From an uncultured Veillonella sp. (GTDB lineage: Bacteria > Bacillota > Negativicutes > Veillonellales > Veillonellaceae), in contig CAAFUD010000261.1 of assembly GCA_900766125.1 (NCBI GenBank), positions 1-55,211 on the forward strand: a stretch of DNA of 55,211 bases, read 5' to 3'. The first letter of the stretch is position 1. The number at the start of each line of letters is the position of its first letter. Made by a program: the position numbers and the translations under genes. Below the pieces are notes generated by a model. The model saw only the letters and a program-made list of their open reading frames with translations, was not told the origin of the DNA and searched no databases. Positions 1 through 55,211 of this stretch are shown piece by piece.

Positions 1-51
1 CAGGTAAAACTGTCATTCGTAATGTAGCTAAAGGCGCTGTCAAAGTAGTGA
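1..51 (+). repeat. Terminal direct repeat, identical to 55161-55211 (circular contig overlap)
   Basis: 51 nt exact identity (caggtaaaac...caaagtagtga) at both ends; the adhesin reading frame is continuous across the join. Confidence 0.9.
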
Positions 52-1013
52 ATGGCCAAAATACAACCGTTACTACAGGCACAGATGGTGATGCTACAAC
101 ATATGCAGTTAACGTATCTAATGATGCTATTAAAGGTGCAGTACAACCAGAACTCAATAAAAAGGCCAATACTGATGCTTCTAACCTAACAGGTACAGAT
201 GTATCCAAATGGCAAGAAAAACTCGGTACAGGCACTGTAGCAGCAGGAAACACAGGATTGGTAACAGGCGATACTGTATACAATGTTGTTAGAAATTCAG
301 CAGGTAATCCATTAGCTGTAGCTTATGATTCGACTGCTAAAGATCATATCTCCTTAAATGGTCAAAACGGAACTATCATTTCTAATGTTAGAAATGGTCA
401 AGTAGCTGAAGGTTCTATGGATGCTGTTAATGGTGGCCAATTATTTGAAACTAATAGTCGTATTAATCAATTAGGTGGCGAAGTAAAACACGTAGGCGCT
501 ATTTCTGCTGCTCTAGCAGGGTTACATCCACAAGAATATGATGACCATTATAAACTATCTATAGCAGTTGCTAGAGGTACTTATGATGGTGCAAGTGCTT
601 TTGCACTTGGTGCTTTCTATCGCCCTAATTCTGATTTAATGTTTAATGCAGCAAGTACTATTTCTTCTGGGAAAAAAGCCTATACAGTTGGTGTATCTTA
701 TAAATTTGGTACATCTACTAAACAATCTGTTCTTGCAGAAAATGCTGCTCTTCAAGATAAAGTAAATAAATTAGAATCTATGATGAATACTATCGTCAAT
801 AGTCCTTTATTTAAATTATCTAAAGAACGTTCTACATTCCCAGATGTTCCATCTGAACGTTGGGATGCACCTGCTGTAGAAACACTTCATGCTAACGGAA
901 TCATTCAAGGCTACCCAGATGGAACTTTTAAAGGTGATCAACCTATGTCCCGTTCTGAATATGCCAAAATGATTTACGAATTAGCGGAAAAGTTAACTAC
1001 TCCTAATAATTAA
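1..1013 (+). CDS. C-terminal part of YadA-like trimeric autotransporter adhesin (stalk, anchor, SLH domain); continues from 53081
   Basis: Neck motif MDAVNGGQL, YadA anchor (GAISAALAGL...YTVGVSYKFG), SLH motif FPDVP..W...AV..L...GII.GYPDGTFKGD..M.R.E.A. Confidence 0.9.
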   Translation, partial: GKTVIRNVAKGAVKVVNGQNTTVTTGTDGDATTYAVNVSNDAIKGAVQPELNKKANTDASNLTGTDVSKWQEKLGTGTVAAGNTGLVTGDTVYNVVRNSAGNPLAVAYDSTAKDHISLNGQNGTIISNVRNGQVAEGSMDAVNGGQLFETNSRINQLGGEVKHVGAISAALAGLHPQEYDDHYKLSIAVARGTYDGASAFALGAFYRPNSDLMFNAASTISSGKKAYTVGVSYKFGTSTKQSVLAENAALQDKVNKLESMMNTIVNSPLFKLSKERSTFPDVPSERWDAPAVETLHANGIIQGYPDGTFKGDQPMSRSEYAKMIYELAEKLTTPNN

Positions 1014-1025
1014 TCATCAAAAAAA

Positions 1026-1064
1026 CAAGTGCATAAGTAAAACTTATGCACTTGCCTATTTTTT
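1026..1064 (+). terminator. Intrinsic terminator after adhesin
   Basis: 13-bp stem caagtgcataagt/acttatgcacttg followed by a T-run. Confidence 0.75.
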
Positions 1065-1132
1065 ACTAACTGTATTTACACAAAACAATAAATTAATAAA
1101 AATATTTAGTATTTTATTGTTTAATACATGAG

Positions 1133-2878
1133 GTGTTAATTATGAATATTACTACGTTAAGTAATTTTAAAGCTCGCATTAATGATATTGAATTTAACAA
1201 TGAACAGGACTTTAATTCTGCATCATTTTTACTAGAAAATATAGAAGAACGCTTTAATATTTCAATCACAGATCCTGATTTTACAAAAGATGTAAAAGAC
1301 TTTGTAGAACTTGCTTCTATTAAAGTTGATAACTTTTCTTATAGTGAATTAGAAAATGCTACAGTTTCATCTATTATGAATGCAACTAAATTATCTGATA
1401 TACAATTTTTAGCAAATGATTATGATGACGGTAATTATAAATGGAACAGTTATATCAATGATAAAGTAAAAGAGCATAGAGGGTATCCATATATTATTGA
1501 TGCTATTACTAGAGAACAATTCAATGCAATTGAATCTAATAATTCTATTGATACATTGTTGACTACTCCATTAAATAATAATTTATCTGTACAAGATAAA
1601 GAAGAGTTGTATGACAATGTAAATGAATATTACTCTAATAATTTTTTAGATGATGATTATGATGACGATTTTGAGTTTTTATATCCTAAAGATAATATTT
1701 ACGATACAGATGTTAATCAGATTGTACCTTCTGTTTTTGAGAAAAAAACAACTATTGGATTAGGTACTTGGGAATCTTGTGAAGAACTATATAATGGTGG
1801 TACTGAAGCGATTCATAAAGCCTTTATTAGTCGTGGTGAAAGTATATATAATGATGATGCATTAGAATCTAATCCAGAACTTAATAAACGGTATATTCCT
1901 CTTGAACGTGAATCATATTCGTATCGTAAATTTATCCTTGAACTAGATACCTATCTTGGTACTAACGATAAAGGCTATTATGTAGATCTTAATACTGGTT
2001 CCATTAATGATAGTCATTTATCCTTTATGAATAATGACATTATTAGTGATTCTAGCCTAGATGGGTATCCTGGTAATGAAGCACTTTACAATTATTATCC
2101 AGTTGCTATTGCTAAAGGGATGGCCACTAATCAAATTGCAGCAGATGGAGATATTCTCACTCAATTACCTGATATTATAGGTGAAACTCAATATAACGAA
2201 TTTAAAAAGGAGTTAGAGCATATTCAAGCTGAATACCCTAATCAAATTGACTATACTATCAATGATAATGGAATTGTTACAGGAATTACCCCATATTATG
2301 GTATTTATAATACTATATACAATCCTGGCACAACGGTAATTACTGATTTAGATCTTAAATATAAAGATAAAATCAATTTGTATCATGTATTAAATGGTAG
2401 AGAAGAACGCCCTATTGCAGCTATTATTACCAATGGCGTATCAAGTCAAGATTTTGAGGGCGAACATTTATTACCTGAAAATTTACGAAATGATGATAGT
2501 AAAATCATTGAGATGACAAAAAAATATGAAAACCTCTTAACTGATGAAGAAAAAAGTGTTTTTGAACATAAGTATAGAAGTGTGGCAGAAACTTTAACAA
2601 ATTCTAATGGTGGTCTTAACTTTTCTAAATTTGATAAAGAAACACAAGCTATGATGGAATCTTATGTTCGTTTAGATAAAGCAGGTCATCTTCCTCGATC
2701 ATTTACAATACGAGATATGGAAAATGTAATTCAATATAATATGGAAGTGAAATTAGAAGGGTTATTAAATCAACGTTCTGAACAAGAACTTTCAAAGAAC
2801 AATCAATTAACTGCCTCTAAAGAAACTCCTAAAATTTCATTCTCTAAACCAAAAGAAAATAAAGGTTTGGAACGATAA
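1133..2878 (+). CDS. Hypothetical acidic 581-aa protein with basic C-terminal tail (KISFSKPKENKGLER)
   Basis: Long ORF with GAGGTG RBS; no family recognised. Confidence 0.7.
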   Translation: MLIMNITTLSNFKARINDIEFNNEQDFNSASFLLENIEERFNISITDPDFTKDVKDFVELASIKVDNFSYSELENATVSSIMNATKLSDIQFLANDYDDGNYKWNSYINDKVKEHRGYPYIIDAITREQFNAIESNNSIDTLLTTPLNNNLSVQDKEELYDNVNEYYSNNFLDDDYDDDFEFLYPKDNIYDTDVNQIVPSVFEKKTTIGLGTWESCEELYNGGTEAIHKAFISRGESIYNDDALESNPELNKRYIPLERESYSYRKFILELDTYLGTNDKGYYVDLNTGSINDSHLSFMNNDIISDSSLDGYPGNEALYNYYPVAIAKGMATNQIAADGDILTQLPDIIGETQYNEFKKELEHIQAEYPNQIDYTINDNGIVTGITPYYGIYNTIYNPGTTVITDLDLKYKDKINLYHVLNGREERPIAAIITNGVSSQDFEGEHLLPENLRNDDSKIIEMTKKYENLLTDEEKSVFEHKYRSVAETLTNSNGGLNFSKFDKETQAMMESYVRLDKAGHLPRSFTIRDMENVIQYNMEVKLEGLLNQRSEQELSKNNQLTASKETPKISFSKPKENKGLER

Positions 2879-2965
2879 TTACATATTATTAGTGGTTGAA
2901 AACGATAAAAAAGCAATGTTTATAAGGCGATAATTAAAAAATAGGATAAAGAGGAATAAAAACAT

Positions 2966-3523
2966 ATGGCTTCTGTAGATAATAAGAATAATAATGAATT
3001 AGATAAATTTTTATTTAGTAATACGATAATAAATCAATTTAGTAGTTATGTAGATGATATTGAAAAGTTTAAAAATTTAGAATCAACGAATCGTTTTTTT
3101 AATAGTATTCTTTGTGTTATTTTACTCATTATGATTTTACATATTTTTATCCATAGTATCAGTGAATATATACCTTTTATATGCATTGCTATAAGTACGG
3201 TAATAGTTTGTTGTAAAATTCAAACTAAAGCAGAATTAACTAACATTGTAAAAGATTCATTTAAACGATACATTATATTACATCTATTAGATCAAAAAGA
3301 AGTTATCAATTTTCCAAATCCTATAGAGTTTACAGGATTTGAATTTGTTAAATCTGTATTAGATGATATACACATATTTGATCCATCAATTTGTATAATT
3401 GAACATATTGGTTATACATCTGATAAACATATAGAATCTGTTACTTTTAGAAGCATTGATTCAGAAAAACTAAGAAAAATCATTAATTTAAATAAATTGG
3501 AACACTTTGAATATATGCCATGA
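2966..3523 (+). CDS. Hypothetical membrane protein (2 TM), paralogue of 3549-4070
   Basis: GAGG RBS; hydrophobic segments; C-terminal half resembles the next ORF. Confidence 0.6.
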   Translation: MASVDNKNNNELDKFLFSNTIINQFSSYVDDIEKFKNLESTNRFFNSILCVILLIMILHIFIHSISEYIPFICIAISTVIVCCKIQTKAELTNIVKDSFKRYIILHLLDQKEVINFPNPIEFTGFEFVKSVLDDIHIFDPSICIIEHIGYTSDKHIESVTFRSIDSEKLRKIINLNKLEHFEYMP

Positions 3524-3548
3524 ATAGATTTATATAAAAGGAATTACC

Positions 3549-4070
3549 ATGAATCAGAAATTTGAAACACTTATTCCATATATTACCTATAATAAAAAAG
3601 GAGGTTTTTTATACTCATTATTAATTAATAGATTCAGTTTTTTATTGTTAGGTATTTTATATGCATTAAATTTTTATTTTAATATAATTTCTTATTTTAG
3701 TAGTAGCATAACCTTCTTTATTATTAGTATCTTATTATTTATTAAAGATATGATAGATAACCAAAATAGGAAATTAGCAGCAATTGAGGGGTTTAAAATT
3801 TTTATTCTGATTCACTTAATTAATCAGGAACGTTTGATTAATTTTATTAAACCTATTAGCGAAAAAGAACTATCAATAATTTATGAATTGCTTAATGAAA
3901 TAAATAAAGAGGATTCTATTTGTATACTTCAACAAATTTATTATGAACCAGACAATCGTAATTTAATTAGTTCTATTTCTATTAAAATTAATAATCTAGC
4001 AGCTTTCAATTCTAACATTAACCCTATAAAAAATAGCTACTTTGATTTCTTTGCTCCTATTTTAAAATAA
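3549..4070 (+). CDS. Hypothetical membrane protein (2 TM), paralogue of 2966-3523
   Basis: AAGGA RBS; FK.(Y/F)I..HL..Q...INF..PI...SICI...I.Y shared with the previous ORF. Confidence 0.6.
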   Translation: MNQKFETLIPYITYNKKGGFLYSLLINRFSFLLLGILYALNFYFNIISYFSSSITFFIISILLFIKDMIDNQNRKLAAIEGFKIFILIHLINQERLINFIKPISEKELSIIYELLNEINKEDSICILQQIYYEPDNRNLISSISIKINNLAAFNSNINPIKNSYFDFFAPILK

Positions 4071-4149
4071 GATAGATAAGTTCTTTAAAATTGTATTTGA
4101 CAGGTAAATTAGCTTAATATAAGCTAATTTAATAATAGGAGGTAGCTTC

Positions 4150-4944
4150 ATGAGAAAAGTCGGATTTGATAAAGCTTTATTTATAGCAGAAAAGATGCGC
4201 CCTGAATTTACTTACAATATGGCTAAATTAGAGGGCAATACAGCAACTTATTCCCAGGTAGAAACTATTGTTCATGGTTTATCTGTATCTGGTCTAAGTA
4301 TGCAAGATATACGACAAGTTGATAATATTGCTCGTGGTTGGAACCTGTTATTAGATGAGTTAAAAAATGGAGATTTTTCTCTATCTAAACAAAATACTAT
4401 TTTCTTAAATATGACTGTGTCTGAAGGAGAAAATAGATTAAATTTTGGTTCCTTTAGAAATGGGCCTGTTGCTATCAATGGTACAGATTATATTCCACCA
4501 ATGCATTTAGATTTACCATTACAATGGGATTCTATGATTAATTCATATAAATCCATTAGTGATCCATTAGAACAATCTATTTTCTTGTATGGAGAGCTTG
4601 CTAAAAATCAATTTTTTGGTGATGGTAATAAAAGAACTGCCTTATTGGTTATGAACGGATGCTTAATTAGCGAAGGATACTGCCCTATTACTATTTCACC
4701 AAATGATAATAAGGAATATCGTGATGTTTTATTAAATTACTATGAGAATTCAGAGGAATATAAACAACAATTTTCTGATTTTATGAAATATCAGCAATTA
4801 AAAGTACTCAAAAAATGGTCATATGATATTGATTTACCAAATACAGAATCTGAATTAGGAAAAACTATTGATGCAAGTAATATAAAAACTAAACCTGCTG
4901 TTAAAATTACTGTTATAAAAAATAAGGATGGTAGAGTTAGATGA
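4150..4944 (+). CDS. Fic/Doc family protein
   Basis: Motif QFFGDGNKRTA (His replaced by Gln), N-terminal YNMAKLEGN; AGGAGG RBS. Confidence 0.85.
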   Translation: MRKVGFDKALFIAEKMRPEFTYNMAKLEGNTATYSQVETIVHGLSVSGLSMQDIRQVDNIARGWNLLLDELKNGDFSLSKQNTIFLNMTVSEGENRLNFGSFRNGPVAINGTDYIPPMHLDLPLQWDSMINSYKSISDPLEQSIFLYGELAKNQFFGDGNKRTALLVMNGCLISEGYCPITISPNDNKEYRDVLLNYYENSEEYKQQFSDFMKYQQLKVLKKWSYDIDLPNTESELGKTIDASNIKTKPAVKITVIKNKDGRVR

Positions 4945-4945
4945 T

Positions 4946-4983
4946 AAATAGGGCTATGTGAAATATCATATAGCCCTATTTTA
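4946..4983 (+). terminator. Intrinsic terminator after fic
   Basis: aaatagggctat/atagccctattt stem with T-run. Confidence 0.7.
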
Positions 4984-4992
4984 TTTGATTGT

Positions 4993-5120
4993 AATGTATC
5001 AAAAAGTATTACATTTGATACATTAGTTATTTATGCTGCTTTTTGTATCAAAAAGTTGTATAATATATATATGAAACATTTCATATTATAATTATATATT
5101 TTGATACATTTTGATATATA
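4993..5120. promoter_or_regulatory. Probable res site for the serine resolvase
   Basis: Repeated TGTATCAAA / TTTGATACA inverted half-sites (4993-5003 with 5014-5024; 5044-5053; 5099-5108). Confidence 0.6.
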
Positions 5121-5182
5121 TAGGATATATTTATTTGAGTACAAAAGAACAGAGTATAGCACGTCAAAAAGGAGAACTTAAT

Positions 5183-5374
5183 ATGGAATTAAAAACTCTA
5201 AGAAATTCACTTCAAGAAGATATTAATTCTTTTGAATTAGCCCTTAAAACAGGTAAAGATTTAGATATTTGGATTGAAGAATTACAATCTAGTTTAAAAG
5301 CCAATTATTATGGCCATGTTATTGATGAGAATACTTTTAATATTTTATGGAATAAATATTTTGGAGGAAATTAA
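5183..5374 (+). CDS. Small protein (63 aa), candidate antitoxin of the downstream HipA-like kinase
   Basis: ATG at 5183 after AAGGAG; 2 bp from the hipA-like gene. Antitoxin role is inferred from position only. Confidence 0.55.
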   Translation: MELKTLRNSLQEDINSFELALKTGKDLDIWIEELQSSLKANYYGHVIDENTFNILWNKYFGGN

Positions 5375-5376
5375 TA

Positions 5377-6336
5377 ATGGACTTTACAAATAATCCTATT
5401 GATAAATCTAAAGTATATGGTGGTAAAAATGGTAATAAAATCGCTATATTAATTAATAACGAACCATATATGTTGAAATTTCCGCCTATTAATAATATAA
5501 AAGGACATGAAATATCCTATAAGAATGATTGTATTAGTGAATATATATCGTGTCATATTTATAATGCACTAAATATTCCCGCCCAAGATACTCTTCTCGG
5601 TACATTTTCTATGAGTAATGGAACTCAAAAAATTGTTGTTGCTTGTAAGGATATAACTGAGCCTAATAAAAAGCTTGTAGACTTTGCTTCTCTAAAAAAT
5701 ACTATTATTGATAGTGAACATAATGGATATGGTACAGATTTAGAAGATATATTAAACACCATTAGAGAACAAACTAGAATAGATTCTAGTTTACTAGAAG
5801 AAAGATTTTGGGATATGTTTGTGGTTGATACTCTTACAGGAAACTTTGATAGACATAATGGTAATTGGGGATTCTTAATAGATAATAACAGTAAAGAATG
5901 GTCATTGGCCCCTGTGTATGATTGTGGTTCCACATTATTATCAGCCTCTTCTGATAAACAAAAACAACTTTGCTTAGATAATCAGCAAGAAATGTTAAAA
6001 AGAATATATGAATATCCAACATCAGCTATTTATTATAATGATGCTAAAATCAATATGTATAGATTTCTACAGGAATATGATAATCCTGTATTAGCTAAAT
6101 CATTAAAAAAGATTGTCCCTTTAGTAAACAGTGAACTAATTAATCCAATTATTGATAAAACTCCATATATTAGTGATATTAGTAAAACATTTTATAAAGA
6201 ATTTTTACAAAAACGTCATGAATTAATCTTAGTACCTGCACTAAGTCGGATTAAAAAAAATGAATTATTAAATACTGTTGCTCCATTAAAAATTTCATTG
6301 TCTAAACCAAAAGAGAGAGGAGGATTAGAACGATGA
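5377..6336 (+). CDS. HipA-domain (CtkA-like) Ser/Thr kinase toxin
   Basis: YMLKFP, ISEYISCHIY, GNFDRHNGNWG, LAPVYDCGS kinase motifs. Confidence 0.85.
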   Translation: MDFTNNPIDKSKVYGGKNGNKIAILINNEPYMLKFPPINNIKGHEISYKNDCISEYISCHIYNALNIPAQDTLLGTFSMSNGTQKIVVACKDITEPNKKLVDFASLKNTIIDSEHNGYGTDLEDILNTIREQTRIDSSLLEERFWDMFVVDTLTGNFDRHNGNWGFLIDNNSKEWSLAPVYDCGSTLLSASSDKQKQLCLDNQQEMLKRIYEYPTSAIYYNDAKINMYRFLQEYDNPVLAKSLKKIVPLVNSELINPIIDKTPYISDISKTFYKEFLQKRHELILVPALSRIKKNELLNTVAPLKISLSKPKERGGLER

Positions 6337-6968
6337 AATTAGGCTATATTCGAGTGAGTACAAAAGAACAGAGTATAGCACGTCAAAAAGAAGAATTATT
6401 AAAACATGGAGTAGAAGAACGATTTTTATTTATAGATAAAACATCAGGTAAATCTTTCAATCGTGAACAGTATCAAATTCTAAAGTTAGCTTTACGTCAA
6501 GGTGATGAACTATATGTACATGAACTAGATCGATTAGGAAGAAATAAAAAAGCAATTTCTGAAGAACTACAATATTTTAAAGAACATAATATTATTGTAC
6601 GTATTTTAGATGTGCCAACTACAATGATTGATTACTCTACTTTTACTGATTCGATTGCTAAATCTATGCTTGAAATGATTAACAATCTTCTCATTGAAGT
6701 ATTGTCTACTCTTGCAGAACAAGAACTAGCTAAATTACACAAAAGACAGTCTGAAGGTATTCTTGCTGCTCATATAAAAGGTGTTAAATTCGGACGTCCT
6801 TGTATTCCATTTCCTGAATCTTTTTCTATCATCTATGATGGATGGAAAAATAAAGCATATACTGCTGTTGAAGCTAGAAGAAAATTAGGCATTACTCATT
6901 CAACATTTTATCGCATGGTAAAAAAATATGAATCATCATTAGAGAATATTAAAACAACAAAACAATAA
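6333..6968 (+). CDS. Serine recombinase (resolvase) with C-terminal HTH
   Basis: GYIRVSTKEQSIARQ, LDRLGRN, GVKFGRP, HSTFYR. Confidence 0.95.
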   Translation: MKLGYIRVSTKEQSIARQKEELLKHGVEERFLFIDKTSGKSFNREQYQILKLALRQGDELYVHELDRLGRNKKAISEELQYFKEHNIIVRILDVPTTMIDYSTFTDSIAKSMLEMINNLLIEVLSTLAEQELAKLHKRQSEGILAAHIKGVKFGRPCIPFPESFSIIYDGWKNKAYTAVEARRKLGITHSTFYRMVKKYESSLENIKTTKQ

Positions 6969-7036
6969 ATTATTTTATCATTTTGTTGTTTTAACAAGAA
7001 GAAATATATTGATTGATTGGGAGTACCAATTTGACT

Positions 7037-7234
7037 ATGGAGCAATTAGAATTATGTGGCTATTGTGGTCACAAACCAACAATTTCTGTATACTTTAGTT
7101 TACGAGATCAAACTATTTCATATCATATTGAATGTCCGTATTGTCATCATGATGAAGTAGTATCATCTTTAAAAAATGAGGCAATCAGAAAATGGAACTA
7201 TTTATTTCCTAGCCTTTTTCATTTGAATGATTAG
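7037..7234 (+). CDS. Lar-family (restriction alleviation-like) zinc-ribbon protein
   Basis: LELCGYCG...IECPYC...EAIRKWN pattern. Confidence 0.6.
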   Translation: MEQLELCGYCGHKPTISVYFSLRDQTISYHIECPYCHHDEVVSSLKNEAIRKWNYLFPSLFHLND

Positions 7235-7254
7235 TGTATTTATAATAGAATAGA

Positions 7255-7310
7255 AAGTGTTCGTAGCACCGTACACGAAGCTACGCAAAGATTGTGTACA
7301 ATTACCAAGT
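7255..7310 (+). ncRNA. Candidate CptI-like pseudoknot antitoxin RNA (single unit)
   Basis: Stem 1 cgtagc(7262-67)/gctacg(7280-85); loop gtacac(7271-76) pairs with gtgtac(7294-99); TATAAT at 7241; directly upstream of a CptN-like ORF. Confidence 0.6.
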
Positions 7311-7325
7311 TGCGTGAGGTGTATT

Positions 7326-7787
7326 ATGAATATCGGTTTCTATTTTATAAAATCTGATTTTTTTAAACTTGTTAACTCTGGATTAGAATGGATGGATTCT
7401 AAGACTAACAAGCATATGTATTTTGTATTACCATTTAAAAATGAATTATGGGCGATCCCGCTATCTAGCCAATATGATAAGTATAAGAATTGGTATAATG
7501 AGGCAAAACAACTTAATAAAAAAAATAGATTTCTTGTGTTTGTTAACGTGATGAATAGAGATGGGGTTCTTCTAATTCAAAACGCTTTTCCTATCAATGA
7601 ATACTTTATTGATAGAGAAGCTTTTGATCATAATAATAAACACTTAACTCTACCTTTAGACCTCATTCAGTTCGTGGAAAAACGGCTAAAACTAATGAAT
7701 ACGTATGAAGAGAAAGGAATATTAAGCTTTCATGCAGATTTAAGCTTAATCCGTAATATTTTACATAAAGATAGCGGTAAACTATAG
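7326..7787 (+). CDS. Type III toxin-antitoxin toxin, CptIN-like endoribonuclease
   Basis: GFYFIKSDFF, LWAIPLSSQYDKYK, LLIQNAFPI motifs; GAGGTG RBS before ATG 7326. Confidence 0.7.
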   Translation: MNIGFYFIKSDFFKLVNSGLEWMDSKTNKHMYFVLPFKNELWAIPLSSQYDKYKNWYNEAKQLNKKNRFLVFVNVMNRDGVLLIQNAFPINEYFIDREAFDHNNKHLTLPLDLIQFVEKRLKLMNTYEEKGILSFHADLSLIRNILHKDSGKL

Positions 7788-7837
7788 GTTTACCGCTATC
7801 TTTTGATTATAAGCCCTGGAGGCAGGAAGGTTTAATT

Positions 7838-8722
7838 GTGAGTTATATCAACTTTAATGATATTCAGTTGACAGAAGTGTGTAACCGATTAGGTTTAGCT
7901 ATTATTAAACATGGATATGGTGGAAATTATAAAGTAAAAAATTTTGGAGGCTTGATTATTAAAGATTCCTATTTCTATCAACATAGTACTGGAGAAAAAG
8001 GGGGCGTTATTAAATTTGTAATGTTAACAGAAGGCTGTTCATATCAAGCAGCTATTGAACTAATTAAAGAGATATTTAATGATGACATACCTCAAAACAG
8101 TGCTATTTCATCAAATCAATACTCTGTTTCTGAAGATAAGAAAAAAACGAACATATTTATCCCACCTGCCTGGAATAACGATCATAAAATTATTAATTAC
8201 CTTGAATCCAGGTGTATATCAAGGGATTTAATTAATCAAGAAATTAAGGCAAATCGAATAAAAGGGGTATCTATTAAGGGGTATCTTAATGTTGCTTTTT
8301 TATGTTATGATTTAACAGACCATACTCTTATAAAAGGAGCTATTATTAGAGGTGTAGAAGGTTCTTTTAAAGGAAACATAATAGATTCTGATGGTGATTA
8401 TGGATATTGTATAGCTCCTAATCAATCATCAGTTAAATCTATCTATATTTTTGAGGCTCCGATAGATCTTTTATCCTATTTAACCATGTATCAACAAGAT
8501 CCAAATATTGTTTATTGTGCTATGGGCGGTGTTAAACCAAGAGTGGTTGAAAAACTAATTGAACGATTTAATCCTAGCTCTATCACGTGCTGCACGGACA
8601 ATGATATAGCAGGTGATAAATTCTATAATGAACTCAAACATTTATATCCTAATTTAAGAATACGACGTCAAACTTCTAAATCAAAAGATTGGAATGAAGA
8701 TTTACAAAATCTATATTCCTGA
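7838..8722 (+). CDS. Toprim-domain primase-like protein (DUF3991/Toprim type)
   Basis: YLESRCIS, IYIFEAPIDLLSY, CTDNDIAG, KDWNEDL. Confidence 0.85.
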   Translation: MSYINFNDIQLTEVCNRLGLAIIKHGYGGNYKVKNFGGLIIKDSYFYQHSTGEKGGVIKFVMLTEGCSYQAAIELIKEIFNDDIPQNSAISSNQYSVSEDKKKTNIFIPPAWNNDHKIINYLESRCISRDLINQEIKANRIKGVSIKGYLNVAFLCYDLTDHTLIKGAIIRGVEGSFKGNIIDSDGDYGYCIAPNQSSVKSIYIFEAPIDLLSYLTMYQQDPNIVYCAMGGVKPRVVEKLIERFNPSSITCCTDNDIAGDKFYNELKHLYPNLRIRRQTSKSKDWNEDLQNLYS

Positions 8723-8761
8723 AAAGTATGTGCATTAGATGCTATCTAATGCACTATTTTT

Positions 8762-10360
8762 TTACAATTCTTGACCATGATGAGCCATTTCTTGAATATC
8801 CTCTGCTGTTAATTCTTTAGTCGCAACGAATCCACCCTCATTAGAAATTACAATATTATCTACTTTTCGTTCAATTTTATTAGCAATATTGCCTATAATT
8901 TTAGCTTTATTTAGGCTTGTAGCATATGATTTTTGTTGTGGTCTTTCTTGATTTGCATTAGGTAATTTGTGTTTTTCGTCTATACTTTGTTGTGTTTTAT
9001 TAATATTATCTCGATTATCTATACCATTGTTATTGATAATTATACTCTTGTCCTTTATACGGGCTATTACTGTATCGTTAGGTATAGTATTAAGGTATTG
9101 TAGGATTCTATCATACTTTTTAGTTTTAGCTTGTAATGGTTTAATCTTCCCATATAGCGGTTTAATCTTATTATTGATTTCTTGATTATGTTCAATGATA
9201 GCTTGTTTTTTTTGCTCTAATAAGTCTGAAGGAATCTTAGATTCTAATGTTGCTAAATCTGCTTTAGCTTTATTAAACTTTTCTCTACCATCTACACTTA
9301 ACAGACCTTCTTTTTCTTTCCAAAGAGAGGTTTCAATAATAGATTTTAATGATTTAGCTTTTTTTGAGTACCCTTTTACGATTTGATTTTTGGCCCATGT
9401 TTCAATAGCTTGTTCAGGAATTTGTTCTTTGCGTAATTCTTTTATTTCATTTTGTAGTTGCTTTGCAGCTTCAATATTTTGATGTTTTAAATCACCAAAA
9501 TAATCTTTTAAGTTTACAGCATATACAACATTTTGATTATAAAATTCTTGATATAATTTTTCTTGTTGCTTTCTAACTTCTTTACTCATTTCATTATGAA
9601 TTTTATTAATTTGATCTGGTTCTATATGTTGTTGTAAATTCTTTTCTCTATAATATTGAGCAGCAGGAATTCTACGTTGTGGTTCAACATTATCAAATTT
9701 TGCTGCTTCAGAAAAACGGCCTTCTTCAATGAGGGCCTTTTTTTGATTTTTAAAAGAACGATGGTCAACACGTTCTTCCATATCAAAATCTTTATAGTAT
9801 TTATTCGTTAAATCAGCAGCTCTTTCTCTTAATTTATGTACAGTTGCCTTTTGCATAAATTCACGACTTTTACAATATCCAACTGGAAATCCATCTGTTT
9901 CTGTGTATCGTGTAAAGTGCCACTTTGGATCATCATAAGTACGGTCTTTAGTTAATTCTCTTTCATTGAACATAATATGAACATGAACATTATCATGTTC
10001 AGGGTCTGATGAATCTTTAGAATGAATAGCATAGCTATATGTAAATTTTTCTCCGAATGTTTCTTGGCAAAATTCTTGCACCAAAGATTCATTCGCCCAT
10101 AATGGCAACTCTGATGGTAAGGCCCATGTAATTTCTCTATATGCATTTCCATTTGCTCGTTCATATAGAGATGCTGCTTTCCAATAATGATGAGGGGTAG
10201 GGGCCCAATCTGGCATATTACCAGAACCATAAGCTAAAAGATCTTCACGATTTTTATATGCTCCATCTCGATCAATATAATCAAAGTGTGCGGCTGCATT
10301 TAACTTTGAACCATATTTAGTTTTAGGTTGTGATTTTATATTGAAAGAGTAAGTTGCCAT
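8762..10360 (-). CDS. mobA: MobA/MobL-family (MOBQ) relaxase
   Basis: MATY..., AAAHFDYIDRDG, ERANGNAYREITWALPSEL, YAIH...NVHVHIMFNER, RVDHRSF. Confidence 0.92.
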   Translation of the reverse strand: MATYSFNIKSQPKTKYGSKLNAAAHFDYIDRDGAYKNREDLLAYGSGNMPDWAPTPHHYWKAASLYERANGNAYREITWALPSELPLWANESLVQEFCQETFGEKFTYSYAIHSKDSSDPEHDNVHVHIMFNERELTKDRTYDDPKWHFTRYTETDGFPVGYCKSREFMQKATVHKLRERAADLTNKYYKDFDMEERVDHRSFKNQKKALIEEGRFSEAAKFDNVEPQRRIPAAQYYREKNLQQHIEPDQINKIHNEMSKEVRKQQEKLYQEFYNQNVVYAVNLKDYFGDLKHQNIEAAKQLQNEIKELRKEQIPEQAIETWAKNQIVKGYSKKAKSLKSIIETSLWKEKEGLLSVDGREKFNKAKADLATLESKIPSDLLEQKKQAIIEHNQEINNKIKPLYGKIKPLQAKTKKYDRILQYLNTIPNDTVIARIKDKSIIINNNGIDNRDNINKTQQSIDEKHKLPNANQERPQQKSYATSLNKAKIIGNIANKIERKVDNIVISNEGGFVATKELTAEDIQEMAHHGQEL

Positions 10361-10425
10361 TTTGTGTCCTAAAAAATTTACTATTGCCGAAGGCTACTGA
10401 ACGAAGTGAACCCTCCACGGGAAGT

Positions 10426-10468
10426 GGCCCATGCGCATTTCTGTGGTTTTTGTGAGCAAAAATCTGAA
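10426..10468 (-). promoter_or_regulatory. Probable oriT (MOBQ type)
   Basis: Minus strand reads tttttg-ctca-caaaaa hairpin then AAATGCG^C, the same layout as RSF1010-type nic sites; immediately upstream of the relaxase. Confidence 0.65.
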
Positions 10469-10672
10469 GAAGAAATAGAAATGCTTAAATGGGCATTCTG
10501 TTTATTTCTATTTTACTAAATTGTCTGATTTTCGTAAATAGAGTGGTGAATCTATTTTCAATAAATAGGTGAGCCATAAAAAAAGAGAAGCCCAGTGAGC
10601 TTCTCTTTTTGCTGTATTGGTAAAACCAATACAATGAGATGATATACTTTTCTATTTTTTCTAATGACGGTT

Positions 10673-11899
10673 CTAACAATTTGATTCTGCTTTTCGTATA
10701 TTAGTGATATATTCCTTTAATGCTTTTACACCTTCTTCTGAATAAGGAACTTTATGAGGAGTAAAATCTTCTTTGAAAAAATACACTATACGTTCATTTC
10801 CATTTCTTCCACCACCATCACTAAACAAATCAGTATTACTTCTAATAAGTTCTACTATTTGTTTGGAAAATTCTTTATTCATATTTTGTTGTGCTGTTAT
10901 ACTATTTGTATTTTGTAGTTTATTTCTGAATGCTTCAATTTCAGAAACAGAAGAGTATGTCATCTGACAATTAGATGATCTAAAATTTTTGTGTCCGTAA
11001 AAAATTTCTTCACCACTTGTAATTAGTGATAATGGTTGATTACAACATGGACATAATATTTCTTGTTTCGTTTTTTTTTCTTTTACAGCTTTCGGCGGTT
11101 GAGCGGTTGTTAAAGTTGGTATCTGATTTTCTTTAGATTTTGATTTTTTCTTAACAACTTTATTTTTTACTTCCGTACCACTCAATGATACTCCTGATAG
11201 TTGATTATCTGGAAATGTATCTTGAATCTGAAATGGTTTAAATACAAATCGTAATTGTTTAATAGAGCGACCTTCTCTAATTTTTTCAATTTTCAAATCC
11301 TTAAAAATTGTACTTAATGATTTAATCGCAGGTGAAATTATCTTTTGTGTAATTTTACGCATATCGTAAGAATCAGGAATATCTAGTATATGTCGTAAAT
11401 ACTCTACTTCAACAACATATACACCTGTTTTTTTAAATTGCTGTAATTGCCGATATAAATTTTTAGTGTATTTAGATTGCAGTTCAGTATATTCCTTTAG
11501 TTGCATGACTGTAAAATTTTGAGTTAACTCATTAATCATATAGGCGAACTTTGGATTGACTGAAATTGTGATTTGTTTAGTAATAATATTACCTTCAAAT
11601 TTATCAAATAATATAAATCCACCAAAGGTAGTATCAGTTTCATAATAAGCAGCTACTCTAATTAATTTTTGATATGTTTCTTTTATTATGCTAATTAATT
11701 CGCTTTCATCATAGACTGTAATATTACTGATTTTTTTTAAATCGTTAAAAGTTAAAGTTAATTCATTTAACCCATGATCTTTCATAATAGCGCAAATAGC
11801 AAAGAACACATTGGATTCTCTAGCATTCAATCCTTTTAATGTTATTTGATTAAGATCATTGTGATATTTTAATAACATTGTACTATTTTTTCGTCGCAT
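10673..11899 (-). CDS. Rep_3-family plasmid replication initiator
   Basis: KYHNDLN, ESNVFFAIC, LQSKYTKNLYRQLQQFKKTG, LDIPDSY, IISPAIK; adjacent to iterons. Confidence 0.9.
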   Translation of the reverse strand: MRRKNSTMLLKYHNDLNQITLKGLNARESNVFFAICAIMKDHGLNELTLTFNDLKKISNITVYDESELISIIKETYQKLIRVAAYYETDTTFGGFILFDKFEGNIITKQITISVNPKFAYMINELTQNFTVMQLKEYTELQSKYTKNLYRQLQQFKKTGVYVVEVEYLRHILDIPDSYDMRKITQKIISPAIKSLSTIFKDLKIEKIREGRSIKQLRFVFKPFQIQDTFPDNQLSGVSLSGTEVKNKVVKKKSKSKENQIPTLTTAQPPKAVKEKKTKQEILCPCCNQPLSLITSGEEIFYGHKNFRSSNCQMTYSSVSEIEAFRNKLQNTNSITAQQNMNKEFSKQIVELIRSNTDLFSDGGGRNGNERIVYFFKEDFTPHKVPYSEEGVKALKEYITNIRKAESNC

Positions 11900-12014
11900 C
11901 TTTGCCTCCTGGGCTTATATTCATGTGCATAAAATTACAATATCTAAAAAAATCAAATTATTGTTAATTTATATATACAAAGTATACTCTATTATATGTG
12001 CCTTAGTCAAATTA

Positions 12015-12384
12015 ATATGGGTACTTAATTATTCGTAAATTATTACTTATTAAAATTGGTTCAAAAAATAGGTACATAAAATTCTTAAATGTACCCTTTT
12101 TTTGAGCAGTTCAAAAAATATCTATTTAAGCAGATAATATCTATATTTATTCTATTAAAGTACCCATTTTTTGTAACTAAAAAAATAGGTATTATTTACT
12201 ATGGGTACATACCTATAAAGCTAGATAGAATATAGGTTTATCCCTGTGGATAACTTTTATAAATCTAAGTTTTTTACAAAATAGCCTGTGGATAAATTCA
12301 AAAAATGGGTACATTGAACTCAAAAAACGGGTACATCAAATTCAAAAAATGGGTACATGAACCTCAAAAAATGGGTACATATGG
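12015..12384. repeat. oriV: four tandem 22-bp iterons (12297-12384), two DnaA boxes and dispersed/inverted iteron copies
   Basis: YTCAAAAAAYGGGTACAT at 12297, 12319, 12341, 12363; TGTGGATAA at 12245 and 12287; partial copies near 12060, 12089 (inverted) and 12160 (inverted). Confidence 0.9.
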
Positions 12385-12683
12385 GTCTGGGAACCCTAGT
12401 ATTTATGCACCTCGGCACACCCCCTAAAAAAGAAGAAAAAAGATAATAAAAATATTAGAAAAAAAAAGCGTTTTTTTTCTGATTGTTTTTGCACAATATT
12501 CTAATTTTGATAGTCAGTAATTCAAAATAATAATATTAATTAGAACTCAAAATAGTGTTTCATGTTATTTTAAAATAATATGAGTTTTTTAATTGTCATT
12601 CACTGAATTATAGATTATGATATAGTGAGATAATTTAATTATCTGGTTTTATTTCTCATATTAAAAAAAGGGAGGTATTTTCT

Positions 12684-13430
12684 TTGACAGATTTTAAAGA
12701 AAAAGGCACTGCCTTAGATCCGTTCCTGAAAGGTAGAGAAGAACACTTCTCATACGTCGAGCGAATCTTAGATAGTGCAAACACATTCAAGAAGATTGCT
12801 GTTGGTGCAACGCTAGTAGCGTTAGTAGCATCTCTATCAGCAGGCTACTTGGCAACACGGAGTGAATATATTCCGTTTATTATTCGTGCAGATAAAGTAA
12901 CGGGTTATACCGATGCTGTAGGCCCTGTTACACAGCAAGAATATAAGCCCACAGAGGCAGAAACAAAGTACTTCTTAACGGACTTTATTAAAAAAGTTCG
13001 TACAGTACCACTTGATCCAGTGGTATATCAAAAGAACTGGAAAGATGCTCAAATATTCTTAACAGAAGGAGCAGCTAAAAAGCTTAATGCTATTAGTGAA
13101 TCACAAGGCCATTTTAGTAAGCTTGGCTCTTCTACAGTAGAACCTACTGTGCTTGGTATTACTCGCTTGTCTAACTCGGATAATACATATCAAATTCGTT
13201 GGCAAGAAGTAGATTACGGTATTAATAGTGGTCAAGGCACTCAACAAAATTACATTGGTACGTTTACTATTAAAACTGGTGAATTAGGAACTGAAGCTGA
13301 TTTGTATAAGAATCCACTTGGCATTAAAATTACAGATATTTCTTTCAGTCTTGAAAACGCTGCGCAAAGCAGTGAACCTGCTAAAAAAGCTAATACAGCA
13401 CAACAAAACCAGAAAGCAGGTGACAAATAA
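12684..13430 (+). CDS. trbF: TrbF/VirB8-family T4SS protein
   Basis: N-terminal TM, VRTVPLDPVV...W, YQIRWQE, KNPLGIKITD. Confidence 0.85.
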   Translation: MTDFKEKGTALDPFLKGREEHFSYVERILDSANTFKKIAVGATLVALVASLSAGYLATRSEYIPFIIRADKVTGYTDAVGPVTQQEYKPTEAETKYFLTDFIKKVRTVPLDPVVYQKNWKDAQIFLTEGAAKKLNAISESQGHFSKLGSSTVEPTVLGITRLSNSDNTYQIRWQEVDYGINSGQGTQQNYIGTFTIKTGELGTEADLYKNPLGIKITDISFSLENAAQSSEPAKKANTAQQNQKAGDK

Positions 13431-14569
13431 TGCAATCAAAAGCTCGTAAATTATGTATTGCTATGTCACTTGCAACTATGTGTATAGGTGGTACTTCGTT
13501 TGCTGCTATTGAACCTGGTTATATTACACCTCATGATAGTAATTTAACAGGCTCCAATGTTGTCTATACGTATGATTCTAACAATCAATTTAAAGTGCGT
13601 GGTAAACTAGGGTATTTAACGGACTTAACACTTGGTCGTAATGAAAAACTAACTAGCATCGTTGCAGGTAATACTGATGATTGGAAAGTATCAACGGCTG
13701 TAGTTGATCAAACACCTCATGTATACTTAAAACCTGTAGTGAAAGAAGCTAAAACTACAAACTTGATTGTTAATACTAATAAACGTTCGTATCGTTTTAT
13801 TGTTAGACAAGATGAGTACTATGATGATGTTGTATCTTTTAACAATCTAACGACTGCTGTAGATTCAACGACTACCATTAGTCAAAGTAGTACTCAAAAA
13901 GATTCTACTGGAACAGTAGAGCAAATCAATCGTGATTATAAGTATGAAATAGCACAAAATGTACGAAAAACGTTAATTCCTAATAGTATTTGGGATGATG
14001 GTATTAAGACATATATTGAAGTGCCTACAACAAACATTAGAAATTTACCTGTAGTATATTCTGTTGATAAAAAAGGCAAATTATCTATGGTAAATAGTCG
14101 TTTGCAAGGTCATTATATTGTGATTGATACCGTGTTAGCTCGTTTACAGCTACGTTTTAAAACAGATTCGTATTTAACTGTTGTCAATAATAAAGAAGCA
14201 GGTATTAAACCTGTTAAGGTGAAAGAGTTAAATCAAACACTTAATCAAGGTGGTATGTCTGCTGTTTCTATTGATGAAGTAGGTATTCCTCTTCAATCGG
14301 TAAATACAGAACAAATTAAGACTGATAAGCAAAGTAAATCGTCTAATTTAGTTCAAGTTAAACAGGCATTACAACAATCTATTAAAGATACAGTTAATCA
14401 CGCTAAACTAGATGTACAAGGTAAACCACGTATTATTATTACTCGTGATAGTGATAATAATCCTGTTAGCAATGTAACTAGTGTTGCAACAACAAACTCT
14501 AATCATTCAATTGATTGGGTTCCTCTAAAAGATAGAATTGCTAATCTACAGAAAGGAGGAACTAAATAA
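13430..14569 (+). CDS. trbG: TrbG/VirB9-family T4SS protein
   Basis: Signal peptide, TNLIVNTNKRSY, IWDDGIKTYI, VNSR; position in operon. Confidence 0.85.
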   Translation: MQSKARKLCIAMSLATMCIGGTSFAAIEPGYITPHDSNLTGSNVVYTYDSNNQFKVRGKLGYLTDLTLGRNEKLTSIVAGNTDDWKVSTAVVDQTPHVYLKPVVKEAKTTNLIVNTNKRSYRFIVRQDEYYDDVVSFNNLTTAVDSTTTISQSSTQKDSTGTVEQINRDYKYEIAQNVRKTLIPNSIWDDGIKTYIEVPTTNIRNLPVVYSVDKKGKLSMVNSRLQGHYIVIDTVLARLQLRFKTDSYLTVVNNKEAGIKPVKVKELNQTLNQGGMSAVSIDEVGIPLQSVNTEQIKTDKQSKSSNLVQVKQALQQSIKDTVNHAKLDVQGKPRIIITRDSDNNPVSNVTSVATTNSNHSIDWVPLKDRIANLQKGGTK

Positions 14570-15915
14570 TGTCTATTAGAGATATGTTTAATAAGGTATT
14601 AGGTAAACGTGAACCTGATGAATTTACTAATTTTGATTCTGAAACAGAAGCTGAATTAGGGGATGCATCTCGTAATGAACATAAACCCGATGAGGAACAA
14701 CTTAATGATACAGAAAGCTTTGATGATGATGTAGAAGCCGCTACATTCTCTAATGATGATACTAAACCTGCTGTTAAAGGCTTTAAAAAAGGTGCTGTAT
14801 ATGGTGCTATAGGTCTTATAGCGTTTGGTTCAGCAGCTGCCATGGTTATGCATAACATGGATGGCGGTAATAAACCTAATCCTAATCAGTCTAGCTCTTC
14901 CGTTGGCATTAGTGCTAATGGTGGTTCTGTAGCAGGCCCTGATTTAGGATTTGATTCATATGCTTCAATGGGGCAATATGATAATGAAAAAAAATTAGAT
15001 GCTGCATCTAAAAACAAACCAGGGGCCCCTGGTTCTGTAAACACTGTAGGTACACAATCTGTACCACAAGCAAGCGGTAATAATACTGTTAGACAAGTTC
15101 CTAACCGTGTAGGGACTAGTTCTTATAATGCTTCTGCTCCTACTGGCAGCAGTTCGCCTAATTATCAATCTGGTAATGTTAGTGGTGGCTCTATTACAAG
15201 TCGTAATAATCCATATGCAAGTGCTATTGCCTTTGCATTAAGTGGTGGGAATGCTATTACAGATAGCACTAGTGGTGATGCTAGTTCTGATTCTGGCTCT
15301 AGTATTTCAACTAACACACCTGATTATAGTAGCTATACAACGGCTGATCGTGTATTGCTAACTGGTACGTTAGTACCTGTAACACTTATTACAGGTATTG
15401 ATTCTTCACTTAATGGCTCTGTAACCGCACAAGTTCGTGAAAATGTATATGATTCAATAACGGGTTCCTCTATTCTTATCCCTGCTGGTTCTCGTCTAAT
15501 TGGTGAATATGATGGTAGTGGAATGAATGCAGGTCGTGTATCTGTTAAATTTACTCGGATTATGTTCCCTGATGGTAATAGTGTTGCTTTAAACAATTCA
15601 TTAGGTGTTGATGCAATGGGCTTTGGTGGTGTAAAAGATTTATATTCTGAACATACTGGTAAAGCTGTTGGCGCATCCTTTATCACTAGTCTATTAGCAG
15701 GTATTGCAGGTTCTTCTAGTGATGGAAGTGGTTCTGATAATCGCTCATCTGGCCAAGAAGCCATTAATCATGCAATTTCTAATGTGTTAAACACTGGCAA
15801 TGAAATTGTTAAGAAAAAATTGGAAGTTGGTGCAACGGCTATTATTCGTCCAGGATTTGAATTCAATGTGATGTTAAATTCTGATTTAGCACTTGAACCT
15901 TATTATGGTGAATAA
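14569..15915 (+). CDS. trbI: TrbI/VirB10-family T4SS protein
   Basis: LITGIDSSLNG.VTAQVRENVYDS.TG..ILIPAGSRLIGEY, IRPGFEFNV. Confidence 0.92.
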   Translation: MSIRDMFNKVLGKREPDEFTNFDSETEAELGDASRNEHKPDEEQLNDTESFDDDVEAATFSNDDTKPAVKGFKKGAVYGAIGLIAFGSAAAMVMHNMDGGNKPNPNQSSSSVGISANGGSVAGPDLGFDSYASMGQYDNEKKLDAASKNKPGAPGSVNTVGTQSVPQASGNNTVRQVPNRVGTSSYNASAPTGSSSPNYQSGNVSGGSITSRNNPYASAIAFALSGGNAITDSTSGDASSDSGSSISTNTPDYSSYTTADRVLLTGTLVPVTLITGIDSSLNGSVTAQVRENVYDSITGSSILIPAGSRLIGEYDGSGMNAGRVSVKFTRIMFPDGNSVALNNSLGVDAMGFGGVKDLYSEHTGKAVGASFITSLLAGIAGSSSDGSGSDNRSSGQEAINHAISNVLNTGNEIVKKKLEVGATAIIRPGFEFNVMLNSDLALEPYYGE

Positions 15916-15917
15916 TC

Positions 15918-18011
15918 ATGATTAGGGTTTTATTAGCCCTGATTACATTATGTATAGCGTTAGCTTGTTCTACTCAATTATTAGCCTCTTATGTTCATTA
16001 TGATCCATTAATAGGGCAACCTTTATTTACTATCGGTGCAACGCCTTATTATTGGTTTTTCAAATATTTAGTCTGGATTGCTTTATTTGGTAAATATGTA
16101 CCTTCATTAGTAATGAAGTCTGCACTACCTTTATTAGTTTGGATTGTTGCTATGTTTGGTGTTAGTTTTGCTAACATGAAAAAACCAGTAAAAGATTATC
16201 ATGGTAATGCATCCTATGCTGAATTTGCTGACATTAAAAAAATGGGATTCTTCCCTAAATCTGGTGTTATTTGCGGGATTCAAGAAACTGGATTACTCCG
16301 TAAAGAAGCATTGACTAATGTATTAGGAACATTTATTTCGCCTCAAAAAATTAATTCATGGCTAATGACATGGGGTAAAAAACTCGGTTTATACAAATAC
16401 AAGTATATTAAGCATGATGATAAGCATCATATGATTGTCTTAGCACCAACTCGTTCTGGTAAAGGCGTTGGCTTAATTGTTCCAACACTATTAGGGGAAT
16501 GGAAAGGTTCTTGTATTGTAACCGATATTAAAGGTGAAAACTGGGGGATAACCGCAGGCTATCGTCAAAAAGTAATGGGGCAAAAGGTTATAAAATTTGA
16601 ACCTACAGCATCTGATGGCACGTCTGCACGATTTAATCCGTTTAATGAAGTTCGATTTGGTACAAAATATGAAATTAGTGACATTCAGAACGTCGCAGGG
16701 ATTATTGTTGACCCTGAAGGGAAAGGCGATTTGGATCACTGGAAATTATCTGCTCGTAACTTGCTTGTAGGATTGATATGTCATATGCACTATGCACATA
16801 TTATTAATCCTACAGAAAATGCACCTCTAACGTTAAATCAATTAGCTAGTACGTTAAAAAATTCACTAGTACCAGATCCAGATAATCCTGGAAACTATAA
16901 AGCCTTAGGTTTTTTTGAATCTGTTGAATCGTTAACTCAATATAAACATTGGCCAGAAGAAGGGATGTCAATGGAAACGATTGATGCTGACCGTAATAGT
17001 AAAACTTATGGGGAACGCAAAATGATTACTGTCAATACAGAACATATGCGTACTTTATATCCAGAAGCTACTAATCTAACTGTTCCAGGTCTTAATCAAA
17101 CGCATCCTATTGCGTTTGAATCGTTTATTGATATTGCTTCAAAAGCGGAAAATGAACGGGCTTCCGTTGTTTCTACCGCTAATGCCTTATTAACCCTATA
17201 TTCTGATCCTGTTCTTGCTATGAATACATATGAAAGTGATTTCACATTGTATGACATTATGAACTATAAGGATCCTGTTACGTTATATCTAATTACTCCG
17301 CCTTCTGATATTAAACGTATTCAACCATTATTCCGTTTACTTGTTGAAATGATTGTTCGCCATAATACTCGAGATATGAAATTTGAAGATGGTAAACAAG
17401 TTGATACCTTTAAGCATAGGTGTTTATTGTTACTTGATGAATTTCCTGCACTGGGTCGTATGGATACCTTTGAAGAACAGTTAGCATACATTGCGGGGTA
17501 TGGATTAAAAGCGTTTATGATATGTCAAGGTTTACCACAGTTACAAAAAATTTACACAAAAGAAAATTCTATTGTAACTAACTGTCATATTCAAATCTTT
17601 TACGCTCCGAATGATACGGTTACAGCCGATGAAATTGAAAAGCAGCTTGGTAAATATACTGAAGAAGTTGAAACTTGGTCTAAACAACCTGGATTCTTTC
17701 AAGGTAAATCCCATAGTAATAGCTATATTGCAAAAAGTTTAATGACGGCTGACGAATCAAAACGGATGGGCGATAAAGAATTAATTTTTATGACTGGCGA
17801 AAAGCCTATTTTGACTGAAAAAGTAAAGTATTATATGGATTCGTATTTTAGTTCTCGTGTTATGAATGCACCTGCTAAATCAGATGTTATTCCAAAATTA
17901 AACTCTCCTAATACACAACCTACAACTCTCACACAAACACAACCAACAAAACATGAAACTAAACCATCCTCTAATACGGTAGATGATATTGTAATTGAAA
18001 AAATAATTTAG
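15918..18011 (+). CDS. traG: TraG/VirD4 type IV coupling protein
   Basis: Walker A APTRSGKGVGLIVPTLL, DIKGENW, LLLDEFPALG. Confidence 0.95.
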   Translation: MIRVLLALITLCIALACSTQLLASYVHYDPLIGQPLFTIGATPYYWFFKYLVWIALFGKYVPSLVMKSALPLLVWIVAMFGVSFANMKKPVKDYHGNASYAEFADIKKMGFFPKSGVICGIQETGLLRKEALTNVLGTFISPQKINSWLMTWGKKLGLYKYKYIKHDDKHHMIVLAPTRSGKGVGLIVPTLLGEWKGSCIVTDIKGENWGITAGYRQKVMGQKVIKFEPTASDGTSARFNPFNEVRFGTKYEISDIQNVAGIIVDPEGKGDLDHWKLSARNLLVGLICHMHYAHIINPTENAPLTLNQLASTLKNSLVPDPDNPGNYKALGFFESVESLTQYKHWPEEGMSMETIDADRNSKTYGERKMITVNTEHMRTLYPEATNLTVPGLNQTHPIAFESFIDIASKAENERASVVSTANALLTLYSDPVLAMNTYESDFTLYDIMNYKDPVTLYLITPPSDIKRIQPLFRLLVEMIVRHNTRDMKFEDGKQVDTFKHRCLLLLDEFPALGRMDTFEEQLAYIAGYGLKAFMICQGLPQLQKIYTKENSIVTNCHIQIFYAPNDTVTADEIEKQLGKYTEEVETWSKQPGFFQGKSHSNSYIAKSLMTADESKRMGDKELIFMTGEKPILTEKVKYYMDSYFSSRVMNAPAKSDVIPKLNSPNTQPTTLTQTQPTKHETKPSSNTVDDIVIEKII

Positions 18012-18019
18012 GTGATAAT

Positions 18020-18373
18020 ATGGCTAAAAAAAATACGCTATTTACAGCGTTAAAAAAATCTATTGATGCAAAAAAACGATTAGAAAAACATGATAGTGCG
18101 ATAAATAAACATGAACAAGAGATTGAACGTCTTAAAAGTTTAATCATAAAAGATAGTTTAATAGCTGAAGCTACAGGGGCTAATGAAATGTTTTCAGAAT
18201 TTGGCTTTGAGAGCGTTGAAATTCGTCTTGGGGCGTTATTATATGCTGATGAGTATGTAAAGGCCTCTGACGACGAAAATAGGGCCTTAGATGAGTTCTA
18301 TACGAAAGGAAAGGCGTACTTAGAAACTCTATCCTCTGAACCATCTGAAGATATTAATTCAATTGGTGAATAA
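18020..18373 (+). CDS. Small conjugation protein, possibly TraC/TraD-like relaxosome accessory
   Basis: Coiled-coil N-terminus and LGALL...F..KGK..L pattern; inside the tra operon. Confidence 0.45.
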   Translation: MAKKNTLFTALKKSIDAKKRLEKHDSAINKHEQEIERLKSLIIKDSLIAEATGANEMFSEFGFESVEIRLGALLYADEYVKASDDENRALDEFYTKGKAYLETLSSEPSEDINSIGE

Positions 18374-18374
18374 G

Positions 18375-19397
18375 ATGACTGAAACAAATACACAAGAAGC
18401 TATTAATAAAAAAGTTAATAGTATGCTTGAATTTTCTTTTGGTCGATTATGGCCTATATTACAACAAGATACAATTGGGGAAGTGTATGTTAATGAAGAT
18501 GGCTATGTATTTGTTAATGATTTAACCAAAGGGAAACAAAAAACAGATATATACTTATCTCCGTCTGAATCTAAAGTTCTTATTGAGGCGGTGGCAGGTG
18601 CTGTTAATGAAGTGATTAATAATGATCGTCCACATTTGGGGTGTGAATTGTATTCGTTAAATGCTCGTTTTCAAGCACAGTTACCACCGCTAGTTAGGAA
18701 TCCAACATTTATGATTCGTAAAAAAGCATCTACTATATTCTCGTTTGAAGAATATATTCAAAAGGGGTTTATTACAAAAGAAGGCGCTGATTATTTAGTT
18801 AACGCCGTAAAAGAACATAAAAATATATTAGTAACAGGCGGGACTGGTACAGGGAAAACTACATTTCTTAACACATTATTGAAATGTGTTGAATTATATA
18901 CTCCATATGATCGAACGGTTATCTTAGAGGATTTAAGCGAATTACAATCCAATATTAATGATTGTTTACGAATGCAAACTAGAGTAGATACTGATCCGAA
19001 TAAAAGCGTTACGATGCAAACATTGATTTGGCTATCAATGCGTAATTCTCCGAATCGAATTATCGTTGGGGAAGTTCGTGATGGTTCTGCTTATGATTTG
19101 TTAAAAGGATGGAATACTGGCCATCCAGGTGGATTTGGAACAACTCATGCAAATGGGGCATTAGAAGGATTAGATCGTTTGGAATCATTAATTTATGAAA
19201 ATCCAACGGCTAAAGGCAATTTTAGACAATTGTTAGGTCAAGCTGTCAATATAATTGTTGATATTGGCCGTATTGATATTCCTAACGGCCCTTCTAAACG
19301 CTTTATTCGTGACATTATTGAAGTGAAGGGGTTTAACCGTCATACAGAATCATATGACACAAGTATTATTTATCATAAGGAAGGAAGTGAACCATGA
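18375..19397 (+). CDS. trbB: TrbB/VirB11 ATPase
   Basis: GGTGTGKTT, RIIVGEVRDG, WNTGHPGG.GTTHAN. Confidence 0.95.
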   Translation: MTETNTQEAINKKVNSMLEFSFGRLWPILQQDTIGEVYVNEDGYVFVNDLTKGKQKTDIYLSPSESKVLIEAVAGAVNEVINNDRPHLGCELYSLNARFQAQLPPLVRNPTFMIRKKASTIFSFEEYIQKGFITKEGADYLVNAVKEHKNILVTGGTGTGKTTFLNTLLKCVELYTPYDRTVILEDLSELQSNINDCLRMQTRVDTDPNKSVTMQTLIWLSMRNSPNRIIVGEVRDGSAYDLLKGWNTGHPGGFGTTHANGALEGLDRLESLIYENPTAKGNFRQLLGQAVNIIVDIGRIDIPNGPSKRFIRDIIEVKGFNRHTESYDTSIIYHKEGSEP

Positions 19398-19771
19398 TGA
19401 GCCGTCACAAGTATACTCATAAAGATATTAAAAATCCGTTTGAGCTTTATGAGCCAGATGTTGACGATATAAGCGTAACTCTACCCACCTCTGATGAATC
19501 TGAACAGGATGAAACAATTGATGTTGAAAAAACAGATAAACCTGTTAAAGATATGACGAAAGAAGAAAAATTCAAATACTATGCGGAAAAGCGTGTGAAT
19601 ACAATCCTAAAAGAATTAGCAGGATTAAGTGATATGGCCTCTACTTATGCAGGTGTTTACGATAAACCTATGGTAGATGCTATGATGATGACTATTTCAT
19701 CTGCTACTAATTCCACTAAGGAAATATTTCAGAAACGGGCCCATGTATTACCAACATTTTCATTTGATTAA
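19394..19771 (+). CDS. Hypothetical protein
   Basis: ATGA-coupled to trbB; EKF...AEKRVN motif. Confidence 0.6.
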   Translation: MMSRHKYTHKDIKNPFELYEPDVDDISVTLPTSDESEQDETIDVEKTDKPVKDMTKEEKFKYYAEKRVNTILKELAGLSDMASTYAGVYDKPMVDAMMMTISSATNSTKEIFQKRAHVLPTFSFD

Positions 19772-19796
19772 TGCTGATTTAAGAAAGGATTCTTTT

Positions 19797-20168
19797 ATGA
19801 ACTCTACAAAATTAAAACAACAAGCTAAACGTGTTACTACTATGGTAGGTTCCCAGATGATACTAGCAGCTGCTACGATGCAGGCCTTTGCTTATAGTAC
19901 AGATGGCTCCGCAGGCCTTGGCGGTCATGCTTGGCCTTGGACAAAATTCTTACAATCATTAATGGAACACATTACAGGCCCATTACCTATGGTTTTGGGT
20001 ATTATGGGGATCGTTGGTGCAGCGATTGCCTTATTTTCTGGTAACGGTGGCGATGGTACTCGTAAATTTATTTTGTTGATTTTCGTTATTTCTATTGCGT
20101 TAGCCGCTCCTTCCTTAATGGATATGCTTTCCTTAGGGGCCACTGGTTCTGGTTTCGTAATTCCTTAA
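19797..20168 (+). CDS. trbC: TrbC/VirB2 pilin
   Basis: Signal peptide, WPW..FLQ.L...ITGP, two hydrophobic helices; AAAGGA RBS. Confidence 0.85.
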   Translation: MNSTKLKQQAKRVTTMVGSQMILAAATMQAFAYSTDGSAGLGGHAWPWTKFLQSLMEHITGPLPMVLGIMGIVGAAIALFSGNGGDGTRKFILLIFVISIALAAPSLMDMLSLGATGSGFVIP

Positions 20169-20210
20169 CATGATGTGAATATAAGCCTATAAGGCAGTTA
20201 GGTGTAGTGA

Positions 20211-20513
20211 ATGAAAAAGCTATTAAGCACAATATTCCTCTCCTGCTCTCCATTTGTGGCCTTTGCGAGTAATGGGGGAGCTGCTTCGCTCCCTATATAC
20301 GATTTAATATTGTTGCCACTCTCACTAGAATTTTCAGGCCCATTACCATTAGCTCTTGGTACGATTGGCCTTGCTGTTGCAGCTATTACCTTTTTAAGTG
20401 GCTGTCATCATCAGGAAGGCGCTAGACGGTTTTTTGGAATCATATTTGGCGTGGGAACCGCAATCGCGGCTCCACAAGCCATTGAAATGATTACAGGGTG
20501 TTTAATCCCCTAA
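20211..20513 (+). CDS. Second TrbC/VirB2-like pilin
   Basis: FSGPLPLALGTIGLAVAAI...GARRF parallels ITGPLPMVLGIMGIVGAAI...GTRKF of the upstream pilin. Confidence 0.75.
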   Translation: MKKLLSTIFLSCSPFVAFASNGGAASLPIYDLILLPLSLEFSGPLPLALGTIGLAVAAITFLSGCHHQEGARRFFGIIFGVGTAIAAPQAIEMITGCLIP

Positions 20514-20522
20514 GGAGGCAGG

Positions 20523-20789
20523 ATGGTCGAACGTGATTATAGAACAGGTGAAGCCCCTTTATTTAGGGCTTTATATGTTCGTCAAACCTGGGGTGGTGTA
20601 CCTCGTAGATTGTTTCTTATAAATGTGTTTATTTGCGTATTTGCAGTTATCATTTTGGGAACATGGTTTATTGGTGTTATTGGTATAGCCCTCCACTTTT
20701 TATTTAGATATTTTACGTCACAGGACGCTGATTTTTTTGATGTATTTACACATTATTTACGGTCTAAAAACTATTATAGGGCCGAATAA
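20523..20789 (+). CDS. trbD: TrbD/VirB3
   Basis: PLFRAL...GGVPR, TM segment, D.DFFDVF. Confidence 0.85.
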   Translation: MVERDYRTGEAPLFRALYVRQTWGGVPRRLFLINVFICVFAVIILGTWFIGVIGIALHFLFRYFTSQDADFFDVFTHYLRSKNYYRAE

Positions 20790-20815
20790 GACTACTATAG
20801 AAAGGTGTTTATTAT

Positions 20816-23296
20816 ATGGGATTGATGTCTAATTTTCGCTTTCACAAAAAGAATTTTGTGAAACGTGATCCAAAATTAAGCGAATATATCTCTTGGTTAC
20901 AGATTGATGAATCTGGTATTGTCTATAACAAAGATGATTCAATGCAATTGACTTTTAAATTCCGTGGCCCTGACCTTGATTCTTCTACTATTGAAGAACT
21001 CCAGTCATACCACGCAGCTATCAACAATATTATTAAAAGTGCTTCTACTGGTTATGTTTTCTACATGGAAAACCAACGCCATGCATCTGAAGCTTATGAT
21101 ACTGCTGATTTTCAAGCTCCATTAACAAAAGTTATTGAAACAGAACGTGAAAAATTCTTTAACAGTGGCAAACAGTTTGAAAATGATTATTTCTTCACAA
21201 TTTTGTATCACCCTAATTTTGATATGACAAAGAAATTTTTATCTTTTTTTGAATCAAAAGAAGAAACTACAAAGAAGCATAATCAGTACTGGAAAGAAAT
21301 TGCTAAAGCTACAAGTGATTTTATTGAAGAAACCAATAAAATGCTTGATATGTTCAATGATATATTTCTTGATGTTAAAGTGTTGACACCAGATGAAACA
21401 TTAGAGTACTTACATAGTACTGTATCTGATCATCGTCAACCAATTAAAAATATGCCAACTATGTATTTATCTTCCTATTTGTTGGATTCTCCATTAGTTG
21501 GTGGTTTTGAACCTAAACTTGGTGATAAACATATGCGGGTTATTTCTGTTACTAGCTTCCCGCCAATTACTCATCCAGGATTCTTTGATATTCTAAACCG
21601 TTTAGGATTTGAATATCGTTGGTCTAGTCGTTATCATGCATTGTCTAAAATGGATGCTATGCAGGTATTAAAAGATATTGAAGATAACTTTAGACAACAA
21701 GCTAAAACTATTTTACAGTATGCTGTTGAAGCGATTCGTAATAAAGAAACCAATCAAGTTAACGAATCTATGCTGAACTATGCAGATGAAGCTAAAATAG
21801 CTCAACAATTATTAGAAACAGATGCTGTTGGGTATGGGTATTACACAATGACATTGGTTGTTCTTGATAAAGATCCTGAAATGGCTGATAAAAAAGCAGC
21901 ATTTGCATTAAAAGAAATTCGTCAAGAAGGCTTTACGGCGCAACTTGAAACGACCAATGCAATGGATGCTTATTTTGGTTCAATTCCAGGTATGTGGGAA
22001 TATAACGTCCGTAAATACCTTATGGCTTCCCTAAATTTCTCTCACCTTGCCCCGACCTCCGCAGTGTGGTCAGGAGAGAAAAAGAATAGCCATCTAAAGG
22101 GGCCTGTATTGCTTCATACGGTGACAACTGGGAGTACTCCTTTCCGCTTGTCTTTACACGTTGGTGACGTTGGACATACGTTTGTTGTAGGGCCTACTGG
22201 GTCTGGTAAATCTGTACTTCTTAATATGATAGAAACACATTTTACTAAGTATCCTGGCGCTCGTGTATTTATTTTTGATGTTGGTTCTTCCTCTAGGGCT
22301 GTAACAAAAGCTATGGGTGGTAACTTTTATAACATCATGGGTGATGATAACCCATTAGCCTTTCAACCTCTTTCACGGATTGATGAAGATGTTGAATTTA
22401 TCTGGGCTAATGATTGGATTATTAATTATCTCACGATGGAAAATGTACCGATTGATCCAATTGTAAAAACTACAATTCATGAAGCCTTAAAATCGCTACG
22501 TGAAATGGAACCTTCGTTACGTACACTGACATCCTTCCAACGTTTGGTTCAAAACCATGCCATTCGTCAAGCCTTAGCTCCTTTGTGTGAAGGGGGTACC
22601 TATGGTGGCCTCTTTGATAACAGTACAGATAAATTTGGTGAAGGTAATTGGCAGGTATTTGAAATGGATGAAGTCATGAAAATGCCTAATATCGTCCCTA
22701 GCGTACTTGATTTCTTATTCCATAGAATTGAAGGTCAATTACGTGAAGATGGGGCGCCAGGCCTCATTATATTAGATGAATGTTGGCTATTCTTTGCAAA
22801 TCCTATATTCCAAAGTAAAATTCGGAAATACTTTAAAGATTTGCGTAAAAAGAATACGTCTATCATTTTTGCAACGCAAAACTTATCTGATATTTCGGCT
22901 AGTCCTGAACTTGCTAATACAGTTCGTGAAAACTGTCCTACACAAATTTATTTGCCTAATCCTAAAGCAACTGCTGAAGGGATTAAACAGCAATATATCA
23001 ATTTCGGTTTAAATAGCCGTCAAATTGAATTATTGTCTGAATTGACACAAAAAAGAGAATACTATGTATCCTCAATTAAAGGCAATCGTGTATTTGACCT
23101 TGCGTTACAACCATTAGAGGCTGCTTTTGTAACGGCCACATCTAAAGAAGATCAATTAAAAATTCAAGCATTAGAAAAAAATCATCTATCTAAAGATGAA
23201 TTTATTCTAGCTTGGCTTGATTATAAAGGTATGCCTGAAGAAAAGGCTAAATACCAGTCGCTCATAGAGCCAGAAAGGAGTTATCATGTTGGATAA
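20816..23296 (+). CDS. trbE: TrbE/VirB4 ATPase
   Basis: FRGPDLDSST, LHVGDVGHTFVVGPTGSGKSVLL, LDECWLF, LRKKNTSIIFATQ. Confidence 0.95.
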   Translation: MGLMSNFRFHKKNFVKRDPKLSEYISWLQIDESGIVYNKDDSMQLTFKFRGPDLDSSTIEELQSYHAAINNIIKSASTGYVFYMENQRHASEAYDTADFQAPLTKVIETEREKFFNSGKQFENDYFFTILYHPNFDMTKKFLSFFESKEETTKKHNQYWKEIAKATSDFIEETNKMLDMFNDIFLDVKVLTPDETLEYLHSTVSDHRQPIKNMPTMYLSSYLLDSPLVGGFEPKLGDKHMRVISVTSFPPITHPGFFDILNRLGFEYRWSSRYHALSKMDAMQVLKDIEDNFRQQAKTILQYAVEAIRNKETNQVNESMLNYADEAKIAQQLLETDAVGYGYYTMTLVVLDKDPEMADKKAAFALKEIRQEGFTAQLETTNAMDAYFGSIPGMWEYNVRKYLMASLNFSHLAPTSAVWSGEKKNSHLKGPVLLHTVTTGSTPFRLSLHVGDVGHTFVVGPTGSGKSVLLNMIETHFTKYPGARVFIFDVGSSSRAVTKAMGGNFYNIMGDDNPLAFQPLSRIDEDVEFIWANDWIINYLTMENVPIDPIVKTTIHEALKSLREMEPSLRTLTSFQRLVQNHAIRQALAPLCEGGTYGGLFDNSTDKFGEGNWQVFEMDEVMKMPNIVPSVLDFLFHRIEGQLREDGAPGLIILDECWLFFANPIFQSKIRKYFKDLRKKNTSIIFATQNLSDISASPELANTVRENCPTQIYLPNPKATAEGIKQQYINFGLNSRQIELLSELTQKREYYVSSIKGNRVFDLALQPLEAAFVTATSKEDQLKIQALEKNHLSKDEFILAWLDYKGMPEEKAKYQSLIEPERSYHVG

Positions 23297-24158
23297 TGGA
23301 AAAATGAAATCAGTTCTTCCTCGTTCAAAAAAGTTACTTGCTGTTATGTTAATTCCTGGCGCATTTGTATTGACTACGTATTCTGTACACGCTGCTTATC
23401 CTGTAATTGATGCTCAAAATATAGCTAAAACGGTTAAAGTCATTGAAAATACAGCGAAACAAATTGAAAAATTAAACGAACAGGTAAATCTTGCAAAACA
23501 ACATTTATCTATTGTTACACAATCCATGAAAGACGTGTCTGATAATGCTAAAAAAGTATTATCAGCCGTTGATGGTACTCGTAATGCAGTCGATGGTGTG
23601 ATTAAGAATACACAATCCTCATTTAAAGGCCTATTAAGCCCTGTTAAAGATATTCAAAACGTAGCCAAAGAAACCGAGGAAAAATGGAACAAAACGTTCC
23701 AGTCATTATCTGGTTTAAGTCCTAAAAATATTACTTATAGCGCTTTACAAGGATCTAATTCCTATATCAATGCACAAGTGCAACAAAATAACAAAGAAGC
23801 TGTAACTGAAACACAAGCTATTATGGCGGGTTTATCACAAGCGGAAGATGAATTAAAGCAACTTCGTGAACAAGCTCGTCATACAGAAGGACAACGTGAT
23901 TTAGCTAAAATTAATGCTGAAATTAATGCTGTAACAGCTAGAATTGAAGGGTTTAATAGTAAACTTACCGCTATTCAAGTGACTAACCAAAATATGGAAT
24001 CACAAGCTAAACAGCAACAAGATGCTAATAGGGCTGAATTTAACTTTGCAGCTGCAAAGAAATTTAGTGAATCCGTTGTCAATATGAAGGGGTCTATGGA
24101 CGATCTTCCTAATGGCTATGAATCGAGATCTCAATTAATGAAATCTCTATGGAAATAG
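23286..24158 (+). CDS. trbJ: TrbJ/VirB5-like protein
   Basis: Signal peptide, YPVIDAQNI, Q-rich helical body; lies between trbE and trbL. Confidence 0.7.
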   Translation: MLDNGKMKSVLPRSKKLLAVMLIPGAFVLTTYSVHAAYPVIDAQNIAKTVKVIENTAKQIEKLNEQVNLAKQHLSIVTQSMKDVSDNAKKVLSAVDGTRNAVDGVIKNTQSSFKGLLSPVKDIQNVAKETEEKWNKTFQSLSGLSPKNITYSALQGSNSYINAQVQQNNKEAVTETQAIMAGLSQAEDELKQLREQARHTEGQRDLAKINAEINAVTARIEGFNSKLTAIQVTNQNMESQAKQQQDANRAEFNFAAAKKFSESVVNMKGSMDDLPNGYESRSQLMKSLWK

Positions 24159-24168
24159 GAGGGGTTAC

Positions 24169-25452
24169 ATGGATGGTGTTCAATTTGCATTTCTAAACCA
24201 GTTATTAGATACGTTTAGAACTGCATCTGTAACAGGAATGGTTAACTTAAAGCCTGCTGCGTTAGGTTTAGTTACTGTTCTTGGTATTTTAGATGTAACC
24301 GCTATGTGGGGCCTGTACTTTGGCGAGATGCGGGTACGGGAAATCATGGGAAAAGTGATTAAAATTGGCTTTTTTGTAATTTTAATCCTTAATTGGGGGC
24401 CTATTACTACGGCTGTAGAAGATACATTCGTTAAAGTTGGCCAAATTGCTTCCGCCCATCAAACCGCAACAAAGCCTTCCTCAATTATGGTAGAAGGCAC
24501 AAAGAAGATGTATCGACTTTGGAATAATGCAATATATGATGTTCCAATGGCTGATAAAGATTCTGATGGAAATCTTATAGTTTCTAAAAAAAGTAATACT
24601 CCGTTTTATGATTCTAATGGTAATTTGCAAAAAAATGCAGAAGATCTTGTTGCTGAAAGTAAATCTAGCAATCCATTTTCTGGCTTAGGTGAAGCTATAG
24701 CGGCTATTCCAGGAAGAATTATTAAAATTATTCTTGCGTTAGCTATCTTTATTGCTTTTGCGTTTATTGCATTAAATGTTCTTCTTTGTTTCGTTGAGTT
24801 CTATTTAACTACGGCTTTATCTATAATCTTATTGCCGTTTGGTGTTAATAGTCATACATCATTTATTAGTCAGAAGGCATTAGGTGCTGTTGTCAATTTT
24901 GGTGTCAAGCTGATGATCATGATATTCCTTCTTGGTCTTATGTCTACGATGATTAGCAAAATGGATGCGATTACAAATGACGATTATGGAAAATTGTTTG
25001 AAGCCGTATTACAAGCGTGTATGTATGCTTTCTTGATTTGGAAATTACCTAGTCTTATTTCTGGTATGTTAAGTGGTACACCATCTATGGGCGCATCTGC
25101 TGCAGGCGTAGTACAATCTGCTGCTACTGCTGCAGGAGCAGGTGCTATGACTACTAGATTTATGGGTGCAGGTAGTGCAGCCGCTTTTAGAGGAATGGCT
25201 AACGCTTCTCGTATTAGTGGTGATGCTATTCGTGCAGGTGGCGTAGCTGCTGCAAGTTCAAATACTGTTAGAGGTGCTATTTTTAATTCAATGAGAGGTA
25301 CCGCTAGTCATTTAGGTACTGTTACTAAAGGTGCTTACCGTCATCAAATTAATGCAGCTAAGAATACATTCTTAAATGCAGTTGCTCGTGAAAACACAGC
25401 TTCTACTATTTCCAGAAGATTGTCCCATCTTAACGGTTATAAGCGTTCATAA
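24169..25452 (+). CDS. trbL: TrbL/VirB6
   Basis: Multi-TM, EFYL...ILLPFG, LP.L.SG..SG.P, Ala/Gly-rich tail. Confidence 0.88.
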   Translation: MDGVQFAFLNQLLDTFRTASVTGMVNLKPAALGLVTVLGILDVTAMWGLYFGEMRVREIMGKVIKIGFFVILILNWGPITTAVEDTFVKVGQIASAHQTATKPSSIMVEGTKKMYRLWNNAIYDVPMADKDSDGNLIVSKKSNTPFYDSNGNLQKNAEDLVAESKSSNPFSGLGEAIAAIPGRIIKIILALAIFIAFAFIALNVLLCFVEFYLTTALSIILLPFGVNSHTSFISQKALGAVVNFGVKLMIMIFLLGLMSTMISKMDAITNDDYGKLFEAVLQACMYAFLIWKLPSLISGMLSGTPSMGASAAGVVQSAATAAGAGAMTTRFMGAGSAAAFRGMANASRISGDAIRAGGVAAASSNTVRGAIFNSMRGTASHLGTVTKGAYRHQINAAKNTFLNAVARENTASTISRRLSHLNGYKRS

Positions 25453-25463
25453 GGTGATAGCTT

Positions 25464-26936
25464 ATGAATAATAATATACATATTACATTACAACGTATCA
25501 TCATGGGTGTTTGTTTTACACTCATGATGATACTCAATTACAATACAGCGTATGCACTAACTGCTAATAATCATGTTGATATTGGGACTAGTAAAGAACT
25601 CGCTTATGATTATGTTGCAAGATATACTAATGAAGATCCACATTATGTTGTCGATCGTATTTGGGAGGAAGCTGATAAATACGGAATTTATGATAAAACA
25701 GCTTTACTTGCATTATTTGAAACAGAATCTAGTTGGAGAACTCAACCTGCGGGTGATGGTTTAGGATATGGTTTAGGTCAACTAAGTTATGAGTATTGGT
25801 CAGATTATGATTTAAACTCACAAGATGATATTTATGATGTAACACAAAATATTCATGGTTCTGTGTATTATTACGCTAAAATGCTTCAAGCTGCTAATGG
25901 TGATCCTGCTATCGCTTATACAGGGTATAACGGTGGTGCAGGTAATATGGGTGATCTTAGTATTCCTGCAATTGTGGAACACATGAATAATTTTATTGCT
26001 AATTATAACCGTTTAAAAACAGGTGATCCTGGTGTAGGTTATCAAGCAGGTGTTTCTTCAATCATCAACTACTTTAGTATGAATAGTGTACTTAATCGTC
26101 CTTTAGGATTAGATTTTTCCTATATCTATAAAATGGGTTCATCTATTAGAACAATTGTTGATTCTATTGTGGATGGGTGTGTAATTGCTATTAAAAGTTT
26201 GATTCAAGTATCGTTACCTTTATTAGCTGTATTGGCTATTATTGATTTTTCAATGTTTGCATGGCGTGGGCCTACGATTACAGGTCAACTTGATTCAGCA
26301 TTTTGGACTGGTGCAGCTCAACGAATTGTTAAATATGGATTTTTAACAATTCTTATTGAAAGTTGGCAATTTATTGTCAATAAAGTATTTATTGGTACTG
26401 CAAAATGGTCATATGCTACGTTTTCACCAGATACAGCTAATGCCATTGGTGATATAACGGCACCAGATCAACAATTACAACATTTTATTTCATTCCTTAA
26501 TCCTTCTATGACTTGGCTTGGAAAAGTGACTGCGTTAGATATGATTAATCATATGGGGTTATTCTTATTAAATATGTTTGCTACTTATATGGGATTAATC
26601 TTGATTATCATATTGATTTTTTCAATTTTAGTCGTGTATTTGGAATTTTATATGTCAGCTGTATTTACTGTATTTAGTATAAGTTTTGCAGGTTTAAAGC
26701 CGACAAGTTTTATTCCAGAAGGTATGATGAGCCATCTAATTACAGGAACAATTCGATTAATGTGTATTGGTCTTATCTTTTCTATTATGAAAAAGGCTAT
26801 GGAAGTATATACCTACGATCCTACAGATATATTTGGTATATTAGGTGCTTTACTATTCGTTGTAGTGGTAGTAGTTGTTGGTGTTTTATTGCCTAATCGA
26901 ATTGCTGATGGTTTACAAGTATCAGCTAAATTATAG
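25464..26936 (+). CDS. Lytic transglycosylase (SLT) domain fused to a TrbL/VirB6-like membrane domain
   Basis: ETESSW, GLGQL, NI.GSVYY, AYTGYNGGAG in the N-half; LAIIDF, IVKYGF, YLEFYM, LPNRIA in the C-half. Confidence 0.75.
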   Translation: MNNNIHITLQRIIMGVCFTLMMILNYNTAYALTANNHVDIGTSKELAYDYVARYTNEDPHYVVDRIWEEADKYGIYDKTALLALFETESSWRTQPAGDGLGYGLGQLSYEYWSDYDLNSQDDIYDVTQNIHGSVYYYAKMLQAANGDPAIAYTGYNGGAGNMGDLSIPAIVEHMNNFIANYNRLKTGDPGVGYQAGVSSIINYFSMNSVLNRPLGLDFSYIYKMGSSIRTIVDSIVDGCVIAIKSLIQVSLPLLAVLAIIDFSMFAWRGPTITGQLDSAFWTGAAQRIVKYGFLTILIESWQFIVNKVFIGTAKWSYATFSPDTANAIGDITAPDQQLQHFISFLNPSMTWLGKVTALDMINHMGLFLLNMFATYMGLILIIILIFSILVVYLEFYMSAVFTVFSISFAGLKPTSFIPEGMMSHLITGTIRLMCIGLIFSIMKKAMEVYTYDPTDIFGILGALLFVVVVVVVGVLLPNRIADGLQVSAKL

Positions 26937-26951
26937 AAAGGAGGCTCCTTT

Positions 26952-27545
26952 ATGAAATGGTTATCTAATTTAAAACCAAAACGTTCTATAAAGGATTGGA
27001 AACGAAGGGATAAAATATTTTTCGTTGCTATCGTTCTCCTTATTACATTTAATATTTGTGTTGGTTATGGACTTGTTCATAGTCCGTTTTATGTCAATAT
27101 AACGACGTCAGCGCCTATGGGTGTATATGTGGTTTCACATAATCAAGAATTAAAACCTAATGCATTGGTTATGGTTAAAGAAAATCATAGATTGGAACAA
27201 TTTTATGGAACAAAACGTCCTCCGCAATTGTTATTAAAACATATTGCAGGAATGCCTGGCGATATAATGACTGTTACAGAACATAATGTTCAAATTAATG
27301 CAGAATCATATCCCACATTATCGTATACATCCAATGGTATGCCATTACAACATTTACAAAACGGCGTGTATACGTTGTCTAGTGATGAATATTTTGTAGC
27401 TAATGTTCCTACTCGTAGTTATGATAGTCGTTATTTTGGCCCTGTTAAGCGAGATGAGATTCAAGCCGTAGTTACACCAATTTGGTTATTTGGAGAAGGG
27501 GTGACTGAATTTGTTAACCAATGGGAAAATGCGAAAAATAGCTAA
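26952..27545 (+). CDS. traF: TraF-like S26 peptidase (pilin maturation)
   Basis: NITTSAPMGVY, LLKHIAGMPGD, SYDSRYFGPV. Confidence 0.9.
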   Translation: MKWLSNLKPKRSIKDWKRRDKIFFVAIVLLITFNICVGYGLVHSPFYVNITTSAPMGVYVVSHNQELKPNALVMVKENHRLEQFYGTKRPPQLLLKHIAGMPGDIMTVTEHNVQINAESYPTLSYTSNGMPLQHLQNGVYTLSSDEYFVANVPTRSYDSRYFGPVKRDEIQAVVTPIWLFGEGVTEFVNQWENAKNS

Positions 27546-28350
27546 AGTGATTGTATCTACTACATTAATGTTTTCTTTTTTTAATATCATTCAAACACCT
27601 GTAGCAGAAGCGAAATTCCATTTTAGAGGTGGTAATGTACATGATTCATCTCGATATAAACAGGTTGTTGAATGGGTAAAAAAAGAACAAGATAAATTAG
27701 AACAAATTAAAGCTAAATTACAACATAGTATTGATACGGTTAAACAAGCTCAACAGGCTATGAATAGTGTTAAGTCCTCACTGAATACAGCTATGAAAAG
27801 TGTTGATGCACTTCGTTCTAATATCAATTCAGTAATGAAAATGTCCGATAGTCTTATTCATTTAGACTTTGACCACCCTGATAAAGGATGGTCAGAAATA
27901 GAGTATTCTAAAGAAGCAATTCATTATCAGACTGATTATATGAATAAGAAAATTCAAAATAATACTATTGTTTCTAAAGCTAATTTAGAATCTCAAAAAA
28001 TGGCAACTGGACTATCGGCTATTGCTGATGCTAATAACTCTGTTATTCAATCATTACAAAAATTAGGTAAAAATACCAAAGGACTTCTTGATATTCAAGA
28101 GGTCAATAATGAAATAGATGCTACTAGAACGGATACAATATTACAAACAACAAAAACTAGAGCTAGTGAACTTAATAAAGAATTACAAGAAAAAATCATT
28201 CAAGCGGAAAATGAAGCTGCTGCTAATAAACGTAGAGCGGCCGATTTTCAAGTAACATCTGATCCAGAACAACGTACTGAAAAAGAAACAACTGACTTAA
28301 AACGCATGGATGCTGATTCTAAGCCTGGTAGGGGGTTTGTAGAATTTTAA
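27511..28350 (+). CDS. Secreted helical protein, second TrbJ/VirB5-like
   Basis: Signal peptide, NVHD motif, coiled-coil Q/K-rich body; last gene of the tra operon. Confidence 0.5.
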   Translation: MLTNGKMRKIAKVIVSTTLMFSFFNIIQTPVAEAKFHFRGGNVHDSSRYKQVVEWVKKEQDKLEQIKAKLQHSIDTVKQAQQAMNSVKSSLNTAMKSVDALRSNINSVMKMSDSLIHLDFDHPDKGWSEIEYSKEAIHYQTDYMNKKIQNNTIVSKANLESQKMATGLSAIADANNSVIQSLQKLGKNTKGLLDIQEVNNEIDATRTDTILQTTKTRASELNKELQEKIIQAENEAAANKRRAADFQVTSDPEQRTEKETTDLKRMDADSKPGRGFVEF

Positions 28351-28354
28351 GATA

Positions 28355-28383
28355 TTGAAAGACTGCGTATAAATTGGTATACT
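28355..28383 (+). promoter_or_regulatory. Sigma70-type promoter of the TenpIN-like locus
   Basis: TTGAAA-N17-TATACT with extended -10 TG. Confidence 0.65.
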
Positions 28384-28413
28384 ATTTATGCGCAGCATTT
28401 CAATTAAGTATGA

Positions 28414-28509
28414 TGATGAGGTCGTAAAGCACGCCTCGTTAAACAAAAAAGGCTTGATTGTTGATGAGGTCGTAGAGCGCGCCTCGTTAAATAAAAAAAG
28501 CTCGATTGA
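28414..28509 (+). ncRNA. Type III antitoxin RNA (TenpI-like): two 48-nt pseudoknot repeats
   Basis: Units start at 28414 and 28462; gagg(t)cgt/Rcgcctc stem; loop aagc/gctt versus gagc/gctc compensatory pairing. Confidence 0.85.
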
Positions 28510-28511
28510 TG

Positions 28512-28541
28512 AAAAGCCCCCTTAATTAAGGGGGCTTTTAT
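28512..28541 (+). terminator. Terminator between antitoxin repeats and toxin gene
   Basis: aaaagcccccttaattaagggggctttt palindrome; canonical type III TA layout. Confidence 0.85.
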
Positions 28542-28556
28542 CGTATGGGAGAATCT

Positions 28557-29039
28557 ATGAAATTTATATTTTTAACAAAGGATTATTTTAATCGACATCC
28601 TTCATCTGAATTTCCTGAAATGTTACGCAAATCAGATCGTCCTTATGTTCAACTTACGATTCCTTGTAACCATCAACTATGGGCGGTTCCTTTGCGGTCT
28701 TATATCAATCATGAATTTGCTTTTTGGTCTAATAAAAAAGAATTTTGTGGATTAGATTTTACTAAGGCCGTTCCAATTGAATTAAAAGATATAGACACAA
28801 TGCATTCACCGATTATTAGGCGCCATGAATTTAATGCATTGAAAGGAAAAGATTATCGTGTAACGCAACGATTTAAACATTTTATTAAAAAGTTTGATCA
28901 TGCCAAGTTACATCCTACTCTTCCTGATAGCAAGGTTCTTTTAAAATATAGTACATTACAATATTTTGAAAAAGAACTAGAACAAAAAAAGAAGATTAAG
29001 CTTACTATTTCAAAACAAAACAGTACACTTAGCCTATAA
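28557..29039 (+). CDS. Type III toxin-antitoxin toxin, TenpIN-like
   Basis: MKFIFLT, DRPY, WAVPLRS.I.H, GLDFTKAV, KYSTLQYF; preceded by repeats and a terminator. Confidence 0.85.
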   Translation: MKFIFLTKDYFNRHPSSEFPEMLRKSDRPYVQLTIPCNHQLWAVPLRSYINHEFAFWSNKKEFCGLDFTKAVPIELKDIDTMHSPIIRRHEFNALKGKDYRVTQRFKHFIKKFDHAKLHPTLPDSKVLLKYSTLQYFEKELEQKKKIKLTISKQNSTLSL

Positions 29040-29270
29040 TTTGCACCTATTTCCTGGGGCAGATATAATTAAACTAGAAGTTGGATAACTTCAGATAAAA
29101 CAACAAAAACCCACGGTGGTTAGATCGTGGGTTTTTTATTTTATTTGAATGTCACTTGTGAAAATATTCTTTAAAACTTCTCATATTGAAATATATCTAT
29201 GTCGTAGCATAGCATATTCATATATAGTTATGGTATTCTTTTATATGGATGTATTCCTTCTGGTCTTACT

Positions 29271-29798
29271 ATGGCAAAAATTAAAGATTATGATTTAATT
29301 ACTGTAGATGAACATAGAATTCAAACTACAATTGATGTATATTTTCAATGGAAAACCTTAGACATAATGTTATCTACATTAAGTACTAGAGGTATTAATT
29401 TTCCTAGCGAAATTAGTGAAAATATCGTTTGTTATATTTGTGGTTATTGGCTCAATAAAGGCAGTGCGGGTGATGCTATTGATCCCAATGGGAATCGAAT
29501 TATTGAGATTAAAGGCAGTAGTTCTACTGGGCCATCATCATTTAGTCCTAGTGAACGATTTGACGAATTAGTTTTCGTTAAATTAAATAAACAAAATGAC
29601 ACTTTGTTAATTTATTTGACAGGCATTAATAATATTTCCCTTGGAAATATCTATGTGAATGCAACGGAAACTGTGCTAGAGCAGCAACAAGCAGGCCGAC
29701 GGCCTCGATTTAATATTGAAGATAAAATTATTAAACCATTTAATATTCAACCATCGTTTTTATTTGATTTAAGAAAACGAACTTTTACTCCATTATAA
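29271..29798 (+). CDS. Type II restriction endonuclease, Bsp6I-like (GCNGC expected)
   Basis: RGINFP..ISE, IEIKGSS, SFSP...FDELVF, QQ.AGRRPRF; 175 aa; next to a C5 methyltransferase. Confidence 0.8.
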   Translation: MAKIKDYDLITVDEHRIQTTIDVYFQWKTLDIMLSTLSTRGINFPSEISENIVCYICGYWLNKGSAGDAIDPNGNRIIEIKGSSSTGPSSFSPSERFDELVFVKLNKQNDTLLIYLTGINNISLGNIYVNATETVLEQQQAGRRPRFNIEDKIIKPFNIQPSFLFDLRKRTFTPL

Positions 29799-29923
29799 CC
29801 GTGGAAAGGATTGGAATACATCCATTCTTTCCACGGTTATATTTGCGGCGTGCTGCTTTTTTATTTAATTTATTATATAATAAACTAAGTATTTTATTCA
29901 TTAGGCAAGAAAGGATGTTATAA

Positions 29924-30880
29924 ATGTATTCTGTTGCTTCTTTCTTTGCAGGTGTTGGTGGTATTGATTTAGGTTTTGAACTAACAAAACAAGCTCGCAC
30001 CATCTATGCAAATGAAATAGATCTATACCCTATACAAACGTTTGAAGCTAACTTTCCTATCAAAGTAGATCAAAGAGATATATGTGATGTTAAGGCTTCA
30101 GAAGTCCCTAATATAGATATTATTTTAGGTGGCTTTCCTTGTCAGGCTTTTTCTATTGCAGGTTATAGAAAAGGTTTTGAGGATGAAAAAGGTCGAGGTA
30201 CTCTCTTTTTTGAGATACTTAGAATTATTAAAGCTAAAAAACCAAAGGCTATTTTACTGGAAAATGTAAAAAACTTAGTTAGTCATGATAACGGAAATAC
30301 CTTTAGAGTAATTTTAGAAGCTCTAAAGGATGTTGGATACCATGTTAGATATGCTGTGCTTAACGCTATGGAATATGGCAATATTCCTCAAAATAGAGAA
30401 CGTATTTATATTGTGGGCTTTAGAACTAAAAAAGTATTTGAAAAATTTACATTCCCTGAACCAATTCCTTTAAAAAAGACGATTCATGATGTGATTGATT
30501 TTATCAACCCTGTTGATGAGAAATACTTGTACACTAAAGGAAAATATAAAGGAGATATATACGATAAACTCGTAGCAGCAATGGATGATTCTAATGCTGT
30601 ATATCAATGGCGTAGGAAATATGTCCGTAAAAATATGAGTGGCGTTGTGCCTACGTTGACGGCCAATCAAGGAGAAGGTGGTCATAATGTATGTCTTGTT
30701 AAAACAAAACAAGGTATACGAAAAATGACACCTAAAGAATGTTTTAATACACAAGGATTCCCAGAATCTTTTGTATTACCTGATATTGCTGATGGCCGAT
30801 TATATAAACAAGCAGGCAATAGTGTATGTGTATCGGTTGTTCAACGAATTGCTGAACAAATGTTAGTGGCAATGAAATAA
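29924..30880 (+). CDS. DNA (cytosine-5)-methyltransferase
   Basis: FAGVGG, GFPCQAFS, ENVKNL, QNRERIYIVG, YKQAGNSV. Confidence 0.96.
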   Translation: MYSVASFFAGVGGIDLGFELTKQARTIYANEIDLYPIQTFEANFPIKVDQRDICDVKASEVPNIDIILGGFPCQAFSIAGYRKGFEDEKGRGTLFFEILRIIKAKKPKAILLENVKNLVSHDNGNTFRVILEALKDVGYHVRYAVLNAMEYGNIPQNRERIYIVGFRTKKVFEKFTFPEPIPLKKTIHDVIDFINPVDEKYLYTKGKYKGDIYDKLVAAMDDSNAVYQWRRKYVRKNMSGVVPTLTANQGEGGHNVCLVKTKQGIRKMTPKECFNTQGFPESFVLPDIADGRLYKQAGNSVCVSVVQRIAEQMLVAMK

Positions 30881-31088
30881 TAAAAACCAAAGAGGTGAAA
30901 GCCTCTTTGGTTTTCTTCTTGACAAATTGTAGTTTATCATTAATAATGAGTATAAATATATACAGAAATGATATATTGACTTGCGGGAACAGGTTGATAT
31001 TGATAATACACACACTATTAGATTCACGAGGTAATTCTATCGCTAGATGAATCTAGCGATTTTTTTGTATCTATTTAGGAGGGGTAGA

Positions 31089-31460
31089 ATGCGAAAACTT
31101 TTATTACTATTAGGAATTATTTGTGTTTTTGTATTAAGTGGTTGCGGTAAATCTGATGATATTTCAGGAACTTGGGTCCCTAAAATGCCTGATAAAATTG
31201 CAATTACTAGTATTGAATTAGTTAAACAAAATGATTTTTCTTATAAAGGTACAATATCTTACAAGAATGGGAAACAAACTACATCTACTTTTAAATATGA
31301 TAAAGGATTAAATCTTATTGATGAAGATCCATCTGATGCTAAGAAGAATGAAAAACAAACTGGAATCCATGGAACATTAACAATGTGGTTTAATAAGGAT
31401 TTCACTGAAGCAAAAACAGATGATTCTGGAAAACCAGAATTTATGTTTATAAAAAAATAA
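31089..31460 (+). CDS. Lipoprotein of unknown function (exclusion protein candidate)
   Basis: AGGAGG RBS; MRKLLLL...LSG-C lipobox. Confidence 0.75.
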   Translation: MRKLLLLLGIICVFVLSGCGKSDDISGTWVPKMPDKIAITSIELVKQNDFSYKGTISYKNGKQTTSTFKYDKGLNLIDEDPSDAKKNEKQTGIHGTLTMWFNKDFTEAKTDDSGKPEFMFIKK

Positions 31461-31714
31461 AAGAACAAGTCCTATGAAGTTGGCGGGAACCTTCTTCATA
31501 GGGCGACGTTAGTACACACACTACTAATCCGCTTTTACTTGTTCTATGAAGGTTAGTATACCATACATAGGACATTTTAAGCTAGTGATTACAGGGTGTA
31601 GTCACTAGCTTTTTTATATTTTTGCATAAGTTTTTCTTATGCTGATTTGCAAATGCTTTATAATCGTATTGGGAATTATAAAGTTTTTGCAAGTTAGTAA
31701 TAGGAGGGTGTTGC

Positions 31715-32032
31715 ATGAAACAAGCTAACTTAGATTTCAATTATGAAATTTGCAAACAATTAAATGATGCATATCGTCATTTACATAACGAACCATATGC
31801 TATGTTAGGCGATTTACATTATTTCTTTTACTTTTCACCATCTAATTTTGAGCTATACGGCCTGTTAGTTAATATCTACGATAAAAGTATTATGGATACA
31901 TGGAAAACTGGCTTACAACTCAAAATAAGCGATATTTTGATTAGTTTATGGGAAGCGATGCGTATTCATGGCTTTTATCATAAACGGTTTAGAAATAAAC
32001 AAATGGAAAAAGCACTTGCTTTCTATCGGTAG
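31715..32032 (+). CDS. Hypothetical protein
   Basis: AGGAGG RBS, 105 aa. Confidence 0.55.
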   Translation: MKQANLDFNYEICKQLNDAYRHLHNEPYAMLGDLHYFFYFSPSNFELYGLLVNIYDKSIMDTWKTGLQLKISDILISLWEAMRIHGFYHKRFRNKQMEKALAFYR

Positions 32033-32064
32033 ATTTCTAATTATTGGCTGTATTACAATATTAT

Positions 32065-32570
32065 AAGAGAATACGTCGTTGTATAGACGGAACCAAGGTG
32101 GTAAGGAAGCACTTGTAAAACTTCACTTCGTAGTCCCCACGAATGTCAAAGGGGAGCAGCTAGGAACTTTAGCCATTCTGAAAGAATCTTTTTATCCCTG
32201 GTAGATCTTGCTGTGATGGGCGATGACGGCCTAAACGGTCTGGGTGGATGTTCTGATGCTTACGGGCATGGAGGTCTAGTGGAGTTCCTGGGCAGGACTG
32301 GGAAATGATGAAGCTAGATGGCGGAAACGCTAGGAGTCAGGGATTGATAGCAATGCGACGGCGAAACGGTGCCTGTTATTACTCTGCTCTCTTCCTACAG
32401 ATACACTTTATATTCCCTTTTGATTACCATTAAATCCAGTATAAAAAAGGGGCTAGTGCGCCTGTAGGGAGGGAGTTTTCCGCTTCCGCTCTGGCTCTAC
32501 AATACCTGTTAACACATCTGATTTACAGAATCAAGCAAAAACACTCGGCTGAACACCTCGTGTTTTTTAC
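32065..32570 (+). ncRNA. Candidate large structured RNA, family unassigned
   Basis: GC-rich island with no ORF in the track; GAAA-capped hairpins; 14-bp helix 32387-32400/32462-32475 with G-U pairs on +; terminator-like hairpin at 32537-32568. Boundaries are approximate. Confidence 0.65.
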
Positions 32571-32719
32571 TAGTAATTATTAACAAAAAGGATATTATAA
32601 ATATAAGAAAAAAGAACTAAAAAGCCTTGATTTAGCTGCTTTTTTAGTTCATATATAGTATAATATAAGTATACCTAATGCTATATTAATAGGTATTCTA
32701 ACTTATATTTTATATCAGT

Positions 32720-32755
32720 TTGTATATAATAGTGAGTTTAGTACATCTCTAAAAC
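32720..32755 (+). CRISPR. Orphan CRISPR repeat, about 4.8 kb upstream of the main array
   Basis: taatagtgagtttagtacatctctaaaac matches the 3' 29 nt of the array repeats. Confidence 0.8.
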
Positions 32756-32903
32756 AGCGCCTCTCGTTGCGTTATAGATACATAATAGTTACTGATATAG
32801 ATTAAGTTGGATTATGAAAAAACAAATGAGAGGCGCTGTTTTATATAAATAATTTAATTTATTTGTTGATTTATTGTTTTGAATATAAGCCCTGGAGGCA
32901 GTT

Positions 32904-34490
32904 ATGAATCATGTATTTGATCCAACACAAGAGCAGGTATTGATTATTAATAAATGCAAAGCGTTACAAAAAGGTGAAAAACTACGTGTAGCAGCTTTTG
33001 CAGGTGCGGGTAAAACTTCAACAATTATATTAATTGCAGATGCATTAAGTAAACAATATCGTAAAGGTATTTACTTGGCCTTTAATAAAGGAATTGCTGA
33101 AGAAGCTAAATCAAAGCTTCCTAATCATGTTGAAGCTAGAACCTTTCATAGTTTAGCGTATCGCCAGGTTAGCAAAAATATTATAAAAAAATTGCGTTAT
33201 ACGCATTTTTTTATGCTGAATAACTTTCTTGATTTTATTAATACTACACTTTCAGTACAAAAACTAACCTTTACTCAATATAATGAAATCTCAAAAAGAG
33301 AAGTAAAAGGAAGCATAACGTTAACGCCTGCTCGTCAATTTAATATTGTTAAGGCAGCTGTTGGTCTATATTGTCGTAGTGAAGATACTACACCTAAAAA
33401 ATGGATTATGGAATATGCTGCTAAACAAGTATTACCATATGATAATCTTATGCTAGATAAAAAAAGCATTAAGTGGTTAGAATCTAACTTATTTCCATAT
33501 GTAAAGTCTGTTTGGAAAGATTTTAAAAGTCCTAAAGGAATTTTTCAAATTCCTCATGATGTATATTTAAAAATCTTTGCACTAAAGGCTCCTCAATTAC
33601 CATATGATTATATTTTGTTCGATGAAGCACAAGATACAGATGGATTAATGCTATCTATTTTAAATGCTCAAACAAATACAAGAATTATATTTGTTGGTGA
33701 TCCATATCAACAAATATATGATTGGCGGGGCGCTGTTAATGCCATGGAACGCATTGATGGTGATATGTGTTACTTAACTAAATCGTTTAGATTTGGTGAA
33801 AATATTGCATCTGTAGCTGATTTATTTTTACATTATTTATCTTCCCCTGAAACCATTTCTGGTGGTAATCCAGATATTGGGCTAATAGATTCTGAAACAT
33901 TATATCCTGAAGATATTGATGTGATTTTAACACGTACTAATGCAGGGGCTATTAGTATAGCTATTGATTATATGTTGGAATATCCTGACAAAAGAATTAA
34001 TCTTCATAATTTAGATGGTTTAACTAATTTAGTTAACACTGTTAGAGATATTTCACATCTTAAAAAAGGCAATCCAGATATTGAAAATGAGGCCCTTAAA
34101 AACTTTGATTCTTATGACGAATTAGCTGAATACTGTATTGCGTTTAACGATTCTGATTTATGTCTTGCTTTTCTATTAGAAAAGTCACGTGGCTATAAAG
34201 CAGTAAAACAAGCTGTAGAAGAATGTCATTGTACAAATCCAGATGTATCTATAACTACAGTTCATAGATCCAAAGGATTAGAATGGAATAATGTTATGTT
34301 AGCAGCGGACTTTCAACCGATTAGCTATACAGTTAAAGAAGAAGGTGATAAACAAATTGTACGCATTAAAAATAACGCTGAATGTCGTTTGTTATATGTA
34401 GCTGTTACACGAGCCAAAAAGAAACTGTACATTGGTCATATTGCTCCATTAATTGAATCATTGAAAGGAGGTTCTATTAATTGTGACTAA
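32904..34490 (+). CDS. UvrD-like superfamily 1 helicase
   Basis: AFAGAGKTST, YLAFNK, DEAQD, VGDPYQQIY.WRGA, TVHRSKGLEW, LYVAVTRAK. Confidence 0.92.
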   Translation: MNHVFDPTQEQVLIINKCKALQKGEKLRVAAFAGAGKTSTIILIADALSKQYRKGIYLAFNKGIAEEAKSKLPNHVEARTFHSLAYRQVSKNIIKKLRYTHFFMLNNFLDFINTTLSVQKLTFTQYNEISKREVKGSITLTPARQFNIVKAAVGLYCRSEDTTPKKWIMEYAAKQVLPYDNLMLDKKSIKWLESNLFPYVKSVWKDFKSPKGIFQIPHDVYLKIFALKAPQLPYDYILFDEAQDTDGLMLSILNAQTNTRIIFVGDPYQQIYDWRGAVNAMERIDGDMCYLTKSFRFGENIASVADLFLHYLSSPETISGGNPDIGLIDSETLYPEDIDVILTRTNAGAISIAIDYMLEYPDKRINLHNLDGLTNLVNTVRDISHLKKGNPDIENEALKNFDSYDELAEYCIAFNDSDLCLAFLLEKSRGYKAVKQAVEECHCTNPDVSITTVHRSKGLEWNNVMLAADFQPISYTVKEEGDKQIVRIKNNAECRLLYVAVTRAKKKLYIGHIAPLIESLKGGSINCD

Positions 34491-34872
34491 TGAACAGCTT
34501 AAACAAGCGTTGTATATGAGTAAAATTGTTTTTAAGGTGCGGTTACGTCAATTAATGGATCGTGATCATTTGTTACAAAAAGAATTGGCTTCTGTTATTG
34601 ACGTATCCCCTATTCTTATTAGTAAATATGTATCAGGATCAGTATTTCCTAGATATAAAAAGCTATACATGATAGCAACCTTTTTCGGTGTTCCTTTAGA
34701 AGTTTTAGTAGGTCAAGATAAATTGACTGCATTATATTTAAACGAGCTACAACAATCTAATACATTTTTAAAATTTGATAATCTAAAAGCATCTCTACTT
34801 AATCAATTTGTTGATGCCTATAAGATCGATCCAATATTAGCTGTGAATGAATGCAGAGAAAATATTTATTAA
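34483..34872 (+). CDS. XRE-family HTH regulator
   Basis: RLRQLM...QKELA..IDVS...ISKY..G...P....L..IA.FFGVPLE.L. Confidence 0.85.
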   Translation: MTNEQLKQALYMSKIVFKVRLRQLMDRDHLLQKELASVIDVSPILISKYVSGSVFPRYKKLYMIATFFGVPLEVLVGQDKLTALYLNELQQSNTFLKFDNLKASLLNQFVDAYKIDPILAVNECRENIY

Positions 34873-34897
34873 TGTTGTATATTATATTAAAGAGTAA

Positions 34898-35146
34898 ATG
34901 TTTATGAATGAATATAAAAATATCAAACAACTAGGTCACTGTCCTATTTGTGGTTCTACAGAATTTATTGTTCTCGCAAAAGTAACTGGTATTGTACCTT
35001 TTGTACATAGTTTATCAGGAAAAGAATGTGAAAACGATGCTATGTATGATGGTTTAGCGTACTCTTATAATAAATGGTGCGTGTGTGCAGATTGTGGCAA
35101 AAGATTGTTTAAATATGCTGATTATATAGCTGATTTAATTGATTAA
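34898..35146 (+). CDS. Small zinc-ribbon protein
   Basis: CPICG ... CADCGKRLF. Confidence 0.65.
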   Translation: MFMNEYKNIKQLGHCPICGSTEFIVLAKVTGIVPFVHSLSGKECENDAMYDGLAYSYNKWCVCADCGKRLFKYADYIADLID

Positions 35147-35178
35147 AAGAAATATAGAAATGATAAAGAGGCTCTATT

Positions 35179-35646
35179 ATGAATGAAAAAGATATACAAT
35201 ATGTCCTTGGTAAACACTTGTTCTTAAATAATGTTTGTATCCCTAATGTTAGTATGTATTGTCCAGGTCATACTGAATATGAAGCTGATTTTGTGTATTT
35301 TTCTATGAAAACACAATTTTTAACAGAAGTTGAAATTAAAACGAATTTTCAAGATTTTAAGGATGACTTTAATAAAAAAAGGTATCACGACTGTAAAAAT
35401 GTCAAATATTTGTACTATGCGATGCCTAGAACTCTTTACAATAATTATCGTGAATTAATAGATGGTATGCTTGGCGATGCAGGCTTAATACTTATTGATG
35501 AAACGACTAGCCCTAATCATGATGTTCAATATAGCTTTGGTGGGTTCATCAAGCGAGCTAAAGAAAGAGAAAATTGGTATTCGTTAAGCCCTACTGGCTT
35601 GATGCACTATTTGCGTATTGGTTGCATGAAATGGGTAACACGATAG
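35179..35646 (+). CDS. PD-(D/E)XK-like (MmcB-related) nuclease-fold protein
   Basis: YEADF...EVEIK....DF..DF.K, YLYYAMP, AGLI. Confidence 0.65.
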   Translation: MNEKDIQYVLGKHLFLNNVCIPNVSMYCPGHTEYEADFVYFSMKTQFLTEVEIKTNFQDFKDDFNKKRYHDCKNVKYLYYAMPRTLYNNYRELIDGMLGDAGLILIDETTSPNHDVQYSFGGFIKRAKERENWYSLSPTGLMHYLRIGCMKWVTR

Positions 35647-35759
35647 CCTTGTATGAATTAATAAAATGTTAAATATATGAAATGATAAAATAATAAAAAT
35701 ATTAGTGTAATTATATTTTTCTATATAGAAATATAGAATATAAACCCGTGAGGTAATAA

Positions 35760-37463
35760 ATGAATAAGGTATCTATCACCAAAGTATTTAAATACCGCTG
35801 TTTTGAACCAGTTGAAGGATTAGCATTATTTGATGAAGCTCTTGATAATCGTCATATGTTGTGGAATAAATTAGTCGAAATTGATAGAAATTTTAGAGAA
35901 AAAAGCTCTCAAATCATTACGCCTATTCAAAGCGATTATCAAGTTCTTGATCAAAAAATTAAAAATTTACAAGATTCTATTAAAGCTATTAAGCGTAAAA
36001 CTAGATCAACTGCAAAAGAAGAAACACGTAACATTCAGGATACAATTAAAGAACTAAAAGTGAAGCGTAAAGAAGCATATCAAGAATTTAAACGGTTAAA
36101 ACATGAAGCGATTGAACGTGAAAAACCGCTACTTGATTGTCTTAATAATGAACGTAAAGAACAAGTTAAACAATTACGTTCTAAAAGTGGGTTACATGGC
36201 TTTAATTTTGACGATGTAATTCATAATATATATGACGTTGCTCGTGTTAAAGCGATGAAACAAGGTACTTTATTACGATTTAAACGATACTCAAAAAATG
36301 GGAAGATTGCTGTTAGACCCTATTCAAATTCCCCTTTATATGGAGCTGATATTCATAAAGTTAACACTATCTTTTATATAGAACCAGTCAATCAAGAACT
36401 ATATAATAGCCCTATTAGAGGGGTTAGAAAAAAAGCTAGTGTAACTCAATGTCATATTCGTGTGGGTTCTGCTGATAAGGGAAAACCTATTTTTGTTACA
36501 TTACCGATGGTATATCATCGTCCGTTACCTATGGATGGGAAAATCAATGCTATTAATGTTAAGCGTCATTATATTGATCACAAACCTATTTATGAATGCC
36601 TTATTACCGTAACCTATGTGATAGAAGCACCTGCCGTTAATCCTAGCTCCTGTGTGGCCGTCGATTTAGGATGGAGAATGACTAAGGATGGATTACGTGC
36701 TGCCTATGCAACTGATAAAGATAACAAGACGATGGAATGTATTGTTGCACAACGTCAATTAAATGAGTTTGATACCATTCGTGGATTATCATCTACTCGT
36801 CAAAAACACTTTAATGATTGTATTCATGTCATAAAAGCTTGGATAGCTAATAAAAATTTACCTGATTGGCTAATTGATGCAGTATCCTATATAGATAAAT
36901 GGAAATCATACACGCATATATTTGAACTATATAATGCTTTTTTACAACATGAAAAAAGTGGAAATCAAGAAATTGTATCTTATTTAGAAGCTTATATAGA
37001 AAGAGAAAATCACTTGCGAATTTGGCAATCTAATTTACAAGATCAAGTTATTGCTAAAAGAAACTATGAATATCAAAATTTTGCAGCTAAATTGGCTAAT
37101 ATGTATGATGTATTAGTAATAGAAAAGCTATCTATTACTGATATTGTTAAACATCAAAAAGCGATTATCGGTAGTCAACAATCTACAGCGTTAGATCGTA
37201 ACCGTACTATTGTAGCTCCTTATGTATTGAAAACAATTTTAATCAATGCATTTACAAGCAGGGGCAAACAGTTCGTTGAGGTGAATGCAAGTTATTCTAC
37301 TAAAGTTTGTCATCATTGTGGTGCATTAGAAGAAGTGCATCAATCTTCTATTATGCATACTTGTACACAATGCCATACCATTTGGGATCAAGATTATAAT
37401 GCGTGTATTAATCTTCTAGCTCTATATAATCATGATAATAAAGTAGGTGTTTCTTGTGTATGA
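35760..37463 (+). CDS. cas12m: Type V CRISPR effector, Cas12m (V-M / V-U1)-like, 567 aa
   Basis: Long N-terminal coiled coil; LRFKRY...G.IAV, RVGS...P.F..LP...HRPLP, VAVDLGWR, VLVIE, VAP..LK, CHHCG..CTQC..WDQD.NA; followed by a CRISPR array. Confidence 0.8.
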   Translation: MNKVSITKVFKYRCFEPVEGLALFDEALDNRHMLWNKLVEIDRNFREKSSQIITPIQSDYQVLDQKIKNLQDSIKAIKRKTRSTAKEETRNIQDTIKELKVKRKEAYQEFKRLKHEAIEREKPLLDCLNNERKEQVKQLRSKSGLHGFNFDDVIHNIYDVARVKAMKQGTLLRFKRYSKNGKIAVRPYSNSPLYGADIHKVNTIFYIEPVNQELYNSPIRGVRKKASVTQCHIRVGSADKGKPIFVTLPMVYHRPLPMDGKINAINVKRHYIDHKPIYECLITVTYVIEAPAVNPSSCVAVDLGWRMTKDGLRAAYATDKDNKTMECIVAQRQLNEFDTIRGLSSTRQKHFNDCIHVIKAWIANKNLPDWLIDAVSYIDKWKSYTHIFELYNAFLQHEKSGNQEIVSYLEAYIERENHLRIWQSNLQDQVIAKRNYEYQNFAAKLANMYDVLVIEKLSITDIVKHQKAIIGSQQSTALDRNRTIVAPYVLKTILINAFTSRGKQFVEVNASYSTKVCHHCGALEEVHQSSIMHTCTQCHTIWDQDYNACINLLALYNHDNKVGVSCV

Positions 37464-37556
37464 ATTATTAGCCATCCTTTTCATTATTTTTATCTGCGGT
37501 ATTATGGCTTTTCTTCTTATTCTTTTAACAGATCATTAATTTAACCTATATTTAGG

Positions 37557-37688
37557 TATTAAATAGTAATGAGTTTAGCATATCTCTAAAACCCGTTGTA
37601 TTCTTTGCTATTCTTGATACAAGATTAAGTAGTAGTGAGTTTAGCACGTTTCTAAAACTTTATACAAACATATGGAAATTTTGTTGTT
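37557..37688 (+). CRISPR. CRISPR array segment 1 (repeats 37557-37592 and 37623-37658)
   Basis: 36-nt repeats, consensus GTTTAAGTAGTAGTGAGTTTAGCACATCTCTAAAAC; 30-nt spacer between them; a truncated repeat start (tattaaaatagta) follows 30 nt after the second. Confidence 0.9.
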
Positions 37689-37717
37689 TATTAAAATAGT
37701 AAAGGTAGGTATTTTAT

Positions 37718-37882
37718 ATGAATGGTACATTAGCAGCCATTACTTCTTGCATTCTTTTGGTGCTATTAATCTTGAATATTACTCAAATGGAATTTAAGTT
37801 TGGTCTTAGCCCTTTTAGTATTCCAATTATCTTATCTAGTATTGCCCTTATCATTTATTTGGTTGTTAATTTTGTACTATAA
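37718..37882 (+). CDS. 54-aa two-TM membrane peptide embedded in the CRISPR array (not in the ORF track)
   Basis: AAGGTAGG RBS; MNGTLAAITSCILLVLLILNITQMEFKFGLSPFSIPIILSSIALIIYLVVNFVL*. Confidence 0.65.
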   Translation: MNGTLAAITSCILLVLLILNITQMEFKFGLSPFSIPIILSSIALIIYLVVNFVL

Positions 37883-37895
37883 CCACATATTTGGG

Positions 37896-38129
37896 GTTTA
37901 AGTAATAGTGAGTTTAGCACATCTCTAAAACAGTGATATAAGACAAAGTTGTCTAAGCCTGGTTTAAATAGTAGTGAGTTTAGCACATCTCTAAAACTTA
38001 AAAAGGCTTAACGTTAAAAGTTCTACTGTTTAAGTAATAGTGAGTTTAGCATATCTCTAAAACAAGTAACCATAGCCTAAATTTGATGCCTTCGTTTAAG
38101 TAGTAGTGAGTTTAGCACATTTCTAAAAC
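37896..38129 (+). CRISPR. CRISPR array segment 2 (repeats at 37896, 37962, 38028, 38094)
   Basis: Four 36-nt repeats at exact 66-nt period with three unique 30-nt spacers. Confidence 0.95.
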
Positions 38130-38185
38130 GATTGATACAGAAAGCCATACTATAATCATTATTTTATTAGAAAGAAGGTGAATAT

Positions 38186-38452
38186 ATGCTCTTATTGATA
38201 CTTCTATTTTGTATTGTTATTGCCATGGCAATTATTGTAAGCAAAATCAAATTTAATTTAAATTTAACTAATAAGGATATTTTAATTAGACTTGGATCTA
38301 TTATAGTATGTTGTGGTATTGCTTTGTTTTCAATTATCACACTTGGAATTATCATTAGCGAACTTGATTCGGGGACACAAGGATTTATTCTAACTATAAT
38401 TGCAAGTATTACATTATTCTTGGTGATTATTTTATTTGGAAGAAAAAATTAA
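38186..38452 (+). CDS. 88-aa three-TM membrane protein embedded in the CRISPR array
   Basis: GAAGGTG RBS; three hydrophobic stretches. Confidence 0.7.
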   Translation: MLLLILLFCIVIAMAIIVSKIKFNLNLTNKDILIRLGSIIVCCGIALFSIITLGIIISELDSGTQGFILTIIASITLFLVIILFGRKN

Positions 38453-38639
38453 TCTAATAATACATAAAAATATTAAATGATTAATATATTAGTATTTTTA
38501 TATATTATATATGGAGGCTAAATTATTTGTAGTTTATATATAATGCGTTTCGCTTTATGTGTAAGTACAGTGCATTTTCTGATAATTTAGTTTGGCCAGA
38601 AATTTAATCTCCCATAAGATTTCTGGCTTTCCTCCTATC

Positions 38640-38741
38640 TTTTTACTTGTAGTGAGTTTAGCACATCTCTAAAACTTCAAAAATTATAAAGATGTAATCG
38701 ACCATGGTTAAGTAGTAGTAAGTTTAGTACATCTCTAAAAC
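38640..38741 (+). CRISPR. CRISPR array segment 3 (repeats 38640-38675 and 38706-38741)
   Basis: Two repeats (first is 5'-degenerate) with a 30-nt spacer. Confidence 0.9.
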
Positions 38742-38938
38742 TACCACTGTTGTTTTTGTTGATTTAAAATATGAATATTTGATTATGATATAATTATAGT
38801 GGAAGGTACCTCCCTTCCATGTAGATAGAATATAAACCCTTTGAGGTATAATTACATACATATCTTTTAGGGATATTCTATCTGCATATTTGTATATGCA
38901 GATTTTTTATTGTGTAAGGGATTAGAAAGGATTGTTAG

Positions 38939-39445
38939 ATGAATGTATGTAAATCATTAGGAATGCTAGCTATAGCCTTGTTAGTATCAACTAGTCATTG
39001 CGCTGCTATGACAGCTACAGAGATTGTGTATGATACTGTTGGGGACAATGATATAGCTAATGCTATTTTATATTATTGTGAACAAAATGGTGTAGATCCA
39101 TTATTGGCCACGGCTACCTTTGAAACAGAAAGCGGGTTTAATCAAGCTGCTATTTCTAGTTCTGGTGCTATTGGTATTACTCAATTAATGCCATCTACGG
39201 CCGCTTCTTATGGACTTAATCCATATAATCAATATGAAAATATTGAAGCAGGTGTTCGTTATTTAGCTGATAATTTAAATCGGTATAGTGGAACAGATTG
39301 GCAGGCTACCTACGCTATTGCAGCATATAATGCGGGCCCTGGTGCTGTTGATGCATATGGTGGTGTTCCACCTTATGGAGAAACTATTGATTATGTAAAT
39401 GCTATTTCTGATAGATATAGTCAATTATTAAGTTTAGAAAATTAA
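38939..39445 (+). CDS. Lytic transglycosylase (SLT / VirB1-like)
   Basis: ETESGFN, GAIGITQLMPSTA, AAYNAGPGAV, PPYGET.DYV. Confidence 0.93.
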   Translation: MNVCKSLGMLAIALLVSTSHCAAMTATEIVYDTVGDNDIANAILYYCEQNGVDPLLATATFETESGFNQAAISSSGAIGITQLMPSTAASYGLNPYNQYENIEAGVRYLADNLNRYSGTDWQATYAIAAYNAGPGAVDAYGGVPPYGETIDYVNAISDRYSQLLSLEN

Positions 39446-39540
39446 TTAATAAAATAATTTGTTGTATAAAATATTAATATAATAATATTTTTAACTATTA
39501 ATATGATATAGGTAATGAATATAAGCCCTTGGAGGCCACA

Positions 39541-40623
39541 ATGAATTTAGAACAATTAGGAAAAAAAGCCCGTCCTATTTGGAAAAAACATGGACGGAAA
39601 ATAGCTGCTATTACTGTTGGCTTAGTTGTAGCCATCGGACTATACAATTATTATGATAATCACGTGATTAAACAAAGCCCTGAATACATGATTGAACAGT
39701 TAAATACGGCCATTCAAAATGGTGATAGAGATACCGTATATAAATTTGTCAATCTGTATAACTTAATTGATGAAACGGCTAAAACGACTTCTCTATTAAA
39801 TGTTAAAGTTGAAGATTGGGCTAATGGTGCTGATGCGTTATCAGAAAGCATTAATCGTGATCAAATGGTAGCTGATGTAGCAGAGAATATTCTTAACAAT
39901 ATTAAAGATAATCACAAAATCATGTATACAGGTGATGCAAATAATATCGTATCTAAAGGTATACGGATGCTTGGTATTAATGATTTAGAGTTTGAATCTA
40001 TTCATTTAACCAAAGAAAAATCAGATGTACCAATTTTAGATTTAACAGTTCATGATACAAACAAAAAAGATGTGAAATATGTTATCCATATTCGCCTTAA
40101 AAAAGTGGATAATAGATGGATGCTTGATCAACTCGTAGCAGCTGATACAGTCATTAAAACTCGTTTAGTAGATTATAAGCAAAATTTAACTGAAGAAAAT
40201 AGAAATACAATTGCTTTATTTAATAAACTCATTAAAATCAGTAACCCTACTGTATCTATTCAAGATTTAGCAAAACCAGAACTATCACCTAAAGAATTAT
40301 TTAAATTATCAAAAGAAGAAAAGGAAAATCTGTTTAAATTAAAATCTAAACTCAAAATAGAAGCTCCTATCTTGCTAGATGCTAAAGTAGATTCTGCAAA
40401 AGCTATTGTTACGTTCACAGATAAAAATACAGGAACTATCATCAAAGAGTTACCAATTGACATTACAAAAGGCTCTACTACTATTTCTTATGATAAAGAT
40501 GTTAATTATACTGATAAGGCACAAGAATTATTAGCTGATGCAATTAAGAATAATCGTGTATTAGTTTCTATTACTATTCAATCTGTTACCACACAAGATG
40601 GTACTAAAACGTTAAAACAATAA
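39541..40623 (+). CDS. Hypothetical membrane-anchored protein
   Basis: GGAGG RBS; single N-terminal TM. Confidence 0.7.
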   Translation: MNLEQLGKKARPIWKKHGRKIAAITVGLVVAIGLYNYYDNHVIKQSPEYMIEQLNTAIQNGDRDTVYKFVNLYNLIDETAKTTSLLNVKVEDWANGADALSESINRDQMVADVAENILNNIKDNHKIMYTGDANNIVSKGIRMLGINDLEFESIHLTKEKSDVPILDLTVHDTNKKDVKYVIHIRLKKVDNRWMLDQLVAADTVIKTRLVDYKQNLTEENRNTIALFNKLIKISNPTVSIQDLAKPELSPKELFKLSKEEKENLFKLKSKLKIEAPILLDAKVDSAKAIVTFTDKNTGTIIKELPIDITKGSTTISYDKDVNYTDKAQELLADAIKNNRVLVSITIQSVTTQDGTKTLKQ

Positions 40624-40672
40624 AAATATAAATTGTTTTATTATTTTAATTATTAATATATTAGGAGGAAGT

Positions 40673-40831
40673 ATGATGACAGAAAGAAAAACAATTCAAT
40701 TAATTAATGAGGATACAGGAGAATTAGTCAATTCACCTGATAAGCTATTCATTTCTGAAAGTTCATTAGATGGTATTTCACCAGATGATTTTGAAATGGA
40801 TGTGGAGGATGAAGAACATGGAGATGAGTAA
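40673..40831 (+). CDS. 52-aa highly acidic protein (not in the ORF track)
   Basis: AGGAGG RBS; MMTERKTIQLINEDTGELVNSPDKLFISESSLDGISPDDFEMDVEDEEHGDE*; overlaps the ardC start. Confidence 0.6.
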   Translation: MMTERKTIQLINEDTGELVNSPDKLFISESSLDGISPDDFEMDVEDEEHGDE

Positions 40832-43172
40832 ACAAAGTACATCTGGAATTAATAAAATTGAAGCTAAACGTCAAGAAGTAATTGATTATATCTTGACGGA
40901 AATTAATAATGGTAATCCTCATGTCTTTAATAACCCTAACCACCCATCTTTATTTGAACAATACAATTTTAAAACCGATAAAACATATAGCGGAATGAAT
41001 CGGTTTATATTAGCCGTTTCAGCTAGTTTGGAAGGGTATAAAGATCCTCGTTGGTTAACTTATAAGCAAGCAAAAGAGTTAGGGTATTCTGTAAAAAAAG
41101 GTACGCATGGTACAACGTTAGAATATTGGGAACGCATTCCTGTAAAAATGGATAAACTTGATAAGGATGGAAATCCAGTTCTCGATGAAAATGGTAAACC
41201 CGTTCAGGTTACTAGAACTAGAGAAGATGGTACACCAGTGATGCGTTGGATGGGTAAACCATTTACTGTTTTTAATGGCGAACAGATTAATGGTATTCCA
41301 CCTTATGAACGCCAACCTATGACAGAAGAACAACGTATCAAAGAATTAGAATCTATTCTTAATCATAGTGAAGCCCCTATTCATTATGATAGTTTAGAGG
41401 CTAATTATTACCAAAGAAAAACAGATACGATTCATTTACGGCCAAAAGATGACTTTAAATCTATGGATCAACTCTATGCAACGGCACTACATGAAATTGC
41501 TCATAGTACACAACATCCTAGTCGGTTAAATCGTCAATATATGGAATCTTCTAACCCATTAGAAGAATTACAAAATTACGCTAGAGAAGAAGTCGTTGCT
41601 GAATTTACAGCGGCTATGTTAAATGCTAAGTATAATCTACCGTATTCAGAACGAATGGGAAAAGATAATTCTACATCGTATATTGAAGGTTGGCAGCAAG
41701 TATTTAATGAAAGCCCATTAGAACTTATTGAAGCCTTAAAAAAAGCAGAACAAGCTGCTACGTATATTGAAAATAATATGCTCGTTCTTGAACAAGAACA
41801 AACAGAGCAACTAGAACAATCCCACTCTCTAAATCAATACACTTTAGATGATTTAGAAGTTCATTTTGATTGGGCTGAAGGAATGGTTACTGATAAGGAT
41901 GGTAAAAGTTATACACGTATTGGTGTACTACCATCTAAACTATCTGACTTAGGTTCAGATACTGGTAATTACTATTCTGATGATTTGATTTTAAAAGGCA
42001 AAGCAGCTCAACAATTTTTAACTGATGCCGCTCGTCAAGATTATTTTTACTCTGAACTTGGACATGCTAAATGTTCATTTACTATTAAAGTCAAAGACTT
42101 TGAATTTGGTGATCGATTCGACTTAGGGGATAGTTATATTAAAAGTGCTAATTTAAACGGTAAAAAAGAAGTTGGTGGTATTGAATACTTTAATAATTTT
42201 CTAGTAAAGACTTTTGATGTAGACCCTCATACATTAGAAAATTTAGTAACGCAAGAGCAACAATTGATTGCTGAAGGCAAATTACCTTCTATCACTAATT
42301 GCCCTAATGGACAAATTATTACTAATGATATGAACCAGGATAATCTGATTCCCTCTTCAAAAAAAGAGAATACAGTAAAATTTGATAAAAACTTTGCAAT
42401 TAGTTTACGACATAAAGAAGGGTTCTTATGCCGTAATACTAATATGATTGTTCTTGGTGGTGGTACATCCTTTGATTATCTATTGCAGGATACGCCAGAA
42501 AAAATGATTGGCCCAGATGATGGCTATAGAGAGTATGGTGGACATTTTTATGCTTTAGATCACGATCCTGAAAGTCCTAACTTATATAAAGGCGATTATG
42601 CCATTCAGTTAATGAACGATATTGTTTTAGAAGATATGACGGTTCATTTAGTAAATGCCAATAGAACCATTACAATTCCAGATGGAACTGGCTTTGATTC
42701 ACAAAATCCAACTAATGTACGTAGTTGTTTAGGTGTAGTCGATAAATTAGGAATTAATTTCCATATTATTGATAAAAACGGTGAACTTCATACGTTTAAA
42801 AATCGTATTGATTTAGGTGATTTAGATACTATCTCTAAAACGCCAATGCTTGACGTTTTAAAATCAATGGAGAACTGGACTAGTGTTAAATTAGAAGGAT
42901 TATCTGATGATGTTCATGCTATGGTTGAAGAACTAGAAGATAGACTGAAACGCAATGAACTACCGTCCCCTTCTGTTCAAACTAACCCTAAAATTTATAC
43001 AGAAAAATTACAAGCACTTTATAATTCACATTCTAACCCTGAAAAATATGCAGAAGCATTAAAGCCTGTTATGGAAATGTTGAATGTAACACAAACTAAG
43101 GACTTATCTCAAAAGCCTAAAGTTGGTTTATCTATTTCTAAACCTAAAGGAAAATCTGGCTTAGAACGCTAA
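40818..43172 (+). CDS. ardC: ArdC-family antirestriction protein (ssDNA-binding plus zincin-like domain) with long C-terminal extension
   Basis: YSGMN, DPRWLTYKQA, VKKG..G, VFNGEQI.GIP, LHEIAHST.HPSRLNR, YAREEVVAE, SYIEGW. Confidence 0.88.
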   Translation: MEMSKQSTSGINKIEAKRQEVIDYILTEINNGNPHVFNNPNHPSLFEQYNFKTDKTYSGMNRFILAVSASLEGYKDPRWLTYKQAKELGYSVKKGTHGTTLEYWERIPVKMDKLDKDGNPVLDENGKPVQVTRTREDGTPVMRWMGKPFTVFNGEQINGIPPYERQPMTEEQRIKELESILNHSEAPIHYDSLEANYYQRKTDTIHLRPKDDFKSMDQLYATALHEIAHSTQHPSRLNRQYMESSNPLEELQNYAREEVVAEFTAAMLNAKYNLPYSERMGKDNSTSYIEGWQQVFNESPLELIEALKKAEQAATYIENNMLVLEQEQTEQLEQSHSLNQYTLDDLEVHFDWAEGMVTDKDGKSYTRIGVLPSKLSDLGSDTGNYYSDDLILKGKAAQQFLTDAARQDYFYSELGHAKCSFTIKVKDFEFGDRFDLGDSYIKSANLNGKKEVGGIEYFNNFLVKTFDVDPHTLENLVTQEQQLIAEGKLPSITNCPNGQIITNDMNQDNLIPSSKKENTVKFDKNFAISLRHKEGFLCRNTNMIVLGGGTSFDYLLQDTPEKMIGPDDGYREYGGHFYALDHDPESPNLYKGDYAIQLMNDIVLEDMTVHLVNANRTITIPDGTGFDSQNPTNVRSCLGVVDKLGINFHIIDKNGELHTFKNRIDLGDLDTISKTPMLDVLKSMENWTSVKLEGLSDDVHAMVEELEDRLKRNELPSPSVQTNPKIYTEKLQALYNSHSNPEKYAEALKPVMEMLNVTQTKDLSQKPKVGLSISKPKGKSGLER

Positions 43173-43266
43173 CATTTTATTGTTAAAACTATTTATTGTA
43201 CAATATCTAAAAATATTTATTGTTTTATATATTAATTGTTTGAATATAAACCCAGTGAGGATATAA

Positions 43267-45351
43267 ATGAATACACTTTATATTGCAGAAAAGCCTAGTT
43301 TAGCTACTGCTATTGCTAAATATTTAGGTGGATTTACTAAAAGTAAAACAGCGTTTGAAAAAGGTGATACTAAAGTTACTTGGTGTTATGGACACGTATT
43401 TGCAACGGTTGATCCTGAAGAATATGATCCTAAATATCATAGATGGACTGTTTCGGATTTACCTATCATTCCTTCCGATTGGATTTTAAAACCACGTGCA
43501 GATGCTAAGGAGCAAGTTAAAGCAATTAAAGAAATGTTGCAATGGGCTGATGTTGTGATTCATGCAGGTGACCCTGATCGTGAAGGCCAACTACTCGTTG
43601 ATGAAGTCTTAGAATATTACGATTATAAAGGAACAGTTAAACGAATTCTTATTAACGCTACCGATGATACCTCTTTAAAACGTGCGTTTGATTCTATTGT
43701 AGAAAACAGTCAATTTAAAAACTTATCACAAGCAGGTTTAGGCCGTTCTAAAATGGATTGGTTATTAGGAATGTCTGGTACACGTCTATATACACTACGA
43801 TACCAACATTTAGGTGGTAAAGGTAAATTAAATGTAGGACGTGTACAAACACCTACATTAGCTTTAGTAGTGAATCGTGAGCATGAAATTGTCAATTTTA
43901 AAGAACAAAAATTCTTTGATATTCATGCGACTATTTCTGTAGATAATGAACAATTTAAAGGAAAACTAGTTCATGAAGGGTATATTGTCGAACAATCAGA
44001 AGCAGAAGCCCTTATGAGTGCTTGTAAAGCAGCAGGAACAGCTACCATTAAAGAATGGTCTGTTAATGATAAAAAAGAGGCCCCTCCCCTTCCATATTCC
44101 CTGGATTCTTTACAAGGATACATGAATAAAAAAGCAGGATGGTCACCAAAGAAAACACTTGATGTTACTCAAAAATTATATGAAATGAAATATGTGTCTT
44201 ACCCTCGTTCTGATTGTAACTATTTGCCTATGGGCCAATATAGTGATGCACATGATATTTTAGATGCTATTTCTCGTGGTTCTACGTTACCTAGTGATTT
44301 TTCTAGTCATGCTAACACGTCGTTGCAATCTAAATGTTTCAACGATAAGAAAATTACAGCCCATCATGCTATTATTCCTACTCGTGAAGCTCCGTCTGGA
44401 TTAGATGCAGATCAGCAACTTTTATATGATGAAATTGCTTTACGATACATTTTGCAGTGGTACCCTGCTATGGAGTTTACCGAAACAAAGTATGTATTCT
44501 CTGTTGCAAGCGAAGATTTCAGTGGCCGTAGTGTCTTTATCCGTGATAAAGGATTTAAAGCCCTTATAGGCTCAAATAAAGAGGATGAAGATACAAATGA
44601 TGTATCCATTGCTCAAAAGGCCGTAACAGCTGCTACAGGCGATTCCGTTACTGTATCTGACGTTGACTATAAAGAAGGCGTAACAAAACCACCTAAACGA
44701 TTTACAGAAGGTACATTGTTAACAGCCATGGCAAATATTCATCGTTTTGTTTCCGATCCTGAATTTAAAGAAAAATTAAAACAGATTAAGGGGATTGGCA
44801 CGCCTGCTACTCGTTCAACGATTATTGCAGGGTTAATTGATAATGGATTCATTGCTTTAGATGGTAAAGCTCTCCGCCCTACTGCATTAGGGGAAGAGCT
44901 AGTTAAACATATTCCTAGTATTATTACAGCCCCTGATATGACGGCTAAAATGGAACTTTCCTTAATGGATGTAGAAAAAGGAACTACCTCTCTAAATGCA
45001 GTAATGTCTGAATATGAATCATTCCTTAAAGGATTGGTAGAAGCAGAAACAACAATTTTTGCTCAACCACCAAAAATTGAAGGTGTTGAATGCCCTGTTT
45101 GTCATGAAGGTGTACTCATTTTAAAAAAAGGTAGCAAAGGCCCATTCTGGGGATGTAGTGCTTATGCTCAAAATGGATGTAAAGCGATTTTCTCTGATGC
45201 TAATGGAAAACCTGCTATTTATGAATGTCCTGATTGCCATAAGGGATTTTTAAAACAACGAAAAGGCAGTAAAGGTACTTTCTGGGGCTGTAGTAATTAT
45301 CCTGATTGTAAATGTACTAAAGAGGATGCTAAAGGCAAGCCTAAACTATAA
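43267..45351 (+). CDS. topB: DNA topoisomerase III with C-terminal zinc ribbons
   Basis: IAEKPSLA, AGDPDREG, GRVQTPTL, YPRSD, GIGTPATR, FWGCS repeats. Confidence 0.95.
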   Translation: MNTLYIAEKPSLATAIAKYLGGFTKSKTAFEKGDTKVTWCYGHVFATVDPEEYDPKYHRWTVSDLPIIPSDWILKPRADAKEQVKAIKEMLQWADVVIHAGDPDREGQLLVDEVLEYYDYKGTVKRILINATDDTSLKRAFDSIVENSQFKNLSQAGLGRSKMDWLLGMSGTRLYTLRYQHLGGKGKLNVGRVQTPTLALVVNREHEIVNFKEQKFFDIHATISVDNEQFKGKLVHEGYIVEQSEAEALMSACKAAGTATIKEWSVNDKKEAPPLPYSLDSLQGYMNKKAGWSPKKTLDVTQKLYEMKYVSYPRSDCNYLPMGQYSDAHDILDAISRGSTLPSDFSSHANTSLQSKCFNDKKITAHHAIIPTREAPSGLDADQQLLYDEIALRYILQWYPAMEFTETKYVFSVASEDFSGRSVFIRDKGFKALIGSNKEDEDTNDVSIAQKAVTAATGDSVTVSDVDYKEGVTKPPKRFTEGTLLTAMANIHRFVSDPEFKEKLKQIKGIGTPATRSTIIAGLIDNGFIALDGKALRPTALGEELVKHIPSIITAPDMTAKMELSLMDVEKGTTSLNAVMSEYESFLKGLVEAETTIFAQPPKIEGVECPVCHEGVLILKKGSKGPFWGCSAYAQNGCKAIFSDANGKPAIYECPDCHKGFLKQRKGSKGTFWGCSNYPDCKCTKEDAKGKPKL

Positions 45352-45437
45352 AATGATTAATAAGCAAAATAATTAACCAATAAATATATTAATATTTTTA
45401 TTGATTTATCTATTAAACTATTGCATAGGAGATATAA

Positions 45438-46277
45438 ATGTCCTCATTAATTGATAAACAACAAGATTTTAAAGGGTCTATTAACGAAATACCTTTTGAA
45501 CGTGAAGAGGTATTTGATGCAACAGCTTCTATTGTCAATGCGATTGAACATAGATGGCCTATTACCTGTTCAAAAGAAACCATAGAGGCGATTAAAGGAT
45601 ATGTGGAAGGACATGAGGCCTTACATCCATCCTTCTCTTTCAAAAAATTTGAACGAGAAAATACAAATCGTATTGCGTATACAACTGAACCTAAAGAAGT
45701 ATGGCTTAGTTATGAACGGTCTGATTACCTTAAAGAAGCAGGTACAACATTACCATTAGCGTTAACTGCATCTCTTACTAAAGATCAAGAAGCTGTTCAA
45801 GACTTTGAACAAGCAATGGATGCCTGGGAAAAAGAAAAAGAGATTAAAGGTGAACAAAAGAAAGAAGCATACAAAGAACTTACAGAAGAAGAAGCCTTAA
45901 AATTAGTTGCTTCTAATGGTACTGAATTATTATATTTGCCTGATAAATATCGTAATAACGAAAAAATTGTATCGGTAGCTATCTCTAACGATGAAGATGC
46001 GTTCCGTTATGCAGGGACATCTGCTCGTGATAATGACCGTTTAGCTAGACAAGCTATTAATGCTGATCCAGATAATATTAAGTATCTGGGGCAAACGCTA
46101 CGTAATGACCCTGATTTATATCAAATGGCCATCGAACGTGATAATGACCTTATTAAAGATATTCCTGTGGCCATGCAGCATAATGCAACGATTGAAAAGA
46201 TTATTGCTAAAGATAATCGCCGTCAACTTGGTCTTACTATAAAAAAAGCCAATGAAGGAGCTGAATTGACACGATGA
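45438..46277 (+). CDS. Hypothetical protein with DUF4116-like repeats
   Basis: Repeated ..R(N/D)N..(I/L)...A(I/V) units in the C-half. Confidence 0.6.
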   Translation: MSSLIDKQQDFKGSINEIPFEREEVFDATASIVNAIEHRWPITCSKETIEAIKGYVEGHEALHPSFSFKKFERENTNRIAYTTEPKEVWLSYERSDYLKEAGTTLPLALTASLTKDQEAVQDFEQAMDAWEKEKEIKGEQKKEAYKELTEEEALKLVASNGTELLYLPDKYRNNEKIVSVAISNDEDAFRYAGTSARDNDRLARQAINADPDNIKYLGQTLRNDPDLYQMAIERDNDLIKDIPVAMQHNATIEKIIAKDNRRQLGLTIKKANEGAELTR

Positions 46278-46435
46278 GGCGTAAAAGACAATTAAAAAAA
46301 AGAAATAATAGCCCTAGTCCGATTGTAACTACAACGGCTATGAAACAACGACAAAATCATAAGCATACAAAGAAAATCGGTGATGTAATTGTAACCATAC
46401 CATGCTTTGGAAAAAGTCGTTCCCGTTCTCGTTAG
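46274..46435 (+). CDS. Possible 53-aa basic peptide
   Basis: ATGA overlap with the upstream stop; fills the gap to the next gene; MRRKRQLKKR...KSRSRSR*. Confidence 0.35.
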   Translation: MRRKRQLKKRNNSPSPIVTTTAMKQRQNHKHTKKIGDVIVTIPCFGKSRSRSR

Positions 46436-46443
46436 GTGATTCT

Positions 46444-46920
46444 ATGAAATGGGTGAATCATAGAATTATTACTACCTCGATTGCATTTCTCCTAACACAA
46501 AATATTCCTTTTGTGTTAGGAGCGTATGCAGGGAGTACCTTACCTGATCGGCTAGAAGCTCATAAAGAACGGTCTAGTCTAACCTATTACAATCATAGAC
46601 AAGTGACACACTGGTTTGTTCCTTATATGATTGCTTTTACATTTCTCGCCATACTAGGATTTGTTATTAATCCTTTCTCTGAAGTATCTTCATTGTTTTT
46701 TAAAGTTACACTTGGCGGGCTATTTGGTTGTATTGCTCATATTGCTGAGGATGCAGTAACAGGAACTGTTCCAGGGTTAACATTACACTCTCGTATTGGA
46801 AAAGCATATTTTAAAACTGGCGATAATAAAGAATATGCAGTATCTGCTATTTGTATTGTTCTTACAATCATTACTCTTATTATTATTGGAATCTCTTATC
46901 CATTACAATTGTTATTTTAA
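46444..46920 (+). CDS. Membrane-bound metal-dependent hydrolase (YdjM-like)
   Basis: NH, GSTLPD, HRQVTHW, HIAEDA.T motifs. Confidence 0.8.
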   Translation: MKWVNHRIITTSIAFLLTQNIPFVLGAYAGSTLPDRLEAHKERSSLTYYNHRQVTHWFVPYMIAFTFLAILGFVINPFSEVSSLFFKVTLGGLFGCIAHIAEDAVTGTVPGLTLHSRIGKAYFKTGDNKEYAVSAICIVLTIITLIIIGISYPLQLLF

Positions 46921-46949
46921 TTAGGACTAATTATTAAGTAGTTTATTTT

Positions 46950-47240
46950 ATAGACAAAAGTGCAAATAAGTGAACAAATATATATTATATTTCTTGTTTG
47001 CACTTGCTTAATAATAGGTTTCGAGCCTTAGTGACTGCTACTATCGAAAGATATGTTGCAGATATGAACTACGTTATGGGAAAGGTTAAAGACACACCTT
47101 TAGATGTACTCGTCAGTCTGAAGCTCTGTGAGTGCCAATCAAGAAACTATGCTAATGTTCTGCATAGATAACAGAGAAACACATATACCCTCCACGACAT
47201 TGGCAGGACGAAAAATACTCCGTAAGGAAGGTGTCCAGAG
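46950..47240 (+). ncRNA. omegaRNA / HEARO-like RNA of the IscB element
   Basis: Structured non-coding leader directly 5' of iscB with ctacgtt, acacc.ttagatgt, cagtct...gctct, acattggc motifs; boundaries approximate. Confidence 0.75.
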
Positions 47241-48479
47241 ATGGAAAATAAAATTGAATATTGCTTTGTAGTTGATAAAGATAACCAACCATTAGCACCA
47301 ACAAAAGTGAATAAAGGATGGTATTTAGTTAGAAAAGGCAGAGCAAGATTAAAATCTAAATACCCTATGGTAATTCAATTAGAAAAAAGAGTTAAACTTG
47401 ATGAAAATGACAAAAGTTATATGACTTGTGGTATAGATGATGGTTCTGCACATGTTGGCTTGGCTATTGTTCAAAAATGTCCTATTAAAAATAAAGTAGT
47501 ATTTAAGGGGACTATTGAACAACGTCAAGATGTAAAGCACTTAATAGATGTTAGGCGTGGGTATAGACGTTATCATCGTTATCATAAAAGATATAGACCG
47601 ATGAGATTTAATAATCGTTCATCTTCTAAAAGAATTGGTAGATTAGCACCAAGTATTAAACAAAAGAAAGATGCTATTTTAAGAATATTATTCCAGTTAA
47701 ATAAGTGGATAAACATTAAAGAATATTATCTTGAAGATGTTTGTATAGATATTCGTGCAATGACAGATGATTATAAACCTTATAAATGGCAATATCAAAA
47801 ATCTAATCGTTTAGATGAAAATCTTAGAAAAGCAGCTATTATACGTGACAATTACAAATGTCAGGAATGTGGAAAATCTAATTGTAAATTAGAAGTACAT
47901 CATATACAAGCAAGAAAATATAGCGGAGCAGATACTATTGGAAATTTAATTACACTTTGTTCTAAATGTCATCAAAAAACAGAAGGAAAAGAGCAAGATT
48001 TTGAAGATAAATACTTCAAAATTATTGGCTCTAAACCTAAACGGTTTGATTACGCAATGCATGTTATGCAAGGTAAAAACTATCTACGAAGTAAAATATC
48101 TGAATTAGGATTATTACATCTAACTAATGGTGGCGAAACTGCAAATAAAAGAATTGAATGGAATATAGAAAAATCCCATAGCAATGATGCTATATGTATT
48201 ACAGATAGTATCCCAGACTCTTGTAACATAAAAGAGTGGACTATTAAACCAATGAGAAGAAAATCAAAAGCAAAAATTAATAATGTATTAGGAATTAAGC
48301 ATAGAGATTTAGTTTCTTATACATATAAAAATGGAGAAACGCACACTGGCTATGTTACGGCTTTATATTCAAAACAATTAGCTTTAAATTTTCAATCAAG
48401 AACTAAACATTGCAAAAAAGTAAATGCACGAAAATGCAGATTGCTTTGGCAATTTAATAAAATTTATTGGCTAGAATAA
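47241..48479 (+). CDS. iscB: IscB RNA-guided endonuclease (IS200/IS605 family)
   Basis: PLAPT (PLMP), GIDDG, R-rich bridge helix, LED, CQECG..EVHH..NLITLC..CH (HNH), HSNDAICI. Confidence 0.92.
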
Positions 48480-48541
48480 TATATATAATATTATATATTT
48501 ATTTATATTTAAGTATATTTTTTTTAGGAGAAATTTTTACA

Positions 48542-49291
48542 ATGGAAAAAATGGAATTCAAAACAAAATCTCAACTTGCACAAGAACGTTTTCATGAATA
48601 CTTAGAAAATAAATTAAAAACAGATGGTTATAGTGAAGTCGAATCTGACTTGTACTTTAAATTTGAAGAGTATATTAATAATCGGCTAGCTGCTATTGAA
48701 ACTACTATGTCGATGGTAGCTAATGGTATTGCTATACAAAAAGATACTGGTGTTGCATTATTACGAGAAGTCCCTAATGATGAAACGTTTACAATTCTTT
48801 TTAATGGGTCAGAGCAAACTGTATCTCGTGATCAATTTGTTGATTATATTGAACGTAAAGCTGTAGAAGCTGTTGCCTCTGGTATTCCTGTACTCCCATA
48901 TGAATATAATTATTTGTTTAAACAAGCACCTTCTTTAAATCGGGTAATGAAATCTAGTGGTGAATATCCTGTTGAATTAGTAGCAATGATGTTACAAAAA
49001 AACGCTAATTCTAATGTTCCTGAATTAGTATGCTTATTCTCTACTATTACCAATGATATTTTTTCTTATCGTTTTAGAAAAAATAATAAATATGATATGT
49101 TCACTCCAAATTACAATTCTACATTTGAAGTTAAAGATAAAGCTAATATTGGTAAATGCTTTATGTTACGAGTAGCACCTAGTCGCAATTCGGGTCTACT
49201 TAGAATCATTGATATGATTCCAATAGAATCTAATGATGAACCTAGTGATCGTCATAGTGCTATGGAAGAAACTATGACACGGGTTTACTAA
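48542..49291 (+). CDS. Hypothetical protein
   Basis: AGGAG RBS before ATG 48542. Confidence 0.65.
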   Translation: MEKMEFKTKSQLAQERFHEYLENKLKTDGYSEVESDLYFKFEEYINNRLAAIETTMSMVANGIAIQKDTGVALLREVPNDETFTILFNGSEQTVSRDQFVDYIERKAVEAVASGIPVLPYEYNYLFKQAPSLNRVMKSSGEYPVELVAMMLQKNANSNVPELVCLFSTITNDIFSYRFRKNNKYDMFTPNYNSTFEVKDKANIGKCFMLRVAPSRNSGLLRIIDMIPIESNDEPSDRHSAMEETMTRVY

Positions 49292-49292
49292 T

Positions 49293-50642
49293 ATGAGGCC
49301 ACGTTCTCCTGAAGTAATTAAAAATTTACAAGAATTAGATCCTTCTAAATGGCTTGATAGCCCTTATTTACGTCAAGCTGATGAAGAATCATTACTAACG
49401 TTATTACAACGTAAACCAGAAGGATTTAAAACGCTTTTAAATAGCTCTTATTCATTCATACGAGATATTGTGTTACGTCGTGATATTTTAATTACTATAC
49501 TTAAAATTAGGCCTCATTATATTAAATTAATACCTGTTAAACACTTATCAGAACGATTGTTTACTATCGTCAATCAGGCTATTGAAAAAGATACTGACGA
49601 ATTAAGTAAAAAGCTATTAATTGATGCCTTATCTGTAGCCAAACAAGAACTATTAGATTATAAGGATGCTCAAACTATGGAAATAAAAGAAAATATATCT
49701 CCTTCCTCTTCAGATCAACAAGATATTAAAACACCATCAGATACAGGCGATGAAAGGATACCTAATCCTCCCCTTTCTCCATCTGCTGATGCAGAAAAGC
49801 CTGATGATGTACCTACTGAAGATGAAGTAAATAAAGAATCAACTGAAGAACCTAAAGAACTAATTAAAGAACCTGTTGATGAAATAGAAAGCGAAACAGA
49901 ATCTGTTTCAACTAAGGAAAGTAATGATGAGAATAACTCTACAGATAGCTCATCTCTTGACCCTATTATTCAAAAAGCTTTTATGGATGCTTCATTAGGT
50001 GATTTCACTAAGTCGTTAGAACAAAAGATTATTGCTATTGTTACTGATAATAATGTAAAAACCAATCAAGAAATTAAAGAGTTGGTTACACAACATATTA
50101 CGCAATTATCTAACAACCTAACAGCTCAACAACAAACATTAGAGTTACTTCAACAAACACTCAATGAACCTAGCAAAGCTTTAATTAATCGCTTTACTGA
50201 AGAAAGTGAAAAAGTATCTGTATGCATTAATGACATCCATACGATACTTGAAAATCAGTATAACGAGGCTAAAGCGTTATCAACTAATTTTTCTACATTA
50301 CTAGAAAAGCCAACGCAAGATTTTTATAATTCATTAGAAACACAAGTTATCAATAAAATGAATAGCTGCATTAATGATGAATCAGGTATGCAATTACAAG
50401 TAGAGGAAATTAAGAAAAAATCAATTGGATCTATAGAAAAATCAACGCAAGTCGTTGTAGATACAACTAATAATTTAATTGATGCGCTTACAACTAGATA
50501 TAATCAACAAAAAAAGATTATTGAAGAAGCCAATAATTTCTTTGATAAAAAAGGCTTGATTCAAAATATTACTATTATAGCTGTGTTTGTAAATTTATTG
50601 CTCTTGTTCTTTATCTTCGTTACACTATTAATAAGAGGATAA
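49293..50642 (+). CDS. Hypothetical coiled-coil protein with acidic linker and C-terminal TM
   Basis: 449-aa ORF with hydrophobic C-terminus. Confidence 0.7.
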   Translation: MRPRSPEVIKNLQELDPSKWLDSPYLRQADEESLLTLLQRKPEGFKTLLNSSYSFIRDIVLRRDILITILKIRPHYIKLIPVKHLSERLFTIVNQAIEKDTDELSKKLLIDALSVAKQELLDYKDAQTMEIKENISPSSSDQQDIKTPSDTGDERIPNPPLSPSADAEKPDDVPTEDEVNKESTEEPKELIKEPVDEIESETESVSTKESNDENNSTDSSSLDPIIQKAFMDASLGDFTKSLEQKIIAIVTDNNVKTNQEIKELVTQHITQLSNNLTAQQQTLELLQQTLNEPSKALINRFTEESEKVSVCINDIHTILENQYNEAKALSTNFSTLLEKPTQDFYNSLETQVINKMNSCINDESGMQLQVEEIKKKSIGSIEKSTQVVVDTTNNLIDALTTRYNQQKKIIEEANNFFDKKGLIQNITIIAVFVNLLLLFFIFVTLLIRG

Positions 50643-50644
50643 TT

Positions 50645-50998
50645 ATGGATGTTAAAAAATTATTAGAAACTAATCATTTTAACTTACGTTCTTCAGAATT
50701 ACAGCCTTATAGAGATACATACGCTGTATGTATGCCCTGTATTGAACGTGATGTAACTATGATAACTTCTTGCGGTGATCGTATTAGAGATAACTATACT
50801 GTTGCAGTCTATGTATTATCTCGTAACCCATCTTTATTATGGTGTTTCTCTATTCGGATACAAACGCATCCTTCTATTGTTCCGATTGTATCTCATGCAC
50901 TAGAAGCTACTGATAGCCTTACGTTAACTATTAAACGTGCAGCTAAGATAGCTAAAAATGAAGGACTTCGTAGAGAAGCACTTTGTTATTCGTTATAA
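50645..50998 (+). CDS. Hypothetical protein
   Basis: GAGG RBS; tightly packed with the upstream gene. Confidence 0.55.
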   Translation: MDVKKLLETNHFNLRSSELQPYRDTYAVCMPCIERDVTMITSCGDRIRDNYTVAVYVLSRNPSLLWCFSIRIQTHPSIVPIVSHALEATDSLTLTIKRAAKIAKNEGLRREALCYSL

Positions 50999-51175
50999 GT
51001 TAATCTTAATCATATATTGTCATGTTCTATAAGCGAGGCGTCCTAACGCTTCGCTTATATTTTTTATATATAAATATATTTATATATAAATATATTTGAC
51101 AATTAATTATTTTATTGCTAGAATATAGACAATGAATATAAACCACTTTAGGTACATAATTAAGGAGTTGTTATT

Positions 51176-51832
51176 ATGAAAATTATCGCCGTCGCAAGCA
51201 CTAAAGGTGGAGTTGGTAAATCAACCATTGCTATCAATCTAGCTACTACACTTAATCAATTAAATTACCAGGTAATTTTAGCAGATGCGGATGCTCAACA
51301 ATCATCCTTCTTATTTGCTGAAGATCGTAAAGAAACTGGCCTCCCTGTTATGAATGCCGTCTCTATCGAATCGCCAGAAGAATTGGATGATGTTATTCAA
51401 CATAACACATCTGATTACCTAATTATTGATTGTGGTGGCCGTGATACTGTTATGTTCCGTACAGCCCTCATTAAAGCTGATATTATTGTTATTCCTGTAA
51501 CTAGTGGACAGTTTGATTTCTGGGGTACTACGGATACACTTGATTTAATTCAAGAGGCTAATACATTTAGAGTACAATCTAACCAAAAAGAACCTCATGT
51601 AGTATGTGTACTGAACCAGGCTCGTACATTTACTAAAACCCATAAAGAAATTGAAGAAGGTCTAAATGAAATCGTTAGTGAATATAACGTTACTCGTGCT
51701 AATACAGTATTAGGCCAACGTGAGGACTATCGACGGGCAACACTTGAAGGTCAAGGCGTTACTGAATTTAAGCATAGTAGCAAAGCTGCTCATGAAATGC
51801 TTTCGTTTGTCAAAGAAATTGAAGCTATCTAA
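51176..51832 (+). CDS. parA: ParA-family partition ATPase (short, type Ib)
   Basis: KGGVGKST, DADAQQS, IIDCGG, S.KAAHEM. Confidence 0.93.
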   Translation: MKIIAVASTKGGVGKSTIAINLATTLNQLNYQVILADADAQQSSFLFAEDRKETGLPVMNAVSIESPEELDDVIQHNTSDYLIIDCGGRDTVMFRTALIKADIIVIPVTSGQFDFWGTTDTLDLIQEANTFRVQSNQKEPHVVCVLNQARTFTKTHKEIEEGLNEIVSEYNVTRANTVLGQREDYRRATLEGQGVTEFKHSSKAAHEMLSFVKEIEAI

Positions 51833-51858
51833 TCATTATTAATAAGGAGATCATTACA

Positions 51859-52110
51859 ATGGCACTTTCTAAAAAACCTATAAAAAAATCTGTAGATACA
51901 TTTATTAATGCAGGTGGTACAGCCCCTAAAAAAGAAAAAGAATCTAAAGAGTTTGAACGATTAGAATTACGTGTTCCGCCTGAAATTAAAGCAGGCATTA
52001 AAGTGTTCGCTGCCTTGAAAGACGAAAAAATGATTGATGTCGTTACAGAAGTTTTCTTAAAAGGCTGCGAAGCCTATCAACATATTGATGGATTCCCAAA
52101 AATTAAGTAA
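51859..52110 (+). CDS. ParG-like ribbon-helix-helix partition protein
   Basis: Follows parA; FINAG N-terminal arm and RLELRVPPEIKAGIK.FAA motif. Confidence 0.7.
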   Translation: MALSKKPIKKSVDTFINAGGTAPKKEKESKEFERLELRVPPEIKAGIKVFAALKDEKMIDVVTEVFLKGCEAYQHIDGFPKIK

Positions 52111-52321
52111 ATTCTATAATGATGAAAGCCCTATACTACATAGGGCTTTTTCTATTTTAGAATATATAAAATAATAAAAATATTAATATATTTATTGTTT
52201 TATATATTAATATATGCTATAATACAAATATGATAGCTGATGTATATATACGTCAAATCTAATTTTATTGAATATAAACCCTTTGAGGTGATTTGTTAAT
52301 TGTGAATAGGAGTGTTGTATT

Positions 52322-52834
52322 ATGATTGATTGGATTTTAGATACTTTATGGAGCTATAAATGGATTTTATTAGTATTATTTATTCTTAATGAGTTCAGTC
52401 GAGTATGGATTACTTATAATAGAATACAAACATTTACACAAAAAATAGAGGAAGCTCGCTCTAATATTGCTGTTATTTTAAATCAAAAACTTGAAATTAT
52501 TAATCAATTTTCTGCTATTGTTAGTCAATATGACGGACATGAAAAGGGAATTCAATTAAAAATATCGAATGATTATACGAAAACAGCTAAGGATGCTACT
52601 AATGCATTGTCCTATATTCATGGTGTAGCTATGGCGTATCCTGAACTTAAATCTGATAGTAACTACAATATTTTTCTTGAAAATATCAGTAATAATGAAC
52701 ATTCGTTAACAGAACGTAGGGAAGCTTATAATACATTTGTTAAAGATTACAATACCTATATTACTCAATTACCAACTTGTTTCCTTGCTAAATTATTTGG
52801 ATACAATAAAGAAATTTATTTTAATAACAATTAA
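52322..52834 (+). CDS. lemA: LemA family protein
   Basis: N-terminal TM, AYPELKSD.NY, R..YN..V..YN..I...P...A..FG. Confidence 0.88.
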   Translation: MIDWILDTLWSYKWILLVLFILNEFSRVWITYNRIQTFTQKIEEARSNIAVILNQKLEIINQFSAIVSQYDGHEKGIQLKISNDYTKTAKDATNALSYIHGVAMAYPELKSDSNYNIFLENISNNEHSLTERREAYNTFVKDYNTYITQLPTCFLAKLFGYNKEIYFNNN

Positions 52835-53080
52835 TTCATTTTACGTTCATTTCATTCGTTATTTTCGTTTTTATTTGATATAATAAGAACAGGATGAACG
52901 AATGAATATAAGCCCATGAGGCAATAAAAAAGGAAGTACATCCATATTGGGGTGTACTTCTTTTTTATTAATATGTAAAAAGAAAAATTATATATAGACC
53001 TTAGCTTTTGTTATGTATTAATAATGCAACTAATTATTCTTATGTTCATCCTTTTTTATGTATAAGAAAGGATATACTAT

Positions 53081-55211
53081 ATGAAGCACAAACGACTTTG
53101 GCTCACAGCAGCTGTTATGACAATGCTCGGTACAAATATGTCTTTTGCAGCCGTGCAAATTGGGGATAATTCTATTGCAGAAGGCAATCAAGCCATTTCT
53201 ACAGGTATTAATTCAATCGCTGTAGGTACGAATGCAGTGGCAACTGGAGATAATTTAACAGGCCCTGTAATTAAACAAAAATTAGCTGAAAATCAAGCTA
53301 AACTAGCAGAAATTGAACGACTTACTAAGCTAGTTAACGATGAAACAATTGATTTTAATCAAAAACACGCTATTTATAATCGTGTAGAAGCAGCTAAAAA
53401 GAAAATAGCTGAAAATAATGCATTGATTCAAAATACGTTACAACCAAATCTTGATACTGCTACCAATAACTACAATGCTTTTAAGCCTGAATATGATGAA
53501 ACCGTTCGTCAAATGAATGAACGATTATCTTATATCAATAAACTTAACTTTAGTTTACTTACAACAGATCCTAATGGCTTAGATACATTAGCTACAGAAC
53601 TTAAACAAAAATCTGAAGATGGATTTCCTGGTGTTAATAATGATTTGAATTTCTATAAAACGTATATTCAAAACTATATTAAAGCTAAAGGTGATTTAGA
53701 AAATATAAAAGCTGATAAAATTAGTAATAATTATAATGATAGTTTTATTAATAGTAATAATATCTCTGGAATTAATACAAATGGAACTACAATTAATAGT
53801 ATCTATTATTTATACAATCCATGGAAAAATTACCTAGGCCGAGTGTTTGTAAATGGTAATGAACTAAATATAGATGGATCAAGTATTAATCTTGAAGCAG
53901 TTGCTTCGATTGATGATACTAAATATAATGCATATCTTAATGAAATAAATAGTTTTGATTCTTTAAAATCAAATTTTGAAAATCTCCCATTGACTGGTGC
54001 GTTAACACAAGAAACTAAAGATAATTTATTAGAAACGGTTGCTGTGGCTAAAAAAAGAAGTTTCTCTCTTATTAATCTAAAACATGAACAATATCTTTAT
54101 GATTCTTTAAAAAATACTAATCCAACACAAGCACTAATTCATTTACAAAATAAACTTAGATTTGAATCAGATTATAATGATTCAAATACTAAATTGAATA
54201 ATTTATATCATTCAGAATTTTCTTGGGAACATTCTTATAATAAATGGTTTAATTCTAATGTGACCGATGTTGAAAACTCTAATACATTAACTGTAACTAC
54301 ATTGTCAGATCAATATAAGGCTGCCATAGCTGATAAACAGGCTAAACTTGATGATTTAAATGCCAAGGTACAAGCTGCTGATGATGCTATTAAAGCAAAA
54401 CAACGTGAAAATGCTCAATTACAACCGACACAACAAGAATTAGATGATGCCGCTGCAGCTGCACGTGTAAAGGCTAAACTTGATGCCGATCAAGCTGCAC
54501 TAGATGATGCAAAACGGACACTAGCACTTAATGACTTAAAAAATATTGGTACTAATGCTATTGCAGTAGGTAATAATAGTCTTGTTACTGGTAAAAATGC
54601 TATTGGTATTGGTACGAATGGTTTAATTACAGGCGAAGATGCTATCGGTATTGGTCGTGATAATACTATTAGTGGCGTAGGCTCTGTTACGATTGGTAGT
54701 AACAATTCTATCCAATCTAATAATGCCTTTGCTATTGGTAATAATATTAATATTCCAACTGGTATGAATAATGCTGTTGTCATTGGTAACAATAGTACAG
54801 CAAAATCACCTACTACCGTTGATGGCGTAACAGCCGATGCAACTGTATCTATTGGTTCTTCAGGTCATGAACGTCAATTAGTAAATGTATCTAAAGGTGA
54901 AGTATCCAATACATCCACTGATGCCATCAATGGCAGTCAACTTTATAAAGTACAATCAGAGGTTGATAAAAAAGCCAATAAGGATGCTTCCAATCTAACA
55001 GGTACAGATGTATCTAAATGGCAAGAAAAACTCGGTACAGGCACTGTAACGAATGGCAATACAGGATTAGTAACGGGCGATACTGTATACAAAGAAATAG
55101 CGAAAACAAATACAGCGCTCGATACTAAGGCCAATACAGGACTAGATAATATTACTGATGCAGGTAAAACTGTCATTCGTAATGTAGCTAAAGGCGCTGT
55201 CAAAGTAGTGA
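53081..55211 (+). CDS. N-terminal part of YadA-like adhesin (joins 1-1013; about 1030 aa in total)
   Basis: AAAGGA RBS; MKHKRLWLTAAVMTML signal; SIAVG/AIGIG head repeats; ERQLVNVSKG..TDAINGSQL neck; in frame with 48-1013 across the overlap. Confidence 0.88.
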   Translation, partial: MKHKRLWLTAAVMTMLGTNMSFAAVQIGDNSIAEGNQAISTGINSIAVGTNAVATGDNLTGPVIKQKLAENQAKLAEIERLTKLVNDETIDFNQKHAIYNRVEAAKKKIAENNALIQNTLQPNLDTATNNYNAFKPEYDETVRQMNERLSYINKLNFSLLTTDPNGLDTLATELKQKSEDGFPGVNNDLNFYKTYIQNYIKAKGDLENIKADKISNNYNDSFINSNNISGINTNGTTINSIYYLYNPWKNYLGRVFVNGNELNIDGSSINLEAVASIDDTKYNAYLNEINSFDSLKSNFENLPLTGALTQETKDNLLETVAVAKKRSFSLINLKHEQYLYDSLKNTNPTQALIHLQNKLRFESDYNDSNTKLNNLYHSEFSWEHSYNKWFNSNVTDVENSNTLTVTTLSDQYKAAIADKQAKLDDLNAKVQAADDAIKAKQRENAQLQPTQQELDDAAAAARVKAKLDADQAALDDAKRTLALNDLKNIGTNAIAVGNNSLVTGKNAIGIGTNGLITGEDAIGIGRDNTISGVGSVTIGSNNSIQSNNAFAIGNNINIPTGMNNAVVIGNNSTAKSPTTVDGVTADATVSIGSSGHERQLVNVSKGEVSNTSTDAINGSQLYKVQSEVDKKANKDASNLTGTDVSKWQEKLGTGTVTNGNTGLVTGDTVYKEIAKTNTALDTKANTGLDNITDAGKTVIRNVAKGAVKVV

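Follow-up and report, generated by a model that had tools for sequence, protein, structure and literature searches.

A basic C-terminal tail shared by unrelated proteins of a Veillonella-type conjugative plasmid: a likely signal for protein delivery by its VirB/VirD4 machine

The stretch of DNA analysed here (55,211 nucleotides, hereafter the window) is a Veillonella-type plasmid, circular and 55 kb long, that encodes a VirB/VirD4 system, and it raises the question of why unrelated proteins encoded on it end in nearly the same residues. An earlier note had drawn attention to a basic C-terminal tail on six predicted proteins and had read it as a candidate export signal for a type IV secretion system (T4SS). 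All six C-termini that it quoted were borne out by the sequence. Its label of toxin and anti-defence proteins suits four of the six, which belong to such families; the product of 1133-2878 and the DUF4116 protein are of another, uncharacterised kind. The tailed proteins, with the features that precede two of them, are:

1133..2878, plus strand: orphan of about 578 aa, acidic and mostly helical, a core gene of the plasmid family; strong tail KISFSKPKENKGLER (2831-2878), also seen in the ends of homologues
4150..4944, plus strand: Fic-family protein (Pfam Fic) with a degenerate motif; weaker tail VKITVIKNKDGRVR (4900-4944)
5183..5374, plus strand: tail-less 63-aa ORF, directly upstream of the kinase by gene order
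5377..6336, plus strand: HipA-like kinase of the CtkA family (HipA_C); strong tail KISLSKPKERGGLER (6289-6336)
28411..28545, plus strand: two 48-nt repeats and a terminator-like hairpin, a putative TenpI-type RNA antitoxin (repeat and hairpin search)
28545..29039, plus strand: TenpN type III toxin of the RNase family (NF047358, 115.4 bits, cut-off 90, residues 10-145); weak tail IKLTISKQNSTLSL (28995-29039), without the final Arg
40770..43172, plus strand: 800-aa polyvalent protein with ArdC-N and zincin domains (Pfam ArdcN, MPTase-PolyVal); strong tail GLSISKPKGKSGLER (43125-43172)
45438..46277, plus strand: DUF4116 protein (Pfam); weaker tail LGLTIKKANEGAELTR (46227-46277)

Near-identical 15-residue tails end three unrelated proteins, the orphan, the CtkA/HipA kinase and ArdC, and run from a short hydrophobic-alternating stretch through a basic linker to G-L-E-R at the free end. 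C-anchored 18-residue scores for 1128 window pairs placed the three strong pairs at ranks 1-3 (scores 58, 51 and 49), values matched by 4 of 150,000 random host pairs and by 0 of 5000 shuffles, which confirms that the shared tail is real. Pairs that include any of the three weak tails scored 11-22 (host-pair fraction 0.0014-0.044) and are individually marginal; ranks 4-6 all fall within the six tailed proteins. The ending [GS]LER, a pattern picked post hoc, closes 3 of 50 window ORFs; among the bin's 1824 remaining ORFs it closes 0. Net charge in the last 20 residues is +3 to +6 (Fic, kinase, TenpN and ArdC). As for a C-terminal signal, the tail forms the very last residues of proteins that are unrelated and are encoded alongside VirD4/VirB, and in the one protein modelled, the orphan (pLDDT 61.5, below 50 for residues 559-578), it is poorly ordered and has no secondary structure. 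The extensions on the putative cargo measure about 17-33 residues and contain no folded, relaxase-derived domain of the BID type; the end of the relaxase is unlike the tail.

The orphan gave no Pfam, NCBIfam or fold match. Of its 75 homologues, 73 end in [LI]ER, and the tail persists after a linker that varies, even in homologues with identity as low as 47%. Atlas matches of the orphan to DUF4316/DUF3849 at 0.79 are a lead only. Among copies of the DUF4116 protein on sister plasmids, the last 24 residues are the same in 19 of 20. Canonical AMP-transferring Fic proteins carry the motif HxFx(D/E)GNGRxxR, which includes the catalytic His. The window Fic reads QFFGDGNKR, with Gln in place of that His, as does its subfamily, and is thus not a canonical AMP-transferring Fic. 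The kinase aligns over its full length (residues 2-291) with CtkA (PDB 3akj, E 6.6e-78), and its catalytic motifs NFDRHNGN and PVYDCG are intact. It is preceded by the 63-aa ORF in 5/5 gene orders that hold this kinase; a family search with this ORF returned no match, and we infer that it is a candidate antitoxin. TenpN, above the curated cut-off and preceded by tandem repeats and a terminator, has the layout of a TenpIN system.

The tail is selected as a peptide. All 15 cross-family tail pairs have pS>pN, the first two codon positions are conserved in 11/15 tail codons and the third in 4/15, and two kinases only 36% alike, which alternate in one slot, have 15 identical tail residues whose codons differ by 6 synonymous changes and 0 non-synonymous ones. 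This codon pattern, together with a similarity that ends at the stop codon and the absence of an overlapping downstream gene at ArdC or the orphan in the window, largely refutes the explanation that the shared ends are a DNA by-product, namely a cassette-exchange recombination site, or the ribosome-binding site of the next gene, read through in frame. Such a by-product is very improbable even though two tails are 83% identical in DNA over 46 nt, the tail-gene region is a swappable cassette zone, and the final codons of the kinase tail overlap the start and the likely ribosome-binding site of a resolvase gene, with GGAGG 8 nt before that start. The available text of PMC5536186 raises the same idea for the tfs3 element of H. 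pylori.

Comparison with homologues bears out an added tail for Fic, TenpN and ToxN, and less clearly for the kinase. Chromosomal Veillonella relatives of Fic (57-58%) stop before the tail (0/3 have it), and TenpN relatives away from a T4SS also lack it (0/9); ToxN ends in Arg in 4/4 VirD4-linked cases versus 0/16 unlinked ones. For intact kinases within 50 kb of VirD4, an Arg-ending extension was found in 7/7, but a short one was also found in 11 of 24 kinases without VirD4 within that distance. Several of these unlinked Arg-tailed kinases are chromosomal by context, with clpX, guaA, murA or rhamnose genes as neighbours. Database homologues of the kinase, taken irrespective of context, end in Arg in 76 of 119 cases. 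Judged from these sequences, the tail of Fic, TenpN and ToxN is an add-on that close relatives away from a T4SS lack; the kinase fits this pattern only in part.

One exact DNA pattern of the tail, which restricts matches to near copies whose Leu codon is AT-rich, returned 73 distinct ends from metagenome contigs, 57 of them on proteins of the Veillonella-type plasmid family (5 protein families; 1 of the 57 without flanking marker genes) and the remaining 16 elsewhere, on frames of at most 46 residues. Sister plasmids contribute two more tailed proteins, one of 136 aa and the other a second Fic, this one canonical, with variants. The Megamonas plasmid NZ_CP048628.1, whose VirD4 is 45% alike, has a tail of its own (KQKIVMKF...R) on Fic, kinase, CptN and ArdC. 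Across 12 VirD4 elements of Negativicutes, Arg is the final residue of 21/24 kinase, Fic, type III toxin and ArdC proteins versus 8/150 machinery proteins. The cross-family tail score was 28 within elements versus 9.6 between them (0 of 20,000 permutations), a result for which two elements supply 15 of the 20 within-element pairs and which includes non-independent kin. Tails follow the element rather than the protein family. In PLSDB, one Negativicutes relative only was present among the 30 matches listed for VirD4, and the Fic matches were distant (<60%).

The machinery that could handle such a signal, and two proteins that lack it, are encoded as follows:

12684..28350, plus strand: VirB/VirD4 conjugative cluster (VirB8, B9, B10, VirD4, B11, two B2, B3, B4, B5, B6, SLT-B6 and an S26 peptidase; Pfam)
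15918..18011, plus strand: VirD4/TraG coupling protein (PF02534, E 3.5e-102)
8762..10360, minus strand: MobA/MobL (MOBQ-like) relaxase by family matches, C-terminus HHGQEL
7257..7787, plus strand: CptN-like protein (NF047359, 81.5 bits, below the cut-off of 90), tail-less, an internal negative

VirD4/TraG is presumed to read the tail. A 117-aa acidic ORF after virD4 is a candidate adaptor, present in some elements only. The relaxase does not carry the shared tail (C-anchored scores -2 to 8), and neither does the CptN-like protein (-7 to 11), before which a repeat array was sought and found absent. Relaxases of closer elements end in GWS[LM]. An origin of the tail from the relaxase end is unsupported for the Veillonella-type plasmid, both by these scores and by relaxase ends across elements; relaxase and cargo ends are alike in some Selenomonas-family elements and in one MOBP element. 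A search of the window for oriT matched the MOBQ nick motif once versus 1.68 expected, and an Rfam search of the window gave 0 matches.

Because the tail is common to unrelated proteins, selected as a peptide and particular to the element, we consider that it is probably a substrate signal for the plasmid's VirD4/VirB machine, used for protein delivery into the recipient bacterium during mating. VirD4 or an adaptor would recognise the tail, the tailed proteins would move through the VirD4/VirB mating channel, and they would then act in the recipient. The likely purpose would be plasmid establishment in the case of ArdC and the two uncharacterised proteins (1133-2878 and DUF4116). Delivered toxin-family proteins would stall or poison a recipient that does not obtain the antitoxin from the incoming plasmid. 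The putative antitoxins of the tailed toxin-family proteins are RNA arrays or tail-less small proteins. The T4SS reading of the earlier note is partly supported: it is strengthened by the added tail, the peptide selection and the element-specific recurrence on the same cargo families, and weakened by the tail-less relaxase, by the short Arg tails of kinases that have no VirD4 nearby and by the Gln at the catalytic position of the window Fic.

Close precedent for a signal of this kind exists, in H. pylori tfs3 and in VbhT; what the present case adds is the Negativicutes setting, tails that differ by element, and candidate cargo from each of the three type III RNase toxin families. The earlier note had named Bartonella VbhT, and the available text of PMC5675462 does describe VbhT and other BID-fused toxin-antitoxin (TA) toxins as conjugative T4SS substrates through a C-terminal addition, with addiction of recipients proposed. 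As in vbhAT, several tailed type III toxins directly adjoin the 3' end of the relaxase gene. However, BID is a folded domain derived from a relaxase, whereas the tail is a linear motif of about 15 residues that is not on the relaxase, and transfer has been demonstrated for VbhT, whereas here it is predicted. A closer precedent is the H. pylori tfs3 ICE, on which, according to the accessible part of PMC5536186, CtkA, Fic and PZ39 share a 27-residue C-terminal tail: there too the same kinase family, a Fic and unrelated proteins on a VirB/VirD4 element have a common acquired basic tail that is absent or divergent in homologues. The tfs3 tail differs in that it ends in KRRR and was studied as host-directed, whereas here, on a Negativicutes plasmid, ArdC and type III RNase toxins are tagged, with element-specific variants across the element family. 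Agrobacterium VirB/VirD4 substrate signals, as far as the available portions of PMC5536186 and PMC11288057 describe them, are likewise basic, unstructured and at a free C-terminus with a hydrophobic residue near the end; what sets the present tail apart is its richness in Lys, a conserved hydrophobic-alternating segment that lies 11-15 residues before its end, and the closing G-L-E-R. Campylobacter fetus Fic toxins also have a common C-terminal motif linked to a T4SS (KEKE, proposed and unvalidated in the portion of PMC5651007 at hand), though a different one and in one protein family only. The order of repeat array, terminator and toxin is that of ToxIN/CptIN/TenpIN (available text of PMC3401426), and ArdC-N+MPTase proteins on T4SS elements, with early delivery predicted, are described in the accessible text of PMC5512222. 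Neither a tail on type III toxins nor their delivery by a T4SS turned up in the available parts of these two sources, on type III TA and polyvalent ArdC, or in a literature search.

Several observations count against an export signal. The relaxase, the sole certain substrate, lacks the tail; R388 ArdC is required in the recipient, not in the donor (PMC7213743); and short Arg tails persist on kinases far from VirD4. A search for a palindromic operator found 0 matches, but the operator-like half-site TTTATTGWTTT is enriched (7 copies, 0.91 expected) and precedes, besides other genes, three that encode tailed proteins; donors may therefore repress these three. The same four observations favour a docking or degradation motif inside the cell, whereby a plasmid- or host-encoded partner (a regulator, a relaxosome or replisome part, or a protease) binds the tailed proteins and, for example, positions or clears establishment proteins and toxins after zygotic induction, with no export. 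We regard this as unlikely, since the tail varies between elements yet is common within each, which argues against a host protease, since the families that carry the tag correspond to T4SS cargo already described or proposed, and since close relatives away from VirD4 lack the tail. Export is also disfavoured by a Fic ending SKITITKSIDRGLER on one element without a detected VirD4, by the TenpN tail without its final Arg and by the missing catalytic His of the window Fic.

An export signal could instead be aimed at animal host cells, as proposed for H. pylori CtkA, whose effect on epithelial cells depends on its tail and the tfs3 T4SS according to the available text of PMC5536186; the window kinase is a close CtkA homologue, and the plasmid also encodes a YadA-like adhesin (Pfam). 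This target is highly unlikely, because the same tag is on ArdC and on type III toxins that have bacterial RNA antitoxins, the machine is linked to a relaxase, and no eukaryote-like domains were found.

Taking delivery into the mating partner as the preferred reading, a speculative extension, which we consider possible but doubtful, is a join-or-die strategy. Each conjugative element of Negativicutes would use a 15-residue tag of its own to inject ToxN, CptN, TenpN, CtkA-like kinases and Fic proteins into the partner cell and would retain the antitoxins, which are RNAs or lack the tail. Survival of the partner would then depend on taking up and expressing the element, and H. pylori CtkA would have branched off this interbacterial arsenal as a host-directed form. 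T4SS substrate signals are usually too vague for prediction, whereas here a linear tag is sharply conserved and element-specific, and could be used to list candidate cargo among uncharacterised proteins. Tailed and tail-less Fic, ToxN and kinase, and the Veillonella versus the Megamonas tag, are natural matched pairs for cargo choice by coupling proteins. If the preferred reading is true, conjugative toxin delivery, shown mainly for VbhT, would also cover type III RNase toxins and take in the diderm Firmicutes that live in mouth and gut, and type III systems would do more than defend against phages and maintain plasmids.

Re-reading the window confirmed all six C-terminal ends quoted in the earlier note, which proposed that otherwise unrelated toxin and anti-defence proteins share a basic tail, a candidate export signal for the plasmid's type IV secretion system (T4SS, VirB/VirD4).

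Tailed proteins, transfer genes and a tail-less toxin relative
1133-2878, plus strand, orphan protein (strong tail)
4150-4944, Fic protein (weaker tail)
5377-6336, plus strand, HipA-like kinase, CtkA family (strong tail)
7257-7787, CptN-like protein
8762-10360, minus strand, MobA/MobL relaxase
12684-28350, VirB/VirD4 cluster (coupling protein VirD4, 15918..18011)
28545-29039, TenpN-like protein (weaker tail)
40770-43172, plus strand, ArdC protein (strong tail)
45438-46277, DUF4116 protein (weaker tail)

End-anchored scoring placed the orphan, kinase and ArdC pairs at ranks 1-3 of the 1128 window pairs (58, 51 and 49), a level matched by 4 of 150,000 host pairs and by none of 5000 shuffles. The ending [GS]LER closes 3 of 50 window ORFs versus 0 of the remaining 1824 ORFs of the bin, which is 72% complete. 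Pairs involving the weaker tails suspected on Fic, DUF4116 and TenpN score 11-22, each marginal singly, though ranks 4-6 all fall inside the six tailed proteins. By the same scoring, the relaxase (−2 to 8 against the tailed proteins) and the CptN-like protein (−7 to 11) lack this tail.

The window is a Veillonella-type conjugative plasmid. A 51-nt terminal repeat on the single contig implies a circular molecule with a length near 55,160 bp, and family searches identified Rep3, ParA, a topoisomerase, a primase and several defence genes. Assemblies labelled Veillonella (three of six loci), Gemella (two) and Firmicutes (one) contain VirD4 copies with 94-97% identity. The circular junction falls within a YadA-like adhesin (53081-55211 and 1-1013) that has an SLH domain at its C-terminus, a Bsp6I-like restriction endonuclease and C5 methylase (29271-30880) lie downstream of TenpN, and an RRXRR+HNH (IscB-like) gene at 47241-48479 is not found in the sister plasmid G004. 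Only some sister plasmids carry the 567-aa TnpB/Cas12-like gene and ensuing CRISPR-like array of 35760-38750; the array (repeats of about 36 nt, spacers of 30 nt, a period of 66 nt) is broken by an 88-aa ORF, and its spacer at 38064-38093 gives a 23/23 match to C90:20-42, a contig of the same bin.

The kinase is homologous to CtkA over residues 2-291 (E 6.6e-78) and has intact motifs, TenpN exceeds its family cut-off and follows two 48-nt repeats and a terminator, and the 800-aa ArdC protein comprises ArdC-N and zincin domains. Fic had been counted as a toxin; its family membership stands, but Gln occupies, here and throughout its subfamily, the position expected for the catalytic His of the Fic motif, so this protein may not adenylylate. 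Family and similarity searches assigned no function to the orphan or the DUF4116 protein, nor did a model/fold search for the orphan. A small acidic ORF (at least 51 aa; 40673-40830) lies directly upstream of ArdC, as does an acidic 47-aa ORF in a Megamonas plasmid (NZ_CP048628.1). At 5121-5176, upstream of a 63-aa ORF, the resolvase 5' end recurs as an 89% copy, a cassette-insertion scar.

Alignment with homologues supported the view of the tail as an add-on for Fic, TenpN and ToxN, and less cleanly for the kinase. Three Veillonella Fic copies (57-58% identity) end just ahead of the tail, with no conjugation gene detected in the 15-60 kb around each; the VirD4-linked copy of the related element G393 has a tail, one adjoining a resolvase is ambiguous and five distant copies do not match it. 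Outside this plasmid family, 9/9 TenpN copies stop at the core, none with VirD4 nearby; among 32 database hits, 7 are tailed, 18 stop at the core, 1 bears an acidic extension and 6 are chimeric or partial. The ToxN Arg tail occurs in 4/4 VirD4-linked copies versus 0/16 others (some on short contigs), including a relative at 83% that ends before the tail; for another two copies, both broken, no ORF was matched. Upstream repeat arrays accompany all six tailed type III toxins examined and are absent from the tail-less CptN-like gene, which is retained in 29 sister-plasmid loci and is possibly a disarmed or repurposed toxin. Among 31 kinase copies (the best match per genome plus G004, excluding a broken G393 copy), the Arg-ending extension is present in 7/7 at ≤50 kb from VirD4, but also in 11/24 without VirD4 there; several of the latter sit in chromosomal surroundings with clpX, guaA, murA or rhamnose genes close by, and a few adjoin relaxase or ArdC remnants. 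In a set of 119 database kinase homologues, taken without genomic context, 76 end in Arg and 58 in Glu-Arg, and the long form seen on this plasmid occurs in just one. In related elements (L001 11014-11344, and regions of G393 and G215), toxin cassettes have a second copy of the relaxase 3' end next to them, a hint that such cassettes were gained by recombination at the relaxase end.

Judging from its codons, the tail is conserved as a peptide, not as DNA. In the final 15 codons, pS is higher than pN for 15/15 cross-family pairs, the window trio agrees at codon positions 1 and 2 in 11/15 codons and at position 3 in 4/15, and similarity stops at the stop codon. The slot upstream of the resolvase is occupied by one or the other of two kinases that are 36% identical, one pair having all 15 tail residues identical with six synonymous changes. 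The kinase Gly-Gly codons double as the likely ribosome-binding site of the overlapping resolvase, which cannot account for the tails of the window ArdC or orphan.

When metagenome contigs were searched with a degenerate DNA pattern of the tail, 82 stretches matched; the script read 78 loci, and the distinct reading-frame ends number 73. Of these, 57 belong to this plasmid family, where they close ArdC, the orphan, a 276-aa protein and two kinases; the other 16 close frames no longer than 46 residues on unrelated contigs. Clustering the ORFs of 63 plasmid-family loci brought in two more tailed proteins, one of 136 aa that ends KISFSKSKEKSRLER and the other a canonical Fic, which ends ISITLPSIKGKSDLKL. 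Orphan homologues keep the tail in 73/75 cases, past a variable linker and down to 47% identity. On the Megamonas plasmid NZ_CP048628.1 (VirD4 45%), Fic, the kinase, CptN and the C-half of ArdC all finish in KQKI[VIT]MKF...R. Across 12 VirD4 elements, excluding near duplicates (G004, G257, G292), one ArdC N-half and one broken kinase, and with cargo families assigned by BLAST from tail-less seeds, 21/24 kinase, Fic, type III and ArdC proteins end in Arg versus 8/150 machinery and maintenance proteins. Mean cross-family tail score is 28 for pairs on the same element (20, of which two elements supply 15) versus 9.6 for pairs on different ones (183), a contrast reached in 0/20,000 permutations, although the p values overstate the significance because kin are not independent; same-family pairs across different elements average 11.5. 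The tail is a portable peptide under selection that sits at the free C-terminus, has its own version on each element, is found mainly on toxin-family and establishment proteins and is missing from the machinery.

Its use as an export signal has points against it: the tail mismatch of the relaxase, the Arg-extended kinases without nearby VirD4, the action of R388 ArdC from the recipient (PMC7213743), and an operator-like motif upstream of three tailed genes. That motif, TTTATTGWTTT, has seven copies in the window versus 0.91 expected, and the genes it heads possibly form an establishment regulon. A second repeated leader motif, TGAATATAA[AG]CCC..GAGG, sits immediately 5' of start codons.

Repeated upstream motifs
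1082, operator-like, upstream of the orphan
6959, operator-like, upstream of the 7013 ORF
32870, operator-like, upstream of UvrD
40614, operator-like, upstream of the ArdC operon
43216, operator-like, upstream of the topoisomerase
45397, operator-like, upstream of DUF4116
52191, operator-like, upstream of LemA
7804, leader motif
20176, leader motif
32880, leader motif
52903, leader motif
before 35760, 39529 and 43267, similar to the leader motif

The tail probably works like a C-terminal T4SS signal, and is a candidate member of that class. The pattern itself is already known: in a study of H. pylori tfs3 (PMC5536186), CtkA, Fic and PZ39 have 27 terminal residues in common that are missing from homologues, and loss of 23 terminal residues abolishes the T4SS-dependent effect. 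Other reports describe how VbhT is transferred and how TA toxins have been recruited repeatedly (PMC5675462), a proposed KEKE signal (PMC5651007), and pKM101 transfer of SrnB and CcdB as well as varied signals (PMC11288057). A literature search, with subscription papers mostly outside its scope, returned no such tail in Negativicutes and no T4SS delivery of type III toxins; new here are type III RNases as candidate cargo and a code that differs by element.

We propose that a coupling protein or adaptor would read the tail and that tailed proteins would cross with the DNA or ahead of it. The small ORFs preceding the kinases lack the tail and the antitoxins of type III systems are RNAs, so nothing would counter a delivered toxin before plasmid expression. 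Such an unopposed candidate toxin could lead to addiction of the kind that PMC5675462 proposes for VbhT.
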